DNA of 64,000 bases from a virus (IMGVR_UViG_3300008954_000022:1-64000), one strand, 5' to 3'; counted from the stretch's first letter, positions 1-64,000 are shown. Program-made: numbers and translations. The notes: generated from the letters alone by a model not told the origin.

Positions 1-2
1 GG

Positions 3-902
3 GACCTGGTACTGCAGGGATCGAATAACGCTCTTATCTGCCTGGGCCAGGACCGAGGCTGGGGTGTCACCGACCGCCCAGATGGCACAAAGACCAATGC
101 CACAGATCCCGAGGACACACCACCACGGGCCTTCTCCGGAACAATCGACCTCGTCGCAGGACGAGGCAGGTACTTTGGTGATCCGGATGAGAAGAAGCCT
201 CTTCGGGAGACACGTCCCCGGTCTATCAAGAACGCTAGAGATACGTTTGAGACAGACAAGAATCCGACTGCTAACGGCGACGATGACGCTCTGGGTGGAG
301 ATAGCAAAAGAGGAGATCACGAGGAGAATCGTCTCTCCCATCCGGCTGAGGGCGACCCGGACTTTATGCACGATGCCAGCCGCGTGTATATCTCTATGAA
401 CACCGACGGTGATAAGAACTTTGATCTGGACGAGCAGACACCTGGGTTCATGAAGGACAATCACGGGGTGGCTGCTGTTGATGAGCAACCCTACATTGTT
501 GTCAAGTCGAATCAAATAAGAATTGTCTCCAGAAACTCAAAAGAAGAGTCAGGCGACTGGGGAGAGATTCCAAAAGAGGAGGGCTCGATCAGAATTATTC
601 GTCAGGATGAGGAGGCAGAGAACGTCTGCGCGATAGTTCTTCTTCCGGGTGGAAAGCTTCTCATCGACGCGAAGACAATTGTGATCGGTGATGGTCGAGA
701 TGGACAGATATTTCTCGGTGAGGAAGCCGAGGAGCCTGCTGTTTTGGGAGACACTTTGGCAGATATGCTCAAGACATTCTGTGACACAGCCAAGAACGAG
801 ATGGGAAACCAGGGTTTCCCGCTGGTCAATCTCAAGGCTGCGTGTGAGACCCTAGCTAGCTCGCTGGACAACTTCAAGAGCTCCGTCGCCAAGGTGAAGT
901 AG
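3..902 (+). CDS. Baseplate hub/spike protein (gp5/gpV-like), 5' partial
   Basis: The frame of ORF 366..902 stays open back to position 3 (DLVLQGSNNALICLGQDRG...), so the gene starts before the window. The C-terminus (IFLGEEAEEPAVLGDTLADML...FKSSVAKVK) resembles myovirus spike C-termini, and the gene lies upstream of gp25-like and gp6-like genes. Confidence 0.6.
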   Translation, partial: DLVLQGSNNALICLGQDRGWGVTDRPDGTKTNATDPEDTPPRAFSGTIDLVAGRGRYFGDPDEKKPLRETRPRSIKNARDTFETDKNPTANGDDDALGGDSKRGDHEENRLSHPAEGDPDFMHDASRVYISMNTDGDKNFDLDEQTPGFMKDNHGVAAVDEQPYIVVKSNQIRIVSRNSKEESGDWGEIPKEEGSIRIIRQDEEAENVCAIVLLPGGKLLIDAKTIVIGDGRDGQIFLGEEAEEPAVLGDTLADMLKTFCDTAKNEMGNQGFPLVNLKAACETLASSLDNFKSSVAKVK

Positions 903-2063
903 ATGCCAGTCAATCAGATACCCGAGCATCTGAAGCACCTGCGCTCCTCAGACACAGAGGGCGCAAAAACAGCTCAAGAGATAATCCAGGCTGATACAGC
1001 AGCCTTCCAAAACACCGGTCCTCCTGATAATAGGGATCTGAGCCAGCAGGAGCAGGACGCAGCTGCGGCACTATCAGCCGGCGCCGTAGGGGCTGCTGCT
1101 GCCGACTTAAGCTCTGGCGATCCCCCGGGTATAGGTACAGGAGCAGATCCCGCCGCCGGCGCCGGAAGCCCCTCAGCTGTGGCAGCTATGGGAAATGGTG
1201 TCTTAGTGTATATTTCCAACAGGCTGGCAACGATGCCAGGCATGGATGAGGACGATGCGAAGGATATTCTCAAGTGTGTCTTTCAGAAATTGGATGCCAG
1301 GGGGCCCGAGGACGACCCGCGGGATCCCATGATACTGTTACCTGCTGTGTTAGAGTGCTCCGGGGAGGTCCTCGAGGATGGAGGTGAGGACTTTTTTAAT
1401 GCGATCCAGGCCAAGGTGAATGAGGCTGTAGCCTTATCGGGAGGAGATCCCATCCCGGATGATCCCATGAATCTGCCTGTGGTCCCCCTAATGCCCTTTG
1501 TCAAGGTGATGATGGTTTTCGATCCCGCTGGTTCTGTTGATGATGTAGCGTCCCTTGAGTGCCTTGAAAAGATAATTGGTCCACTCCTTCGCCTATCGTA
1601 CCTCGTGATGCCCATTCCGCCTATTCCGGCGCCAGCCATTGTCCTCGGTTTGGGTCTTCCACTTATTCTAGACTGTTTGGGCTGGGGTCCCATTAATCAC
1701 TCGAAGATCGACGAACTCATCGCAGCTGTGGAGGAACTACCACCCCATGCTGTACCGGCCGCAATTGCTGCGGCTGCCATGTCAATAGCCAATATTGTCT
1801 TGGGCTACACATTAATTCTTCTCGGACTTAGTCTCGATGTCTTAACAGAGATTCAGACGAAGCAGATGCAGGGATCAGCGACACTAATGGCTGTGCCGCC
1901 TGTCCCAGGTTCTCCGCTGGTTATCGTGGCACCCAGTAGTCTGAAGTCGGTGTCAATGCTTAAGGACCCCATGGCGAAGGCCGTTTTTGCTTGGGGTGCT
2001 GCCCACGTTCCCCCTGTTGATCTGAGAATTGGGGGAATGATACCCTTAGTGCTGCCTTTCTAG
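903..2063 (+). CDS. Hypothetical protein with Pro/Ala-rich, hydrophobic C-terminal half
   Basis: 386-aa ORF abutting the previous stop (TAG-ATG); no recognisable family motif. Confidence 0.6.
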   Translation: MPVNQIPEHLKHLRSSDTEGAKTAQEIIQADTAAFQNTGPPDNRDLSQQEQDAAAALSAGAVGAAAADLSSGDPPGIGTGADPAAGAGSPSAVAAMGNGVLVYISNRLATMPGMDEDDAKDILKCVFQKLDARGPEDDPRDPMILLPAVLECSGEVLEDGGEDFFNAIQAKVNEAVALSGGDPIPDDPMNLPVVPLMPFVKVMMVFDPAGSVDDVASLECLEKIIGPLLRLSYLVMPIPPIPAPAIVLGLGLPLILDCLGWGPINHSKIDELIAAVEELPPHAVPAAIAAAAMSIANIVLGYTLILLGLSLDVLTEIQTKQMQGSATLMAVPPVPGSPLVIVAPSSLKSVSMLKDPMAKAVFAWGAAHVPPVDLRIGGMIPLVLPF

Positions 2064-2097
2064 AACAAACAGGTGCACTGACAAGTTCAGTCTGGCT

Positions 2098-2104
2098 ATA
2101 CTTA
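2098..2104 (+). promoter_or_regulatory. Putative late promoter motif ATACTTA
   Basis: Intergenic, ~25 nt upstream of the gp25-like start; the motif recurs before other structural genes. Confidence 0.5.
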
Positions 2105-2129
2105 GCCTTAAGCGAGAGGTGTATCGTCT

Positions 2130-2612
2130 GTGTCGTACTTAAAAAAATACGATTTTAGTAGTGTTGGAGAGCTGGATACCGACTTCCAGAGTCGTCGTAC
2201 GGCCGAGCTTGCCGGACGAGCTAAGCCTGTGGGAATTGAAACTCCCCTGCAGATGGGAGCGGATCATGAGGGCCTCTTTAAGATGCACAAGAACATGCAG
2301 GATCAGATCGCCGATAATTTTCGAAATTTGCTCATGACAAATCACGGGGATAGATACGGTTTATACGATTTTGGAGCAAATCTCTCAGAGCTCGCATTTG
2401 AGATGGGTACTGAGGACGGTGATACAGAGGCGATGAGAAGAATCGCCAGGGCAACAAAGAAGTATATGTCTTTCATTTCCTTGGAGAATTTTGAACCGCT
2501 TGTGATGAGGAATGATAAGGATATTGCTAGAATAGGAATTAGAGTGTCTTATAGAATTCCAAAGCTTGAGTCAAAGAGGCGCGCTGTAGAGGTAGTGTTA
2601 TTCTCAGTCTGA
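2130..2612 (+). CDS. gp25: Baseplate wedge subunit, gp25/GPW-like
   Basis: QIADNFRNLLMTNHGDR..YDFGANLSELAFE matches the gp25 pattern NL.NLLLT..GER....FG..L..LLFE; 160 aa; GAGG before the GTG start. Confidence 0.85.
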   Translation: MSYLKKYDFSSVGELDTDFQSRRTAELAGRAKPVGIETPLQMGADHEGLFKMHKNMQDQIADNFRNLLMTNHGDRYGLYDFGANLSELAFEMGTEDGDTEAMRRIARATKKYMSFISLENFEPLVMRNDKDIARIGIRVSYRIPKLESKRRAVEVVLFSV

Positions 2613-2624
2613 TGAGGTGTTTAT

Positions 2625-4472
2625 ATGACAGTTGACATTAAGAAAAAACTAAAGAAGGAGCGGAACAGAAGCTTTCTCGCAAAGGATTTTAATGCCTTTC
2701 GTGCTGAGCTCCTGAACTATGCTCGCACGTATTTTCCCGACAAGATTCAGGACTTCTCCGAAGCAAGTCTGGGCGGTTTGTTCTTGGACATGGCCTCCAT
2801 GGTCGGGGACACGATGTCTTTCTACCTGGATCACCAGTTTGGTGAGCTGAATCCTCTGACAGCGGTTGAGTCATCCAATATTGTCAATCACTTGAGAAAC
2901 GCCGGTGTTAAGATCGTGGGAGCGAGTCCTTCTTCTGTTAGGGTTAACTTCTATATTGTGGTGCCCTCGACGAGAATTTCTAGTGGAAAGTATGTGCCAA
3001 AGACCTCAGCGCTTCCGGTAATACGTCAGGGGACAGTGCTGAGATCGGATGCTGATCTTCAGTTCAATCTGACAGAAGATCTCGACTTTACAGCTACTGA
3101 CTCAGACGGCAATCTTCGAGCCACAGTATTAACAAAGACAACAAACACCGATGGATCACCTGCGACCTATATTCTGATTCGTTCGGGTCTTTGTGTGTCA
3201 GGCGTGGAGACAACTGAGTCTTTCTCAATTCCTAATACACACAAGCCATTTCGGGAGCTTGTGTTGATGAACGAAAGCGTTTCAGACATTATATCTGTTC
3301 GGGATACGGAGGGCAATGAGTACTATCAAGTGGAGACACTCTCACAGGATACAGTCTTTAAGGGAGTCCTCAATATGGGGCCTGATGGTGTTTTGGTGCC
3401 CATGAACTTAGAGATAGCTTCAGCACCCTATCGTTTCACTACAAAGCTCAGCCCTGTTACTCGTCTGACAAAGATAAGATTCGGATCGGGTAATACTGAT
3501 GCCCTGGATGATGATATAGTCCCAGATCCCAGTGAGCTGTCCCTCCCGCTGTATGGTAAGACGACATTTTCGAGATTTTCTATAGATCCCAATGCTCTTC
3601 TACAGACACACACCCTCGGCCTGGCTCCAAAGAATACGACAGTGACAGTGACCTACCGCTATGGCGGAGGCCTCGCACACAATGTATCTGCAGAGTCAAT
3701 TAGATTCATAAGTGATCTCAAAATGGAATTTCGTAGGGCACCTTCTATCACTGATGCTGCATTTGTTAGAGCGTCGATCGACGTTAAAAATCCCGACCCA
3801 GCTCGTGGGGGAGATAGAGCCCCAACGCTAGATGAGCTCAGGACACAGGTCCCATCAGCCAAGCAGATGCAGTCCAGAATTGTGAGCAAGCAGGATCTCA
3901 TATCGAGGATCTACACACTTCCCAATCGATTCGGGCGTGTCTATCGATCAGGGATAAGGCAGAATCCCACAAACCCCCTATCAACCCAGCTATTTGTTGC
4001 CAGTAGAAATGAGGACGGTGATCTTGATGTCTGTCCGGACTCGCTTAAGAAGAACTTGAGCTTATATCTCAATGAGTTTCGCCTGATCTCCGATGCGATG
4101 GATATCCTCGATGCCCAGATAATCAACTACGGAGTGAAGTTTGGTATTCTATCAGCCCCGGGGAGTAATAAGACAACTCTGATACAGACAGTCATCACCC
4201 GCCTAAGCGATGTGTTGCATATTAAGAACTTTCAGATAGATCAGCCCGTTCTTTTGGATGATCTTGTCAATGTTATCATCAACACACCGGGTGTCGTATC
4301 GCTTATCAATCTAGAGGTATCACCCATCAATGGGACAATCTCGGGAAGGAAGTACAGCTCTGCAACCTTTAACTTCAAGAACGCGACCAAGAATCGAATG
4401 ATTGTAGGACCACCCGGATCAATCTTTGAGCTGAAGTTTCCAGATCATGACATTGTTGGAACATCATCGTAG
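2625..4472 (+). CDS. gp6: Baseplate wedge subunit, T4 gp6 / baseplate J-like
   Basis: KDFNAFRAELLNYARTYFPDKIQDFSEASLGGLFLDMASMVGDTMSFYLD N-terminus, plus IRFGSG, VTYRYGGG..HNV, ARGG and QSRIVSKQD; follows the gp25-like gene. Confidence 0.9.
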   Translation: MTVDIKKKLKKERNRSFLAKDFNAFRAELLNYARTYFPDKIQDFSEASLGGLFLDMASMVGDTMSFYLDHQFGELNPLTAVESSNIVNHLRNAGVKIVGASPSSVRVNFYIVVPSTRISSGKYVPKTSALPVIRQGTVLRSDADLQFNLTEDLDFTATDSDGNLRATVLTKTTNTDGSPATYILIRSGLCVSGVETTESFSIPNTHKPFRELVLMNESVSDIISVRDTEGNEYYQVETLSQDTVFKGVLNMGPDGVLVPMNLEIASAPYRFTTKLSPVTRLTKIRFGSGNTDALDDDIVPDPSELSLPLYGKTTFSRFSIDPNALLQTHTLGLAPKNTTVTVTYRYGGGLAHNVSAESIRFISDLKMEFRRAPSITDAAFVRASIDVKNPDPARGGDRAPTLDELRTQVPSAKQMQSRIVSKQDLISRIYTLPNRFGRVYRSGIRQNPTNPLSTQLFVASRNEDGDLDVCPDSLKKNLSLYLNEFRLISDAMDILDAQIINYGVKFGILSAPGSNKTTLIQTVITRLSDVLHIKNFQIDQPVLLDDLVNVIINTPGVVSLINLEVSPINGTISGRKYSSATFNFKNATKNRMIVGPPGSIFELKFPDHDIVGTSS

Positions 4473-4482
4473 GAGATATTAG

Positions 4483-6033
4483 ATGTACCTGATAATCACG
4501 TCTAGCAGGGATGCATACATCACAAACAAGATCTTGAGCAACAAGTTTAGGGCAACAGACGCTAACACTGGACGCGCCGGCACCCTGGACCTCTTCAAGC
4601 TGTACAGTGAGTCAACAATTTCCGGAGAGACAGATCCTATTGAGCTCTCCCGGGCCCTGATCAAATTTGATTTTGACAAGCTGATAGAATTGACCGGCTC
4701 TATTTTGGATGTCAATCACAGCTCATTCAAGTGTACACTCAAGATGAAAGCTCTAAGAGCCGGCCAGGTGACGCCACAGAACTTTCGCCTGGCAGTCTTT
4801 CCCCTCTCACAGAGCTTCGATGAGGGTATTGGTCGCGACGTGGGAAGCTACGGTGATCTGGACACATGCAATTTCATAACTGCATCGTATGCAGATGGTG
4901 CAGTCGTGCCGTGGAAATCAACAGGTGCAGCTGCTGAGGGCTTATTGGGATCTGATGACATTGATATCATATCATCGGGAAATCTCAATGATGGCACAGG
5001 CGTGCAGGACCTCTTCCAAGTTCAGGTATTTCAGGACGGAAATGAGGATCTAAATGTTGATGTGACAACAGTGGTGTCAGGTATACTTGCGGGAATGATA
5101 CCCAATCACGGATTTCGTCTGTCCTACTCCGGGACAGAGGAGACAGATACGAAGACACGATTTGTCAAGAGATTCTTCTCCCGCCACAGCCGCCAGATCT
5201 ACAAGCAACCCATGATTCACGTGTCATTTGATGACACAATCCACGACCATCATCAGGGCTTTTTCTTTGACGTTTCAGGTTCTATCTTTCTGAATAACTT
5301 TCATCGCGGACGCCCAGCTAATATTGTATCGGGATCTGCTCTGACAGACTTAACGGGTGACGATTGCCTGGCTGTCACAATAATGTCAGGATCTTTCTCT
5401 AAGGTGGTGACAGCATCTCAGCACGTCGCTTCCACAACACCTGCTGCTGGTCTTCCAGGCGTCTACTCTGCATCTTTTGCAATTCCCATGAGTGAGACAT
5501 CCACAGTAATTTCTACTGATCGGGTTACAGATTTTGCTATTAAGAGTGGATCTCTCACTTTTGACGAGATCTGGCACTCCCTTGATGGGACTGTTGCCTT
5601 CTACACGGGAAGCCTGACCCTGGCAGCTCCAACCCGAACAGCTTCCAACTTCACTTCTCGAAATCCCTCTATCATTATAACAAACGCCAAGGGAGATTAC
5701 ACTCGTGGAGACAAGGTAAAATTCAGGGTCTTCGCTCGTGATCACGAGGCCGAGCGGGTTGCACCAAAGAAGAGGAGCTACGAGCGTAAGAGCGTGATCC
5801 TGGAGGAAGTCTACTACAGAGTTCGGGACACTCTGTCAGGTGACGTGGTAATTCCGTTCCAGAAGACCGGCAGCGGAACGAGGCTGTCATCGGACAGCGC
5901 CGGAATGTACTTTGAGTTTCACATGTCCAATCTGTTTATTGGAAGGGTGTATAGTTTTGAGTTTCTTATTGTTGACAGGGGTCAAGAGTATGTCATCGAT
6001 GACCTGGCACTGCGGTTTAGAGTGGATCCATAA
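4483..6033 (+). CDS. Putative baseplate protein with DNRLRE/CBM96-like N-terminal domain
   Basis: DAYI...NTG...L.L...SRALIKFD and NHGFRL patterns; AGGAG upstream; context. Confidence 0.55.
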   Translation: MYLIITSSRDAYITNKILSNKFRATDANTGRAGTLDLFKLYSESTISGETDPIELSRALIKFDFDKLIELTGSILDVNHSSFKCTLKMKALRAGQVTPQNFRLAVFPLSQSFDEGIGRDVGSYGDLDTCNFITASYADGAVVPWKSTGAAAEGLLGSDDIDIISSGNLNDGTGVQDLFQVQVFQDGNEDLNVDVTTVVSGILAGMIPNHGFRLSYSGTEETDTKTRFVKRFFSRHSRQIYKQPMIHVSFDDTIHDHHQGFFFDVSGSIFLNNFHRGRPANIVSGSALTDLTGDDCLAVTIMSGSFSKVVTASQHVASTTPAAGLPGVYSASFAIPMSETSTVISTDRVTDFAIKSGSLTFDEIWHSLDGTVAFYTGSLTLAAPTRTASNFTSRNPSIIITNAKGDYTRGDKVKFRVFARDHEAERVAPKKRSYERKSVILEEVYYRVRDTLSGDVVIPFQKTGSGTRLSSDSAGMYFEFHMSNLFIGRVYSFEFLIVDRGQEYVIDDLALRFRVDP

Positions 6034-9000
6034 TGGCTCGAGATAGTTCGTACTTTGGAAGGGGGAAAGCCCTCTTTTCACCGTCCGTCTTGAGGGAGCT
6101 GACATCGAATAGGTCCACTGTTGCCAATCAGACAGCAGCTCTCCACAGCGGCTCGATCCAGAGTAAAACAGGATCCTTTAGATACGACCCACCCCATGCG
6201 GGCGTCAAGTCAACACAGCAGCTGCCGGTCGACTGGTCCAAGTTCGAGAATCACACTTTCTTTAACTCGGCTGAGGCCAAGGTCAACACAGCATTCGATC
6301 AGATTATCAACTCTTTTCCATTCGATGGAACTCGACCGGATGTGTTAACATTCTATGATAGCCTCACAGGATTTGAGAAGTACGTTTATGACTCTTTTCC
6401 GAAGCATCGAGGTTTCCTCCACTTCTCAGGCACCCAGGCGGGTGAGGATCCGGAGAATCTCTTTGATGCTGAGCTGGGAACTCACATAAAGGTCACTGAC
6501 TCTGCGGGATCGTATTACCCTACCCTGGCCAGAAATCGATCGGGTGACCCTGCTATTGATCCGGGTACCAAGTCAATCTCGTTTGACTTTCATTTTCGGG
6601 TGCCGGACCTGGGTGTGGATACGGGAAATCAGGTGATAGCTCAGAAGCTCACTGGTAGTGATGGGTTCTCTCTGGTTCTCTCCTCGTCGACATCAACAGA
6701 CGTGTCATCGTCAATCATCTTCTTGGCTTCATCTGGCTCTCGATACGTGAGTGCCTCTATGTTGCTAGAGAAGGGTAAGTTCCATCATGTGTGTGCTACT
6801 CTAAATCGAACACCCAATATACACAGGATGCAGCTTTACCGGGATTTTGCTCTAATCGTCACATCTTCGAGAGTAGAGCTGGGCGATTTTGGCGTAACAA
6901 CTTCTCCCCTCCTGATTGGAAGTGGTACCAACCACGAAGCCGGCCTGTGGGATCATGATAATACAACACTAGAATTCCAACAGACACTATCTGGTACCCT
7001 TGATGAGTTTCGAGTGTTCCACGAGCCCAGAAGTGTGGGAATGCTGAAGAAGGAGGGGAACAAAACGATCTACCCACGCAAGGACCTTCGCCTGTATTTT
7101 AAGTTTAATGAGCCAACAGGATCATACACATCGAATGACCTGGTGTTGGACAGCTCAGGAAACGCACTTCACTCAACAATTGTGAATTACAACACAGACT
7201 TAAGGATTTTGCGGGGTCTGAGCATTCCGATCGTCAGGGAGTCTGATGAAGACTGCCCTGTCCTGTTCCCAACATGCCCAGATCTCGTAACACTCAATCA
7301 ACGTCTCCTCTCGTCTGCATCTGTGTACGATGCGAATAATCCTAATATGATCACAAAGCTCATTCCCAAGCACTATCTCCTGGAGGCCTCGCACTTTGAG
7401 GGTTTTGAGAAAGAGACAGCTGAGTGGGCGAATGACTACAGTTCCAGCAAGGATATGCCAGGGGGAGGAAAGCTAGGTTCACCCCAGATTATTAGTGCTT
7501 TCCTTTTTGTCTGGGCCAAGTTCTTCGACGAGATAAAGATGCACCTGGACCAGTTCGGCCGTTTGGCCTTTGCTGATAAGGTTCCTGAGGGCTCAATCGC
7601 TGATCAGTTCTTGATGTCCTTGGGAAGAGCACACGGTTTTGTCCTTCCTGACATGGCATCTGATGCATCCCTACCCCAATTTTCCGACGGTGTAGATCTG
7701 ACAGTTGACAGCATCATAAGTGACCGTCCGCTCAAGTACGTCCAGAACCAGATCTGGAGGAGAATCCTATCAGATATGGGCGAGATCGTCCGCTCCAAGG
7801 GAACGATACACAGTATTAAGACCCTGATGAGGGACATGGGAATTAATCCGGACAAGTCTTTCAGGTTCAGGGAATTCGGTGGTGCAAAGACGAGAAGGAT
7901 CTCGGATGTGAGGGACATCACATCGGAGGTGAGCACAATGCTGGACTTGTCCGGAACCTTCGCGAATGTGAGTCAGAACCTAACAGCACAGGGAAATGAT
8001 CTTAACAAACCCTTCATAATGTCACCCTATCTTTCAGCATCCAGAATCGAGCCAGGCGCCCCGAATGTCGTGGGTACAATGGTGAAACACCTATCCAGTA
8101 GCGATGGTCATCAGTGGCGGGAACAGAACTATGATTACAATCCGCATGGTATTTCTGACGAGCCTAGCGATGGCCTACTGACCTCGGGATCGTGGTCTTA
8201 CGAGGCAATCTACCAGTTTCCGTCGCGACGCGGCCAAATGGGACGCTCAGGATACCCACTAACTCAGAGCCTGGTTAGATTCTGTGTGACCGGCACCACC
8301 ACCACCTCCGATGCATCCGGCACCGGCGGCCTCATAATGAACCTTCTGGCATTTTCCGGAACTATGGAAGACCAGCAAACAGGATCACTGTCTCTCATTG
8401 CCAAGCCGACAATATCGGGAGTGGCACCCATGGTCCTTCCCCTGACCGGTGTTGACATCTTTGATGGAGATAAGTGGCACATCACCCTGGGTCGATCTCG
8501 AAACGATCTAACAGGATCTGTTGTGTCGTCGTCGTACTATCTCCACGCCGGAAAGATCAATGAGGGACGACTCACTGCGTATGAGAGTAATGCCAAGTAT
8601 TTCAACGATCACGGTGAAAGCACGACCTATAATCTCCTGGAGAACGTGTCGACTACACACAACAGGCAGGGCACATTTTTTGTAATAGGATCCCAGAGCA
8701 TATCCATGTCTGTCAATTCTAATCTTCTCAATAGGACGACCTACGACAGCATGTTCAGGCACACATTCTTTGCCGGCCGCATTGGTCATATTAGATTCTG
8801 GTCGAAGGAGATGTCTGATCGAGAGTCTCAGGAACACATTTACAATTTCAAGTCTCTGGGAAGCGAAGACCCACACAGTAATTTCAACTTTAAGACGACC
8901 AGATCCGGATCTTTCGGAAGACTCAGAATTGATGCTTCAACCGATCAGCCTGTCACAAAGTCCAATGTCGACGGGGAGATCTCAATATTTGACTTCTCAC

Positions 9001-9644
9001 AGGGAAACTTCCACCTCTCAGGCTCAGGTTTCGAACCCCTGAAGCAGGTGATACAACCAGAGAAGTTCAGGTACTCAATGCTGTCTCCCAACTTTGACCA
9101 GGCCCGTACAGGAAATAAGGTGAGGGTTAGAAGCTACAAACACAAGAGCAATGTAAAGAAGTATGGTGCCTCCTTTGCCCCAACCTATGCAATTCCACCC
9201 AATGAACAGCCCGTTGACGACACGAGATTCTCAATCGAGGTGTCAGGTATCCAGGCCCTGAATGAGGATATGGTCTCCCTGTTCTCGACCCTGGATCTGC
9301 TGGACAATGTCTTAGGTTCACCGGAATTGGTCTTCTCTCCTGACTACCCGGACTTAGTTGATCTCAGGGATATTTACTTCAACCGGTTGACTGACAAGGT
9401 CAACTACAAGAAGTTCTTCGAGTTCTTCAAGTGGTTCGATAGTACGATGGGAATGATGATTGAGCGGCTGGTACCACGAAAGACGAAGTTCCTGGGTGTC
9501 AACTTTGTCGTTGAGTCACACATGTTCGAGCGTGCCAAGTATCACCACGCCTACCACGACATGTATCTCGGTCCCAATGACAGACATGGTCTTAAGGGGC
9601 AGATTCTGATGCAGCAGTTTATAGCCCACCTCCGGAGGTTCTAG
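6033..9644 (+). CDS. Large baseplate wedge protein (gp7/tail protein I-like motif) with LamG-like domains
   Basis: IVRSKGTIHSIKTLMRDMGI wedge motif; LamG features FHHVCATLN, GTLDEFRVF, LYFKFNE...DSSGN, KWHITL, GRIGHIRFWSK. Confidence 0.65.
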   Translation: MARDSSYFGRGKALFSPSVLRELTSNRSTVANQTAALHSGSIQSKTGSFRYDPPHAGVKSTQQLPVDWSKFENHTFFNSAEAKVNTAFDQIINSFPFDGTRPDVLTFYDSLTGFEKYVYDSFPKHRGFLHFSGTQAGEDPENLFDAELGTHIKVTDSAGSYYPTLARNRSGDPAIDPGTKSISFDFHFRVPDLGVDTGNQVIAQKLTGSDGFSLVLSSSTSTDVSSSIIFLASSGSRYVSASMLLEKGKFHHVCATLNRTPNIHRMQLYRDFALIVTSSRVELGDFGVTTSPLLIGSGTNHEAGLWDHDNTTLEFQQTLSGTLDEFRVFHEPRSVGMLKKEGNKTIYPRKDLRLYFKFNEPTGSYTSNDLVLDSSGNALHSTIVNYNTDLRILRGLSIPIVRESDEDCPVLFPTCPDLVTLNQRLLSSASVYDANNPNMITKLIPKHYLLEASHFEGFEKETAEWANDYSSSKDMPGGGKLGSPQIISAFLFVWAKFFDEIKMHLDQFGRLAFADKVPEGSIADQFLMSLGRAHGFVLPDMASDASLPQFSDGVDLTVDSIISDRPLKYVQNQIWRRILSDMGEIVRSKGTIHSIKTLMRDMGINPDKSFRFREFGGAKTRRISDVRDITSEVSTMLDLSGTFANVSQNLTAQGNDLNKPFIMSPYLSASRIEPGAPNVVGTMVKHLSSSDGHQWREQNYDYNPHGISDEPSDGLLTSGSWSYEAIYQFPSRRGQMGRSGYPLTQSLVRFCVTGTTTTSDASGTGGLIMNLLAFSGTMEDQQTGSLSLIAKPTISGVAPMVLPLTGVDIFDGDKWHITLGRSRNDLTGSVVSSSYYLHAGKINEGRLTAYESNAKYFNDHGESTTYNLLENVSTTHNRQGTFFVIGSQSISMSVNSNLLNRTTYDSMFRHTFFAGRIGHIRFWSKEMSDRESQEHIYNFKSLGSEDPHSNFNFKTTRSGSFGRLRIDASTDQPVTKSNVDGEISIFDFSQGNFHLSGSGFEPLKQVIQPEKFRYSMLSPNFDQARTGNKVRVRSYKHKSNVKKYGASFAPTYAIPPNEQPVDDTRFSIEVSGIQALNEDMVSLFSTLDLLDNVLGSPELVFSPDYPDLVDLRDIYFNRLTDKVNYKKFFEFFKWFDSTMGMMIERLVPRKTKFLGVNFVVESHMFERAKYHHAYHDMYLGPNDRHGLKGQILMQQFIAHLRRF

Positions 9645-12146
9645 ATGGCATCAACACAGAGAGTCCTGTCAGGTTCTCAGTCTAAGGGAAGTCAGGCAAT
9701 CCTGGTCTACCCGCCCTCTCTATCCGGAACCACAGCAATAGACCAATATCGGCAGGGAATCAACTGTCGCACGATGGATCACCTGTATGGATTCATAGGG
9801 CTTAAGCCGGCACCTATTAATGACCCCATCAAGATTGTCGACGGACAGAGAATGGAGACGTATAGATTCTATAATGATCTAGACGCGCCGAGCAACATGG
9901 CTTTGTCCTCCAGCCGACCTGAGTCCGGATCTGTAGAGGCTTCCTTTAACACCAGCACAGCTACGGTCGATACAGGCATATTCTCAAAGAACACCAACAG
10001 TGCTGTGGGTGATGCTGCTACGACGTCTAATAAGTGGGTGGTGTTGGGTGGAAGTGATACGACGAGGTACTTGAGTACTGTGGGATCACACGGAGGAATT
10101 AGAGCTAACAGCCTCCAGGACAAGGTGACAGTCAAGTATCGTGTGATCCGTGGCAACACAGCAGGAGGATCCGAGGGTGTCATCACATGGACGGGTGGTA
10201 ACATGTCCAATCCTCCCGAAGCAGACGAGGACCTACAGCTCCAGGTAAGGCTCGACCTCGATGCGGATACGGGTGGTAACCAGTGGTCACCAATTAAGAT
10301 ACACTCTCTGTCAAATACGACCGCTGGCGTGGCACTCTCTGTCACAGAGTCCCTAGGGTCTTACGGGCCCGGCCCCTGGAGCGTGAGGTGGATACAGACA
10401 AATCACAGCTCCGGATCAGCCGATACCTGGGCTCTGACTGATATCTCTATTGAGGTTAACTCACCCATTCGCGAGCCCAAGTGGGGCGTGAAATCCCTCC
10501 CACAGCTGGATACCTCCACCCGATCCTCTGGCCTGGGTGTAGCAATCAATCACGCCAGGGATCAGCGTGACCTCGGCCAGGCGATGTACGTCTACCAGGA
10601 CGGCCGTGAGTACAACGACCTGATGACCACCAACGGTGCTGATATTGTTCGAACACCGCCTCTCAATCTAGTTGTGCCTGAGATGATGGTTGATGCGTCT
10701 GCACGCAGCCTAATGGACGGTGTAATGGAGGTGTTTCCAATCAGAGGCCTCGCAGATCGATCCTCAATTGAGCTGCCCTACACCGCGCGCGGCATACGAG
10801 CTGATATGTGCACAGAGGATGTTTTCAGGCAGTCGTCCCTTATGGACCAGCAGTACGATCCCAATGAGAAGGGCGTGGACATGTACTTCGATGGAGTTGA
10901 GACTTTTGGTCTAGACCTATTGGAGCCGACCTTCCAGGCCTTCAATCCCCAGGAGGACGACGAGACCTTTGCGGACAGGCTTCCTGTTGGTGCAACATCC
11001 ACAGGCCCAGTCACAATGCAGGGATTGTTCGCACCCAGAACTAATCAACTTGAGCCCTTTAAGGAGGGGTCGGACGCGTACATAAGGATAGCGGGTATCA
11101 CAGACGAGCAGATTGTCAACGAGCACCCGGCCACAGCAACAGTTTTTATTGGGGGGAGTGATGCATCGTCCCCCATTTCGATAGTAAATCTCACCGTTTC
11201 CAGCGGCACCGGTGCCTCCGGGATGGCAGAGGGTGAGCGCATCATCATCCGAGCCGACTGGCTCAATCCGCATCTCGGTGGATATGAAATGCGGAAGAGG
11301 ACCTATAGGATCGTTGATGAGGAGCTCTCAACCGTCTCTACCGGGACTGTGCTGTCGGCCGACTCAGACACGGGTTCTGCCACAACCGCGAATGCTGGTG
11401 ACATCGCTGTCGCAATCAAGGTGACAGGGTCCTCCCTGGACACTCAGAATGAGTTTCTGGTCCAGCTTAAGGCTGCCATTGAGAATCCCAAAGGCCACGG
11501 CTCCTCGATAATTGTTGGTGATGCGCCGACTGCCGCCGGCGCCCAGTCCCTTTCACTAACACGATCTGACAACGTCGCGTGGGTCTACAATCCGGCCAGT
11601 AACGTGGGCAATCTTGAAGTCGACATGGGGGTGCCCTACACCAACTCAACAGTCACAATCGTCTCGACAGACGGGACCTCCAGGGTGTACACCATGGCCG
11701 CCCCCGGAGTTGCACCAAATCCTCTAGCAAATCCTCCCACTTTTGGTGGGGCGGTCCCGCTGGCCGTCGCTATATCCCTTCGTAGCGCGATTGAAGCTCC
11801 GACTGGCACTGGAGGCGCCGGCGGTCACGGTGGCAGGATTACTGTGTCACTTCCAGCGCTGTCCTCTCTGCTGACCTTAACACAGGCAAACGCCGGCCCG
11901 GAAGGAAACACCACAGTAACTTACGCCGAAGCGCCAGGGAAGCCCGTTGCCGCCGCGGCAACATCCTTCACAGGGGGCATGTCCGGTGGTCTGGTAGACG
12001 GAATAATGACGACAGCTCTGGCAGCAATGACAGGCTCAGCCCAGGATCGCCTCAAGAGAAACCATGTTTCCGCCGGAGCAGGTTTTGTGTATATTGGTAT
12101 GGATAAGGGCACAGACTCCATCGCATTCGGAGGCCTCAAGAAGTAG
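9645..12146 (+). CDS. Virion structural protein with Reelin-repeat-like domain and two nested insertion modules
   Basis: 833-aa ORF (TAG-ATG junction); PEADEDLQLQ...W...VRWIQ...DTWALTDISI; STDGT-type module near the C-terminus. Confidence 0.6.
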   Translation: MASTQRVLSGSQSKGSQAILVYPPSLSGTTAIDQYRQGINCRTMDHLYGFIGLKPAPINDPIKIVDGQRMETYRFYNDLDAPSNMALSSSRPESGSVEASFNTSTATVDTGIFSKNTNSAVGDAATTSNKWVVLGGSDTTRYLSTVGSHGGIRANSLQDKVTVKYRVIRGNTAGGSEGVITWTGGNMSNPPEADEDLQLQVRLDLDADTGGNQWSPIKIHSLSNTTAGVALSVTESLGSYGPGPWSVRWIQTNHSSGSADTWALTDISIEVNSPIREPKWGVKSLPQLDTSTRSSGLGVAINHARDQRDLGQAMYVYQDGREYNDLMTTNGADIVRTPPLNLVVPEMMVDASARSLMDGVMEVFPIRGLADRSSIELPYTARGIRADMCTEDVFRQSSLMDQQYDPNEKGVDMYFDGVETFGLDLLEPTFQAFNPQEDDETFADRLPVGATSTGPVTMQGLFAPRTNQLEPFKEGSDAYIRIAGITDEQIVNEHPATATVFIGGSDASSPISIVNLTVSSGTGASGMAEGERIIIRADWLNPHLGGYEMRKRTYRIVDEELSTVSTGTVLSADSDTGSATTANAGDIAVAIKVTGSSLDTQNEFLVQLKAAIENPKGHGSSIIVGDAPTAAGAQSLSLTRSDNVAWVYNPASNVGNLEVDMGVPYTNSTVTIVSTDGTSRVYTMAAPGVAPNPLANPPTFGGAVPLAVAISLRSAIEAPTGTGGAGGHGGRITVSLPALSSLLTLTQANAGPEGNTTVTYAEAPGKPVAAAATSFTGGMSGGLVDGIMTTALAAMTGSAQDRLKRNHVSAGAGFVYIGMDKGTDSIAFGGLKK

Positions 12147-12149
12147 GAT

Positions 12150-14684
12150 ATGGCTAAGGTCAAGTTAAGTAAGAAGTTAACAGGAGCCCGTTTCGACACC
12201 AACTTCCAGGTGTCCTCGGGCATCGAGGGTAGGTCCCACGTGGGTCGGCTGCACTACACAGCAGCCAACTCCCTGGTTGCCCACTGGAGATTCACAGTTG
12301 ACGGAGCTCCGCACAGACTTCCACTGCACAGTGGAAGCATCAGGGACCTCTCCGGAAATAGTCACCGCGGCACATATACAAGTGATGGCTCAGAGACGAG
12401 CTTCAAGGCCTGGGGACACGTTGCGGCCACTGCTACTGTGACTTTCGTCGGTGTACCGGACAACGATGAGAACATCACGATCATCTCCACTAACAACACT
12501 GCCAGAACGTACACGAAGGCCGCCAGTGAACTCCTCACCACGGGATCACACTTCGCTGGTGCCACTCCAGCCCTATTAGCTACCAGTTTAAGGGACTGCA
12601 TCAACGCGGCCGCCGGTCACCCGAATGAGATAACTGCAACGTCCACCGGTGGAGTCGTGACACTCACACAGGATTTGAGTGGGTACGGTGGCAACACAAC
12701 GATAACCCACAACATGTCCCCAGAGGGTTCTGCTACGAACTTCACGGGAGGCAACAGCAATCCCACCAGCACATCTGTCCCCGGCCTAACCTTCGCTAGC
12801 GGTACCCGCCCAGGATACGACGTCCTGGTGAGTCCACACTCCGGAACACACGTCGCTAGCGACCCACCCCCACTCGCTGCCAGTTTTCCGTCAACGACAC
12901 CCTATGTCACCATTGCGCCTGATCTCAGAGCATCCAGTAACTTTCACTTCATAACCGAGAATATTGGCTCACCCCAGGACATCACGAAGGACAAGCCGTT
13001 CTCATTCGCAACGTGGCTCAAGACGACTGATACATCCTTTGGAATCTTCGCGTTCCAGGACCCCCTCAATCCGGACAACCACGGTCACAGGTTCTACTAC
13101 GATGCAACTTCCCTGCACCTCTCCCTAAGGGACGGCCCAGCGATCACAGATGAGTTTCACGTCTACACGGGACCTGTTAGCTCACTAGTGCCCACTAATA
13201 CCTGGGCCCATGTGGCGGTGACCTATGATGGATCTGGCGGGCCCACCCTCCTTTCTCACGTCTCTGCCAGTGACGCGGAAACTAACTACAACGGAATGTA
13301 TGAGGGATCGGGCATTCGAATCTACGTTAACGGCTCGCGCCTCCATGATATGGGTGGAACCCGCTCGGGAACTAAAAATAATCTCTGGTTCAACGGCGAT
13401 GGCATTGAAAGCTCAACCTACACGTCTCCCACACCGACGTGGTTACACGGATCTGAGGCAGCGACTGCCACTGTGACATTCACGGGTGTGCCAACCAACG
13501 GCGACACGATCACAATTACTTCCACTGATGGAACGACCAAGGCCTATGTTAAGGGAGCAGCGCAGGATCTCACCGCTGATCCCTGTGTGTTTCACGGGGC
13601 CAACGCCAGCGCAGCGGCCACTTCCCTCAAGCTGTGTATCTTAGATGCCGAGGGCGGTCACAACGGCAAGATTACTGTATCCGGTCCGGACGCGGGAGCG
13701 CTAATACTAACACAGGCCATCGCCGGAGGTGCAGGGAACACGCACATAGTGACAAATGCAGTCTCCGGAACTCCTGTCCCCATTACAGTAACGAACCCTG
13801 TTCCATTAGCGCAAAGAACCCGCACAGGCCAAGGTGCCTATCGCTATAACAATCCTGGTTTTACCGGGGGACACGACCAGCAGCAGCTGATCCTCGGGCG
13901 CGGTCGGCCCGCTTTGACAGGTTCCTACGGACTCCCATACACGGGACTCATGTTCGAGCCCGCCCTGTGGTCCAAACAGCTTAGGGATGAGGACGTTCGA
14001 GCCCTCTACCACGCGGGCCTCAAGGGTGTGAGGCAGTACAGGAAGCAGTCGGGATTCCTCGGTCTCCCCCCCCGCGTGGAGATTAGAGATAGGGACAATC
14101 AGCTTGGTGCTTATCCGACGATCTCCAGGCCTGGGTCCAGGGACTTCTCCGGCCGATTCACCACCCAGTATGACGACTCCACAGCCAATGAGTTTCTCTC
14201 CGGATACGCGTCAGCCAACATAAAATTCCTCAGAAATCCCAAAAGTACAACGAGAATAGCGCTGACAGGATCACACGGCCTGGATGGGTCGCCTGCCACA
14301 GTGAAGGAGTTCGAGTGGTCCCACAGCCCATCTCACTCTGTTACTATAATAGGCGCCGGCCGAGTCCCAGTTCGTAGGCACAGGCGAACGGCCCTAGCCG
14401 CACGAGAGTTTGTCAAGCAGGTCAATGAGCTAACAGGCACTCTGGGTATCTACGCGTCCCTGTCCGGCAAGACAGTAAGCCTCTCCCAGATGATTCCTGG
14501 AAAATCAGGTAACACCAGAATCGTTCTAACAAATGTCACAGGAACGTTCGATGTAAGTCAGCGTCACCATAAGTGGAGGGCCCTGGACCCGGGTGTTGTC
14601 GATGTGACGTCAGACGCCGGCCGAGATCCGGGCAAAGAGTCGTTAGGGTTAAGTGGTGGCAATTTTTGGATTCTGACAGGATAA
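12150..14684 (+). CDS. LamG-domain baseplate/fibre protein, N-terminal part; frame continues past TAA into 14685..20414
   Basis: LamG motifs LVAHWRF, DLSGN, FSFATWLK, WAHVAVTYDG, IYVNG, ALWSKQLRDEDVRALY; three insertion modules; ends at TAA 14682-14684 in the same frame as the next ORF. Confidence 0.7.
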   Translation: MAKVKLSKKLTGARFDTNFQVSSGIEGRSHVGRLHYTAANSLVAHWRFTVDGAPHRLPLHSGSIRDLSGNSHRGTYTSDGSETSFKAWGHVAATATVTFVGVPDNDENITIISTNNTARTYTKAASELLTTGSHFAGATPALLATSLRDCINAAAGHPNEITATSTGGVVTLTQDLSGYGGNTTITHNMSPEGSATNFTGGNSNPTSTSVPGLTFASGTRPGYDVLVSPHSGTHVASDPPPLAASFPSTTPYVTIAPDLRASSNFHFITENIGSPQDITKDKPFSFATWLKTTDTSFGIFAFQDPLNPDNHGHRFYYDATSLHLSLRDGPAITDEFHVYTGPVSSLVPTNTWAHVAVTYDGSGGPTLLSHVSASDAETNYNGMYEGSGIRIYVNGSRLHDMGGTRSGTKNNLWFNGDGIESSTYTSPTPTWLHGSEAATATVTFTGVPTNGDTITITSTDGTTKAYVKGAAQDLTADPCVFHGANASAAATSLKLCILDAEGGHNGKITVSGPDAGALILTQAIAGGAGNTHIVTNAVSGTPVPITVTNPVPLAQRTRTGQGAYRYNNPGFTGGHDQQQLILGRGRPALTGSYGLPYTGLMFEPALWSKQLRDEDVRALYHAGLKGVRQYRKQSGFLGLPPRVEIRDRDNQLGAYPTISRPGSRDFSGRFTTQYDDSTANEFLSGYASANIKFLRNPKSTTRIALTGSHGLDGSPATVKEFEWSHSPSHSVTIIGAGRVPVRRHRRTALAAREFVKQVNELTGTLGIYASLSGKTVSLSQMIPGKSGNTRIVLTNVTGTFDVSQRHHKWRALDPGVVDVTSDAGRDPGKESLGLSGGNFWILTG

Positions 14685-17600
14685 GCAGATGGGATTCACT
14701 TTCCGTTCAATCTCCCCCAAGGTCACACAGGTATACCATTCGCAACTCCCAATACCACAACCACAATGTTCGGACCCGGAAGATCGCACAGAAGCTCATT
14801 CGATCCTCGCCGTCGGTCTGATAATCCTGAGAGTCTAGGAGCTTTCACTGAAGCACATCTATTTGCACAGTTTGGTCACACACCAGTGCGTGCCTCAGAT
14901 ATCACAACCGGGAGTTCAGCAGGCGACAATCCCAATCTCACCTGGGACAGTCGATACACTGTGGACGAGGAGTTGAATTCAGGCTTTTACATGACAGGAT
15001 CAGATCCTGAAATAGTTGGCCCTGGATTATCTGCTCCGTTGTGGGACAAGCACAAGATAGAGATTGATCTAACACCGTCGACAACAACAGAAGTACAGCA
15101 CCAAAACTGGAACTCCCAATCTCTGGGTTTCTACCACGATGCCCCCAATCAGACGCTCTACGGCCCAATGATGTACTTTAACTTTAACGAGCAAAAGTGG
15201 GAGAGGATTGGAACACACGAGGCACACCCCCTCCCTACAGACCCAATTCCCGCTTCCCAGCGAGGGAACCTCACTGAGGAACAGGCTCGCTTGCGACTGT
15301 GGCTGGACAGGACAATGGTGGGCTTCGGTCAATCTACACAGATCTTCACTGGTGATTCCGACGACCGCCAGGCTTCATCGCCAAAGTCGCCGAACTCAGA
15401 TCCCGCAAAGAAGATCTTTCTGACCACAGGCATGGCGCAGCCGACCAACACGTTTGGGTTTCCCTTTCATCCAAAGTTTGCTGCGACAGGATCCCAGGTG
15501 TTCAACGTGTCCAGTGTGATTGACCGACCGTTCTTGGTTGAGAAGGTGGTGTACGAGTTCTCAGCCTCGCTATCGAATAAGACCACGTCTGCAGACAGCA
15601 ACCCTTTTACAAGGCACCCTGAGGGTGTCACTTTCTTTATCCTGAATCAGCGCGCAGGAAATATAGATCCGGGTATTGAGAACAGGGCAGTAATGGTGAG
15701 GGTGAGCGATACATCTCCCACCGGCAGTGATGGAAGCCCAGCCCCGGGTACAGAGACCCTCGAGATACCCTATTCCGGAACTATCCCAGGTGTGTGGCAG
15801 CTCTCTCCCCCGCTATCTGCGTACGGATACGGTGAGGGATACAGCTTCACGACCCTCGCAGGCACGACTGCAACGTCGGGATCGACAACAACTGTGACAG
15901 GTGTGTCTACCAGTTTTCTCAGTGAGCTGAAAGTGGGTGACAGCATTCAGCTAGTTCCCAGGGACGAGGAGGCGACAGCAACAGTATCTGTATCAGACGG
16001 AGATAGAAACCTGACCACAGCGTCCGGCGAGGGGAGAAAGATAACCATCACCTCCACCGATGGAACGACGAGGGTCTATCGAGTAGTTGATAGCAACCTC
16101 TCCGCCATCGCCACGGGAGCTGTGTTAGCAGCCAACTCCGACACCGGTGCGGGTACAACAGCGGACGCCGGCGACATTGCAGTCTCAGTCCCCGTTAATG
16201 GAAGCCCAGGAAAGCAAAATGCTCTCCTGGTCCAGCTCAAGGACGCAATTGAGGACGAAAACGGACACGACGGTAAGATTGTGGTGGGAGCTGTTCCGTC
16301 TCAGGCTGATGGAAAGCAGTCAATAACACTGACCCAGTTGACAATAGGTACCGGCGGCGGTGCATCTAGGGGCGTCACAGAGATAGTTGAGGACTTTTCG
16401 GACGCGGCCAACCAAGGGTGTCTCTCAGTAACAAATTTCGAGGTCGCAGATCTCAAGTCCAATGTCGTGACCCGAATTAACAGCGACACAGAGCTCCTTG
16501 TGAGCGCACCCGCCACCGCTGCAACTGCAATATTGACATTCACGGGAACGCAGGTAGCTGACACGTTCATGGTGATCAAGTCAACAGATGGGACTCAGGT
16601 GACCTATTCAGCGGGCACTGAAACGACAATAAGCTTTTCGGACATGCAGTTTCAGGGCAATGTGAGTGCTGTGGTCTCTGCAAAGGCGCTCCAGGAGTGT
16701 ATTGAGTCTAAAGCGGGACACGGAGGCAAGATACGTGTGCACCGTGCGGGCGCTGTTCTCACTCTCACCATGGTACAGGCAGGTCAAATACACACTCTTC
16801 ATTCCGGCAATTTTGCCATTGATATCCTCACCGGCAATCTGGCCAATGTTACGATCACACAGCAGTGGAAAGACGGCCAAGACGCCGGCATTGCAGGCGG
16901 CACAAGAACGGGATCCACGACCTCGTACATTCGTAGAATAATTCCTGTCAAGTATGATAATGTCGACACTGTGAGAGACCTGGTGACCTTTAGTCGCCTA
17001 GCAACAATGTCGAGCAAGGACAGTCTCGATCTCAAGGACGATTTTGAGAAGTATGTGGTTGACCCTAGACGTGACGCAGATCTCACAGTCGACTCACCCA
17101 CCAGCTGGTCCCATCAGAAGCTGACACTAGCAGCACCCTGCAGGGCACCCTCCCTCAGCCCGGGTGCGTCTACATTTGATGTAGGGGGCAACTTTATTGA
17201 TATCGATGGAGATGACGATGAGGATCGTCTTCTCATTAGGTATATCAACGGCTCGAGGAACGGTATGGGAATCCCAACCGGTCGATCGCCTCGTGGTGGA
17301 GAGTTTAGTGGCTTCTCTAAGCAGTATGAGCTCACCTCCGGCGATAAGGCCTTTAGACTCTTCTCACCCACAACTGATAATGTCGTCTCACCCTACCTAC
17401 TCAAACCAGGTGACAAGCTGGTCTTCGGATTCCAGGCACCGCTAGCGTACTCTGTCTACAACACAGGTCCCAAATTTCTCGTCCATCCCGGCGCCGGAAA
17501 GCTCGTCTTGTACGGATCAGTCCTGAGGAATGATCACGAGTTAACGCCTGAGAGCAATCAGCCCCTAACATCAGAGGCTGTGCATGAGTCGCTTATTTTG

Positions 17601-20414
17601 GGAACAGATGTGTACGATCAGTTTGACACTGAGCCCACGTTCGCGTTCTCTGGATCCTACCTGGATAAGATTGTAGGTGGGCACATGATCACAGGCTCAT
17701 TCCCCACTGTAACCAGTGCATCCTTCCACCTCGAGAATAAGGGAATGCACAGAAAAGTTATGGGCTACATTACCGAGGGTACAGCGGGAGTCACCGGCTC
17801 CTTCCTACGCGGTATTAAGATGGCTGACACCCGGGAGAGATTTTATGACTCCCTCCTGCCTTCTGTCGCGGAGATGCTGGCTGTGAACGGGGACTCTCTG
17901 TTTGATGGAAGAAGTTTTCAGGTCCAGGCAACACTGCAGTCGAAGCTCTTCGACGATACGGGCGCTGAGCAGTCTTTTTCGATTCCCCTCCATAGGGATG
18001 CGGGAATGTTAGATCCGTCAGCTAATGTGCTGGTTATAGCTGAGCCCCGCTCGTCTATACAAGGCCCTGGGCAAATCTTTGACAGGGATCTGGCATTCCT
18101 GTTCCCCTTTGAGCCAAAGTACTCAAATGTCTCCCGATTGGCCACAGAGAGAAAGGGCAACAAGACATTCAGCGTGGTGACAGGCTCTACTGGCAGGGGC
18201 GTGAGAAGAGGTTTCATCAGTCACATTGCTGTCACAGGCTCCCAGGTCTTTCTAAAATCGATGGGCCTGCAGTCGTACCTCCTCAGAGTGAAGGACATCG
18301 ACATGACCGACGTGCGCAACAATCGTGGCGCGCCGGTGAAGAGCCATGGCAACGGCCGAAGTCGACCATCGTTCACTGAGCTCTCCTCCTCTGTGTCTGA
18401 GTCCATCTCCCACGCAGGTCTGGCCATCCTGGGTCCCGGTGGAACAGAGAAGACTTTCAATGAGATTGATGGCGTCACCCTTCTTAACTCCCTTTACTTC
18501 GGGTTCGGCGATGGATTCTTTGGCATGCCCAAGTTCAAAAAGTTTGAGTACGAGGGCGGTGAGGAGGTAACACCGGTTGGCTTTACCAGGGCCAATCAGG
18601 CGACGACAATAACAGGCGTCGACACCAGGTTCACTAGAGACATTAAGGTCGGTGATCGTATTGCCCTGAGTGGTACCCTCGCCCCTGAGGGCTACGTCCA
18701 GCCTGGCCACGCCGGCGGCGGCGGATCCATCATAAGCCATGGCCCGCGGTCCTACGCAAAGATAACGTTCACCAACACTCCGCAGACAGCCCCGGACAGT
18801 AACACCACAATTACAATTGTGTCCACTGATGGAACGACCAAGACCTACGTCGGCATGGGTCCTGCCGCTCCCACCCCCGCCTCCCTGGAGTTCACGGCGA
18901 CCTCCACCGCCGCCACCGCCGCGGCAACGCTGAAGACAGCTATTTATGATGCTGCTGGTCACACAGGGGACAAGATTGAGGTAGAAGATAACCTGGACGG
19001 ATCCCTAACCCTATACCAGACTGAAGTCGGGACATCCGGATCGATGAATACAGCTATCGTCCTGGGTTCCAGCATGGGCAACACAACAGTGGACAACTTC
19101 AACAACACCCAGTACGGCCAATTGGGATCGAGTATATACGGGTCTGTTACAGCAATAGCCTCGGACACAGAGCTGACAGTTGAGTCCACAAACACCAACA
19201 GCAGTCGCGCGCGCACAACGATCGCGGTGACCGTTGGCGACGCCGCCCACGGAATGACCAAAAATCAAAAAGTCACCATAACATCGACCGATGGAACAGT
19301 CAAAGATTACATTGTCACCGACACAGGAAACTCCGGAGCGGCGACGGGCACCGCACTAACAAATGGCGTCACAAATGTCGGTGGTGGGACAACCGCTACT
19401 GTTACTGCTGCCGACGGAGGTGTTGCATTCGGCGCCGACCTCGGCACCAACCCCACACAAAATGCCATGCTTGCCCAGCTCAGGACGGCCATCTTGTCCG
19501 CCGCCGGTCACAATGGGAAGATTGCAGTTGGAGACACATCTGCTGATAACAATGGGACCCAGCTTCTCGCGCTAACACAGTCAGTCGGAGGCATCGCTGG
19601 TAATACAACATTCACAGAGAATATAGCCAACTTCACCGCCGCCACAAACTTCACAGGAGGTGGCGGCCTGGGTGACGGCACAGACTTCCAGAAAATAGAG
19701 GTTGAGCGTAATCCCACGATGCAGGTCTCAGGCTCCTTCACCAGCACCGGCACGCAGACCCTGACCACAACCACAGTGACGTACACGTACTGGCACCCCA
19801 GCGATTTCTGGTGGGAGTACTACGCGAGATTCTACGAAACCTACGCTAAGGGAGGCTTCTTCCAGGGCCAAGGGTGGTCCTACACCTACCCAGGCTTCCC
19901 GGTCGGGTCGTGGATCTACGGCATCTATATTGGGTGGTCCCAATACTACACAAATCTCAGGCAACAGAATGCACTGCCAGTCTACAGCCACAACAGTGTT
20001 GAGGTCAATAGGGACATCTCAATGCACATCACCGGTGCGATGCACATAGGGGTCGGATCTGGGGTGGAGCTGAGGGGTTTCAAGTATGGTATTGCGAATA
20101 TTAGGCCCCTCTACACTTCTGCAGTCTATAGGCACAACAGGTACGGGCAGGTGAGGGATCTCCTCGAGCAGAGACAGTTCACACGCTTCTTCACAGAAGA
20201 CGGCGTTGAAGCTGGCCCGGTCAAGGTAACGTTCACCTCTCGACCAGACGAGGATGGCGCAAGGTCAGTTAATGTGGATCCAGCGTCGACACACAGTCAG
20301 AACTTAGATATATTTTGCACATCATCACTTCCATACTTCGACGGCCTCACCCGGGACCGTGCCACCGACCCGGATCGGAGCGGTGGTGACAGCATTATGT
20401 TGACATTTGAGTAG
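14685..20414 (+). CDS. Giant baseplate/fibre protein, C-terminal part (first ATG at 14766; frame open from 14685)
   Basis: 1882-aa ORF from 14766; two T(V/I)TGVxTxF...KVGD...SDTEL.V beta domains, each split by two insertion modules; no Shine-Dalgarno before ATG 14766. Confidence 0.7.
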   Translation, partial: ADGIHFPFNLPQGHTGIPFATPNTTTTMFGPGRSHRSSFDPRRRSDNPESLGAFTEAHLFAQFGHTPVRASDITTGSSAGDNPNLTWDSRYTVDEELNSGFYMTGSDPEIVGPGLSAPLWDKHKIEIDLTPSTTTEVQHQNWNSQSLGFYHDAPNQTLYGPMMYFNFNEQKWERIGTHEAHPLPTDPIPASQRGNLTEEQARLRLWLDRTMVGFGQSTQIFTGDSDDRQASSPKSPNSDPAKKIFLTTGMAQPTNTFGFPFHPKFAATGSQVFNVSSVIDRPFLVEKVVYEFSASLSNKTTSADSNPFTRHPEGVTFFILNQRAGNIDPGIENRAVMVRVSDTSPTGSDGSPAPGTETLEIPYSGTIPGVWQLSPPLSAYGYGEGYSFTTLAGTTATSGSTTTVTGVSTSFLSELKVGDSIQLVPRDEEATATVSVSDGDRNLTTASGEGRKITITSTDGTTRVYRVVDSNLSAIATGAVLAANSDTGAGTTADAGDIAVSVPVNGSPGKQNALLVQLKDAIEDENGHDGKIVVGAVPSQADGKQSITLTQLTIGTGGGASRGVTEIVEDFSDAANQGCLSVTNFEVADLKSNVVTRINSDTELLVSAPATAATAILTFTGTQVADTFMVIKSTDGTQVTYSAGTETTISFSDMQFQGNVSAVVSAKALQECIESKAGHGGKIRVHRAGAVLTLTMVQAGQIHTLHSGNFAIDILTGNLANVTITQQWKDGQDAGIAGGTRTGSTTSYIRRIIPVKYDNVDTVRDLVTFSRLATMSSKDSLDLKDDFEKYVVDPRRDADLTVDSPTSWSHQKLTLAAPCRAPSLSPGASTFDVGGNFIDIDGDDDEDRLLIRYINGSRNGMGIPTGRSPRGGEFSGFSKQYELTSGDKAFRLFSPTTDNVVSPYLLKPGDKLVFGFQAPLAYSVYNTGPKFLVHPGAGKLVLYGSVLRNDHELTPESNQPLTSEAVHESLILGTDVYDQFDTEPTFAFSGSYLDKIVGGHMITGSFPTVTSASFHLENKGMHRKVMGYITEGTAGVTGSFLRGIKMADTRERFYDSLLPSVAEMLAVNGDSLFDGRSFQVQATLQSKLFDDTGAEQSFSIPLHRDAGMLDPSANVLVIAEPRSSIQGPGQIFDRDLAFLFPFEPKYSNVSRLATERKGNKTFSVVTGSTGRGVRRGFISHIAVTGSQVFLKSMGLQSYLLRVKDIDMTDVRNNRGAPVKSHGNGRSRPSFTELSSSVSESISHAGLAILGPGGTEKTFNEIDGVTLLNSLYFGFGDGFFGMPKFKKFEYEGGEEVTPVGFTRANQATTITGVDTRFTRDIKVGDRIALSGTLAPEGYVQPGHAGGGGSIISHGPRSYAKITFTNTPQTAPDSNTTITIVSTDGTTKTYVGMGPAAPTPASLEFTATSTAATAAATLKTAIYDAAGHTGDKIEVEDNLDGSLTLYQTEVGTSGSMNTAIVLGSSMGNTTVDNFNNTQYGQLGSSIYGSVTAIASDTELTVESTNTNSSRARTTIAVTVGDAAHGMTKNQKVTITSTDGTVKDYIVTDTGNSGAATGTALTNGVTNVGGGTTATVTAADGGVAFGADLGTNPTQNAMLAQLRTAILSAAGHNGKIAVGDTSADNNGTQLLALTQSVGGIAGNTTFTENIANFTAATNFTGGGGLGDGTDFQKIEVERNPTMQVSGSFTSTGTQTLTTTTVTYTYWHPSDFWWEYYARFYETYAKGGFFQGQGWSYTYPGFPVGSWIYGIYIGWSQYYTNLRQQNALPVYSHNSVEVNRDISMHITGAMHIGVGSGVELRGFKYGIANIRPLYTSAVYRHNRYGQVRDLLEQRQFTRFFTEDGVEAGPVKVTFTSRPDEDGARSVNVDPASTHSQNLDIFCTSSLPYFDGLTRDRATDPDRSGGDSIMLTFE

Positions 20415-20426
20415 GAGTAGGGTCTC

Positions 20427-20915
20427 ATGCCTAAAATTGTGAAAGACCATCCGGATCAAGCCAGGAAGAGGGTGAAGTACGTTGTGAAGGACTCCACCGG
20501 TCGTGTAACAGATGTGATATTTCCGAACGGCCTACAGGTAGGCCTTCCATCGTCACAGTTCTCAAAGCCCCTCAAGGCTGTCTGGGGTGTGAAGCTAGGG
20601 TCATTTCCTGATAAAGAATATTCTGCCGGCACTGTAGACGGAGAGGGCTCGAATCAGAAACCAACTAATTGGCCAGCAACAGGAAGCCTCCTGTATGTGA
20701 GTGGTACCACCCTAATGTTCGGGGGAACTCCAGCAGCAGCTAGCGGCATGGTGGGAGTAGGAACTTTCAGGACATTAGGAAGTGATGAATTTACCATCGC
20801 TTCCGAGTACCAGGGTCTTCACTTCAGCCCCATTGTGGTGAGTGAGGGAAATGTGATTACGTTATCCAGCGGATCAGTTCTCTGCGTCGCGCCCTTCGGA
20901 GAGTTCAATATCTAG
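20427..20915 (+). CDS. Hypothetical virion protein
   Basis: 162-aa ORF with AGGAG upstream, in the tail/fibre cluster. Confidence 0.6.
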   Translation: MPKIVKDHPDQARKRVKYVVKDSTGRVTDVIFPNGLQVGLPSSQFSKPLKAVWGVKLGSFPDKEYSAGTVDGEGSNQKPTNWPATGSLLYVSGTTLMFGGTPAAASGMVGVGTFRTLGSDEFTIASEYQGLHFSPIVVSEGNVITLSSGSVLCVAPFGEFNI

Positions 20916-20925
20916 GATATAACAT

Positions 20926-21738
20926 ATGAGTAAGATAAAGGTAAATAACATTCTACCCCTCCCGAACACAGATCTCAAGATCTGGACTGGGGGAGTGACT
21001 ACTGCAGGTTCAGAAGCTGATCCTGCTGCTAAAATAACACTCCAGAACTCGACTGGACGCGTGGGAATAGGCACAGTAATTCCAGTCAGCATGCTACATT
21101 TAGAAACTTCCAATAGCACATCGCTGATAACAATCACGAGAAATGATTCATCCATCGCCGACGGCGACGAGCTGGGCGCAATTCTCTTTGGCGGAACGTT
21201 AAACGGAACTACACATAACTCTAATGCTGTTGTTGTGCGTGCGTTAGCAGATGGAGCCTGGTCCGATGTGTCCAGTGATGCGGGAGCCAAGCTCCAGATC
21301 ATGACAACCCCAGACGAATCGGCCACCGCGGCGGTTCGAGTAACCATCGCCGGATCCGGGGACGTCGGCATTGGCACAGCCTCTCCAAACTGTATGCTTC
21401 ACGTTGCGGGCGCAGCGGCATTTTCCGGGCCAAACGAAACATTTGTTACTTTTGCTGATGGCGACGCGTCGCCTTCTGTGGCCACAGGAAATATATTCAA
21501 ACATCATGCCAGCACACAAGCCATCACCACGTTTGATGATGGTGTTTGTGGTCAAATAATTACAGTGATCTCAACTGCTGCTATAACGTACAATTATACT
21601 GGAAGTAATCTTAAATGTGGTTCTGCTAATATAGTGACTGCCAATGGAGACGTCACCATGTGGGTATTTGATGGAACCAATTGGTACTTGCTGTCTTGGA
21701 TGGACGTTTCTGCTAATCTATCCTCTGGTGGTTTCTAA
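20926..21738 (+). CDS. Short tail fibre/spike-like protein
   Basis: Two VGIGT..P...LH repeats (RVGIGTVIPVSMLHL, DVGIGTASPNCMLHV) typical of trimeric phage fibres; C-terminal ...VFDGTNWY. Confidence 0.7.
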   Translation: MSKIKVNNILPLPNTDLKIWTGGVTTAGSEADPAAKITLQNSTGRVGIGTVIPVSMLHLETSNSTSLITITRNDSSIADGDELGAILFGGTLNGTTHNSNAVVVRALADGAWSDVSSDAGAKLQIMTTPDESATAAVRVTIAGSGDVGIGTASPNCMLHVAGAAAFSGPNETFVTFADGDASPSVATGNIFKHHASTQAITTFDDGVCGQIITVISTAAITYNYTGSNLKCGSANIVTANGDVTMWVFDGTNWYLLSWMDVSANLSSGGF

Positions 21739-21789
21739 GGGTGACTTTTGGAACCTCACAATCGACGGGCCCGACACTTTGGAACTGGA

Positions 21790-21796
21790 ATAGTTA
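21790..21796 (+). promoter_or_regulatory. Putative late promoter motif ATAGTTA
   Basis: Intergenic, 6 nt before ATG 21803, with no Shine-Dalgarno (possibly a near-leaderless transcript). Confidence 0.4.
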
Positions 21797-21802
21797 CTAG
21801 AC

Positions 21803-22744
21803 ATGGCCGGCATACTCAATAGCAAGACACGGGTGATCGATTTCATAATCACCGAGCAGGGCCGGGAGCAGGCTGCCAACGGTGAGCTGCAGATAAAGTA
21901 CGCGACCTTCTCAGATAGGGACACTTTCTACAGCAGTGATCTTGAGGGTGTGGCAGCAGACGCAGATGGTCGTATTTTCTTCGAGGCTTCTGGTCGATCG
22001 CAGGATCTGATAGTCGTAGAGACAACGCCTCAAGGTTCTATGAAGCCGTTTAAGACAGCAGACTTTGATCTGGACGGAACAAATGTGGTCACAGGCTCAT
22101 TCAGTTACGCGGACACTGCTGCTTCCACGCTGCTAACGGGAAGTCAGTATTCAGCTCTCTCTAGCATCATTGTTGATAACGTGACACAGAATTTCACTGA
22201 TCAGATGATTATTGGTCAGACAGATCCTTTTGCGGACTCAACTGATTTCCTGATTAATCAGGAGGATGTTACATTCGAGATAACTGATTCATCACCCATT
22301 GAGGAGGGAAAGATAAAGGAGGCGTCAATCTCGGCCATCGAGAGCCTCTTTCAGGACAGACGCCTCTCCCATCTTCCGAACTATAAATACCTACCACCCA
22401 GGAATCCTCCCATGTTGGGTAATAGCACTGGAAGGCTACTGGGAAGGTACGCCAATCTGAGTCAGGCCAATCATATGACGCTGCAGAATTTACAGGAAGA
22501 TCTCAAGGGAAAGCCGTGGGTGAATATCAATTTCACTGATACGTCTCGGGATAACAATATTGTGATACAACCTTTCGAGTTTCGCCATGAGGGAATTCAG
22601 AAGCTTTCAATTATTGATTTTGGAGAGTTTCCTGATGAGGATCCTGTCTCGCCAGGAAAAAGAGTTTTCTTTCTAGGCAAAATCATGAAAGATCACTTTG
22701 GATCGTCAACATTTGTCAACATGTTCACAGTTATTTTGGACTAG
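21803..22744 (+). CDS. Virion structural protein, N-terminus paralogous to 31384..32100
   Basis: MAGILNSKTRVIDFIITEQGREQAANGELQIKYATFSD versus MGFLDHSTNNIIVDAVLTDIGREFLA...FFSLSDDEVDY. Confidence 0.6.
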   Translation: MAGILNSKTRVIDFIITEQGREQAANGELQIKYATFSDRDTFYSSDLEGVAADADGRIFFEASGRSQDLIVVETTPQGSMKPFKTADFDLDGTNVVTGSFSYADTAASTLLTGSQYSALSSIIVDNVTQNFTDQMIIGQTDPFADSTDFLINQEDVTFEITDSSPIEEGKIKEASISAIESLFQDRRLSHLPNYKYLPPRNPPMLGNSTGRLLGRYANLSQANHMTLQNLQEDLKGKPWVNINFTDTSRDNNIVIQPFEFRHEGIQKLSIIDFGEFPDEDPVSPGKRVFFLGKIMKDHFGSSTFVNMFTVILD

Positions 22745-22752
22745 GAGATCAC

Positions 22753-25743
22753 ATGAGGTTTACACGTGATGAAGTACAATCTGCTAGCTTTGATGATATT
22801 TTTGTAGTTGATCATGAACGCGGCCTGGCACTGCTTGACGATCTCGAGGAGGCACCGAATACTCGAGAGCCGGGCCAGGGAATCCTCTCTGCAAAGGGTG
22901 AGTTCATATATGAGATGGAATTCTACATAAACTCTCTTCTGGCCCTCTCTAACAACATCAAGTACGTATCAATTCAAGTTTTTAGTGAAGACCCAGAAAG
23001 GAAAGCCTCGACCGGAAGCACCGATACATCGAGGGCGTCTGTTCACAAGATGATCGGACTGTTAAAGGGACAAGCGTCCGGCCCTGGCAACCAGGCCAGT
23101 GATCCTGTGAAACATATGATATCTCGCAAGGGATCACGAAAGAAGTACCTGGGAGGCACCATGGTGAACCTTCGATCTGAATTGAGCTTGGAAGATCTCG
23201 AGAAGTTCAAGAGATTTCAGGAGGAGGGAAGAGAGCCCGAGCCAGAGGTGTACACTTATATCACAGACGAGCCTGAAGAGGACTTAAAAGAGAAAGAAGT
23301 CTCAGGAGTTGGACGAGCTGCTTCTAATCTCAAAGTTGATGAGAATATGATTCGAGGAGCTAAAGCCGGCGCAACTGATGGTGGAGCATTTCATCGACTT
23401 GCCCTTAGCGCACTGCACCAGGAGAAAAAGGATCCGACAAGTTTTGCGCTAACACAGCATCCTGCAGCAGGATCCTCAGGTAGTGGTCTAGGGGGAACGA
23501 TGGACATCGTTCCCACACGTCGAAATGAGAGAAAGAATCGAAAAAATACGAAGCGAAGGCGAAAAAAGAGGCAGGGTCACGGAAGCCCAGGCCCGAGAAT
23601 TTCATTAATGCGGCAGTCTCCGGTCCTCTCTCCACTTAAGTTTTCCACTGGAAGAAACTCCATATGGGCTCCGGCAATTGCAATGATCGCGCAGCAAACG
23701 ACTAAACTAGAATCTGCTCCCCCGCCAGCCAGAGGAAAAAATCCGGATGTTGAGACTTCGACTTCAACAGCATGGACTCCACCGCCACCTCCTGCCATTG
23801 TTAAGTTTGAGTCTAGGCTAATTGAAGTGGAACGAACTGTTTCTGTTCCCATAAGAAAGACCGGAGTGATGGGAACCATTTACTGGCAGGTTACTCTTAT
23901 GAGAGTTAAGGACATCGCCGGAAGAAAAAGGCTCGATCCCTTTATGAGCAGAGTATACAGTGTTCGTCATAGGGCACAGACAGAGGAGATTCTAACACCG
24001 GTAACCCCTCCGGATATAGTGTCTAGCGCTCGAATGAGGGGAAGAAATTTGCTGACAGTGACACAGCAGGATCCTGTGGGTACTAAAGTTTTAATTCAAC
24101 GAAAGACAACCAACCCCCAAACGAGCGATGTGGATCTAAACAACGAAAGTAGATACACGACAGTTGCTGAAATAGATCTCACAGCAGGCATGGGACCAGA
24201 ACTTATAACAGACTCTGGTGTAGTTAATGTAGGTAATACAATCAATATCTACAGGGTGTGCAGTATAGGGCCCACTGGAAGAATGTCGGAGGAGTATAAC
24301 TCAGTTGTAGTCAAGAGTCTCCAACCAATCGCCGGAACAGGATCTGGATCAGTTAGCGAGGAGACCCATGTATCAATACACGCGAGGAACGACTATAACA
24401 GGATCATCGTAGAGATTACTCGACTCCCGACGTCTGCTGTTGCTGTGACGCTGCTAAGGGAAGATTTATCTGCTGATTCCTTCACATCCAACGCTCGTCG
24501 ACCACTTCGGCCTGTTGAGGAAAACGGCACCGGCAAGACTGTTATTATGATACCCAAGGGCACAAATAGCATAAGATTTGATGATCATGACGTGACGCCC
24601 TTTAAGAAGTATCGGTACTGCGCTGAGCTTCGAATGAGATTTGGGCCTGCTGTTGAAGCCACCGGGGATGAGGTGATAGTTCACAGACGACCCCAGATAG
24701 TTGTCCCTGTTAAGTCTGCTATACGAAAGACTAACCTGTCAGATCGTAAGCGACGAGGATCCACACAGAAGGGTTATGAGGTTTCCTTTGATATTGCTAC
24801 AAAACCCACCCACGACGGTTTGGAGACACTCGCTAAAATTCTCGAGTCTTCAGGTGTGGGAGCGGCATTTATTGATGAAGTGAAGAGGGATCGTGATAGA
24901 GTTAGTGAAATTGCTGCCTACGTTATTGAGCGCCTTGATCTCAAGACGGGACGCCGCGAGATGTTAGGTTTAGCATCATCAGGAAAGTTTGTTGATAACT
25001 CTGAGACCCAGTCCCATAATAGAAATTCTTCCTTGAGGCCGGGACACACATATCGATATATTGCGAAGCTCTGCTTGAGGCCCCCTGAAGCTCTCTTTAG
25101 AGAAGCTATGACCACGATACCTGTACAGCATGCCCAGGGCACCGGTGGGTCTCGTCCTGATAAGACAAAAGTGCTAGCACAGAAATTTCTATACGCTTTT
25201 GGTGCAACTCCAGGAATGCTACCAAGCGACACTGAGCTGAAGAAAGGATCATCCCAGAGCATTTCAGCACTTATGCACCAGGGAATGACAGGTGTTGAGA
25301 TCTACACAGATATTACAATACCCAATCCACCACCCATCATTGAAAATGTTAGAGGTCACAGGACCAAGAGGGGTCAGAATATCATTACATGGGAGGCCCG
25401 AGGCGATGTCGATCGAATTGAGTGTTTCTTCATCTTTGCAAGATACAAGGGTACCTCTGCTGTTGTAGCCAGAATAATGAATAGTGACGACGGAGGAAGG
25501 CACAAGTTTAAGTACACTGACAGGCGCCTGTCAGGTCGTGTGGGGAAGATTGAATATACAGTGGGTGCAATGCTTGAAGATTGCTCTAGAATTAAGTCAA
25601 GTAGGCCTGTGACTATTTCACGCGTGAGATCAATGCCACCAGAGCTTCTAAGGAATCTCAAGCGTCGGCCACGATCGATGTCAAAGATCAAGAAACCCCG
25701 GCGTTTTAAGAATGTTTCCAAGCTAGTGAAGGACTCTGAATAA
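22753..25743 (+). CDS. Large hypothetical virion protein with FN3/Ig-like beta domains and basic patches
   Basis: 996-aa ORF, AGGAG upstream; FN3-like strand patterns IYRVCSIG, YRYCAEL, YRYIAKL, IEYTVGA. Confidence 0.6.
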   Translation: MRFTRDEVQSASFDDIFVVDHERGLALLDDLEEAPNTREPGQGILSAKGEFIYEMEFYINSLLALSNNIKYVSIQVFSEDPERKASTGSTDTSRASVHKMIGLLKGQASGPGNQASDPVKHMISRKGSRKKYLGGTMVNLRSELSLEDLEKFKRFQEEGREPEPEVYTYITDEPEEDLKEKEVSGVGRAASNLKVDENMIRGAKAGATDGGAFHRLALSALHQEKKDPTSFALTQHPAAGSSGSGLGGTMDIVPTRRNERKNRKNTKRRRKKRQGHGSPGPRISLMRQSPVLSPLKFSTGRNSIWAPAIAMIAQQTTKLESAPPPARGKNPDVETSTSTAWTPPPPPAIVKFESRLIEVERTVSVPIRKTGVMGTIYWQVTLMRVKDIAGRKRLDPFMSRVYSVRHRAQTEEILTPVTPPDIVSSARMRGRNLLTVTQQDPVGTKVLIQRKTTNPQTSDVDLNNESRYTTVAEIDLTAGMGPELITDSGVVNVGNTINIYRVCSIGPTGRMSEEYNSVVVKSLQPIAGTGSGSVSEETHVSIHARNDYNRIIVEITRLPTSAVAVTLLREDLSADSFTSNARRPLRPVEENGTGKTVIMIPKGTNSIRFDDHDVTPFKKYRYCAELRMRFGPAVEATGDEVIVHRRPQIVVPVKSAIRKTNLSDRKRRGSTQKGYEVSFDIATKPTHDGLETLAKILESSGVGAAFIDEVKRDRDRVSEIAAYVIERLDLKTGRREMLGLASSGKFVDNSETQSHNRNSSLRPGHTYRYIAKLCLRPPEALFREAMTTIPVQHAQGTGGSRPDKTKVLAQKFLYAFGATPGMLPSDTELKKGSSQSISALMHQGMTGVEIYTDITIPNPPPIIENVRGHRTKRGQNIITWEARGDVDRIECFFIFARYKGTSAVVARIMNSDDGGRHKFKYTDRRLSGRVGKIEYTVGAMLEDCSRIKSSRPVTISRVRSMPPELLRNLKRRPRSMSKIKKPRRFKNVSKLVKDSE

Positions 25744-28700
25744 TGTCAACCGGCGGTGTTCCAAACTCAAATGCAGTTTCAGATGAACGGGCCAATGCCC
25801 CAGAGCCACATGTTGAGGTTAAGGGTCTTAACTCTGAGATAGAACCGTTCCCTGCTGAAGCACAGATTCAGGCGGTAACTGCACCCAAGAGAATAAACCT
25901 GGAGACAAATATGTCTGTAGGGGAGCTGATGGACATGTCGATGTCGTCGGTCAGGCCTGAGATAATAGCTTCTGTGGAAATGTCAGAGTTTTCGGACGCA
26001 CCTCTCGTTCTTAAACTCTTAAAGAGTAGAAGATTCGAAGCCGGTTTGAGGCATGCTCAGATTGAGTCTGGATTCAAAGTAGTCCAGGATCAGGACCCCG
26101 ATGGAATTTATACAGAGCTGACAGAAGAACAGATCCAGGAATCTGATAAACTCACTAGTGAGATTGAGTCACTGAGAACAGTGCGTTACGCAATTGACGA
26201 GGTGATAAAGGTCTTAAATCTTCGCGGAAACTCAGAGACACTAGTGGCAGCTGCAAAGGATATCCTCAACGAGGGATTGGACCCGGATGAGGCATCATCA
26301 ACATCCTTCCCAGGTACTGTTGATGAGATACTGGAAACCTGGTGTGGATTTCAGGGACAGACTGTCAGGGCTTTTTCTAATTCGAAGACCTATGCGACTC
26401 TTCTTCGGGAGCTCTCATCTGCTATAGGAGGTGTATACCCATCATTGATTGACCACGGACAACATCGAATAGATGAAGGAGCTATAAAGCTAGGAAGTCG
26501 GAATATTGCGCCGCCGAATCTTAGTCATCAATTGAATTGTGCTCACATTGGTAATCGATCTGGTGTAAAGACTCCTGTTGGGTCCGGAACCCATACCGGT
26601 GCCGGCGGAAATATTTCTTCCGGTCCAATCCGAGGCCTCGACCGAGCTCTTGTTCTAGCAACACTTCTCTCTAACGAGCTAACGGTCTCCGCCGGCATAG
26701 GAAGACTGTCGGGAATGCCGATCGGCAATCGATTTGGAGCGACTCAGGAGGATCCAGTGCTCGGTGCACTCGGAATTTCGCCATCTTTGAGCAATGTTAA
26801 TATTACAACAATGACAACCAAGCCCGGAAGTCTGGCAGATTTTATTGTTGTGAATGAGACACAGAACAACGCTCAGAGCACCGTTCTTCCCTTCGAAGCA
26901 GCTCCCGTCCGCGCCGCTGGAAAAACACTGACATCAGGAGCGGATTTCTTCGTAGAGGGTCCCCTAAGGTTTCCTGGCGGAAACCATGTTGACTCGTACA
27001 AGCGTTACGCATCAAGCTTGTCCGACACCACTCAGGATGTTTCAAGTTACCTCGAGGAGCTACTTGCGCTGGGTGAGAAGGAGATACCGATAACACCCCA
27101 GGGAGTGCTTATAAGGTGTCTAACAGAGCTTTATAAAGTAGCTGCATTTTTGTCTGAGACATTCGAATCAGGAAATATCCCTCGTATAACTTACACTACA
27201 GCAGCCTTTTATGCTAACTCCACCACCGTCACATCGAAGAATTGGTGGACTGGCGCTAATGCTGACATTCCCGTCCGGGCCAGCCTTTTGGGTGTGACTC
27301 TGAGATTTAGGGAAGAGTTTGATCAGCAGCTGCTCGACAAGAGCTTCGTTCCCAATAGGACTCAGGCCGGGGATTTAGGGGCGACTGAAAATGACACAGA
27401 AGCTATTTTTGACATGGAAAGAGGCAATACCTATGAGCACCAGCTAGGGAACATCAAGGGATCTGTCAAGACGTCGACCTTCACTAAAGTAAAGAACAGA
27501 GAGGGCGGTTGGGCTTCCTGGACCCACACAGATAAGTTTAGCCCAATGGGAAACTTGAGATCGGCCGACAATCCGGACGATATGAGTCTAGTAGAGTCAC
27601 CCGTCCAGATAGCTAGAGAGCTTCAGCGTGAGGCAATGAACTTGGCGCAGCGGGAGAAGTCCTCTGCTTCCTATCTAGACTCCAGCGGTTTTACGAGATT
27701 CAATAGGTGGGATGACAATCTAATTGTAGCTGTGGTTCAAGAGATTCTAATGTCTCTCTCAAGTCACTTTTTCAAGATGTATATTGTAACCCACTCCCCT
27801 CATGGGCGCAAAACGTACCCCGGCACTGGAGATCCATGGTGTAGTATAGCCTGGTCTCCAGTTGCGATGCGAAAACTAAGGGACTTTTTGGAATCCTTAA
27901 TTCTAACGTCGCAGTCAGGTGTCTCTCTAGAGTCGATGTGGTTGGATAGTGGAGAGTCAGCGTCAGTTCCAGGTGTGATTAGATCGTCTACATTCAGGGG
28001 AAGATACCCCCGTGTTACTGTGGCTGAGGATCTGTCTAGCATGATGACATCAGCAATAAACCATCGAAAATTCATAAAGATGATTGTGTCGCTCTTAAAG
28101 GCCACTGGAAATGAGATTCTCCGAGCCTCTGATTTATCAAGTCAAGTCTACAGTGCCCTTTCGGACCCAGAAGCTACCCAGAAGGAGGACTCTGAGCTAA
28201 CTTCGGATGTGCACGAGGCACTAGTACGCTTGTCTAGGAGCCCTTCTGGACGACAATCACTCAAGTATTTAACACCAGATCAGACTAGCCTCAAGCTAGT
28301 TGACAAGATGAGATCCACTCCCAATAGCTCAACAGCATCTCAGCTAGAGTCCGACCTGACCCTATCACCCTCACAGCGCCTGGCCGTGGACTCCTTCGTA
28401 GCCGGCCCACACGTTGCTGATATAACGTTCCCGGGAGATGGAACAGTTCTTTCTGTGGGCCTTCCTGTGGGAATGATGAGGGAGCTCCGCAGGCCTGTGC
28501 TGGACGGCGATGGCGGTGCTTCGGTTGATTTTGCTGATCCTGACGCATCAGGTGTTAGTATACGGGTGCACCGAGTGAGTGAGCTTCATACGGGTCTCTC
28601 ATCGTGGATACCTCTCGAGTTCCAGTTTGATACCGAGCTATTTCTCCTTCCCGACTCTATTCGAGTGACTGACGCCGTGCATGGAATAAATCAGGGATCC

Positions 28701-29411
28701 CTATCCCTACAGGTTATTGTTGACACATCTGTCTGGTATAGAATTCGATCAGGAAGGATAATCTCAGCCGATCTGGGCTCTGACCTAAGAGCAGCAGATC
28801 CCTCGAAGGCAGCCATCCTCAACAATCACATGAAGAGTTACCTGTATGAACTAATGATCTACGAAGTCTCAGGTCTCCCCCTAAATGAGAAGAATTTTCT
28901 CTTTCAGGGAAACCTCTTGAATCCCTTGATAGACAAGGAGACACGAGACAGACTGAGTAAGCTGCTTGGGAAAGATGACATAGCTGAGCTACTGGATATT
29001 ACAGGGTCTACTTTTAATAGAATTTTTGTGGAAGAGCGTGTTAATGCTGTAGACTATTTGAAGTGCCAGACTGGTAACGTCCTATCCAGTATGTTGAGCT
29101 CTCGATCGGTGAATACTCAAAATGAGTTTGGAACAATCATAACAACATATCATCCGCCAGAGATAAAGAAAGATTCGCTTCGCGCCGGGATAATGCTTTC
29201 TAAGTCAGGACTCCTGTCGGCTCGAGTTCGTCGTGAGCGTGTCTTAAGCCCCTCCCAGTTTGATAGAATCTTCAATATTATGATCGAGTCCCAGGACTTC
29301 TCAAATTCTGCACAATCACATACTAATCCCATTGTGCGCAGTCACTACTATCAAAACTGGATGAAAGGGGACATTAATGGTTACTACTGTGAAGTTGACC
29401 TGGTGGGATAG
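25743..29411 (+). CDS. Large hypothetical protein, probably virion-associated
   Basis: 1222-aa ORF coupled by TAATG; no family motif recognised. Confidence 0.6.
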   Translation: MSTGGVPNSNAVSDERANAPEPHVEVKGLNSEIEPFPAEAQIQAVTAPKRINLETNMSVGELMDMSMSSVRPEIIASVEMSEFSDAPLVLKLLKSRRFEAGLRHAQIESGFKVVQDQDPDGIYTELTEEQIQESDKLTSEIESLRTVRYAIDEVIKVLNLRGNSETLVAAAKDILNEGLDPDEASSTSFPGTVDEILETWCGFQGQTVRAFSNSKTYATLLRELSSAIGGVYPSLIDHGQHRIDEGAIKLGSRNIAPPNLSHQLNCAHIGNRSGVKTPVGSGTHTGAGGNISSGPIRGLDRALVLATLLSNELTVSAGIGRLSGMPIGNRFGATQEDPVLGALGISPSLSNVNITTMTTKPGSLADFIVVNETQNNAQSTVLPFEAAPVRAAGKTLTSGADFFVEGPLRFPGGNHVDSYKRYASSLSDTTQDVSSYLEELLALGEKEIPITPQGVLIRCLTELYKVAAFLSETFESGNIPRITYTTAAFYANSTTVTSKNWWTGANADIPVRASLLGVTLRFREEFDQQLLDKSFVPNRTQAGDLGATENDTEAIFDMERGNTYEHQLGNIKGSVKTSTFTKVKNREGGWASWTHTDKFSPMGNLRSADNPDDMSLVESPVQIARELQREAMNLAQREKSSASYLDSSGFTRFNRWDDNLIVAVVQEILMSLSSHFFKMYIVTHSPHGRKTYPGTGDPWCSIAWSPVAMRKLRDFLESLILTSQSGVSLESMWLDSGESASVPGVIRSSTFRGRYPRVTVAEDLSSMMTSAINHRKFIKMIVSLLKATGNEILRASDLSSQVYSALSDPEATQKEDSELTSDVHEALVRLSRSPSGRQSLKYLTPDQTSLKLVDKMRSTPNSSTASQLESDLTLSPSQRLAVDSFVAGPHVADITFPGDGTVLSVGLPVGMMRELRRPVLDGDGGASVDFADPDASGVSIRVHRVSELHTGLSSWIPLEFQFDTELFLLPDSIRVTDAVHGINQGSLSLQVIVDTSVWYRIRSGRIISADLGSDLRAADPSKAAILNNHMKSYLYELMIYEVSGLPLNEKNFLFQGNLLNPLIDKETRDRLSKLLGKDDIAELLDITGSTFNRIFVEERVNAVDYLKCQTGNVLSSMLSSRSVNTQNEFGTIITTYHPPEIKKDSLRAGIMLSKSGLLSARVRRERVLSPSQFDRIFNIMIESQDFSNSAQSHTNPIVRSHYYQNWMKGDINGYYCEVDLVG

Positions 29412-29422
29412 GAGAGTGAAAC

Positions 29423-31222
29423 ATGTCTGAGAGCTATCCATCTAAGGAGGTCTGTGTCGCAAACTTTCCGGATCCGAGCAGCATCGTAGCAAATTTTGTC
29501 TATAACTTCTTCACAAAAGACGAGAAGATAAATGACTCTGGTGTTACTGCTGCCTACGGAGAGATAACAGAGAGCCGACAGGCACTAATAGACAACAAGA
29601 CAATGGAAAAAACAGTGCCCAGATACATTCGCATTGACTGGCCGACTATTCGAGTCAATCATGAGAGGTATGAGGATGAGGCGCGAAGTGGTCTTGTCCA
29701 GCAGTACAGGCACAGAATTCAGTCAGAGGATGAGATCGCGATACCATTCCAGAAGCGAATGATAATTCAGGACACAGGCCTCAAACACCGCCTCCGAAAC
29801 CTGTTAGATGAGTTTATGAGGGATAGAGTTGAGGATTCAACGTTAGAGGCAACCGCATCCCAGACAGACATCGCCGAGGCCATCAATATGTTAACACCTG
29901 ACGAGGTCCAGGGAGAACAAATTCTTGAGCTTCTTTTAGATCGAGAGGAGCAGGGTATTGCATTTGTTAATGAGGTGGGGGAGAAGATAGTAACTGACAC
30001 ACTAGCCGGCCAGACCAACTTTCGTTTCACATTGAAATCAGATGAGAGATTTCTGGGTGATATAAGTCGACAGATGTATGCTAATCCTCTATGTCCCTCT
30101 GGAGTAACACAGGGCATTAATATTGATGAATCAGTAAGAAGACAAGGTAGCGCTAGGCAGAATACAAATTCTGAGATAAACATTGATATAGACTATGAGC
30201 CCAATTTAAGGATCTTTCAGTGGCTGCTGGAGGGCGCGCCCAGCCTCCCGCAAGTGGGAGCTGTTGGCTATGTAATCGACAAGTACGAGATGCTCCCGGA
30301 TGGCACACGAGGACAGCATACGTCGCTGTACATGAATGGTTCGCATGTGTCCAGCGTAATTGACTCTAAAATAAAGTATGGAATGACGTACGCGTACACC
30401 GTCAGCGCTGTGTTTATTGTTGAGATAACCTCACCAGGCCCATGGGGGTTGACCTGGAAAGCCCGTGCACTAGTGAAATCTCGACCGAGCCCACAAGTAG
30501 TGGTCCAGTGTGTTGAGCACGTGCCGCCCCCAGAGCCTGATGGAATATTCTACTACTACATGCCTGAGTCTTCGGGACTAAACATCAACTGGCAGTTTCC
30601 AGTATCATCCCAGAGAGATGTCAAAAAGTTCCAGGTCTTTCGTAGAAGAAACATAGAAGAGCCCTTTACAATAATTGCTCAGTTTGATTTCGATGACTCT
30701 GTGATCAAGTCACACACTAATGAGACAGTAGACGAGAGCATAAATCACATTCTTCCAGGAAGTAGAACTTACTTTATTGATTCTGATTTTGATAGGGATG
30801 GAGACTTTATCTACACAGTGTGCTCAATTGATGCCCACGGCCTCACATCAAACTACGGTGCCCAGACAAGGGTATACTTTGACAAGCTAAGCAACTCGCT
30901 TAAGCTTAAGTCGATGTCTAGACCCGGTGCTCCTAAGCAGTACCCAAACATGTTTGTGAGCCCAACTGAGTCTGCTAATATCACAACAAACAGGATAACT
31001 GAGGATGTGATGAAGGATAGTGGTCACCAAAGCATGCGAATTTATCTAGATCCTGAATACTTAACAGTTCGAGGCGAGCATGGTGAGGACTTAAAGCTTC
31101 TGGCAACAGACAGGGACAGGGGTCTTTACAAGTTCCAGATAATCAATGTGGACAGGCAGAAGGCGCGTACAGTGACAATAAATCTTAGAGATAGACAGAC
31201 AGCTCGCCGAGTCCAACAATGA
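29423..31222 (+). CDS. Hypothetical virion protein with FN3-like domains
   Basis: GYVIDKYE...IKYGMTYAYTVSA and PPPEP...INWQFP...KKFQVFRR...FIYTVCSIDAHG; AGGAG upstream. Confidence 0.65.
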   Translation: MSESYPSKEVCVANFPDPSSIVANFVYNFFTKDEKINDSGVTAAYGEITESRQALIDNKTMEKTVPRYIRIDWPTIRVNHERYEDEARSGLVQQYRHRIQSEDEIAIPFQKRMIIQDTGLKHRLRNLLDEFMRDRVEDSTLEATASQTDIAEAINMLTPDEVQGEQILELLLDREEQGIAFVNEVGEKIVTDTLAGQTNFRFTLKSDERFLGDISRQMYANPLCPSGVTQGINIDESVRRQGSARQNTNSEINIDIDYEPNLRIFQWLLEGAPSLPQVGAVGYVIDKYEMLPDGTRGQHTSLYMNGSHVSSVIDSKIKYGMTYAYTVSAVFIVEITSPGPWGLTWKARALVKSRPSPQVVVQCVEHVPPPEPDGIFYYYMPESSGLNINWQFPVSSQRDVKKFQVFRRRNIEEPFTIIAQFDFDDSVIKSHTNETVDESINHILPGSRTYFIDSDFDRDGDFIYTVCSIDAHGLTSNYGAQTRVYFDKLSNSLKLKSMSRPGAPKQYPNMFVSPTESANITTNRITEDVMKDSGHQSMRIYLDPEYLTVRGEHGEDLKLLATDRDRGLYKFQIINVDRQKARTVTINLRDRQTARRVQQ

Positions 31223-31276
31223 TGAGGATGAGCTTGAAATCAGTGGATACCGTTTACGGCCTATCTGATATTCATT

Positions 31277-31283
31277 ATACTTA
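31277..31283 (+). promoter_or_regulatory. Putative late promoter motif ATACTTA
   Basis: In the 161-nt intergenic gap before 31384. Confidence 0.5.
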
Positions 31284-31307
31284 TCTGCGAGCGTTTAGGA
31301 GCATATC

Positions 31308-31382
31308 GTGATCTCAAGAGGGTGCAGAGCACTCAAACATCCACTCCTGTGGGACACAGGAAGACCGCAAGGGGAGAAATAA
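31308..31382 (+). CDS. Possible 24-aa leader ORF (MISRGCRALKHPLLWDTGRPQGEK)
   Basis: AGGAG at 31297-31301, GTG at 31308, TAA at 31380-31382 ending 1 nt before ATG 31384. Confidence 0.3.
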   Translation: MISRGCRALKHPLLWDTGRPQGEK

Positions 31383-31383
31383 G

Positions 31384-32100
31384 ATGGGATTCCTTGATCA
31401 TTCAACCAACAACATTATTGTTGACGCTGTCCTGACAGATATTGGAAGGGAATTTTTGGCTGCCAACAAGGGCGACTTTATGATTTCTTTTTTCTCTCTG
31501 TCAGACGACGAGGTGGACTACACTATTATTGAAAAGTTCGGAAGGACTGTGGGCAAGGAGAAGATCATTAAGAATACACCGATCTTCGAAGCCCAGACGC
31601 AGTCCGGCATCGCGCAGAAGTTTCGCATGTTGAGCCTTCCCGATCCAACAGTTCGTAACCTTCCAACTGTGTCGCTGCAGGGAACATCAGGACTCACCGG
31701 AAACACAGTGGCATTTAATACAAGCACCAACTCTTCTCGTGAGGTGGTGTTTGAGCAGACAATTGAGGGTGAGACTAGAATTCCTGAGGGGGTCTCCGAC
31801 ACCTCTTTCATTGTCATGGCACCCGATAGGTTTTTGGCTGTAGAGGGGCGATCGCCTTTCAATACTGAATCAACAACACGGATTTCATCTTACCTTGTTG
31901 AGCAGACGGGGGTTAACAACAAAAACGGGGCCCAGGTGCGGTTCAATCTAGTCCTCCAACCGGGATTGGATGACACAATTTTCACAATTTATGGAAATCT
32001 CGGGGACAAGAATACAATCACAAGCACGTGTGCTGTGATTGGTAATCAGTCCGGATATCGAAAGGACTTCACTGTGACCATCACGAGACCCACAGCGTAG
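31384..32100 (+). CDS. Virion structural protein with tail-collar-fibre-like N-terminus
   Basis: VDAVLTDIGREFLA....F.ISFFSLSDDEVDY; GGAG upstream. Confidence 0.65.
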   Translation: MGFLDHSTNNIIVDAVLTDIGREFLAANKGDFMISFFSLSDDEVDYTIIEKFGRTVGKEKIIKNTPIFEAQTQSGIAQKFRMLSLPDPTVRNLPTVSLQGTSGLTGNTVAFNTSTNSSREVVFEQTIEGETRIPEGVSDTSFIVMAPDRFLAVEGRSPFNTESTTRISSYLVEQTGVNNKNGAQVRFNLVLQPGLDDTIFTIYGNLGDKNTITSTCAVIGNQSGYRKDFTVTITRPTA

Positions 32101-32118
32101 GTAGAGGTAAAATAGACA

Positions 32119-33399
32119 ATGCCACAATTAACCGGTGGAAGCTTTAAGAGAATACAACCTGAGGACATTAAAGTCCGTCGATCGACACTAAATCAGTTGG
32201 TCGATATTATTCAGGAGGACATCTCCGGATCACAGACACGCCGTGCATATCAGGTCTTTGTTACGGGTGGTGTTGGTCCGGGTGTAACTTCGTCCCTGTT
32301 CCAGACAGTAAATGATCAGGACTTCTCTCTACAGACTGCCAATCCAATCTTCGACCTAACTGTGGGACTCCATGCATCGGGAACCACAGTGACGGTTGCG
32401 TCCACCGGCCTAGACTCCGCCGGAAAACTTCTGTTCGCATCAAGTTCAGTGATGATGAGAGAGAAGGTGGACATCTATAAGCAGTACGCTCAGGCGCTTC
32501 TAGGTAATTCAGACTCGGCATTCTACTCGCCAATTGGTTCCACAGACGTGTCTGATCGAATCGATGAGGCCATGTTTGTCTCCTTTAAACGTCTGTTCGC
32601 AAGGGACAAGATCAAGAAAGAGACCTTTGCGATGCGTTTCTATCAAACAGGAACGATGACTGCTACTGAGACAGGCGACCATCCGCCACGGCCCACGCTG
32701 AACATTACGAGTGAGTCAGGTTCCGTGATCTTCACCGATATTGGCGCAGCGACCAACACCCGACGAATATTTGGGGGTGACGTCGCAAACGTCGTTGCAG
32801 CGTCCAATACAGCTCGACGCGTCGGCCTTATCTTCTATGATCACGGAACAGTACTCCTCGACCTCGCGAAGGTGATATCAGGGACTCAGCATGTCTCCGG
32901 TGTTATTAGGGCGATGAATCAGTACTCACCTGACGGACTCCTAGCGACGGGAACAATGGTCATTGGGCACGGTTTTGAGAGCGTTGCTGATCCTACGAGA
33001 CAGATATTCTCAGGCAATCCGAATGCGAAGTACATTCCCGACCTAATGGTGTCGGCATCGATCGATGATATTGTCAACCATCTAGCAACTACTCGATTCT
33101 CCTCAGGAACACTAACAGCGATGACATTCCAGAATGTCACAATGATTAACTCGACGTTGGTCTTCTGCCGGGCTACTGCGGATGAATTCAATTTCTCCAC
33201 GAATCCAACATACACAAATAATTCTGGGCGAATTCGAGTGATTGATCAGGGGCAGGAAACACAGAGATCGTTCTCCTTCCCAACAACAATTGGCCTCCAC
33301 GATGATTTTGGGAACTTGCTGGCAGTTGCAAAGCTCTCCAGGCCTATTGAGAAAAACGATGAGCGGGATCTCACCTTCCGTGTTCGTTTGGACTTCTAG
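32119..33399 (+). CDS. Baseplate-associated structural protein
   Basis: C-terminal FNFSTNPT...TTIGLHDDFGNLLAVAKLSRPIEK......FRVRLDF, paralogous to the C-terminus of 33438..37121. Confidence 0.65.
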   Translation: MPQLTGGSFKRIQPEDIKVRRSTLNQLVDIIQEDISGSQTRRAYQVFVTGGVGPGVTSSLFQTVNDQDFSLQTANPIFDLTVGLHASGTTVTVASTGLDSAGKLLFASSSVMMREKVDIYKQYAQALLGNSDSAFYSPIGSTDVSDRIDEAMFVSFKRLFARDKIKKETFAMRFYQTGTMTATETGDHPPRPTLNITSESGSVIFTDIGAATNTRRIFGGDVANVVAASNTARRVGLIFYDHGTVLLDLAKVISGTQHVSGVIRAMNQYSPDGLLATGTMVIGHGFESVADPTRQIFSGNPNAKYIPDLMVSASIDDIVNHLATTRFSSGTLTAMTFQNVTMINSTLVFCRATADEFNFSTNPTYTNNSGRIRVIDQGQETQRSFSFPTTIGLHDDFGNLLAVAKLSRPIEKNDERDLTFRVRLDF

Positions 33400-33437
33400 T
33401 GGATCGGTTAATTGAAGTTTCAAGATGACGGCGTTAA

Positions 33438-36400
33438 ATGGCAATTATACCAATACCAATAGAGAATCTTGAACGATTTACCCTCACAGCCAATCCCCGC
33501 CGGACATTCACATCATCATCCTCAGGACTAACAGGGTCAGTTAAAGTCTTCTCTCGTGCTTCAACCATTGAGAAGGAGGCACAACCCCTCGAGGATTATG
33601 GTGGAGACAGCTGGGGAACAGCTGATGTTGAGGAGCTAAGGGTCCAGACTGTCAGGGACTCTAGGGGTTCAAGTGATATTTCTGGCAACATCAGTCAGTA
33701 TTTAGAGACTGTTAACTCCTCTTCAGCATCACCTGCACGTCAGAAGAAGGTGGAGGTCATTCGATTCGAGCCCTCCTTCAAGCTGACCAGTGACTCCCTT
33801 CGAAAGAATGTGGTGAGAAAGGTGCTCTTTCCCACATATCGAAGCACCTACCCCACATTGCAGTGGGCGTATCCCAACTACCACACCCTACACTTCTTTA
33901 CGTCCGACACGACTCCCACGGGATCTGTCCTCATATATCCAGCTGCTACTTCTTCCGGGGAGACCAATGAGGTCGACAACTTCATGTACTCACCCCACAA
34001 GGAGTTTACGTTCGATTTCTACATCAATCCGAAGTATTCGTCTGAACCGAACGACTCGAAATTCACTTCTACTGCAACATTCACGTTCTCAGATAAGCCT
34101 CCTGAAGAGTCCGCTATCACCCTGTTAGATAGCGATGGGACTTCGGTTGCTTTCGAAATAGATAACGAGAATAATGGTCTTAAACCACCAGCAGCCACCT
34201 TTACGCTAACCGACAAACCTAACGAAGGCAGTACAATCAATTTGATTGATGGTGATGGAACCTCAGTTACGTTTGAAGTTGATAACGAGAACAACGGTGT
34301 CTCTGCAGGCAATGTTGCTCTCAACGGAATCTATGCTGCAGGTGGCGGCGCCACAGGAACCGCTGCAGATCTTGCTGCAAAGATTAATGCTCAGTCTGCG
34401 TTAGATATGACAGCATCAGCGTCAGGAATTGGAGTAATAACCGTAACCCAGGGTTCAACTGTCGGCCGAAGCGGCAATACTACAATCACAGTAAATGACG
34501 CCGCTCACTGGAACAGCGTGTGCAGTGTAAATGTCCCCTCAGCTTTCACTGGTGGGCGTGGAGATGTCGCTGTAAGTGGAATTGCTGCCGCCGGCGGCGG
34601 CGCCACGGGAACTGCTGCAGATCTTACTGCAAAGATTAATGCACAATCATCCCTGGATATAGTAGCTACAAATCCCTCTGCGGGAGTAGTCTTACTCACG
34701 CAAGGTGCTGTCGAAACAAGCGCGGGTAATACTGCAATTACCCTAGACAATGCCGCTGCATGGAACGCAAGCACTAGTGTTAACGTTCCATCTACATTTA
34801 CAGGCGGCACTGAGCCTGGAAGAACAGTGTACCATCCGGGCACGGTCATTCACATGTCTTCCTCGTACGCAGTGAGCCTAATCTCGGGCTCATCGAAGGA
34901 TCACAACGGCAAGACGGATGGCTTCAGGATAATGTTGCAGCTGAGCAACAGTGCTGAGACATCGCCCAGGAATACTGTAGTAACAGCTAATAGTGCGAAT
35001 CAGCCCTTCCCGCAACGAGCGGTCGGTACAGGAGAACAGATCAGTGACATGGTATTCTTCTCGAAGGACAACGCGCTCAAGAGAAATCACTGGCATCATG
35101 TCGCTATTAGGTGGGGTTCCTCGATTAACAACGGCACAGGATCGTTCGTGATCGACGGAAAGGAGGACGCGACATTTGTGGTAACAGCCTCCTCAGTGAT
35201 GCCCCAGGCCTTTGAACCACCGTACGGTGATCCCGACGCCGTTTTTGTGGGCAACTTCTATGACGGTCCCAACAATGGTACACTGGATGGCTCAGGTGTT
35301 GTAGCACAGTTCTTCAATGCCAATGCTGCCCACCGTGAGGGTGTTACCAGCATGTTCACGAATGACTCGTACGACATGTCTAATGTAGATGCCACACACA
35401 ATGATATAGCAGAACACAAGATAAGATTCTCACACCCATTAAGGGCGGAGATCCACGATCTCAAGATATTCAACACTTACCACTCACTGCAACAGATAGC
35501 CTCATCCTCTCAGAAGGGACCTGATCCCCTTCCAGCTGACCTGATCTTCTATGTGCCACCTTTCTTTGTGAAGGAGACTAAGGAGCGGGAGGTGATGCAG
35601 ACACCGTTCCAGACAGTTCGATCGACCACAGATGATCCCTTTAACGTTGCCCTGTCGTTCGGCGTCGGTGGCCACATGTTGAACCTTCCAAACTTTACCC
35701 GAGAGTTCGTTAACGGCCTCTATCCTCGCCTCTTCAATCTGACGGGATCGACAATTGATGTGACCACGAACACGGCAGAGCTGTGTAACCTGTGGCTCTA
35801 CCGAAATGCGTCACTGAGAAAGAGAAACCTCACAGTGCTACCGTGTGATAACGGGAGGTTCAGTCCGTCATTCAACCTCCTCAAGTCAGGAACCCGAGTC
35901 GAAGTCCCTGCATCCGGATCACTGATCGATAGGTTTGTTAATGACTCTGGAAATATTGACTACGGCCTTATCAACCTCTCGAACATGGTCAGCACCGCAT
36001 CCCTACCGGAGGGGCTGATCGATATAACCAGTGAGAACCGCGGAAGGCAAGGAGTAGGAACTCAGGCTGCCTCTGCAGAGATTGTCTACACAGCAACCAA
36101 GACTGCGGATCAGACAACTATAAGCCTAACAGGATTACGCAAGAACTCGGTGACAAACTCTTATGACAGAGTGACGAAGGTCTACCGATTCGTATTCACA
36201 GGCGGTGTCAACGGAGATGTTCAGGGGGGCAAGGTTATAGTTGATGCCAGCAGCGCCGATGCCGATACTGTCTACGACAATTTTGTGTCTGCTGTCAATG
36301 GCTCCACCGGGCACGCAGGTCTAATTCTGGCCAGCAGAGATGCCAACGACACCGATGACTACGCCGGAGTGGTGACCCTCAATCAGCGCGCAGTGGGAAC

Positions 36401-37121
36401 TATAGGGAACACTAATATAGGGCACAACCTCACGAACCTGTACAGGACATTGACCTCATTCACAGGCGGGAAGGACAATTCTGACTCCTCTATTTCCAAC
36501 TCTCTAGAGGGCGCGCCGCCCGAGGATCCGGGTGTGGCCAAGTCCGGTATTCTGACGATTCTGAATAGGACGAAGGACCCCTCCTCGAACCAGGTTGCAT
36601 TCTTTGACGTGTCGAACCTCTTCTATGGGAATCAGATTAGGCGTGGATCGTTCCAGGTGACAGACACTAGTGTAACTGGATCTGGTGGCGTTTTATCAGT
36701 TACACTCAGGGATGATGGACACGGAGGCCTCTACCGTGCCGATGCCCTATCGAAGCACGCCACGTGGAACGCTGTGGGCAATATCATCTATGAAGAGGGT
36801 ATTGCTGTTGTTAAGACACCGAACATTCCTATTTTTGGGGCCGACGAGTGGACAACCAGCTTCGAGGGTGAGCACAATGTGCACGTCCTGGAGATAAACG
36901 TGCCCTGCCCCAAGGGAACCGTCAACTCCTCCTCCAATCCGACCTTCAAGGCGCTTAAGCCCACAGACTACGCCAATGAGACAGCGTCTCAATTTAGTTA
37001 CATTACAAGTGTAAATCTCCACGATGAGAGTTTTAATGTAATAGGAAGGGCCAACTTGGCCCAACCCATTGTGAAGAGGGACTCCGATGGATACCTCTTC
37101 AGGTTGAGGATCGATTATTGA
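33438..37121 (+). CDS. Large LamG-containing baseplate-associated protein with three insertion modules
   Basis: FTFDFYINP...NHWHHVAIRW...VIDG...EIHDLKIFN LamG pattern; C-terminal NSSSNPT...YITSVNLHD...IGRANLAQPIVK......FRLRIDY. Confidence 0.7.
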   Translation: MAIIPIPIENLERFTLTANPRRTFTSSSSGLTGSVKVFSRASTIEKEAQPLEDYGGDSWGTADVEELRVQTVRDSRGSSDISGNISQYLETVNSSSASPARQKKVEVIRFEPSFKLTSDSLRKNVVRKVLFPTYRSTYPTLQWAYPNYHTLHFFTSDTTPTGSVLIYPAATSSGETNEVDNFMYSPHKEFTFDFYINPKYSSEPNDSKFTSTATFTFSDKPPEESAITLLDSDGTSVAFEIDNENNGLKPPAATFTLTDKPNEGSTINLIDGDGTSVTFEVDNENNGVSAGNVALNGIYAAGGGATGTAADLAAKINAQSALDMTASASGIGVITVTQGSTVGRSGNTTITVNDAAHWNSVCSVNVPSAFTGGRGDVAVSGIAAAGGGATGTAADLTAKINAQSSLDIVATNPSAGVVLLTQGAVETSAGNTAITLDNAAAWNASTSVNVPSTFTGGTEPGRTVYHPGTVIHMSSSYAVSLISGSSKDHNGKTDGFRIMLQLSNSAETSPRNTVVTANSANQPFPQRAVGTGEQISDMVFFSKDNALKRNHWHHVAIRWGSSINNGTGSFVIDGKEDATFVVTASSVMPQAFEPPYGDPDAVFVGNFYDGPNNGTLDGSGVVAQFFNANAAHREGVTSMFTNDSYDMSNVDATHNDIAEHKIRFSHPLRAEIHDLKIFNTYHSLQQIASSSQKGPDPLPADLIFYVPPFFVKETKEREVMQTPFQTVRSTTDDPFNVALSFGVGGHMLNLPNFTREFVNGLYPRLFNLTGSTIDVTTNTAELCNLWLYRNASLRKRNLTVLPCDNGRFSPSFNLLKSGTRVEVPASGSLIDRFVNDSGNIDYGLINLSNMVSTASLPEGLIDITSENRGRQGVGTQAASAEIVYTATKTADQTTISLTGLRKNSVTNSYDRVTKVYRFVFTGGVNGDVQGGKVIVDASSADADTVYDNFVSAVNGSTGHAGLILASRDANDTDDYAGVVTLNQRAVGTIGNTNIGHNLTNLYRTLTSFTGGKDNSDSSISNSLEGAPPEDPGVAKSGILTILNRTKDPSSNQVAFFDVSNLFYGNQIRRGSFQVTDTSVTGSGGVLSVTLRDDGHGGLYRADALSKHATWNAVGNIIYEEGIAVVKTPNIPIFGADEWTTSFEGEHNVHVLEINVPCPKGTVNSSSNPTFKALKPTDYANETASQFSYITSVNLHDESFNVIGRANLAQPIVKRDSDGYLFRLRIDY
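34068..34808 (+). repeat. Nested duplication of a ~120-aa module (inner copy 34191-34556 inside the outer copy)
   Basis: Each half appears twice: ATFT.(S/T)DKP.E.S.I.L.D.DGTSV.FE.DNENNG and AAGGGATGTAADL.AKINAQS.LD...WN...SVNVPS.FTGG, arranged N1-N2-C2-C1. Confidence 0.85.
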
Positions 37122-37693
37122 TGTCATGCTGTTTGGGACTGGACATATCCACCTCTAAGACAGGTTGGTGTGTGATGTACACAGATGAACACCAGAGCTT
37201 ATCCAAGGTGGAAATGGGGTGTATACACCTAAGTGACTGGAAGGATAGCTTCAGTAAAGCCCAGAGGGTCTTGGATGTTCTTCAGGAGCTGCAACGTCAG
37301 CATCCCATTGAACGGGTGTTCGTTGAGGAGAACCTACAGCGTTTTCGAAGGGGTTTTTCATCTGCCAAAACGCTGGCAGCTCTGGCCAGATTTAACGGTG
37401 TGGTCTCGTATTTGAGTGAGGCTACATTCAAGATCGGTCCCGAGTTCCTAAATGTGAACTCCGCGAGAAAGAGCGTTGGTCTTCGCCTGCAGAAGGAGGC
37501 AGTTTGTGGGAAGACGACCAAGCAGCAGGTTCTGGATTGGGTCTCCAATCGCCTCGATGATGACTATCAATGGCCAGTTAAGGTTCTCAAGAGCGGTCCG
37601 CGCCGCGGCCAGGAGATTTTAGAGCCTGGATGTTATGATATGGCAGACGCGTATGTTGTGGCTCTTGCTGGTGTGTTGAACAACAATACATAG
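37121..37693 (+). CDS. ruvC: RuvC-like Holliday junction resolvase
   Basis: LGLDISTSKTGW, VFVEE, YDMADAYVVA acidic catalytic motifs; TGATG overlap favours start 37121. Confidence 0.85.
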   Translation: MSCCLGLDISTSKTGWCVMYTDEHQSLSKVEMGCIHLSDWKDSFSKAQRVLDVLQELQRQHPIERVFVEENLQRFRRGFSSAKTLAALARFNGVVSYLSEATFKIGPEFLNVNSARKSVGLRLQKEAVCGKTTKQQVLDWVSNRLDDDYQWPVKVLKSGPRRGQEILEPGCYDMADAYVVALAGVLNNNT

Positions 37694-37712
37694 ACACAGT
37701 ATACTTCTACTG

Positions 37713-38681
37713 ATGAATTTGTTCTCGAGTAAGGCCGCGCTCCTGCGGCGCGCCTTTGGTAGTGTAGAGATTAGCAGGGATCAGGTCAATGTGGCCATCA
37801 AGTGTCCCAAGTGTGCTGATGCCCGCTCCAGCAAGAGAAAACTCGTTGTGAGGTTGGATGATGGACGCTATCACTGTTGGGTCTGTGGTCTTAAGGGTCG
37901 AAAAGTTGTCAATCTCTTTCGAAAGTATGCACCTAGTCATGTTGAGGAACTCAAGGATTTTGGTTGGGCTAACGGAGATCACTCAAATGATTCTCCAGTT
38001 GAGCTGGAAGAGCCTGATATCGAAATACCACAGGGCTTTGTTCTCCTGGCCGATTCCCTGAAAAGCCGGGATCCGGATGTGAAGGAGACAGTTCGATACG
38101 TTCGAGAGCGTGGTCTGAGTATTCGGGACTTGTGGTACTATAAGATGGGGACAACAACAAAAGGAAGATTCAGACGCAGGGCTATTATACCATCTTTCGA
38201 TGCAGAAGGGAATCTAAATTATTTCGCAGCACGATCAATTGACAGCACCACTCACATGAAATATCTCAATGCGAAGGTCCCAAAGAAGCAGGTGATATTC
38301 AATGAGCTCAATATCAGGTGGGATGAAGAGCTCACAATTGTTGAGGGTCCACTTGATCTGGTGAAGTGCGACGACAATGCGACGTGTCTCCTGGGATCAC
38401 ACCTCGCGGAGGACTCCATCCTTTTTCGAAAGATTATTAGAAATCAGACACCCATTGTGCTAGCCCTCGACACTGATGCGAGACTCAAGGCTCACAATTT
38501 AGCGAGATCCCTATCGTCATATGGGATTAGGGTTCGCATGGCCTCTCTTCCTTCTGAGTTGGACGTGGGAGATCTCTCCCGTCGACAGTTCAGCAAGATG
38601 AAGCAGGAGGCGACATTGTGGCAGTCGACACACCGCTTGTGTGAAATCATTGGTGGAATCAAGACTGGCTCAATTATTTAG
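37713..38681 (+). CDS. DNA primase (zinc finger plus TOPRIM; gp61/DnaG-like)
   Basis: CPKC...YHCWVC zinc finger; IIPSFDAEGNLNYFAAR, KYLN; TOPRIM IVEGPLD, LLGS, LALDTDA. Confidence 0.9.
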   Translation: MNLFSSKAALLRRAFGSVEISRDQVNVAIKCPKCADARSSKRKLVVRLDDGRYHCWVCGLKGRKVVNLFRKYAPSHVEELKDFGWANGDHSNDSPVELEEPDIEIPQGFVLLADSLKSRDPDVKETVRYVRERGLSIRDLWYYKMGTTTKGRFRRRAIIPSFDAEGNLNYFAARSIDSTTHMKYLNAKVPKKQVIFNELNIRWDEELTIVEGPLDLVKCDDNATCLLGSHLAEDSILFRKIIRNQTPIVLALDTDARLKAHNLARSLSSYGIRVRMASLPSELDVGDLSRRQFSKMKQEATLWQSTHRLCEIIGGIKTGSII

Positions 38682-38689
38682 GAGTTGCG

Positions 38690-41600
38690 GTGACATTTAG
38701 GTGTGCCCATTTAAGCGATGTGCACTGGCGGGGACTCACGAGACATGATGAGTATCGTGAAGCTTTCAGCCAGATGTTCGAGACATTCAGGGATCTGAAT
38801 CTAGACGCCATTTTTGTGGGAGGGGACATTGTTCACTCCAAGACACAAGGTATATCACCGGAGCTGATAGACTGTCTCTCATGGTGGTTTTCAGAGATGG
38901 CGGATATTGCCCCGACTCATATCATCTTGGGAAATCATGATGGTCTGATAATGAATAAGCACCGTCAGGATGCGATAACCCCCATTGTCAATGCCCTGGG
39001 TCATTCCAATCTCCACCTCTACAAGAGTTCCGGAACTTATCCTATCGGGGTGCCAGGCTATAACTGGTGTGTCTTCTCGTGCTTTGATGAGGAGTCCTGG
39101 CCAGATGTGAAACCGGTGCAGGGTGAGATTAATATAGCAACCTTCCATGGGGGTGTTCAGGGATCGACAACCGACATCAACTGGGATATTGAGGGTGACG
39201 TCGACCTGGATTTCTTTGATGACTTTGATTTTACCTTCCTGGGTGATATTCACAAGTTGCAGTATCTGGATGATGAGAAAAGAGTAGCTTATCCCGGGTC
39301 GACAATACAACAGAATTACGGTGAGGATCCCGGGAAGGGTTTCCTCTTCTGGGAGATAGAGGATAGGGATACGTTCACCAGCACTTTCTACGAGATTCCC
39401 CACTCTTGTCCATTTGTTACAATCGACTGGGCTGGGAATGTCAAGGACACAGTCTCTTTAGCCGCAGCCCATCCCAATCTATCGAGGTTTAGGGTACGCA
39501 CTGACAGCCCAATCTCCCAGGCTGAGATAAAGCACCTCCACAGTGCACTCAAGAATCAGAAACGCGCCACAGAAATAGTCTTTAAGCATGATCACACGAT
39601 CGATGTGTCAACGATTCAGACCAGCGCAGGGGATTTTTTCACAGAGGACCTCCGTGATGTCAACACCCATGTGCGTCTAATGAGGGAGTACTACTCAGAG
39701 ATAGATATTTCTGATGAGCAGTGGGAAAGGTTGGAGGGGCTCATAGCCAAGTACGTGACACCTGCTTCTAAGACAGATGTTGTACGAAATATCAAGTGGT
39801 CAGTGCAGCGGCTGGAGTTCGATAACACCTTCTCGTACGGTAAGGGAAACATCATTAACTTTGACGCCCTGGGTGGGATTCTCGGTCTCTTCGGCAAGAA
39901 CCGTGCTGGGAAATCATCGATCCCAGGCACTATGATGTATTCACTTTTTAATACTACAGATCGCGGCCCTATCAAGAACCTTCACATCATCAACATGCGA
40001 AAGGGGTACTGTCTAGGAAAAGTGTACCTGTCAGCGAATGGAAAGAGATACCTCGTTGAGAGACAGTCTGTTCGAAAGACCTCTCGGAGGGGAGTCGAGA
40101 ATGCGGTAACACACCTCAATTTGAGCGAGATTGATGAGGTAGGAAATCAGATAATTGATATGAATGGCTCCCAGAGACGGGAGACTGAGAAGTCTCTTAG
40201 ACAAATTGTGGGAACTGCTGACGACTTCCTAATGACATCCCTGGCCAGCCAGGGCCAGATGAATAACTTCATCAGACATAAGGCAACCCAGCGCAAGGCC
40301 ATTCTCACCAAGTTTCTTGACCTCAACATATTCGATGACATTCTAAACCTCGCCAAGGAGGATTCCTCCGAATTAAAAAGCATCCTGGGAAATGCCTCGG
40401 ACAGGGACTGGGACACTCTAATATCTGAAAAGAACACTCTCAAGAGAAAGAAGTCGAAGGAACGACGAGAGATAGAGGCAAGCATAGCCAGGCATCGAAA
40501 GCAGCTTCAGGAGATAACAGTTGCGATTGCCACACACTCGAATAAGGATCTGGTCACTGAGAGCGATGTGAGTCAGAAGGAAGCAGGCATCGCAGATTCC
40601 AGGCTGCAGTTAACCGGGATGACAGAACAGTCTCAAGCATCTCTGGAAAAGATAAGGGAGATAGAGGCAACTCTAAAATCGATTGATTCAGTGAAGGATC
40701 AGTTCCCAATCGAGGATCTCCGACAACGTCGGGATGCCCAACAAGACCTTGAGCGAGCGCTGGTTGAACTGGGCCACACTCACGAGAGGGAAAAGACGCT
40801 TCTCAAGAGCCAGAAGAAGTCCATTAAGCTTCTAGAGGAGGTTCCGTGTGGGGATACATTCCCCACTTGCAAGTTCATCAAGACATCCCACGAGAATAAG
40901 AAGAAACTGGATGATCAGGAACGCCTGGTTACAGAGTCATTGGACAGGGTGAAGGCATCGAAAAAGTCACTGAAGGTTCTTACGAGGGAGAATCTCTCTG
41001 AGAAGATTGAGAAGTATGACAAGATCCTGACTCGCGAGAATAATCTCAAGATAAAGCTCTCTAATCAGAAACTCGACTTGACGAGGGTGAACAATCGAAA
41101 GAAAGTGCTTCAGGATCTGATCGATAATGCAGACAGAGAGCTCCAGGGAATGCGCCTTCGGGTCTCTACTTCCACTGAGGCCCAAAAGGTAAGTGCTGCT
41201 CGTCAGGAAATGAATACGATCAATGACAAGATCAACAACTTCGACGCTCAGCGTATTAAGCTTACCGAGTCTATCGGTCACCTCGATGCTGAGATAACTC
41301 TCCACAAGAAGGATAAAGAGAAGTACGGCGACCTAATTGAGCAGTGGAAGATGTATGAACTCCTCCTGGGCGCTGTCTCCAAGAAGGGTATTCCTCTCCA
41401 GATAATGGCATCCCAGCTACCTGCGATCAACAAGGAGATCTCACAGATTCTCCAAGGAGTTGTTGGTTTCACTGTGGAACTCGAGGCAGATGCTGGAACG
41501 AATGACATGGATATCTACATCAACTACGGCGACTCGCGCAGGATTATTGAGTGTGCTAGTGGCATGGAGAAGATGATGGCATCCCTCGCAATTCGGGTAG

Positions 41601-41830
41601 CCCTTATCAATGTCAGCTCTCTTCCCAAGACAGATCTTCTCATTATTGATGAGGGGTTCGGCGCGCTGGATGATATGAACATTGAGGCGTGCACTCGCCT
41701 ACTTGATTCCCTCCGACGGTGGTTCAAACACATTCTGGTAATATCACATGTTGATGCTGTGAAGGATGCAGTGGACAATGTAATCGAGATCTCCCAGAGA
41801 GAGAAGAACGCGGTGGTCATCTGTGAGTGA
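38690..41830 (+). CDS. sbcCD: Fused Mre11/SbcD nuclease and Rad50/SbcC ATPase (T4 gp47-gp46-like)
   Basis: Phosphoesterase motifs HLSDVH, GGD, GNHD, FHG, GDIH; Walker A GKNRAGKSS; coiled coil; signature ASGMEK; Walker B LIIDEGFGALD; H-loop ISH. Confidence 0.92.
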   Translation: MTFRCAHLSDVHWRGLTRHDEYREAFSQMFETFRDLNLDAIFVGGDIVHSKTQGISPELIDCLSWWFSEMADIAPTHIILGNHDGLIMNKHRQDAITPIVNALGHSNLHLYKSSGTYPIGVPGYNWCVFSCFDEESWPDVKPVQGEINIATFHGGVQGSTTDINWDIEGDVDLDFFDDFDFTFLGDIHKLQYLDDEKRVAYPGSTIQQNYGEDPGKGFLFWEIEDRDTFTSTFYEIPHSCPFVTIDWAGNVKDTVSLAAAHPNLSRFRVRTDSPISQAEIKHLHSALKNQKRATEIVFKHDHTIDVSTIQTSAGDFFTEDLRDVNTHVRLMREYYSEIDISDEQWERLEGLIAKYVTPASKTDVVRNIKWSVQRLEFDNTFSYGKGNIINFDALGGILGLFGKNRAGKSSIPGTMMYSLFNTTDRGPIKNLHIINMRKGYCLGKVYLSANGKRYLVERQSVRKTSRRGVENAVTHLNLSEIDEVGNQIIDMNGSQRRETEKSLRQIVGTADDFLMTSLASQGQMNNFIRHKATQRKAILTKFLDLNIFDDILNLAKEDSSELKSILGNASDRDWDTLISEKNTLKRKKSKERREIEASIARHRKQLQEITVAIATHSNKDLVTESDVSQKEAGIADSRLQLTGMTEQSQASLEKIREIEATLKSIDSVKDQFPIEDLRQRRDAQQDLERALVELGHTHEREKTLLKSQKKSIKLLEEVPCGDTFPTCKFIKTSHENKKKLDDQERLVTESLDRVKASKKSLKVLTRENLSEKIEKYDKILTRENNLKIKLSNQKLDLTRVNNRKKVLQDLIDNADRELQGMRLRVSTSTEAQKVSAARQEMNTINDKINNFDAQRIKLTESIGHLDAEITLHKKDKEKYGDLIEQWKMYELLLGAVSKKGIPLQIMASQLPAINKEISQILQGVVGFTVELEADAGTNDMDIYINYGDSRRIIECASGMEKMMASLAIRVALINVSSLPKTDLLIIDEGFGALDDMNIEACTRLLDSLRRWFKHILVISHVDAVKDAVDNVIEISQREKNAVVICE

Positions 41831-42104
41831 CGTCAGGACCAGAGTACACGAACAGGGTTTTCTCATTGTTGAGACTGATACAGGTGCTGATTGTGTGCCT
41901 TTAGACTGTCCCATATGTGAGCTAGCCCTACGAGACCGAGACGACATCAGGGCTTTTTACAGGGTTGAGTGCTGCCGGACCTGTGAGATGCACTTCGTCC
42001 AGCCTAACATGGGTAAGTGGGACAGTGGTTGGCGACCCTCTGAGGAAGAAATTATCAGCAGACGACGAGATCTCAGGGATCATCCGTCATATTTAGTAAA
42101 GTGA
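41823..42104 (+). CDS. Small zinc-binding protein
   Basis: CPIC and CCRTC pairs; overlaps the previous stop. Confidence 0.65.
   Translation: MSDVRTRVHEQGFLIVETDTGADCVPLDCPICELALRDRDDIRAFYRVECCRTCEMHFVQPNMGKWDSGWRPSEEEIISRRRDLRDHPSYLVK
42089..42095 (+). promoter_or_regulatory. Putative late promoter motif ATATTTA
   Basis: ~27 nt upstream of 42123, at the switch from DNA-processing genes to packaging genes. Confidence 0.45.
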
Positions 42105-42122
42105 CTAGCAACGGAGACAACT

Positions 42123-42503
42123 ATGTTAAGCGCGAAACACGTTGAAGCAATTGGAAGTGTTCTAACGAACACATTCGGACGCGAAGGAAGTCCATCAGGG
42201 GCTACCTCGATAACCCACAGTATGAACGGCGACGTCCTCGTCCTTAAGTTTGTGTCTGTTGTCCACTTCGCGGAGGAGCGAAGTTTGAGGCTACAGGTTG
42301 ACAGAGTGACACAGGAATCTGTACAGCTTTTGGGTGACAAGCTAAAAGAGGTCAAGTCGGCCTTCAAGGATATTACTGGAGAAGCTCTTAAGGTGAAAGA
42401 GATAAACAGTAGGGACGATGTTGAGATGGTGTCGGGAACAGCACACTCGGCCCGAAAGGTTGCCTACTACAGGCGTAATCACTGGCTACAGATTCTCAAC
42501 TAG
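42123..42503 (+). CDS. Hypothetical protein upstream of terminase
   Basis: 126-aa ORF with GGAG upstream. Confidence 0.7.
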   Translation: MLSAKHVEAIGSVLTNTFGREGSPSGATSITHSMNGDVLVLKFVSVVHFAEERSLRLQVDRVTQESVQLLGDKLKEVKSAFKDITGEALKVKEINSRDDVEMVSGTAHSARKVAYYRRNHWLQILN

Positions 42504-42513
42504 CTCTAGGACA

Positions 42514-44109
42514 ATGGCACCGATATCAAAGCAGCGCCAGATCAAGGAAATTATCAAGTGCGGCAAGGATCCCGTTTATTTTAGCAATCGCTACCTCAAG
42601 ATCCAGCACCCAACCCGAGGTCTAATAAGTTTCGACACGTATCCCTTTCAGGATGAGTGCCTTCATGACTTTGTGAATCACAGGTTCAATGTAATTCTAA
42701 AGTCTAGACAGCTGGGTATCTCAACCCTGACCGCTGCGTACGCTGTCTGGCTGGCTGCCTTCTACAAGGACAAGAATGTCCTGATTATCGCCACAAAGCT
42801 CTCTGTGGCACAGAACTTCATTCGCAAGGTCAAGGTGGCACTTCGAAGTATGCCTAAGTGGCTTCTTCTCCCAGAGATCATCGGAAACAACAAGCAGGCA
42901 GTGGAGTTCAGCAACGGTTCCATCATCAAGGCAGTTCCAACCTCCGACGATGCTGGTCGTTCCGAGGCTCTCTCCCTGTTAATTGTGGATGAGGCAGCGT
43001 TCATTCGTAACTTTGATGAGCTGTTCACAGGTCTCTACCCCACGCTGTCTACTGGTGGGCGCGCAATAATTCTATCGACACCCAACGGTGTGGGTGGTCA
43101 GTACCACGACCTCTGGGTAAATGCTGCAGGGGGCGAGAATAAGTTTCACCCCATTAGGCTACCATGGGATGTGCACCCAGAGCGAGATGATGAGTGGTTC
43201 TCGAATGAGTGTCGAAATTTAAGTAAGAAACAGATAGCGCAGGAGCTCCTGTGCGATTTTGCAGCATCCGGTGATACTGTACTCAATAATGAAGACATTG
43301 AGTGGCTAGGGTCATCGGTGCGAACTCCTATGGAACGTTGGGGCCCCAATATGGGTGTCTGGGTCTGGAAGTACAGTCTCAGCGATCACCAGTATATTAT
43401 TTCTGCAGATGTCTCCCGAGGCGACTCCGGCGACTACAGTGCATTTCACGTGATTGACACAGGAGAGTCAGAGATCGTCGCGGAGTTCAAGGGGAAGATT
43501 CCACCTGACCAGTTCGCGTCTCTCCTCGCTGAGGCCGGCAAGAGATATAACAATGCTTTGCTCTGTCCGGAGAACAACACATACGGGTATGCTGTTGTTA
43601 TGAAGCTTCGAGAGCTAGATTACAGCAATCTATATTTCAAGAACGAGAAGGACAAGTTTGCTGCGATGTATGGTTTGGAAGAGCCTGACCTTCACAAGAT
43701 AGGGTTCACCACTTCCGGTCACACCAGGAATCAGATCCTGACTAAACTTGAGCAGGTGGTGAGAAACAGGGAGATTCGATCGTATTCATCCAGGCTTTAC
43801 GAGGAGGCCAAGACATTCATCTGGAGGGGCAACAAAGCCCAGGCCCAGAAGGGAAGAAATGACGACCTTATAATGTCACTGGCTATCGGGATCTGGTTGT
43901 ATGACACCTCCCCCGTGCACAGTAAACACGCGTACGACCTGAACAAGGCCATGCTGGATGGGTTCGATGTGAATTCTCGGGAGATGGAACGAGACACTCC
44001 CACACCCTGGCAGGATAAGTCATACAATCCGTTCAAACCGTTCCAGATTGGCGAGATGCCGGTCTCAGGAAGTAACCATCCCATGGGCGACCTGGGATGG
44101 CTTCTGTAG
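42514..44109 (+). CDS. terL: Terminase large subunit (T4 gp17-like)
   Basis: YPFQ adenine-binding motif; Walker A KSRQLGIST; Walker B LLIVDEAAF; LSTPNG; nuclease ISADVSRG..DYS, ENN, DDLIMSLAI. ATG 42514 (AGGA upstream) preferred over 42418. Confidence 0.95.
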   Translation: MAPISKQRQIKEIIKCGKDPVYFSNRYLKIQHPTRGLISFDTYPFQDECLHDFVNHRFNVILKSRQLGISTLTAAYAVWLAAFYKDKNVLIIATKLSVAQNFIRKVKVALRSMPKWLLLPEIIGNNKQAVEFSNGSIIKAVPTSDDAGRSEALSLLIVDEAAFIRNFDELFTGLYPTLSTGGRAIILSTPNGVGGQYHDLWVNAAGGENKFHPIRLPWDVHPERDDEWFSNECRNLSKKQIAQELLCDFAASGDTVLNNEDIEWLGSSVRTPMERWGPNMGVWVWKYSLSDHQYIISADVSRGDSGDYSAFHVIDTGESEIVAEFKGKIPPDQFASLLAEAGKRYNNALLCPENNTYGYAVVMKLRELDYSNLYFKNEKDKFAAMYGLEEPDLHKIGFTTSGHTRNQILTKLEQVVRNREIRSYSSRLYEEAKTFIWRGNKAQAQKGRNDDLIMSLAIGIWLYDTSPVHSKHAYDLNKAMLDGFDVNSREMERDTPTPWQDKSYNPFKPFQIGEMPVSGSNHPMGDLGWLL

Positions 44110-44165
44110 TTTAAGGATTCTTCTCTATGAATACAATCCTACTTAGGGGACAAAGGTAATAGAAG

Positions 44166-46202
44166 ATGGCTGGCAAGAATACAAATCTCTTCGTTAGACT
44201 CACAAAGCTTTTTCGATCCGGCCCGATCATCAAGCGAAGGGTTAAGGGATTCAAGCAGACGACGCCCTACACCTCCACAGCGTTGGAGGTCTTTAAGCGT
44301 GCACACAGTGATGTCTACAACAGTACAATATCATCGTACGGCGCATTCGATAGAATGTCGAGGTACGCAGATTTCAGCGAGATGGAATCAACACCTGAGA
44401 TTGCTGCAGCTCTCGACATCTACTCTGAGGAGTCAGTTTCTCCAGACGCTAAGGGCCAGGTTCTACACATCTACTCTGAGAACAGAAAGATTCAGGGGAT
44501 TCTCGACTCTCTCTTCTATGAGACACTGAACATTGAGTTCAATCTGTCAATGTGGGTTAGAAACCTCTGTAAGTACGGGGACTTCTTTCTCTTCAATGAT
44601 GTCTCACCTGAGTTCGGAGTCATTAATGCCTTTCCCATATCAATCAATGAGATTGAGCGTGAGGAGGGTTATGACCCCAATGATCCGGCTGCTGTGCGCT
44701 TTCGGTGGATAACACAGGGAAACCAGATTCTGGAGAACTGGCAGCTTACTCACTTTCGTCTGTTGGGCAATGACACCTTCCTACCGTATGGATCGTCGGT
44801 TCTTGAGGCTGCGAGACGAATCTGGCGTCAGCTAATTCTCATCGAGGACGCGATGCTGGTGTACAGGGTGATTCGTGCTCCGGAGAGACGTGTCTTCTAC
44901 ATTGACGTGGGAAATGTTCCTCCGGAGGACGTCGCGAACTACCTCGAGCAGGCAAAGTCTGCCCTCAAGAGGAACCAGATAATTGACAAGGACACAGGTA
45001 AGGTCGATCTGAGGTACAATCCCCTTAGTGTGGATGAGGATTATTTTCTTCCCGTACGCGGTGGAGAGTCAGGAACAAAGATTGACACCCTGGCCGGTGG
45101 CTCGAACACCGCTGCAATTGAGGATGTCGAGTATATTCAGAAGAAGCTCTTCGCTGCCCTCAAGATCCCTAGAGCGTATCTCGGGTACGATGAGGATGTT
45201 GGTGCCAAAGCAACCCTAGCTCAGGAGGATATGAGATTCTCTCGTACAATTCAGAGAATACAGAAGACGATTATATCAGAGCTCAATAAGCTGGCAGTGA
45301 TTCACCTGTATGCACACGGATATGAAGGAGACGATCTCGTCGACTTTCAGATAAAGCTATCCAACCCATCATCAGTTGCTCAGCAGCAGAAGCTAGAGCT
45401 CATTCGATCAAAGTTTGAGATCGCAGGAGCCGCGCCAGAGGGGCTGGTCAGCCGAGCGTGGATTCGTAAGAACATCTTGGAGCTGACCCCCACAGAGATT
45501 AAATCTCTCGTTGATGAGAAGATTGCTGATGCTAAGGAAGACGCGGATGTCGAATCTGGAGGAGCAGAGGCAGCAGCGGCCGCACCGGCAGGTGGTGACG
45601 ACGCCGGAGGTGACGACGCCGGAGGCGACGAGGGCGGAGGACTTTTCGCAGCAGACCAGCCCGAGGGACAGCTACTGACAGCTCTTCCCGCCCTTGACGA
45701 CGACGACGATGACGATGATGAGCAAGATGAGGATGATGAGATCGATCTGAGTTTCTCCATAAAGGACCTTGAGGCTCCAGCAAAGGCCCAGAATCAGATA
45801 CGCAATATCTTTAATGAGCCCATCTCTAAGAGTCGAAAGGTGACGTCAGGCCCAGGAAGTACCCACATGCCTGACTTTGGGAAGATGACATCCACTGGAC
45901 GTCCAGGTCGCAGACAGGATACATCCAACAAGCCATTTGACGATGACTTTCTCAGAAATCCGTTTGGAGAGGGCCTGCTTCCAAAGAATGAGTTCATCGA
46001 TGATTTTCTCGACAAGAAAATCGAGCAGCGTACTAAAATGACCCGGGAGATGGAGGGGATGCTAGGTAAGTTTCAAAGCGCAATAGGTATTGACCGCGCG
46101 GGAATACTTACAGAAGCGGAGGGCATAATGCCACACGAGGATCCTGAAGAGACTGTTGAAGTTGATATAGAGGAGCTAAGGAGTCAAGGAGACAATGAGT
46201 AA
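44166..46202 (+). CDS. gp20: Portal protein (T4 gp20-like) with long acidic C-terminal extension
   Basis: LIEDAMLVYRVIRAPERRVFYIDVGN, EDYFLPVRG...TKIDTLAGG, IEDVEYIQKKLFAALKIP. Confidence 0.95.
   Translation: MAGKNTNLFVRLTKLFRSGPIIKRRVKGFKQTTPYTSTALEVFKRAHSDVYNSTISSYGAFDRMSRYADFSEMESTPEIAAALDIYSEESVSPDAKGQVLHIYSENRKIQGILDSLFYETLNIEFNLSMWVRNLCKYGDFFLFNDVSPEFGVINAFPISINEIEREEGYDPNDPAAVRFRWITQGNQILENWQLTHFRLLGNDTFLPYGSSVLEAARRIWRQLILIEDAMLVYRVIRAPERRVFYIDVGNVPPEDVANYLEQAKSALKRNQIIDKDTGKVDLRYNPLSVDEDYFLPVRGGESGTKIDTLAGGSNTAAIEDVEYIQKKLFAALKIPRAYLGYDEDVGAKATLAQEDMRFSRTIQRIQKTIISELNKLAVIHLYAHGYEGDDLVDFQIKLSNPSSVAQQQKLELIRSKFEIAGAAPEGLVSRAWIRKNILELTPTEIKSLVDEKIADAKEDADVESGGAEAAAAAPAGGDDAGGDDAGGDEGGGLFAADQPEGQLLTALPALDDDDDDDDEQDEDDEIDLSFSIKDLEAPAKAQNQIRNIFNEPISKSRKVTSGPGSTHMPDFGKMTSTGRPGRRQDTSNKPFDDDFLRNPFGEGLLPKNEFIDDFLDKKIEQRTKMTREMEGMLGKFQSAIGIDRAGILTEAEGIMPHEDPEETVEVDIEELRSQGDNE
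45594..45638 (+). repeat. 15-nt tandem repeat (GGTGACGACGCCGGA twice plus a degenerate third copy)
   Basis: Encodes GDDAG-GDDAG-GDEGG in the portal tail. Confidence 0.8.
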
Positions 46203-47043
46203 GACGCACAACAAAAAGAGAAATGTTGGCATCATATACGAGCAGTTGGTGCGACGTGTCTCCGAAGCGTTGGTTGAAGGAGACACCCAGACAGCTGACA
46301 AGGTGGTGGGAATTCTACGCCGACATTTCGATCGAGACAGTCAACTCTATCGTGAGTTTAGACTGTTCAACGCGCTAGTAAAGACCACTGTTCCATCTGA
46401 GTCACTGGCAACACGAATTCTCACTGAGGCGAAGGAGGCTGCTCAAGATCACAACGCAACGAAGCTTCGTCAGGAGAAGGCGGCTCTCATTCGGGATATT
46501 AATCACACACTGAATGATAGGAACTTCTACAAGACACGTGTTGAGGGGTACCGAACGTACGCAACAATCCAGACACTTCTCAATGATTGGCGGGCTGGTA
46601 GTCGACTGGGTCGAGTGATTGATTATGAGCAAAAGATTCATGAGTGGCTACTATCAGATGCCCCCACAAGATCAATTAATGAGCTTAAGACACCAGGGGT
46701 TAACCCCCTTACTGTGAAGATAATGACAGACAAGTTTAATCAAAAGTATGGAAGGTCATTGACCAGTGCTCAGAAGGAGATCGTCCAGGAGTATGCGTTT
46801 TCGAAGTCGCCCAAGAGGGACGATATCGTGAGGGGTATGCTAGCTCGTCAAAAGGATGAGCTTCTCAGGGGACTCACCAGCTACGCGCGCGAGTGTAGTA
46901 ATAAGATACTCCTTGAGAAGATTCCCGAGGTAAGGGAGAAGATAGACTCCCTGGATCTGAGCGAGATGTCTGATATGGGCATCTCTCGATTTCTGGTCCT
47001 GTCCCAACTGGGGCACGAGATAATGGAGGGCGAAGATGAGTAA
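46195..47043 (+). CDS. Hypothetical head-assembly protein between portal and protease
   Basis: 282-aa ORF starting MSKTHNKKRNVGIIYEQL, with AAGGAG upstream; overlaps both neighbours. Confidence 0.7.
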   Translation: MSKTHNKKRNVGIIYEQLVRRVSEALVEGDTQTADKVVGILRRHFDRDSQLYREFRLFNALVKTTVPSESLATRILTEAKEAAQDHNATKLRQEKAALIRDINHTLNDRNFYKTRVEGYRTYATIQTLLNDWRAGSRLGRVIDYEQKIHEWLLSDAPTRSINELKTPGVNPLTVKIMTDKFNQKYGRSLTSAQKEIVQEYAFSKSPKRDDIVRGMLARQKDELLRGLTSYARECSNKILLEKIPEVREKIDSLDLSEMSDMGISRFLVLSQLGHEIMEGEDE

Positions 47044-47650
47044 TACGAAACTGAAACTGCTCACTGAGTGGGTACCGTTTGAGTACACCCAGGAGATGAT
47101 AACAGAATCGAGGGATTCCAACGGTGGAAAGATTATCCTCAAGGGTGTGCTACAGAAGGCAGGAACTCTCAATCAGAACGGCAGGGTTTATCCTTTGCCC
47201 ATCCTAGAGCGTGAGGTTAGGAACTATCAGAAGTTCATCCAGGAAAATCGGGCCCTGGGAGAGTGCGATCATCCAGAGTCAAGCGTTGTGGAGCTCAAGA
47301 ACGCGTCCCACATCGTGCGTGAGGCCCACATGGAGGGAGATGTGGTGTTCGGAGCCGTTGAGCTCCTAGACACCCCAAGCGGAAAAATTCTACAGAGCCT
47401 GGTGGAGTCAGGCATTACACTGGGTATCTCAAGTCGCGGCGTAGGTTCGACAAAGGCTGAGGGAGACCACGATGTTGTTCAGGACGATTTTCAGCTAATA
47501 TGCTGGGACTTTGTATCCGAGCCCTCCACGCCAGGCGCATTTATGATGAGAGAAGGACGTATCGTTAACGAGCACGATCTCAAGACTCACTTTACCAAGT
47601 CTGATAGAATTGATAGAATATTCAACGATATACTTCAGTGGGAGGAGTAG
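47036..47650 (+). CDS. gp21: Prohead core protease (T4 gp21-like)
   Basis: NQNGRVYP, RALGECDHP, ASH, LDTPSGKIL, GISSRGVGS, DFVSEPST. Confidence 0.95.
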   Translation: MSNTKLKLLTEWVPFEYTQEMITESRDSNGGKIILKGVLQKAGTLNQNGRVYPLPILEREVRNYQKFIQENRALGECDHPESSVVELKNASHIVREAHMEGDVVFGAVELLDTPSGKILQSLVESGITLGISSRGVGSTKAEGDHDVVQDDFQLICWDFVSEPSTPGAFMMREGRIVNEHDLKTHFTKSDRIDRIFNDILQWEE

Positions 47651-47656
47651 GGGACA

Positions 47657-48091
47657 ATGGCAAACTATTATTCAGGTGATCGAACCAACGTCGGCGTCGG
47701 CGGATCCGGCTGGGCACCTACTCACCACGGTTCAGTCTCGGAGTACCAGGGTTCCTGTATTCCGTTTATAACGTCGTCGTTGTGTGGCACAGGGGTGCAG
47801 CTAATCGAGTTCCCTAGGGTAACACGGTTTATTGTCCTTAGAAACAATCACGCATCAAATACTCTAAGCTTTGGCTTTACCGAGAACGGCCTAAATGGTG
47901 CAGAGACGGAGAACTTCTTCACACTCACAGGTAAGACTGAGACGGGTCGCTTGGAGATCAAGTGTGATAAGATCTTCATTAAGGCGAGCGATGCATCAAC
48001 TAATTTCTCGTTAATTGCGGGAATCACAAATATTGCGAAGGGATCGTTTCTGAACCTCACGGGTTCAGAGGGCTTCGACGGAGTTGGTTAA
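47657..48091 (+). CDS. Hypothetical beta-rich head-associated protein
   Basis: 144-aa ORF after the protease; no firm family. Confidence 0.6.
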   Translation: MANYYSGDRTNVGVGGSGWAPTHHGSVSEYQGSCIPFITSSLCGTGVQLIEFPRVTRFIVLRNNHASNTLSFGFTENGLNGAETENFFTLTGKTETGRLEIKCDKIFIKASDASTNFSLIAGITNIAKGSFLNLTGSEGFDGVG

Positions 48092-48096
48092 GATAA

Positions 48097-48567
48097 ATGG
48101 CAAAGCTTACGCGCACTAACCTAAAAATGTTAGTCAAAGAGTGCTTAGTGGAGTTACTCGCTGAAGGCCTCTCAGATAATTCTAGTGTGCTTCGTGAATC
48201 ACTAGTGAGACACGAGCCTGTAGCACCACCCTCGGTTTCTGGTCGAAGTGGTCGATTCCAGTCACAGCAATCGCTTCATCCTCCGAAGAATCCTGCACTT
48301 GACGGTACGAGGTTCAATAGTGCAGTGGACACTGCGGTCCGTGAGTTAACAAGCAATCCAATGATGGCAGATATTTTTGCGGATACTGCCAGAACAACGC
48401 TCCAGGAGCAGAATGCAGCTGGATCACCTGGAGGTGTTGGTGGCGCCGCTGATATGACAGAAGTTTTTGATGCACCTGGTGGTGATATATCCAGCATGAC
48501 AGAGTTTGCAGGCGCCTCGAAGAACTGGGAGGCTCTAGCATTCGGTGATGGCTCAAAAAAGCTCTAG
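48097..48567 (+). CDS. Putative internal head protein
   Basis: N-terminal KLTRTNLKMLVKECLVELLAE leader; several L-x-E motifs. Confidence 0.55.
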   Translation: MAKLTRTNLKMLVKECLVELLAEGLSDNSSVLRESLVRHEPVAPPSVSGRSGRFQSQQSLHPPKNPALDGTRFNSAVDTAVRELTSNPMMADIFADTARTTLQEQNAAGSPGGVGGAADMTEVFDAPGGDISSMTEFAGASKNWEALAFGDGSKKL

Positions 48568-48650
48568 GGTCAATCTAGATCCAGAAGATTTTTTGCGAAC
48601 TTGATATGTATGATATGCGAACACGCTTATCATTGTAGGAGATACAACAA

Positions 48651-48965
48651 ATGGCACGAAGAGTTAGAAGGTTGACACCCACACTCCTCCGGAGAATGGT
48701 CCTCGAGGAAAAGTCTAAATTCGAAAGATCACGACGTCGACGTCGAATTCGTGAGACATCTGATCCTGTAGAGGCAGGTATTGAAGATCCCGAAAAGGTC
48801 CAGGCCGACGAGGTCGAGCCCGGCGATGAGGCTGAGTCCATTGCCAAGGATATTGACTGGATGAGAGCTCTTAAGATTCAAGAGAGAAAGCTCAGTTCAA
48901 AGTTGCGTAGAATTCAAGAGACCAAGAGGCGCCTTAGAGCACGAGTCGTGCGGCGTCTCTCGTAG
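48651..48965 (+). CDS. Putative internal head protein with basic and acidic blocks
   Basis: RLTPTLLRRMVLEE leader; Arg-rich; AGGAG upstream. Confidence 0.6.
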   Translation: MARRVRRLTPTLLRRMVLEEKSKFERSRRRRRIRETSDPVEAGIEDPEKVQADEVEPGDEAESIAKDIDWMRALKIQERKLSSKLRRIQETKRRLRARVVRRLS

Positions 48966-48985
48966 GATATTAAGGAGATCAAGAG

Positions 48986-49462
48986 ATGCCTACTCACAAG
49001 CAAATAACAGTTGAGTCCACACCCACTGAGAGGTTTATGGGACGCTCGGCCAGTAATGACCTGGGCACAGCCTATCCTGCTTCTCCCATGGTTCTGGGTG
49101 ATATGACCGATGACGAGAGGCGTCAGTGGTTTCAAGACAATGTTCTGGACGCCGTTATCAATGACGGCGGTCACACATTCGGAGAGATTGATACATCCTA
49201 CACTAATGCTCCCGATCTAGCCGATGTTGAGACAGGCGGAGGTGGGCTGCCCGGAAGCGCACATGTGCCCAACCCAGTATCTCCTGGGCCTGGAAGCCAC
49301 AATCCCGCTGATATTGCTGATCCCCCCGACGGTTGGGGGCTCAAGCCTTCAGACACGTGGGGTTCAGGCGTTGGCTCTCAACTCCAGCCTAAGGCATCTT
49401 CTGAGAAGATCTCCGGACAAACCCTGGGGGCGTATATTCTGGGTAAGTCCTCGGCTGAGTAA
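48986..49462 (+). CDS. Hypothetical Pro/Gly-rich protein, paralogue of 49468..50067
   Basis: AAGGAG upstream; LGTAYPASPM and APDLADVE...HVPN shared with the next gene. Confidence 0.7.
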   Translation: MPTHKQITVESTPTERFMGRSASNDLGTAYPASPMVLGDMTDDERRQWFQDNVLDAVINDGGHTFGEIDTSYTNAPDLADVETGGGGLPGSAHVPNPVSPGPGSHNPADIADPPDGWGLKPSDTWGSGVGSQLQPKASSEKISGQTLGAYILGKSSAE

Positions 49463-49467
49463 TACTA

Positions 49468-50067
49468 ATGGCGCAGGAACCAGCCGGTGGACAGATGAAC
49501 CACGGCACGGTGGTCTTTGAGGGCCCTGCGCCAACAGCCGCATCAACAAATGTTGAGGGTGCTGGTCTAGCAAAGTCAAATAAGGATCGACTAGGCAAGG
49601 GGTTTCCCAACTCCCCTATGTTGGGCGCTGCGCCAAGCTACACCCCGGACGTAGTAAGGGGACTCCATCACAAGCTAATTACTAATAGTGTAGATGATAA
49701 ATCCCGAACAGACGCCGCAGGCTACTGGGGATTTTCAGCACCTGAGTCTGATGAGGTTAACCCCTCCAGTACTGACATGGTATTTCCTGCCCCAGATGTT
49801 AGCGCTGTTGAGGTATCGGGCCCGGACGCTACTCCTCTGGCTAGCCCGTATATTCCCAATCTCCTTCCGCCCGCTCTAGGCGATGCTAATGACAATCCGG
49901 ATGGGGAAGCGACTAAAAGCTTTGCAGAATCAAAGACTTCCAGGCCGCCGTTCTCAGGACCGGGGCTTGCGTCTCCGGATGAGGATGGAATCCTCGGCCG
50001 AAATCCGAGCGCTACTTCAGCAGAGATACAGAGCCGACCCTGGCGCACAAAGCCAAGTGACAGCTAA
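49468..50067 (+). CDS. Hypothetical Pro-rich protein, paralogue of 48986..49462
   Basis: LGKGFPNSPM and APDVSAVE...YIPN. Confidence 0.65.
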   Translation: MAQEPAGGQMNHGTVVFEGPAPTAASTNVEGAGLAKSNKDRLGKGFPNSPMLGAAPSYTPDVVRGLHHKLITNSVDDKSRTDAAGYWGFSAPESDEVNPSSTDMVFPAPDVSAVEVSGPDATPLASPYIPNLLPPALGDANDNPDGEATKSFAESKTSRPPFSGPGLASPDEDGILGRNPSATSAEIQSRPWRTKPSDS

Positions 50068-50084
50068 ATACTAATGGCTGATCC

Positions 50085-50633
50085 ATGAGAGAATCTATTG
50101 GAGCTCTTAATCAGCATGATGCGAATACAGACTCGGGGTACGGCAGATCCAGCGATCGACTATTCAAACCGAGGCAGACTGGAAGTCACTTCCCCTATAA
50201 GACACCTGATGCGTACGAAGATGACGACGATCTAGACCTGGGTGACTCAGAGGAAGTAATTAGCAAGAAGCATAGACCCTACAATGCCAGCGACCCGCTG
50301 GCATTCAAAGGAACAACTCCATTTTACTTCGCCGCCGGAAATACCAAACTTTCAGATTGTTTCGAAAGACCGGATGATGTTCTTCGTGAGGTGGAGAGTA
50401 CAGGGAAATCAATGTCACCCAAACATAAATCTCCCGGTGTAGGGCGAGGGGCTCACCCATACATGACTGTGGGCTCAGCCAAGAGAACTGGAACGACCCG
50501 AGGTTGGGCCTCTCCTCCACCGCCTGTTAAAACTGATCGTGGCCTTGAAGAGCTCGAGACCAGTGAGGAGCAGAATCCTCTAGACTGGGTCTTTGATGAT
50601 CCTCATGAGTCCTGGATCTGGGACGCGAAGTAA
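50085..50633 (+). CDS. Hypothetical protein
   Basis: 182-aa ORF filling the gap in the operon; probably disordered. Confidence 0.55.
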   Translation: MRESIGALNQHDANTDSGYGRSSDRLFKPRQTGSHFPYKTPDAYEDDDDLDLGDSEEVISKKHRPYNASDPLAFKGTTPFYFAAGNTKLSDCFERPDDVLREVESTGKSMSPKHKSPGVGRGAHPYMTVGSAKRTGTTRGWASPPPPVKTDRGLEELETSEEQNPLDWVFDDPHESWIWDAK

Positions 50634-50637
50634 GAAA

Positions 50638-50880
50638 GTGTCGAAGCCAGTAAATGTCTCAGTTCGCCTCGGAGGAAAGATTCGAACATCTGAGCAGTTG
50701 ATAAGACTATTCATAAGGAAGTGCAAGCGAGAAAGAATAGTACAGGAATACAGGGAATCTCTGGTATACGAGACAAAAGGTCAGAAGCGCCGCCGAAAGA
50801 AGGCGCAGGGCAAAGCTCGGCGCAAGAGAGAAGAGGACAGCAACAAGAGTGATTCTACGAAAGATAAATTGAGGCGCTGA
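50638..50880 (+). CDS. rpsU: Phage-encoded ribosomal protein bS21 homologue
   Basis: VSVRL...SEQLIRLFIRKCKRERIVQEYRESLVYETKGQKRRRKKAQGKARRKR fits the bS21 pattern (V.V....E.ALRRFKR.....G...E.R....YEKP...R.RK...A..R); GTG 50638 follows the previous TAA by 4 nt; 80 aa. Confidence 0.8.
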   Translation: MSKPVNVSVRLGGKIRTSEQLIRLFIRKCKRERIVQEYRESLVYETKGQKRRRKKAQGKARRKREEDSNKSDSTKDKLRR

Positions 50881-50883
50881 ATC

Positions 50884-50890
50884 ATATTTA
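50884..50890 (+). promoter_or_regulatory. Putative late promoter motif ATATTTA
   Basis: ~30 nt upstream of the scaffold ATG 50920. Confidence 0.5.
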
Positions 50891-50919
50891 GACACAACAC
50901 ACGTGTGAGAGAGAGGATT

Positions 50920-52689
50920 ATGAGTCAAAATCTTTATGACGACGCGATCGCCGAAGCACTCAGACTTGCCGATATGGCTGAGGAGAATGCTCGGAACAAG
51001 ATCATTGATGCAGTAACTCCTAGAATTAGGAGCCTCATTGAGCGTCAACTCCTGGGAGAGGACGATGGTCTGGATCCCTTGGACGACGAGCTCGAGGACG
51101 ATGCCCCCGCAGGTGATGAAATACCTGGCGAGGGAGGACCTGAGGTTCTCGATCTAGACGCTGCATCTGATGATTTAGCCGTCCCCGAAGCTCCGTCTGA
51201 TGACCTCGGCATGCCGCCGGCGTCGCTAGAGCCGATGGGAGCACCTGTTGATCTAGCACTTCCAGGGGATGATGATGCTGATGCAGCATCGGTCTCTGTA
51301 ACACCTGACGGTGAAGTGGAGGTATCAGTAGGCGACATCAGTATTGAGGTCGACACTTCATCGGATGAGGGGGGCTTTGAGGATGAGGACGACCTCCTTC
51401 TCGGCCAAGAGGTCGCCGAGGCCCTGGCTCGTATGGTCTCACAAAGTACAACAGGACGACAGCGACTCCAGAAGAGAATTAAACTTCTTGAGTCTAGAAT
51501 CAAAGTTTTAAGAAAAGCCCTGCCAATTGCCAAGAGGGCAGGTTCGACAAATAGACAGCGTCAACGAATAGCCCAGATTTTTGAATCCCTGGCACGTGAG
51601 GCAGTCATTTTGCGACGGCAGGTAATACTTACAGAGCAGGATACAGGAGGAACACTCCTAGAAAAAGCTCGCATCAATTCTGTGATTAAGGAGATGAAGC
51701 AAATGTCAAGGCGTAGAAACAGGAACATCTTCGATTTTCTCTTCGAACAAGAAGAGGACCTCGAACTCGCACCCGAGGAGGGGGAAGCCGTTGAAGGCGA
51801 AGAGGCACCGTTAGAGGAGCCAGATATCGACGCAGCGGAAGACGCCCTACTCGATCTAGGTGACGCACTCGGCCTTGAGGTCGAAGTACTGCCCCCAGAG
51901 GGCGAAGAGGGTGAAGAGGGTGAAGAGGCTCCTGAAGATGAGCTCGATCTCGAAGAAACCTATGAAATCGATGAGGCAATGCTTCGTCGGGAGCTTCGTA
52001 GAATTCGTAAGCTTAATGAGAACGATCCAGTCGACGGCTCCGGAGACTCCTCGTTTGGCGGCGGTGACGCCGAAGACGAGCCCTTCGTAGAGGTAGATGA
52101 GGACGACCTTCTCAATGCCCTGGCCGACGAGCTTGGAGATGCTCCAGTTCCTGACGCCGGCGGTGGACAGCCTCCCGGACACGACGCGATGCCAGAGTCT
52201 TATAGAAGGAGACGCGCACGCGTGCGAAGGATGCGTGAGGCAGCACGACGACGTGCCAGCGCTCGAGGACGACGACCAGTCGCCCGACGTAGCACCGGTG
52301 GAAGACGTAGTGCCGCTGGTGGTCGACAGATCGCCGAGTATCGCAAGGTGGTGAGTGCACTCAAGGGGCAACTTACCGAAATGAATCTTTTCAATGCGAA
52401 GCTGCTTTATGCAAACAAGCTAATCCAGAATCGCAATCTAACAGCTAAGCAGCAAAGAGCAATAGTCGAGGCCCTGGATAATGCCAAGACGCTCCGCGAG
52501 GCAAAGCTTCTTTACAAGAGCTTGACTTCTTCGCTCAAGAAGGTCTCCAGGAAGAACCTTCAAGAGGGACGTAGCTCAAGATCGCTCGGATCATCCTCCA
52601 GATCAACCCGGTCGGCTTCGCCGTCCAACAGTGGGAATGAGGTGGATCGATGGGCAGTCCTCGCCGGTATTGACAACGGTGGGAACTAA
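50920..52689 (+). CDS. Prohead core/scaffold protein
   Basis: Directly upstream of the capsid gene; acidic low-complexity blocks; C-terminal LTEMNLFNAKLLYANKL...IVEALDNAKTLREAKLLYKSL...RWAVLAGI; GAGG favours ATG 50920. Confidence 0.8.
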   Translation: MSQNLYDDAIAEALRLADMAEENARNKIIDAVTPRIRSLIERQLLGEDDGLDPLDDELEDDAPAGDEIPGEGGPEVLDLDAASDDLAVPEAPSDDLGMPPASLEPMGAPVDLALPGDDDADAASVSVTPDGEVEVSVGDISIEVDTSSDEGGFEDEDDLLLGQEVAEALARMVSQSTTGRQRLQKRIKLLESRIKVLRKALPIAKRAGSTNRQRQRIAQIFESLAREAVILRRQVILTEQDTGGTLLEKARINSVIKEMKQMSRRRNRNIFDFLFEQEEDLELAPEEGEAVEGEEAPLEEPDIDAAEDALLDLGDALGLEVEVLPPEGEEGEEGEEAPEDELDLEETYEIDEAMLRRELRRIRKLNENDPVDGSGDSSFGGGDAEDEPFVEVDEDDLLNALADELGDAPVPDAGGGQPPGHDAMPESYRRRRARVRRMREAARRRASARGRRPVARRSTGGRRSAAGGRQIAEYRKVVSALKGQLTEMNLFNAKLLYANKLIQNRNLTAKQQRAIVEALDNAKTLREAKLLYKSLTSSLKKVSRKNLQEGRSSRSLGSSSRSTRSASPSNSGNEVDRWAVLAGIDNGGN

Positions 52690-52725
52690 TCGAACTACTG
52701 AAATAGGACTTTTAAGGAGAAACAA

Positions 52726-54615
52726 ATGTCCAAGAATTTTACACTTGATCAACTAACAGAGGGCATCCGGCAGCGGCACCTCGGTTCTCAGAACCGTCGT
52801 CTCGTTGAGAAGTGGGCCCGCACCGGCCTCCTCCGTGGCCTTGAGGGTGTTCATCGAGAGAACATGTCCAGAATGCTTGAAAACCAGGCTGGCCAGCTAC
52901 TCCGTGAGCGTTCCACCCTGTCCACAGGAGCCAGCGCCCTAACCAACGCAAATGACATTGCGGGATTCACCAACGTGGCATTCCCAATCGTCCGCCGCGT
53001 GTTCGGCGGCCTGGTAGCCAATGAGCTGGTTTCTATCCAGCCCATGAGCCTACCTTCCGGCCTGCTGTTCTACCTCGACTACCAGTATGGCTCTGATGGC
53101 GGCGCTGATGCCTCCTCAACAGAGGCAGTCTACAGTCAGGGAGACTCCATCTATAACAGCCCAACCGGCAAGGGCGTACGCTCCGGTTCACTAGGAACCG
53201 GCGGCCAGTACGACCTCGCAGGCAGTGGCTTCTCGCGCGTACACAGCAATACAGACCTGGATGCTGATATTTTCCTCGCTTCCGGTTCGTATGTGGGTGC
53301 TGCTTCAGCCGGCGGAAACTGGTCTGATGGTGGCAAGCTTCACGCGACGGGATCTGATGGCAAGCTTCTCCAGTTCGATCCACAGATCGCTGCGCTGATT
53401 GAGGATGACCCCAATCGAGCGAACACTGGACAGTTCCAGGCAGTTGTCCTCAATCTGGGTAACGCCTGCTTCTCCAATGCGGACCTCACCCTGGTGAAGG
53501 ACATTGCGCTTCACTTCGGTGCTGCATCACCCAGCTCTGCATCCGGTCTTCCCAAGACGGTTCAGGGCGGTGTCGGTATCGTCAATGTGCGACGCCTCAA
53601 CCAGATTGGAACGTGGACGAACAACGTGTTCACTGCTGATCCTCTCGTTAATCGGGCATCCACCGGTGCAGCTCTGATGGCTGTTATCTCCGGATCGATG
53701 CTTGATGATGCAGATCGTCAGAAGCTTGAGGTCTCCGTCGTTCTGGATTCCGCATTGAACGCCTCGAACGGTGAGACCCTTGTGGTTCCCGCCTTTGAGT
53801 CGGACTTCGGTGCAACACCAACTCCGGCAATCCCAGAGATCGATATCAAGATCGAGTCGATCGCTGTGACAGCGGTAACCAGAAAGCTGCGTGCCAAGTG
53901 GTCACCAGAACTCGCTCAGGACCTGAACGCCTACCACAGCCTCGACGCTGAGGTGGAGCTAACCCAGATCCTCTCCGAGCAGATCGCCCTAGAGTTGGAC
54001 CGAGAGATTCTCAACGACCTGCTCACCCAGGCGAATGGTGCAAACCTCTACTGGAGTCGTGCACCTGGTAAGTTCGTCAACAAGGAGTCTGGCGCTGAGA
54101 TCAATCAGAGCTCCAGTCTCGCTCCTGGACCCTCCTTCACGGGAACCGTCCGCGAGTGGTATGAGACTCTCATTGAGACCGTCATTGACGTGGCAAACAC
54201 CATTCATCGCAAGACGCTGCGTGGTTCTGCTAACTTCGTCGTGGTCGGTCCCGATGTGGCGACTATCCTTGAGGCATCGGTCTTCTATCGTCCGTCCTAC
54301 ACCCTAGACGGTGAGGGACAGGTCAGTGGTCCGATCTCCCTGGGAGCCGAGAAGGTCGGTACCCTGAGCAATCGTTTCACGGTCTACAAGGACCCCTACT
54401 TCCCACGCAACAAGATTCTTGTTGGTTACAAGGGTGGTAGCTACCTTGAGACGGGATACGTCTACGCTCCGTACGTGCCGCTTATCGTCACCCCGACGAT
54501 CTTCGCACCCGAGGACTTCACTCCTCGCAAGGGCGTGATGACCCGTTACGGCAAGAAGATGGTTCGTTCCGATTTCTACGGAACAGTGACACTCATGGAT
54601 ATGAACGTCATCTAG
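52726..54615 (+). CDS. gp23: Major capsid protein (T4 gp23-like)
   Basis: FPIVRRVFGGLVANELVSIQPMSLPSGLLFYLD, TRKLRAKWSPELAQDLNAYHSLDAEVEL, YAPYVPL, FTPRKGVMTRYG; TAAGGAG upstream. Confidence 0.97.
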   Translation: MSKNFTLDQLTEGIRQRHLGSQNRRLVEKWARTGLLRGLEGVHRENMSRMLENQAGQLLRERSTLSTGASALTNANDIAGFTNVAFPIVRRVFGGLVANELVSIQPMSLPSGLLFYLDYQYGSDGGADASSTEAVYSQGDSIYNSPTGKGVRSGSLGTGGQYDLAGSGFSRVHSNTDLDADIFLASGSYVGAASAGGNWSDGGKLHATGSDGKLLQFDPQIAALIEDDPNRANTGQFQAVVLNLGNACFSNADLTLVKDIALHFGAASPSSASGLPKTVQGGVGIVNVRRLNQIGTWTNNVFTADPLVNRASTGAALMAVISGSMLDDADRQKLEVSVVLDSALNASNGETLVVPAFESDFGATPTPAIPEIDIKIESIAVTAVTRKLRAKWSPELAQDLNAYHSLDAEVELTQILSEQIALELDREILNDLLTQANGANLYWSRAPGKFVNKESGAEINQSSSLAPGPSFTGTVREWYETLIETVIDVANTIHRKTLRGSANFVVVGPDVATILEASVFYRPSYTLDGEGQVSGPISLGAEKVGTLSNRFTVYKDPYFPRNKILVGYKGGSYLETGYVYAPYVPLIVTPTIFAPEDFTPRKGVMTRYGKKMVRSDFYGTVTLMDMNVI

Positions 54616-54646
54616 ACCAAGTCCAGTTGATCCTCGGATCATGATC

Positions 54647-54682
54647 AGGGGCGCTTCCTTTGGAAGCGTCCCTTTTCTTTTT
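54647..54682 (+). terminator. Rho-independent terminator after the capsid gene
   Basis: AGGGGCGCTTCC-TTT-GGAAGCGTCCCT stem followed by TTTCTTTTT. Confidence 0.85.
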
Positions 54683-54708
54683 CCCTCCGAGGGCGATAGT
54701 TATGTGGT

Positions 54709-54960
54709 ATGGATAAGTGTGACTCCAAGAAAGGCCGCGCATCACTCAAGAAGCTGAGAGAGCTCACTAGCTCCCTCAACGATAGAGATAGCCAGCTAAA
54801 GAAGAACGCGAAAACCCTCTGGGTTGTTATAGAGTCACTCAGGGAAGTCCGAAATTTACTTTCCGACGAGAGCCCCGATATTCCGTGTGTTGTTGAACGT
54901 ATTGAGTCAGTTCTAGGGTTAGTTGAAACACACGGATGTAAGAGGGTTTGTGATGAGTGA
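54709..54960 (+). CDS. Small coiled-coil protein
   Basis: 83-aa ORF preceded by ATAGTTA at 54696-54702. Confidence 0.55.
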   Translation: MDKCDSKKGRASLKKLRELTSSLNDRDSQLKKNAKTLWVVIESLREVRNLLSDESPDIPCVVERIESVLGLVETHGCKRVCDE

Positions 54961-55282
54961 TGATACGCAGAATGGCTGGAATGAGTATTCGAGATTGGTG
55001 CTTAAGGAACTGGAGTCACTGGCAGAGAATATATCTGCTCTAAACAAGGAAATACAGGAGCTCAAGCAAGAGATTGCCCAGATGAGAGCCAAGGAAGATC
55101 GCGTCGAAGATCTCAAAGCATGGAAAGAGAAGGTCGATGAGGTTGCATCGCCGACACAGCTCAAGGAGCTGATGGACGAGGTACAATCTCTCAAGATATT
55201 CAAGACAAAGGCAATCACAGTGTTTGCAGTCATACAGTTTGGTATGGCGGCATCAATGTGGCTGCTTAAAATAGTCTCTTAA
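54953..55282 (+). CDS. Coiled-coil protein with a C-terminal transmembrane helix (holin/XhlA-like architecture)
   Basis: Heptad pattern followed by AITVFAVIQFGMAASMWLLKIV; ATG 54953 with GAGG upstream. Confidence 0.6.
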   Translation: MSDDTQNGWNEYSRLVLKELESLAENISALNKEIQELKQEIAQMRAKEDRVEDLKAWKEKVDEVASPTQLKELMDEVQSLKIFKTKAITVFAVIQFGMAASMWLLKIVS

Positions 55283-55297
55283 GAGAGAGGAGAGAAA

Positions 55298-55540
55298 ATG
55301 CCCGCAAAGAGTTTAACACCAAAGAAGGCTGCCAAGACAAAGTCAACCCCGACTAAAAAGGCCGTCAAGACCACTTCCGCATCGGAGGTGAAGGCACTAC
55401 GCACAGAGGTTAATGATCTCAAAGCACGCCTAGATTCACTAACTCACGTGTTACACACAGAATTTAGAACCCAGATGCGACATGGCACTCGACATGTTGC
55501 TAAGCGTCTGGCCCAAGAGGGGCTGGTCGACAACGACTAG
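55298..55540 (+). CDS. Small basic protein (K/A/T/P-rich N-terminus plus coiled coil)
   Basis: MPAKSLTPKKAAKTKSTPTKKAVK; GAGGAG upstream. Confidence 0.65.
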   Translation: MPAKSLTPKKAAKTKSTPTKKAVKTTSASEVKALRTEVNDLKARLDSLTHVLHTEFRTQMRHGTRHVAKRLAQEGLVDND

Positions 55541-55624
55541 CGCGATAACCTTAACATCAGATATTTTGAGGCTAAAATCAATTGAAGAGGCTTTACCTCT
55601 TGTGTCTGATAGGATTTTAAGAAA

Positions 55625-55822
55625 ATGTCAACATTCGAAAACGATCAGGTAGCTGCTCTTAATACGCTTATTGCTGTCGCACAAAGGGCCCAATCCCGCG
55701 GCGTGCTTTCGCTCGATGAGGCAGCTGCTACCCTTGCTGCAATTCGTGTCTTTGTTCCTGCTGAGGCGCCTGCTGATGGCGCCGCCGCGGATGAGACCCA
55801 AGATAATTCTTCCGAAGAGTAG
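55625..55822 (+). CDS. Small hypothetical protein
   Basis: 65-aa ORF with AGGA upstream; ALNTLIAVAQRAQSRGVLSLDEAA. Confidence 0.65.
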   Translation: MSTFENDQVAALNTLIAVAQRAQSRGVLSLDEAAATLAAIRVFVPAEAPADGAAADETQDNSSEE

Positions 55823-55857
55823 CAAGCTCTAGGGTTATCCCAACCATCGCCAGGCGG

Positions 55858-55887
55858 AGTGTCACTAAATTACATGGCACTTTTTTC
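55858..55887 (+). terminator. Possible Rho-independent terminator
   Basis: AGTGTCA-(10 nt)-TGGCACT stem followed by a T run. Confidence 0.45.
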
Positions 55888-55917
55888 TTAGGCCTCTGAC
55901 GTCACCCTCTGACTCAC

Positions 55918-55924
55918 ATATTTA
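55918..55924 (+). promoter_or_regulatory. Putative late promoter motif ATATTTA
   Basis: Between the possible terminator and the neck gene start at 55960. Confidence 0.5.
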
Positions 55925-55959
55925 GTGATGTTAGATGAAGGACTACGTCGGAGACTTAC

Positions 55960-57132
55960 ATGGCAACATTTGCAGATACACTGAATCCAACGCCCTTTGG
56001 GCTCTTTGATTCTGACGGTAATTTTCAGCTTGAGGCTGACGCTATGGTGACCTTTGTAAAGAGGAAGCTGGGTGATGATATTCTCAGCGTCGAGCTGACC
56101 AAGAAGCAGGTGTGGGCGTGCTTTGAGGAGTCGTTCTGTGAGTACGGCTCAATAATCAATCAGTATCAAGCTCGTTCCCAGCTGGCAAATCTCCTCGGCG
56201 CGCCTACAGGATCGTTCCTATCAGGCACGGAACAGAAGTTTCCCAGGGAAAATCTGGAGTTTATGCTCCGCCGCGGCGAGCCGTATGCCATGGAGGCCGG
56301 TCTCGGAGGCTCCTACAATACGATATCAGGTAGTATCTCTCTGGAGAAGAATAGGCAGGACTACGATATCTACACAGAGCTCAAGGATGAGGATGGTAAT
56401 CTAATCACAGCTAATGCTGCCAACAGTCCACAGACTAAGATGAAGATAATGGAGGTGTTCCACTTCTCTCCTCATGCAGCTTACAGGTTCTTTGACACAT
56501 CATCAGCTATCAACTATCTCAACAATGAATTCTCATTTGAGTCGTTCACTCCGGAGACTGTTTTCTACGTCCTTCCGGTCTTTGAGGATGTGCTGAGGGG
56601 AGGGATGTTAAGCATGTCGTCCAAGGTGCGTCGTTCGAACTATTCCTACAAGATCGTGGGAACCAAGATACGTCTCTTTCCAATGCCCACGTCCTCTGAT
56701 CCAAAGAAGCTGTGGATTCGTATTGCGTTCTCACCAGATCCCCTGCACCCAGGTTACACAGATGATACGATATATGGAGTCAGCAATCTCTCCAATGTTC
56801 CCTTTGGTGATCTGCTGTACGCTAGGGTCAATAGCATTGGGAGACAGTGGGTTAGACAGTACACACTCGCACTCTGCAAGGAGCTTCTCGGTTTAGTGAG
56901 GTCTAAGTTCTCCAGCATTCCTATCCCTGGCTCCGATCTAACACTCAATGGCACAGACCTGGTAACACAGGGCAGGGAGGAGCAGGAGAATCTCAAGACA
57001 AAATTATCTGAGATGCTCACAGAGCTGACGTATGACAAGATGCTGGAATCGGAGGCCTCGGCCGCCGAGAACCTGCAGAGAATTCTTAGACAGATACCCA
57101 TACCCAATGGTAAAGCCATCATAATGGGCTAA
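55960..57132 (+). CDS. gp13: Neck/head-tail adaptor protein (T4 gp13-like)
   Basis: FVKRKLGDDILSVELTKKQV; WVRQYTLALCKELLGLVRSKF..IPIPG...TLNG..L...G.EE. Confidence 0.85.
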   Translation: MATFADTLNPTPFGLFDSDGNFQLEADAMVTFVKRKLGDDILSVELTKKQVWACFEESFCEYGSIINQYQARSQLANLLGAPTGSFLSGTEQKFPRENLEFMLRRGEPYAMEAGLGGSYNTISGSISLEKNRQDYDIYTELKDEDGNLITANAANSPQTKMKIMEVFHFSPHAAYRFFDTSSAINYLNNEFSFESFTPETVFYVLPVFEDVLRGGMLSMSSKVRRSNYSYKIVGTKIRLFPMPTSSDPKKLWIRIAFSPDPLHPGYTDDTIYGVSNLSNVPFGDLLYARVNSIGRQWVRQYTLALCKELLGLVRSKFSSIPIPGSDLTLNGTDLVTQGREEQENLKTKLSEMLTELTYDKMLESEASAAENLQRILRQIPIPNGKAIIMG

Positions 57133-57143
57133 GGAGCACTTAG

Positions 57144-57806
57144 GTGGCAAGACTTTTCATTACACCCCGAGAGATCGATTTTATCTCCGACATAACAAAG
57201 GAGATAACCAAGGATGTCATGGGACAGAAGATCTACTACTACCACGTGAGGGAGGACCTCACGGAGGTACACGAGATCTACGAGGAGGCCATTGACAAGG
57301 TCTTTGATCCCCCGATTGAGATGGAGGGAATGGTAGAGTGGCAACCTGAGGAGTTCTCAACCACACGATACGGCAGTGAGGAGTCAACAAAGATAAGTGT
57401 CTACCTCCACGCGAGGGACCTTCTCGACAAGGACCTCGAGGCGAAGGAGGGAGATTATTTTAGCTATGGGACAGTGTTCTTTGAGGTGACATCAGTGATT
57501 GCTGACAAGCAGATATTCGGTCAGGTGGAGCATCTCACAGGATTCAAGATAGCGGGTGTCCAGGCCCGTGAGGGACAGATAAATGTGAGGCCTCACGGCC
57601 CACTTTCAGAGTCACTCACTGACGAAGATGCTGTACAGACAACGTTCGCGCAGCAACGCGGGGCCCCGGAAAACAGTCTGGGTGAGACAGGAGACGTGAG
57701 GCAGCTCCAGGCAAATGGCAAGCTAGATAAACCAATTACGGGACCAAAAGAGGTTGCAAGTAAGGGTGGAATAGCAACCACAGATTCGTCATTCTACGGT
57801 GATTAG
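57144..57806 (+). CDS. Neck/head-closure protein (gp14-like)
   Basis: Follows the gp13-like gene; GQKIYYY...EIYEEA..KVF....E, EGDYF. Confidence 0.65.
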   Translation: MARLFITPREIDFISDITKEITKDVMGQKIYYYHVREDLTEVHEIYEEAIDKVFDPPIEMEGMVEWQPEEFSTTRYGSEESTKISVYLHARDLLDKDLEAKEGDYFSYGTVFFEVTSVIADKQIFGQVEHLTGFKIAGVQAREGQINVRPHGPLSESLTDEDAVQTTFAQQRGAPENSLGETGDVRQLQANGKLDKPITGPKEVASKGGIATTDSSFYGD

Positions 57807-57824
57807 TGAGAGAGGGAGGATATT

Positions 57825-59189
57825 ATGACGACTAGACACGATAAGGCCACGATGACAGGAGACTTCATCCGCAGTGGCTACGAGGGTTTTGACACTCCCG
57901 ATGACTTCACCATTCCACCCTGCACAATAGAGGATGTGGATCGCGCTGTCTTTCATCTCTTCGACAAGAAAATACCCTTTCAGTATAAACGTCGTGAGGA
58001 AGTAAAGAGTGTGCCTGTTATCTTCGCTACTGGAGAGCGTTTTGCTGTGCTCCGAAGAAAGAGGCCGCTTCGTGATAAGAATAATGCACTAATTCTCCCA
58101 CTAGTGTCCATCTTAAGGTCAGGGGTGACCCAAGATTCTAACCCAGGAATGGGACCGGGCCAGGGTGGCCCGCAGATGATTAAGAAAAGAATCTCGAAAG
58201 AGTCAGATGTCTATCAGCGCCTAATGAACACACATGGTCTAGTCAATCAGGATAGTGTTGCTGCAGTAGGACACAGGGTCGCCACAGGTCCTGTGACAGG
58301 ATCCCTACCTGGTACAGTGGCCAAGCGCGAGGGTAACACCCAGCAGTCACTGAGCAGCCGCCGTGGGCATCTTCTGACACCCTCCCTCGGGTCTGACGTC
58401 TACGAGATCTTGACGATGCCTCCTGTCAAGTACTACACTGTCACCTACGATGTGACCTTCTGGGCTCAGTATACCCAGGAGATGAACGACATGCTTATGA
58501 CGATGATGAGTGTGTATCAGGACAATAGACGCAGAACGTTCAAACTAGTAACAGATAAAGGGTACTGGTTTGTGGCATACGTCGGTGCTGATCTCTCACC
58601 CGGCAATAACTATGATGACTTCACCGACTCAGAGCGTCTTGTGCGCTACAACTTTGAAGTTCGAGTGACAGCTTACTTGATAGCACCTGACTACTCTGGG
58701 GCCCCAGCGCCCATACGAAGGTTTATATCCGCACCATCCGTATCATTTGAGACGACGCAAGTAGCAGGACCAACTGTGGGGATACCTATCAGCACACCTC
58801 CCTCTGGAGATCCGAGTGCTTATATTCTGGATGATCTGGCAACCACAGACGATCCCAACCCTGGCCAGGGAATGGGAACAGACTCCAGTCAGGCAGCTGT
58901 CTCCCTTGCGGGAGGTAGATTGGCAGGATCTGCGCCATCAGCTCAGGAGGGATCTGTAGTTGGTAGCAAAGTATCTGTTCAGCGAGGACTCACCGCTTCT
59001 GAGAAGGCTTCTGGCGCGAATCTTGGAGGCTTCAATTCCGGGCCCGCGGGAGTCAATCTCGTGAGGTCAGAGAAGGACCCATTTACGGGTAAACAGAGAA
59101 AGACAATCATTCGAATTAAGTCCCGAAATCAAAGAAAGGGAGAGACCGTTTATCGTGAAGGAATAAATATCGATCTAGGAAAGCTCTAA
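57825..59189 (+). CDS. Tail completion/sheath stabiliser (gp15-like)
   Basis: VPVIFATGERF, LILPLVSILR, YDVTFWAQYTQEMN; lies between neck and sheath genes. Confidence 0.65.
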   Translation: MTTRHDKATMTGDFIRSGYEGFDTPDDFTIPPCTIEDVDRAVFHLFDKKIPFQYKRREEVKSVPVIFATGERFAVLRRKRPLRDKNNALILPLVSILRSGVTQDSNPGMGPGQGGPQMIKKRISKESDVYQRLMNTHGLVNQDSVAAVGHRVATGPVTGSLPGTVAKREGNTQQSLSSRRGHLLTPSLGSDVYEILTMPPVKYYTVTYDVTFWAQYTQEMNDMLMTMMSVYQDNRRRTFKLVTDKGYWFVAYVGADLSPGNNYDDFTDSERLVRYNFEVRVTAYLIAPDYSGAPAPIRRFISAPSVSFETTQVAGPTVGIPISTPPSGDPSAYILDDLATTDDPNPGQGMGTDSSQAAVSLAGGRLAGSAPSAQEGSVVGSKVSVQRGLTASEKASGANLGGFNSGPAGVNLVRSEKDPFTGKQRKTIIRIKSRNQRKGETVYREGINIDLGKL

Positions 59190-59226
59190 CTACCCCATAC
59201 GAAGGGGAACTTTGGGCGCGCCCTCA

Positions 59227-59233
59227 ATACTTA
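59227..59233 (+). promoter_or_regulatory. Putative late promoter motif ATACTTA
   Basis: ~35 nt upstream of sheath 1 start, ahead of TAAGGAG. Confidence 0.55.
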
Positions 59234-59268
59234 TCCTACGATGACATGAGTCTAAGGAGATACATTCA

Positions 59269-62200
59269 ATGGCCGAGCAGACATTCAGATCACCTGGGTT
59301 TTTCGAACAGGAGATAGATCTTTCCGCAAGGCGTGCCACTCCTCTCGGAACACCAGCTGGTGTAATTGGCACCGCTGAAAGGGGACCCGCTTTCGTCCCA
59401 GTAACGCTGGGATCTCTGGCAGACTTCGAGGCCAGATTTGGCTCACTGCACAGAAATCGATTCGGGCCGTACGCCGTGCGCGAGTTTCTTAAGAACAAGA
59501 CATCCTTAACCTATATTAGAGTTTTGGGTGCAGGTTCTAATGAGACAACCACAGATATAACAACTACAGACAACGAGGGAACTGTAAAGCATGCAGGTTT
59601 TCGCCTGGTGTCGACAGCTTTGGGGGTAGACGACAAGATCGATGCCGGCCACAATGGTGTCGTCCAGTTCTTGTGTGCAACACATGCCCTTCGAACTCTA
59701 GACGGTGGGGAAGCCGCAGGCTATCCGATGTTCAGCGACAATGATAGCTTCGCTGAGCGAGGCGGCGACGACAAGGTAAATCTTGTTCGTGCTGTGCTTT
59801 TCACCCCGACGGGATCTCGACTTGAGGTTTTCGACGGAGATCAGCAGTATTCGAATTACGCTGCTGATATTGATGATGTAGCATCACCTGTTGACATTGG
59901 CTCCGGCGCAGGAGGTCACTTCAAGCTAGCAATATCCTCTTCAGTGGGCACATCTTTTGCCAATGATGAGGGGTATGCGGGTGTGAGAATCTACACAGCT
60001 TCTCTCGATCCTAACAACGGACAGTACATTGGAAAGATTCTCAACACAGACCCACACAAGTTCCAGGAGGAGCATCACCTTCTCTATCTTGATTTTGCTG
60101 TAGAGGATGAGATAGCCTCAGTTGGAACAGTGGCTAGCTCTGTTGCGATCCTGTCCGGATCTGGACATGCGACCTCTGGAGGTGGTGATACCTCAACAGT
60201 CTTCCGCGACCTCTTTGGAAGGTTTGACACGAGGTACACAACACCGAGAACCCCATCAATAATCTCTCAGCCGTACGGATCGACTGAGTTCGATCTCTTT
60301 CACTTCGAGACAATTAGTGACGGCGCGTGGGGCAATAATAAGTTCAAGGTTTCGATTGCCAATCTCCGCGCATCGGTAGATCCCAATAATGATTTCGGCA
60401 TCTTCGAGGTCCAGGTTCGTAGTTTTGGAGACACAGATCACAACAAGGAGATCCTCGAGACATTCCCAGAGTGTAGCCTGGATCCCAATCACGAGAATTA
60501 TGTCGCCCGAAAGGTTGGCGACAAGAAGGTCTACTGGAACTTCGACGCCGCGGACGAGGACGAGCAACGCTTGGTGATTAGGGGCAAGTATCCTAATCGA
60601 TCATCAAGAATTCGAATCGTCATGAATTCTGCTGTTGAGGAAGAAAAGATTCCGGCTGACGCTCTGCCTTTCGGCTTCCGAGGCGTACCGGTTCTCAAGA
60701 CTTCAGATTCAATGATGGATCTTCAAGAGAACATTCTAACAGATAACAAGGGCGCAAATCTTGGTGAGTCTCGAAATAGACTGGACGGTGAGTTCTCATC
60801 TCTGGCACACGAGATTCAGGCACTAAGTGGTTCAATTGTTCCACCGCTTCCCATGCGCTTTAAGTGCACTCGAGGCGCTGTGGATTCAACCCCGACAACC
60901 TACTTGGGAGAGGTGGGAACCAATGAGCGTTCTGATAGCCGCCTCTACTGGGGCGTCAAGTTTGAACGCCTCCCAGTGACGTCCTCAGCTCCGGGTGGAT
61001 CTGTTACAAACTCGATCCTCAAGGCAAATCAGGGCGGTCTGGCGAACCCACTAGTATCTGCTTACGCCAAGTTCAACGGAATTCAGAAGCTAGACACTCT
61101 AGTTACTGGCTCTGGCGCAGACTACTTCAACAATAACAAGTTCACGCTCGCGCGCGTGGCCCTCTACAATCAGCTTAGCAGCGGTCACATCACGGACGTG
61201 TCAGGGACAGCTAAGGAGCACATGCTCGAGACAGTCTACGTCCGGAACGGTAACCCCAATCCCTCGACGTACGTTGTTGATGATAGTGTGAGAAAGAATC
61301 GCATCTCTCTCGCTACGTTGGTTCACTCGTCCTCGACGGTGTTCAATCGCTTCACTGAGTATGCGAAGTTCACGACGATGTTCTACGGTGGTTTCGACGG
61401 CCTTAACATTCTGGACAAGGACTCACACCTGATGAACGATCGGGCATCCTCCTCAGATGCCGGCGGAAAGGCACAGGCCGCGGCCAGTGTCGACATCGGC
61501 CTCCCGGCTGTGGCAACACTCAACCAGATGGGCGAGGGTAAGAAGAACAACGTGGTGAACTCCTTCCGAGTCGCCACAAGAATTTTAACGGACCCGATGG
61601 CATCCAACATCAACATCCTGGCAATTCCAGGCATGCGGGATACGTTCATCACAGACTACGCCTTGGAGAGGGTCAAGGACTACTCTATGGCATTCTATCT
61701 GATGGATGTTCTCAAGTATGACTCTTCTGAGAATCGCCTCTTTGACGATGACAAGAATAAGGTCGACGTTCGAGAGGTTGCTGAGCAGCTAGATTCCAGA
61801 GCCTTGGATAACAACTACGCTGCAACGTACTTCCCAGATGTGTATGTGAAGGATCCCGTCAACGGTACAACGATCAAGGTTCCGGCCTCTGTGGCAGCTT
61901 TTGGTGCCCTGGCCTTCAATGACAAGGTCTCATTCCCATGGTTCGCTCCTGCTGGTTTCAACCGAGGAGCACTGGAAAATGTTGCTAACGTCGATGTGAG
62001 GCTAAACTCTGCGGATAGGGACACACTCTATGATGCTAGGATCAATCCTATCGCCGTGTTCCCCGCAGGAGGCTTCGTAATCTTTGGGCAGAAAACCCTG
62101 CAGATGGCCAAGTCGGCACTGGATCGAGTTAACGTCCGACGGATGCTTCTCGAGGTGAAACGCCTGGTGGTCCAGGTTGCCAATCGTCTGCTGTTCGAGC

Positions 62201-62436
62201 AGAACAACTCGTCAACCCGTTCACGATTTGTGAATCAGGTAACACCCCTGCTGGCACTGGTCCAGGCCCAAGCGGGCATCGAGAGTTTCAATGTTGTCTG
62301 TGATGACACCAACAACTCATCGGTGGACGTCGAGGCAAATAAGATGAATGGACGAATTGTTGTTGTTCCCACACGAGCTGTGGAGTTCATCGCGATAGAC
62401 TTCATCATTACCAACAGCGGGGTTTCGTTTGAGTAA
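59269..62436 (+). CDS. gp18: Tail sheath protein 1 (gp18-like)
   Basis: FRSPGFFEQEIDLS, GVIGTAERGPAFVP; C-terminal PWFAPAGFNRG, RDTLYDARINPI, GQKTLQ...SALDRVNVRRML, PTRAVEFIAIDF. Confidence 0.95.
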   Translation: MAEQTFRSPGFFEQEIDLSARRATPLGTPAGVIGTAERGPAFVPVTLGSLADFEARFGSLHRNRFGPYAVREFLKNKTSLTYIRVLGAGSNETTTDITTTDNEGTVKHAGFRLVSTALGVDDKIDAGHNGVVQFLCATHALRTLDGGEAAGYPMFSDNDSFAERGGDDKVNLVRAVLFTPTGSRLEVFDGDQQYSNYAADIDDVASPVDIGSGAGGHFKLAISSSVGTSFANDEGYAGVRIYTASLDPNNGQYIGKILNTDPHKFQEEHHLLYLDFAVEDEIASVGTVASSVAILSGSGHATSGGGDTSTVFRDLFGRFDTRYTTPRTPSIISQPYGSTEFDLFHFETISDGAWGNNKFKVSIANLRASVDPNNDFGIFEVQVRSFGDTDHNKEILETFPECSLDPNHENYVARKVGDKKVYWNFDAADEDEQRLVIRGKYPNRSSRIRIVMNSAVEEEKIPADALPFGFRGVPVLKTSDSMMDLQENILTDNKGANLGESRNRLDGEFSSLAHEIQALSGSIVPPLPMRFKCTRGAVDSTPTTYLGEVGTNERSDSRLYWGVKFERLPVTSSAPGGSVTNSILKANQGGLANPLVSAYAKFNGIQKLDTLVTGSGADYFNNNKFTLARVALYNQLSSGHITDVSGTAKEHMLETVYVRNGNPNPSTYVVDDSVRKNRISLATLVHSSSTVFNRFTEYAKFTTMFYGGFDGLNILDKDSHLMNDRASSSDAGGKAQAAASVDIGLPAVATLNQMGEGKKNNVVNSFRVATRILTDPMASNINILAIPGMRDTFITDYALERVKDYSMAFYLMDVLKYDSSENRLFDDDKNKVDVREVAEQLDSRALDNNYAATYFPDVYVKDPVNGTTIKVPASVAAFGALAFNDKVSFPWFAPAGFNRGALENVANVDVRLNSADRDTLYDARINPIAVFPAGGFVIFGQKTLQMAKSALDRVNVRRMLLEVKRLVVQVANRLLFEQNNSSTRSRFVNQVTPLLALVQAQAGIESFNVVCDDTNNSSVDVEANKMNGRIVVVPTRAVEFIAIDFIITNSGVSFE

Positions 62437-62484
62437 TGAATACGTATAGTAAGACTGACAGACGTACAGTTAGGAGCATAAAGA

Positions 62485-64000
62485 ATGGCTGAACTGACCT
62501 TTAAGAGCGCCGGCGTAAGCACGAGGGAAATAGACCTCAGTGGACCCACGGCGATAAGTCCTCAGGGTGTACCTGCAGGTGTCATCGGAACTTCGCAGAA
62601 GGGACGGGCATTTGTCCCAATCACTGTTGCGACGTACCAAGACTTTGTAGCCGAATTCGGCGCAACCGATGGAGAAAAGTTCGGCCCGCTTGCCATGAAT
62701 GAGTGGATGAGAAATGCCCGAGCAGGAACCTATGTGAAGGTTCTGGGTGTGGGAAATGGCACCCAGCGACAGTCTGGCGGTGACAACTCGGGACGCGTAG
62801 TTAATGCGGGATTCATTGTGGGTAACCGACAAGTTCAGGATAACGGACTCGTTGGTAACAACGCATATGCAGGCGCTAACTCTGCTACAAATGGCATCGA
62901 GGGAAGAACATACTTCTTGGCAGCACTCTGCTCACAGAACAATGGAACAATGCTAGCTGACGCAGGGATTCAGACAGATGTAGCACATCCTATTTTGAGA
63001 GGTGTGCTTATGGCACCCTCTGGTGTGCTCTTGGCCCTATCCTCATCCTACGCGGCCGCCGCAAATCAGAACGACCCAGCAGCTAATCAGTCTGCCATGG
63101 GTGTCTTTGGATCTGCTGCCATTAACGACGGTGGCTCGTGCCACGGAACTGTTGATGTCTCTAACGGACAGCAGAACTTTGTGCTGATCCTCAACGGGCA
63201 CAAGAAGCAGGACACGTATCCTAACGTGATCACAGCTTCTTTCGACCCAGCGGCTCCACAATATATCTCAAAGGTTCTGAACACAGATCCCACCAAGATC
63301 GAACAGGCTGGGCACCTCCTCTACTCGAGCTTTGACGTCTACCCATCACACCTAACTCTGACTGGAAGTGGAGTCAACGCGGGCACAGATGTTATTGATG
63401 AGTGTGCGCTCCTATTGACAGGAACACTAGGGAGAAATGTGGGATCGGCAACGTCTCCCAACTATGAAAACTGGGAGGACAGGTTCCAGACAGCGCGCTC
63501 CCCGTGGATAATCTCTCAGAAGTTTGGCGCTAGTAATAAGAACCTCTTCCGAGTTCACGCTCTTGATGACGGAGATCGTCCAAACAGTCTCATTAAGATA
63601 ACCATTGAGAACATCCAGGCAAGCAATAATGAGAACACCACTTACGGTAAATTCGATCTTCTAGTACGAGATTACACAGACACAGATGTGAACTCTGTTG
63701 TGCTAGAGAGTTTCCGAGGCCTCTCATTGGATCCCTCCTCTGAGCGCTATGTCTCGCGCGTTGTGGGTGACACGAAAATGTACTACGACTTCGACCAGAA
63801 GTCTGGTGCTCAGAAGCTGAGAATTGAGGGATCACACCCGAATGCCTCTGCCTATATTCGCATCGAGGTTCATTCTGATGTCGAGAACCTCGTGGTGGAT
63901 GCAACCGCTCTGCCGTGTGGATTCCGCGGTCCCCGTCACCTGGTGACTAGTGGTTCCGAGGGCGCCAGCACCGGTGGCCACCTTGAGGGCTTTGTTGCTT
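62485..64000 (+). CDS. gp18: Tail sheath protein 2 (3' partial; absent from the ORF track)
   Basis: AGGAG then ATG 62485: MAELTFKSAGVSTREIDLSGPTAISPQGVPAGVIGTSQKGRAFVP...; paralogous to sheath 1 (YISKVLNTDP, LSLDPSSERYVSRVVGD, ALPCGFRG); no stop seen to the window end. Confidence 0.92.
   Translation, partial: MAELTFKSAGVSTREIDLSGPTAISPQGVPAGVIGTSQKGRAFVPITVATYQDFVAEFGATDGEKFGPLAMNEWMRNARAGTYVKVLGVGNGTQRQSGGDNSGRVVNAGFIVGNRQVQDNGLVGNNAYAGANSATNGIEGRTYFLAALCSQNNGTMLADAGIQTDVAHPILRGVLMAPSGVLLALSSSYAAAANQNDPAANQSAMGVFGSAAINDGGSCHGTVDVSNGQQNFVLILNGHKKQDTYPNVITASFDPAAPQYISKVLNTDPTKIEQAGHLLYSSFDVYPSHLTLTGSGVNAGTDVIDECALLLTGTLGRNVGSATSPNYENWEDRFQTARSPWIISQKFGASNKNLFRVHALDDGDRPNSLIKITIENIQASNNENTTYGKFDLLVRDYTDTDVNSVVLESFRGLSLDPSSERYVSRVVGDTKMYYDFDQKSGAQKLRIEGSHPNASAYIRIEVHSDVENLVVDATALPCGFRGPRHLVTSGSEGASTGGHLEGFVA

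What the first reader, a model, noticed from the sequence alone, without database searches (positions are those of the whole stretch)
11130..36470. A ~100-150 aa module inserted about 12 times into baseplate/fibre proteins
Seen: a module with consensus A(T/S)AT(V/I)TF.G.P...TITI.STDGT...Y...A..L(K/R).(A/C)I....GH.G(K/R)I.V...L.LTQ...G..GNT.I...(N/S)FTGG recurs at about 11130-11978 (two copies), 12423-12752, 13458-13871, 14208-14660, 15972-16440, 16518-16877, 18750-19106, 19209-19661, 34068-34808 (two copies) and 36066-36470. Most copies interrupt another domain (LamG folds, KVGD/SDTEL beta domains, or another copy) rather than forming tandem arrays. There is a short and a long variant; long copies still resemble each other at DNA level (CTGGTCCAGCTTAAGGCTGCCATTGAG vs CTGGTCCAGCTCAAGGACGCAATTGAG). 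Knowledge: the pattern recalls the outer insertion domain of Mu-type tail sheaths. Inference: a domain with adjacent termini that spreads by in-frame insertion into surface loops, building a branched decoration on the baseplate. This is the best candidate here for an undescribed diversification system.
Basis: partly seen in the sequence, partly recalled or inferred. Interest (0 to 1): 0.85.

Follow-up and report, generated by a model that had tools for sequence, protein, structure and literature searches.

The report
Mobile plug-in domain on phage baseplate
A roughly 110-residue domain with the fold of the outer domain of phage tail sheaths has been inserted in frame, even into copies of itself, 12 times in four baseplate-region proteins of an uncultured jumbo phage, and related phages show the same sites empty or carry extra copies.

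Summary
Twelve copies of one ~110-150 aa module lie in four + strand genes, at the coordinates and in the frame given. No other frame or gene of the 95.7-kb contig holds one.

The module matches no Pfam or PHROG model. It belongs to a family of about 880 protein clusters, which appear to be almost entirely viral.

AlphaFold models (pLDDT 96 and 85) have the fold of the inserted outer domain of simple tail sheaths (A-1(L) Z 10.9, PhiTE Z 10.0, Mu).

- g4 orthologues in four more distant relatives are 817-844 aa and lack exactly both module blocks.
- A sister phage has six extra copies. Its scaffolds are 63-94% identical outside the modules.
- One extra copy sits in a sheath paralogue at a site that is empty in 62 of 64 homologues.
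- Self-nesting two to four deep recurs across the family.

I found no sign of an active mechanism: no flanking repeats above chance, no reverse transcriptase on this contig (about 28% of the genome), and only weak DNA similarity between copies.

Verdict: a new, highly insertion-prone variant of a known kind of phage decoration domain. It is not shown to be a dedicated diversification system.

The parts
9645..12146 (+). g1, an 833-aa baseplate-region protein that hosts two modules
   Evidence: ORF. The orthologue P0005 in the sister phage is 73-75% identical. The orthologue in G002 is only 417 aa and matches g1 residues 2-110, 330-480 and 772-833, so it lacks the module pair.
11130..11156 (+). 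g1 outer short module, first strand only (ATATVFIGG)
   Evidence: The second profile match in g1 starts at profile position 10, so it lacks strand 1. The long variant that follows has its own first strand, as in g3a and g3d. This nested reading rests on sequence only.
11157..11627 (+). g1 inner long-variant module, nested after strand 1 of the outer copy
   Evidence: A1 profile 1.7e-23. The long-variant signature is shared with g3a, g3d and the sister phage's inner copies.
11628..11978 (+). g1 outer short module, remainder
   Evidence: Seed profile 7.4e-18. A1 profile 2.5e-31, positions 10-119.
12150..14684 (+). g2, 844 aa, with a LamG-like host domain. It is the front part of a giant protein that is a single ORF in relatives.
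   Evidence: Pfam Laminin_G_3 at 25.4 bits, below the 27.6 cut-off. It is collinear with one 3137-aa ORF in the sister phage and a 1981-aa ORF in G002.
12423..12752 (+). module g2a (short), modelled alone
   Evidence: A1 1.4e-35. AlphaFold pLDDT 96.4. VIA Z 10.9 to the A-1(L) sheath, residues 93-186. 69% of its residues fall in a gap of the G002 orthologue.
13458..13871 (+). module g2b (short, with a C-terminal extra loop), between LamG-like segments
   Evidence: A1 8.3e-36. 91% gap in the G002 orthologue. The sister phage has a further long module nested in it after the GHxG motif.
14208..14660 (+). module g2c, divergent and probably the oldest resident copy
   Evidence: A1 2.1e-23. It is the only copy with a counterpart in G002, at aa 433-587, iE 1.2e-5. 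The sister phage has a short module nested here; the window has 16 residues in that place.
14766..20414 (+). g3, 1882 aa, the rear part of the giant protein, hosting four modules in two cassettes
   Evidence: ORF. Alignment to the sister phage and to G002.
15972..16440 (+). module g3a (long), inside the small KVGD/SDTEL beta domain
   Evidence: A1 2.4e-31. In the sister phage the beta domain is uninterrupted and the long module follows it.
16518..16877 (+). module g3b (short)
   Evidence: A1 1.3e-31. 99% gap in the G002 orthologue.
18750..19106 (+). module g3c (short), inside the second KVGD/SDTEL beta domain
   Evidence: A1 1.6e-31. The sister phage has a long module nested in its strand 3 to helix loop.
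19209..19661 (+). module g3d (long)
   Evidence: A1 2.8e-30.
33438..37121 (+). g4, 1227 aa, with a LamG-like host domain
   Evidence: The sister orthologue is 92.6% identical with the same architecture. Orthologues of 817-844 aa in G002, G003, G004 and G007 match only g4 residues 1-209, 462-860 and 1015-1227. The piece after the module block hits Laminin_G_3 profile positions 51-110 at 24.1 bits, below the cut-off.
34068..34181 (+). g4 outer module, N-terminal half
   Evidence: A1 profile positions 2-36, E 5.9e-6.
34182..34556 (+). g4 inner module, complete, nested in the strand 3 to helix loop of the outer copy
   Evidence: A1 1.1e-26. In the AlphaFold model it is residues 45-169, Z 9.1 to the A-1(L) sheath.
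34557..34808 (+). g4 outer module, C-terminal half
   Evidence: A1 profile positions 45-119, E 6.6e-6. 97 nt are 78% identical to the inner copy.
36066..36470 (+). module g4c, divergent, with an insertion in its hairpin
   Evidence: A1 8.3e-28. The site is empty in four outgroup orthologues.
10050..10055 (+). empty site A in g1 (around G136/S137). The sister phage has a module here.
   Evidence: BLASTP of P0001 against P0005: residues 143-257 of P0005 have no counterpart in g1.
10317..10325 (+). empty site B in g1 (around T225/A227). The sister phage has a module here.
   Evidence: residues ~343-458 of P0005 have no counterpart in g1.
63112..63126 (+). empty site in the second tail-sheath paralogue (gene 62485 to beyond the window end). 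The sister phage has a g4-type module here.
   Evidence: The site is filled only in the two loci that carry the sister's sequence, out of 64 homologues.

Best explanation
The repeat is a compact alpha/beta domain of about 110 aa: three strands, one helix, then four strands. The long form adds about 40 aa in the loop between strand 3 and the helix. Its fold is that of the outer insertion domain of simple tail sheaths, the T7-type nozzle and FliD D3, where the chain enters and leaves the domain at the same place.

Because of that geometry, a whole copy can be dropped in frame into a surface loop of another domain, or of another copy, without breaking the host fold.

In the lineage of this T4-like jumbo phage the domain multiplied by such insertions into conserved baseplate-region proteins. 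A ~830-aa protein became the 1227-aa g4. A ~1900-aa giant protein became the ~2750-aa g2+g3. A ~420-aa protein became the 833-aa g1. In the sister phage a tail-sheath paralogue was also invaded.

Copies are gained, probably lost, and possibly swapped on the time scale on which the scaffolds diverge by 5-40%. They also evolve faster than their scaffolds.

Shown here: recurrence, fold, insertion topology, polarity of gain for g4 and for sheath site B, and recurrent independent insertions.

Inferred: insertion happens by rare illegitimate or short-homology recombination followed by selection, not by a dedicated enzyme. The copies are exposed on the baseplate and tail surface and serve as adhesive or shielding decoration. 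The partner domains seen elsewhere in the family fit this: LamG, C1q, FN3, discoidin and CUB.
For: Recurrence and specificity.

Family: 879 representative clusters at E<=1e-3 and 357 at E<=1e-10, in proteins of 127-3780 aa with 1-17 stretches. The nearest atlas clusters are 94-100% viral and carry no Pfam family. No Pfam or PHROG model matches.

Fold:
- The single module has pLDDT 96.4.
- Its residues 1-109 align to A-1(L) sheath 93-186 (Z 10.9, rmsd 2.2, 90 aligned), PhiTE sheath 85-179 (Z 10.0), P-SCSP1u and T7 nozzle ~148-249 (Z 10.2 and 8.9), Mu sheath 102-213 (Z 8.1) and FliD D3 (Z 7.8).
- The nested pair has pLDDT 84.7, and its inner copy gives the same hits.
- The XM1 paper describes this sheath domain as an insertion domain resembling FliD D3 (PMC10457771).

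Family members sit in sheath proteins (P0155, P0181, P0182), in a nozzle protein (P0164) and inside a LamG domain (P0058).

Insertion and polarity:
- g4 orthologues in four relatives lack exactly residues 210-461 and 861-1014, with conserved flanks on both sides.
- The G002 orthologue of g1 lacks the module pair.
- Six of the seven g2+g3 modules fall mostly (58-99%) in gaps of the 1981-aa G002 orthologue.
- The sister phage IMGVR_UViG_3300010883_000007 has six more copies: two in g1, three nested in g2b, g2c and g3c, and one in sheath paralogue 2.
- That sheath site is empty in 62 of 64 homologues. A second site is filled in four separate clades whose sisters are empty.

Self-nesting: N-half/C-half token strings such as NNCC and NNNCCC recur across the family.

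Rate: module columns are 59%, 48% and 91% identical between the window and the sister phage, against 82%, 63% and 94% for non-module columns of g1, g2+g3 and g4.

Lineage-specific expansion: within the set compared (the 30 window and sister modules plus 226 un-nested modules from other proteins), the four nearest relatives of every scorable module came from these two genomes. Two of the 30 could not be scored, and nested database copies such as those of P0054 and P0040 were not in the set.
Against: - structure prediction returns no coordinates, so the N-to-C distance and the packing of the outer halves were not measured. Both are inferred from topology and from fold-search ranges.
- The polarity of five of the six window-versus-sister differences is unresolved. 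At g2c the window keeps 16 residues that could be a deletion remnant.
- Sister-specific copies are only 48-54% identical to any resident paralogue, so their donors are unknown.
- Nothing was tested for function.
- Sequence-level homology to the sheath domain is not significant: phrog_165 gives E 0.041, and the profile search of PDB sequences found no sheath, nozzle or FliD chain and nothing below E 0.016.
- LamG assignments rest on Pfam hits just below the gathering score.
Confidence: 0.8

Rival explanations
1. An active, dedicated diversification or mobility system moves or rewrites the modules. Candidates are a diversity-generating retroelement, homing-type cassette exchange, or a recombinase that recognises the conserved ATAT...FTGG borders.
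For: - Copy number and position change quickly between close phages.
- Modules at orthologous sites are sometimes less alike than paralogues within one genome: 65% against 50%. That would fit cassette swapping or gene conversion.
- The module borders are conserved peptides.
Against: - No reverse transcriptase on the 95.7-kb contig, though that is only about 28% of the genome.
- No template/variable repeat pairs; DNA similarity is confined to conserved peptide motifs.
- The longest word shared by the two junctions is 5-6 nt at 8 filled sites, no more than random window pairs give.
- New copies are only about 50% identical to any resident copy.
Confidence: 0.08
2. The architecture is ancient and fixed. 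The copies are old internal repeats of these proteins, and the differences between phages are only deletions in some lineages.
For: - Copies are only 23-48% identical to the first copy in the alignment.
- g2c has a counterpart in the distant relative G002.
- The g4 architecture is identical in the window and the sister phage.
- A possible deletion remnant lies at the g2c site.
Against: - Four independent outgroup orthologues of g4 lack both blocks precisely, with conserved flanks.
- In the sheath paralogue family 54 of 64 sequences are empty at both sites, including all deep branches. The filled ones are scattered, and two different sites are used.
- A nested N-N-C-C order can only arise by insertion.
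- Within the set compared, the modules of this lineage have their nearest relatives among each other.
Confidence: 0.07
3. The copies form an ordinary tandem repeat or fibre-type array, and the apparent interruption of other domains is an alignment artefact.
For: - Some family members are plain tandem pairs, such as P0021 and the 377-aa protein of L009.
- In g1 the two copies are adjacent.
Against: - In the window, copies are separated by 25-630 residues of unrelated sequence.
- The two half-matches flanking a whole copy in g4 are found by an independent profile.
- AlphaFold gives two compact domains for that block.
- Orthologues without modules join the flanks seamlessly.
Confidence: 0.03
4. 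The modules are intein-like or otherwise removed after translation, so they are selfish inserts and not part of the virion.
For: In-frame insertion into conserved proteins at many sites is also what inteins do.
Against: - The fold is alpha/beta and sheath-domain-like, not a Hint fold.
- The first residue is Ala in 94% of copies. The last residues are F-x-G-G, not His-Asn followed by Cys, Ser or Thr.
- The same fold is a permanent part of solved sheath, nozzle and FliD structures.
Confidence: 0.01

Closest known systems
Outer (insertion, 'additional', D3/InD) domain of simple tail-sheath proteins: A-1(L), PhiTE, Mu, XM1, Sf14
   Same: - Same fold over the whole module (Z 8-11, rmsd 2.2-2.5, 88-90 of 110 residues aligned).
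- In those sheaths it is a contiguous segment inserted in the N-terminal domain and facing outwards (PMC10457771; PMC9230969).
- Members of this sequence family sit in sheath proteins of other phages and in the sister phage's sheath paralogue.
   Different: - In the window none of the 12 copies is in a sheath. They are in baseplate-region proteins, in LamG-like and small beta domains, and inside each other.
- Sequence similarity to solved sheaths is not significant.
- Copy number, self-nesting and turnover go far beyond the one domain per sheath subunit described.
FliD D3 and flagellin D2/D3 outer domains
   Same: Same fold class (Z 6.4-7.8). Like them, it forms part of a hairpin-like, nested domain organisation on the outside of a filament protein.
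   Different: These belong to the bacterial flagellum, not to a phage. There is no significant sequence match: Pfam Flagellin_IN gives E 0.94 in one copy only and is absent in 70 family members.
The ~100-aa domain at residues ~148-249 of T7-type nozzle proteins (tail tubular protein B, Pfam Phage_nozzle)
   Same: Same fold (Z 8.5-10.2). One family member, P0164, is a 1786-aa nozzle protein with many modules ahead of the conserved nozzle core.
   Different: T7 has a single resident copy. No turnover or nesting has been described for it.
Carbohydrate-binding modules inserted in 'evolved' Dit, Tal and other tail proteins of lactococcal and streptococcal siphophages
   Same: In-frame insertion of an extra surface module into loops of conserved baseplate proteins, present or absent among close relatives, with an adhesion role (PMC6669499, PMC10688798; listed, titles and abstract openings seen only).
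   Different: A different fold family, a different phage group, one or two modules per protein, and no self-nesting reported. Carbohydrate binding is not tested for the present module.
Ig-like decoration domains of phage structural proteins (as summarised in PMC9230969)
   Same: A promiscuous, horizontally exchanged, non-essential surface domain on virion proteins, thought to aid weak adhesion.
   Different: Those domains are all-beta Ig folds, mostly terminal or in tandem. This module has a helix, is not Ig-like, and is mostly internal.

Membership tests
Tail-sheath outer insertion domain / FliD D3 fold class | Compact alpha/beta fold (three strands, a helix, four strands) that superposes over the whole domain | tested here: met
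   Model pLDDT 96.4. Z 10.9, 10.0 and 8.1 to the A-1(L), PhiTE and Mu sheaths and Z 7.8 to FliD, covering model residues 1-110. The inner copy of the nested model gives the same hits.
Tail-sheath outer insertion domain / FliD D3 fold class | Present as a contiguous insert in a loop of a host domain, with the chain entering and leaving together | tested here: met
   Module-free orthologues join the flanks directly. In the solved sheaths the matched segment is residues ~85-213 inside the N-terminal domain (PMC10457771). The N-to-C distance itself was not measured.
Tail-sheath outer insertion domain / FliD D3 fold class | Detectable sequence homology to sheath proteins | tested here: inconclusive
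   phrog_165 (tail sheath), profile positions 131-186, E 0.041 for g2a only. The profile search against PDB sequences found no sheath chain.
Tail-sheath outer insertion domain / FliD D3 fold class | Located in a tail-sheath protein | tested here: not met
   Neither sheath paralogue of this genome has a copy. Family members in other phages do.
Any Pfam-A or PHROG family | Match at or above the curated or significant threshold | tested here: not met
   No family matches the modules. No recurrent family appears in 70 members.
LamG / concanavalin-like fold (host domain of g2 and g4) | Match to Laminin_G_3 on both sides of the insert | tested here: inconclusive
   g2 residues 276-363 score 25.4 bits and the g4 piece after the modules scores 24.1 bits, both below the 27.6 cut-off. 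The g2 piece after g2b has no hit. P0058 has a module directly before profile position 44.
Diversity-generating retroelement | A reverse transcriptase plus a template/variable repeat pair | tested here: inconclusive
   No RVT_1 match on the contig and no suitable DNA repeats, but only about 28% of the genome is on the contig.
Intein | Hint fold, N-terminal Cys or Ser, C-terminal His-Asn followed by Cys, Ser or Thr | tested here: not met
   The borders are Ala (94%) and F-x-G-G. The fold is alpha/beta and sheath-domain-like.
Ig-like phage decoration domains | All-beta immunoglobulin sandwich | tested here: inconclusive
   The model has a 13-residue helix packed on a sheet. None of the top 50 structural matches is described as an Ig domain.
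Carbohydrate-binding module | Binds glycans | not testable with these tools
   Only context is available. Partner domains in short family members include LamG, C1q, FN3, discoidin and CUB, at weak to moderate E-values.

The most novel reading that the evidence does not exclude
The module is a self-propagating protein domain. Its conserved border codons (A-T/S-A-T ... F-T-G-G) and loop-tolerant geometry would let phage recombination copy it preferentially into Gly/Ser/Thr-rich surface loops, including its own three permissive loops. The result would be recursively branched, fast-evolving adhesion 'trees' on the baseplate. That would make it a protein-level analogue of a mobile element and a natural domain-insertion scaffold.
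Probability: 0.12. Interest if true: 0.85.

Novelty: new variant of a known kind. Interest (0 to 1): 0.62.

Why it matters
Extra surface domains on phage tails are known, but usually as one fixed domain per protein. Here one domain family, absent from Pfam and PHROGs, has entered at least five different structural proteins at about 18 sites in two sister phages. It nests inside itself and comes and goes between phages whose scaffolds are 63-94% identical outside the modules.

This has three uses:
- It gives a natural map of permissive insertion loops in baseplate, LamG-type and sheath proteins, and a natural plug-in scaffold for display or engineering.
- It offers a tractable case for studying how multidomain proteins grow by recursive insertion.
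- It is a candidate determinant of adsorption differences among uncultured, probably marine (TARA-derived family members) jumbo phages.

A profile of this family would also annotate several hundred protein clusters that mostly carry no name or Pfam family.

Tried and rejected
- tblastn of one module and of a four-module protein against 50,697 cultured phage records found nothing. The fold does appear in BFVD models of cultured phages (RcTitan, PhiJL001 and others), all uncharacterised.
- phmmer and profile searches of PDB sequences gave only spurious hits.
- The search for related loci with the module alignment failed because no stretch was conserved enough.
- A word-based search for g2 orthologues found only module-level matches.
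- A metagenome scan with g1 found nothing.
- Earlier-findings lookup by sequence found nothing.
- The KVGD/module/SDTEL cassette was not found in any other family member.
- Flagellin_IN homology is not supported.
- The crAss auxiliary capsid protein lead from the atlas is only a weak fold resemblance, Z 5.8-6.3.
- Junction microhomology is not above chance.
- The first, HMM-based scoring of module presence on the sheath-paralogue tree missed divergent copies (L038, L074). I replaced it with site-length scoring.
- A literature search for nested domain insertion in phages found no paper.

Full report
**Setting.** The window is the first 64 kb of a 95,672-base IMG/VR virus record that CheckV rates about 28% complete. 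It carries T4-type late genes: a gp6-like baseplate wedge, large terminase, portal, major head protein and a 1055-aa tail sheath. It is therefore a fragment of a large (jumbo-sized, by the completeness estimate) contractile-tailed phage. The finding covers four long + strand genes downstream of the wedge gene: g1 9645-12146, g2 12150-14684, g3 14766-20414 and g4 33438-37121.

- A profile built from four copies recovers the others in a six-frame scan. Nothing below E 0.6 appears elsewhere.
- Eleven copies align over 119 columns, with near-invariant Gly, Ile, Leu and Asn positions.
- That profile finds 13 matches in the whole contig, all in these genes.
- The count is 12: two in g1, three in g2, four in g3 and three in g4.
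- The outer g4 copy is detected as two halves around a complete copy.
- DNA similarity between copies is weak. It consists of short 62-84% stretches under conserved peptides, and the best is 97 nt at 78% between the two nested g4 copies.

**What is the module?**
- No Pfam or PHROG model matches it, either in the window or in 70 family members.
- No PDB sequence matches.
- A full HMMER scan of 1.84 billion representative proteins finds 879 clusters at E<=1e-3 and 357 at E<=1e-10. The proteins are 127-3780 aa long and carry 1-17 stretches.
- The nearest atlas clusters are 94-100% viral and unnamed.
- AlphaFold gives a very confident model of g2a (pLDDT 96.4, pTM 0.90) with strands 3-8, 17-21 and 27-32, a helix at 49-61 and four more strands.
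- The whole model superposes on a contiguous segment of several solved proteins:

| Target | Residues | Z |
|---|---|---|
| A-1(L) tail sheath | 93-186 | 10.9 (rmsd 2.2, 90 aligned) |
| P-SCSP1u nozzle | 148-240 | 10.2 |
| PhiTE sheath | 85-179 | 10.0 |
| T7 nozzle | 149-249 | 8.9 |
| Mu sheath | 102-213 | 8.1 |
| FliD D3 (5fhy_B) | 105-229 | 7.8 |
| FliC | 172-280 | 7.7 |

- The XM1 paper calls this sheath segment an insertion domain and notes its likeness to FliD D3 (PMC10457771). Evseev et al. describe such 'additional domains' as outward-facing and more numerous in large phages (PMC9230969).
- Members of the sequence family sit in sheath proteins, in a T7-type nozzle protein and inside a LamG domain of other phages.
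- BFVD shows the fold in uncharacterised proteins of cultured phages such as RcTitan and PhiJL001.

**Insertion rather than tandem repetition.**
- In g4 the order is N-half, whole copy, C-half. The 257-residue block folds with pLDDT 84.7. Its inner copy (model residues 45-169) gives the sheath hits. Matches to ~100-aa alpha/beta proteins span model residues 1-257 with only about 85 aligned, as expected if the two outer halves form one domain. This last point is indirect, because coordinates are not returned.
- In g1 the second copy lacks strand 1 (profile positions 10-119). An orphan strand, ATATVFIGG, precedes a long variant that has its own first strand. I read this as a long copy nested after strand 1 of a short one.
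- The sister phage shows a third self-insertion point, inside the GHxG-K motif after the helix.
- Across the family, separate profiles for the two halves give token strings such as NNCC and NNNCCC. Balanced nesting two to four deep occurs in 16 of 183 proteins. Many more are unbalanced, mostly by an excess of C-halves, probably because the short N-half is often missed.

**The empty-versus-filled test.** g1 has a clear orthologue, P0005, in IMGVR_UViG_3300010883_000007. It is 73-75% identical and carries two extra modules, at sites that are contiguous in g1.

The locus is syntenic. In the sister phage g2+g3 is one 3137-aa ORF. It has three further module-sized indels of 100-107 residues in the pairwise alignment, each nested in the orthologue of g2b, g2c or g3c.

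The long module of the first g3 cassette lies inside the small beta domain in the window but after an uninterrupted beta domain in the sister.

The sister's second sheath paralogue is 78-87% identical by BLASTP and holds a g4-type module that the window genome lacks. The totals are 12 copies in the window and 18 in the sister.

**Polarity.**
- g4 orthologues in four more distant contigs (G002, G003, G004, G007; 817-844 aa) match g4 residues 1-209, 462-860 and 1015-1227 only. The alignment shows the conserved flanks joined where the window has the nested pair and g4c.
- The g1 orthologue in G002 is 417 aa and has no modules.
- The g2+g3 orthologue in G002 is 1981 aa. Six of the seven window modules fall mostly in its gaps. 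Only the divergent g2c has a counterpart there (iE 1.2e-5), so g2c is probably the oldest resident copy.
- In 64 full-length homologues of the sheath paralogue, 54 are empty at both insertion sites, including all deep branches.
- Site A is filled in four separate clades whose sisters are empty. Site B is filled only in the two loci that carry the sister phage's sequence. This amounts to at least five independent gains.
- The closest filled/empty pairs are 81-90% identical outside the insert.

**Dynamics.**
- Module columns are less conserved than scaffold columns: 59% against 82% in g1, 48% against 63% in g2+g3, and 91% against 94% in g4.
- I compared the 30 window and sister modules with each other and with 226 un-nested modules from other proteins. 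For every module that could be scored, the four nearest relatives came from these two genomes. Two of the 30 could not be scored. Nested database copies were not in the set, and P0054 and P0040 are 63-64% identical to the g4 pair. This fits a lineage-specific expansion of three subtypes: short, long and g4-type.
- Some paralogues within one genome are closer than the copies at orthologous sites. That hints at gene conversion or swapping.
- The sister-specific copies are only 48-54% identical to any resident copy.
- Junctions carry no direct repeats above chance.
- No reverse transcriptase is on the contig.
- I therefore see no evidence for a dedicated mechanism. Rare illegitimate recombination followed by selection is the simplest account.

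**Function.** Function is inferred only.
- The fold is an exposed, non-essential decoration in sheaths.
- The conserved residues are mostly Gly, Asn and Thr, plus one His and one Gln.
- Partner domains in short family members include LamG, C1q, FN3, discoidin and CUB.
- I take the copies to be surface decoration of the baseplate periphery with an adhesive or shielding role, at roughly even odds.

**Comparison and novelty.** The domain works like, and has the fold of, the sheath insertion domain. The evolutionary pattern resembles the carbohydrate-binding-module insertions in 'evolved' Dit proteins of dairy phages (PMC6669499).

It differs in four ways:
- It is an unmodelled sequence family.
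- In the window it lies outside the sheath.
- It reaches a high copy number in several proteins at once.
- It nests in itself and turns over between close relatives.

My two paper searches aimed at this pattern turned up no description of it; one search returned no paper at all. I rate it a new variant of a known kind, of moderate to high interest.

**Limits.**
- No coordinates were available, so contacts and termini were not measured.
- The genomes are fragments.
- The polarity of five window-versus-sister differences is open.

Noticed in passing
window 14682-14684: The TAA that separates g2 from g3 is in frame with both. The sister phage has TCA (Ser) at that codon and one 3137-aa ORF. More distant relatives also have a single ORF of 1436-1981 aa. 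The cause could be a recent nonsense mutation, a sequencing error or read-through.
   Followed up: partly
window 59269-62436 and 62485-64000 (continuing to 65544 of the contig): There are two tail-sheath paralogues in tandem, about 34-35% identical to each other. The first is 95% identical to the sister phage's. The second belongs to a family with more than 80 IMG/VR homologues of 990-1410 aa.
   Followed up: partly
window 10030-10550 (g1 aa ~130-300): A beta-sandwich region with a sub-threshold Pfam Reelin_subrepeat-B hit is absent from the 417-aa G002 orthologue of g1. It looks like another inserted domain, and it is the host of the sister phage's two extra modules.
   Followed up: partly
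window ~15880-16520 and ~18600-19210: The small KVGD/SDTEL beta domains that carry modules are themselves missing from the G002 orthologue. In the sister phage the first one is uninterrupted, with the long module placed after it.
   Followed up: partly
window 14316-14363 (g2 aa 723-738): Sixteen residues (WSHSPSHSVTIIGAGR) sit where the sister phage has a complete nested module. They weakly resemble that module's second strand, so they may be a deletion remnant.
   Followed up: no
L009 640-3269: An unrelated 7.1-kb viral contig encodes a 377-aa protein made of two tandem modules and a 494-aa protein with an N-terminal module. They lie upstream of ORFs that I took, by eye and untested, to be head genes. 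This shows the family in a small phage as well.
   Followed up: no
window 52726-54615: The major head protein is 629 aa, and the phrog_138 match covers only residues 358-612. About 350 N-terminal residues are unexplained.
   Followed up: no
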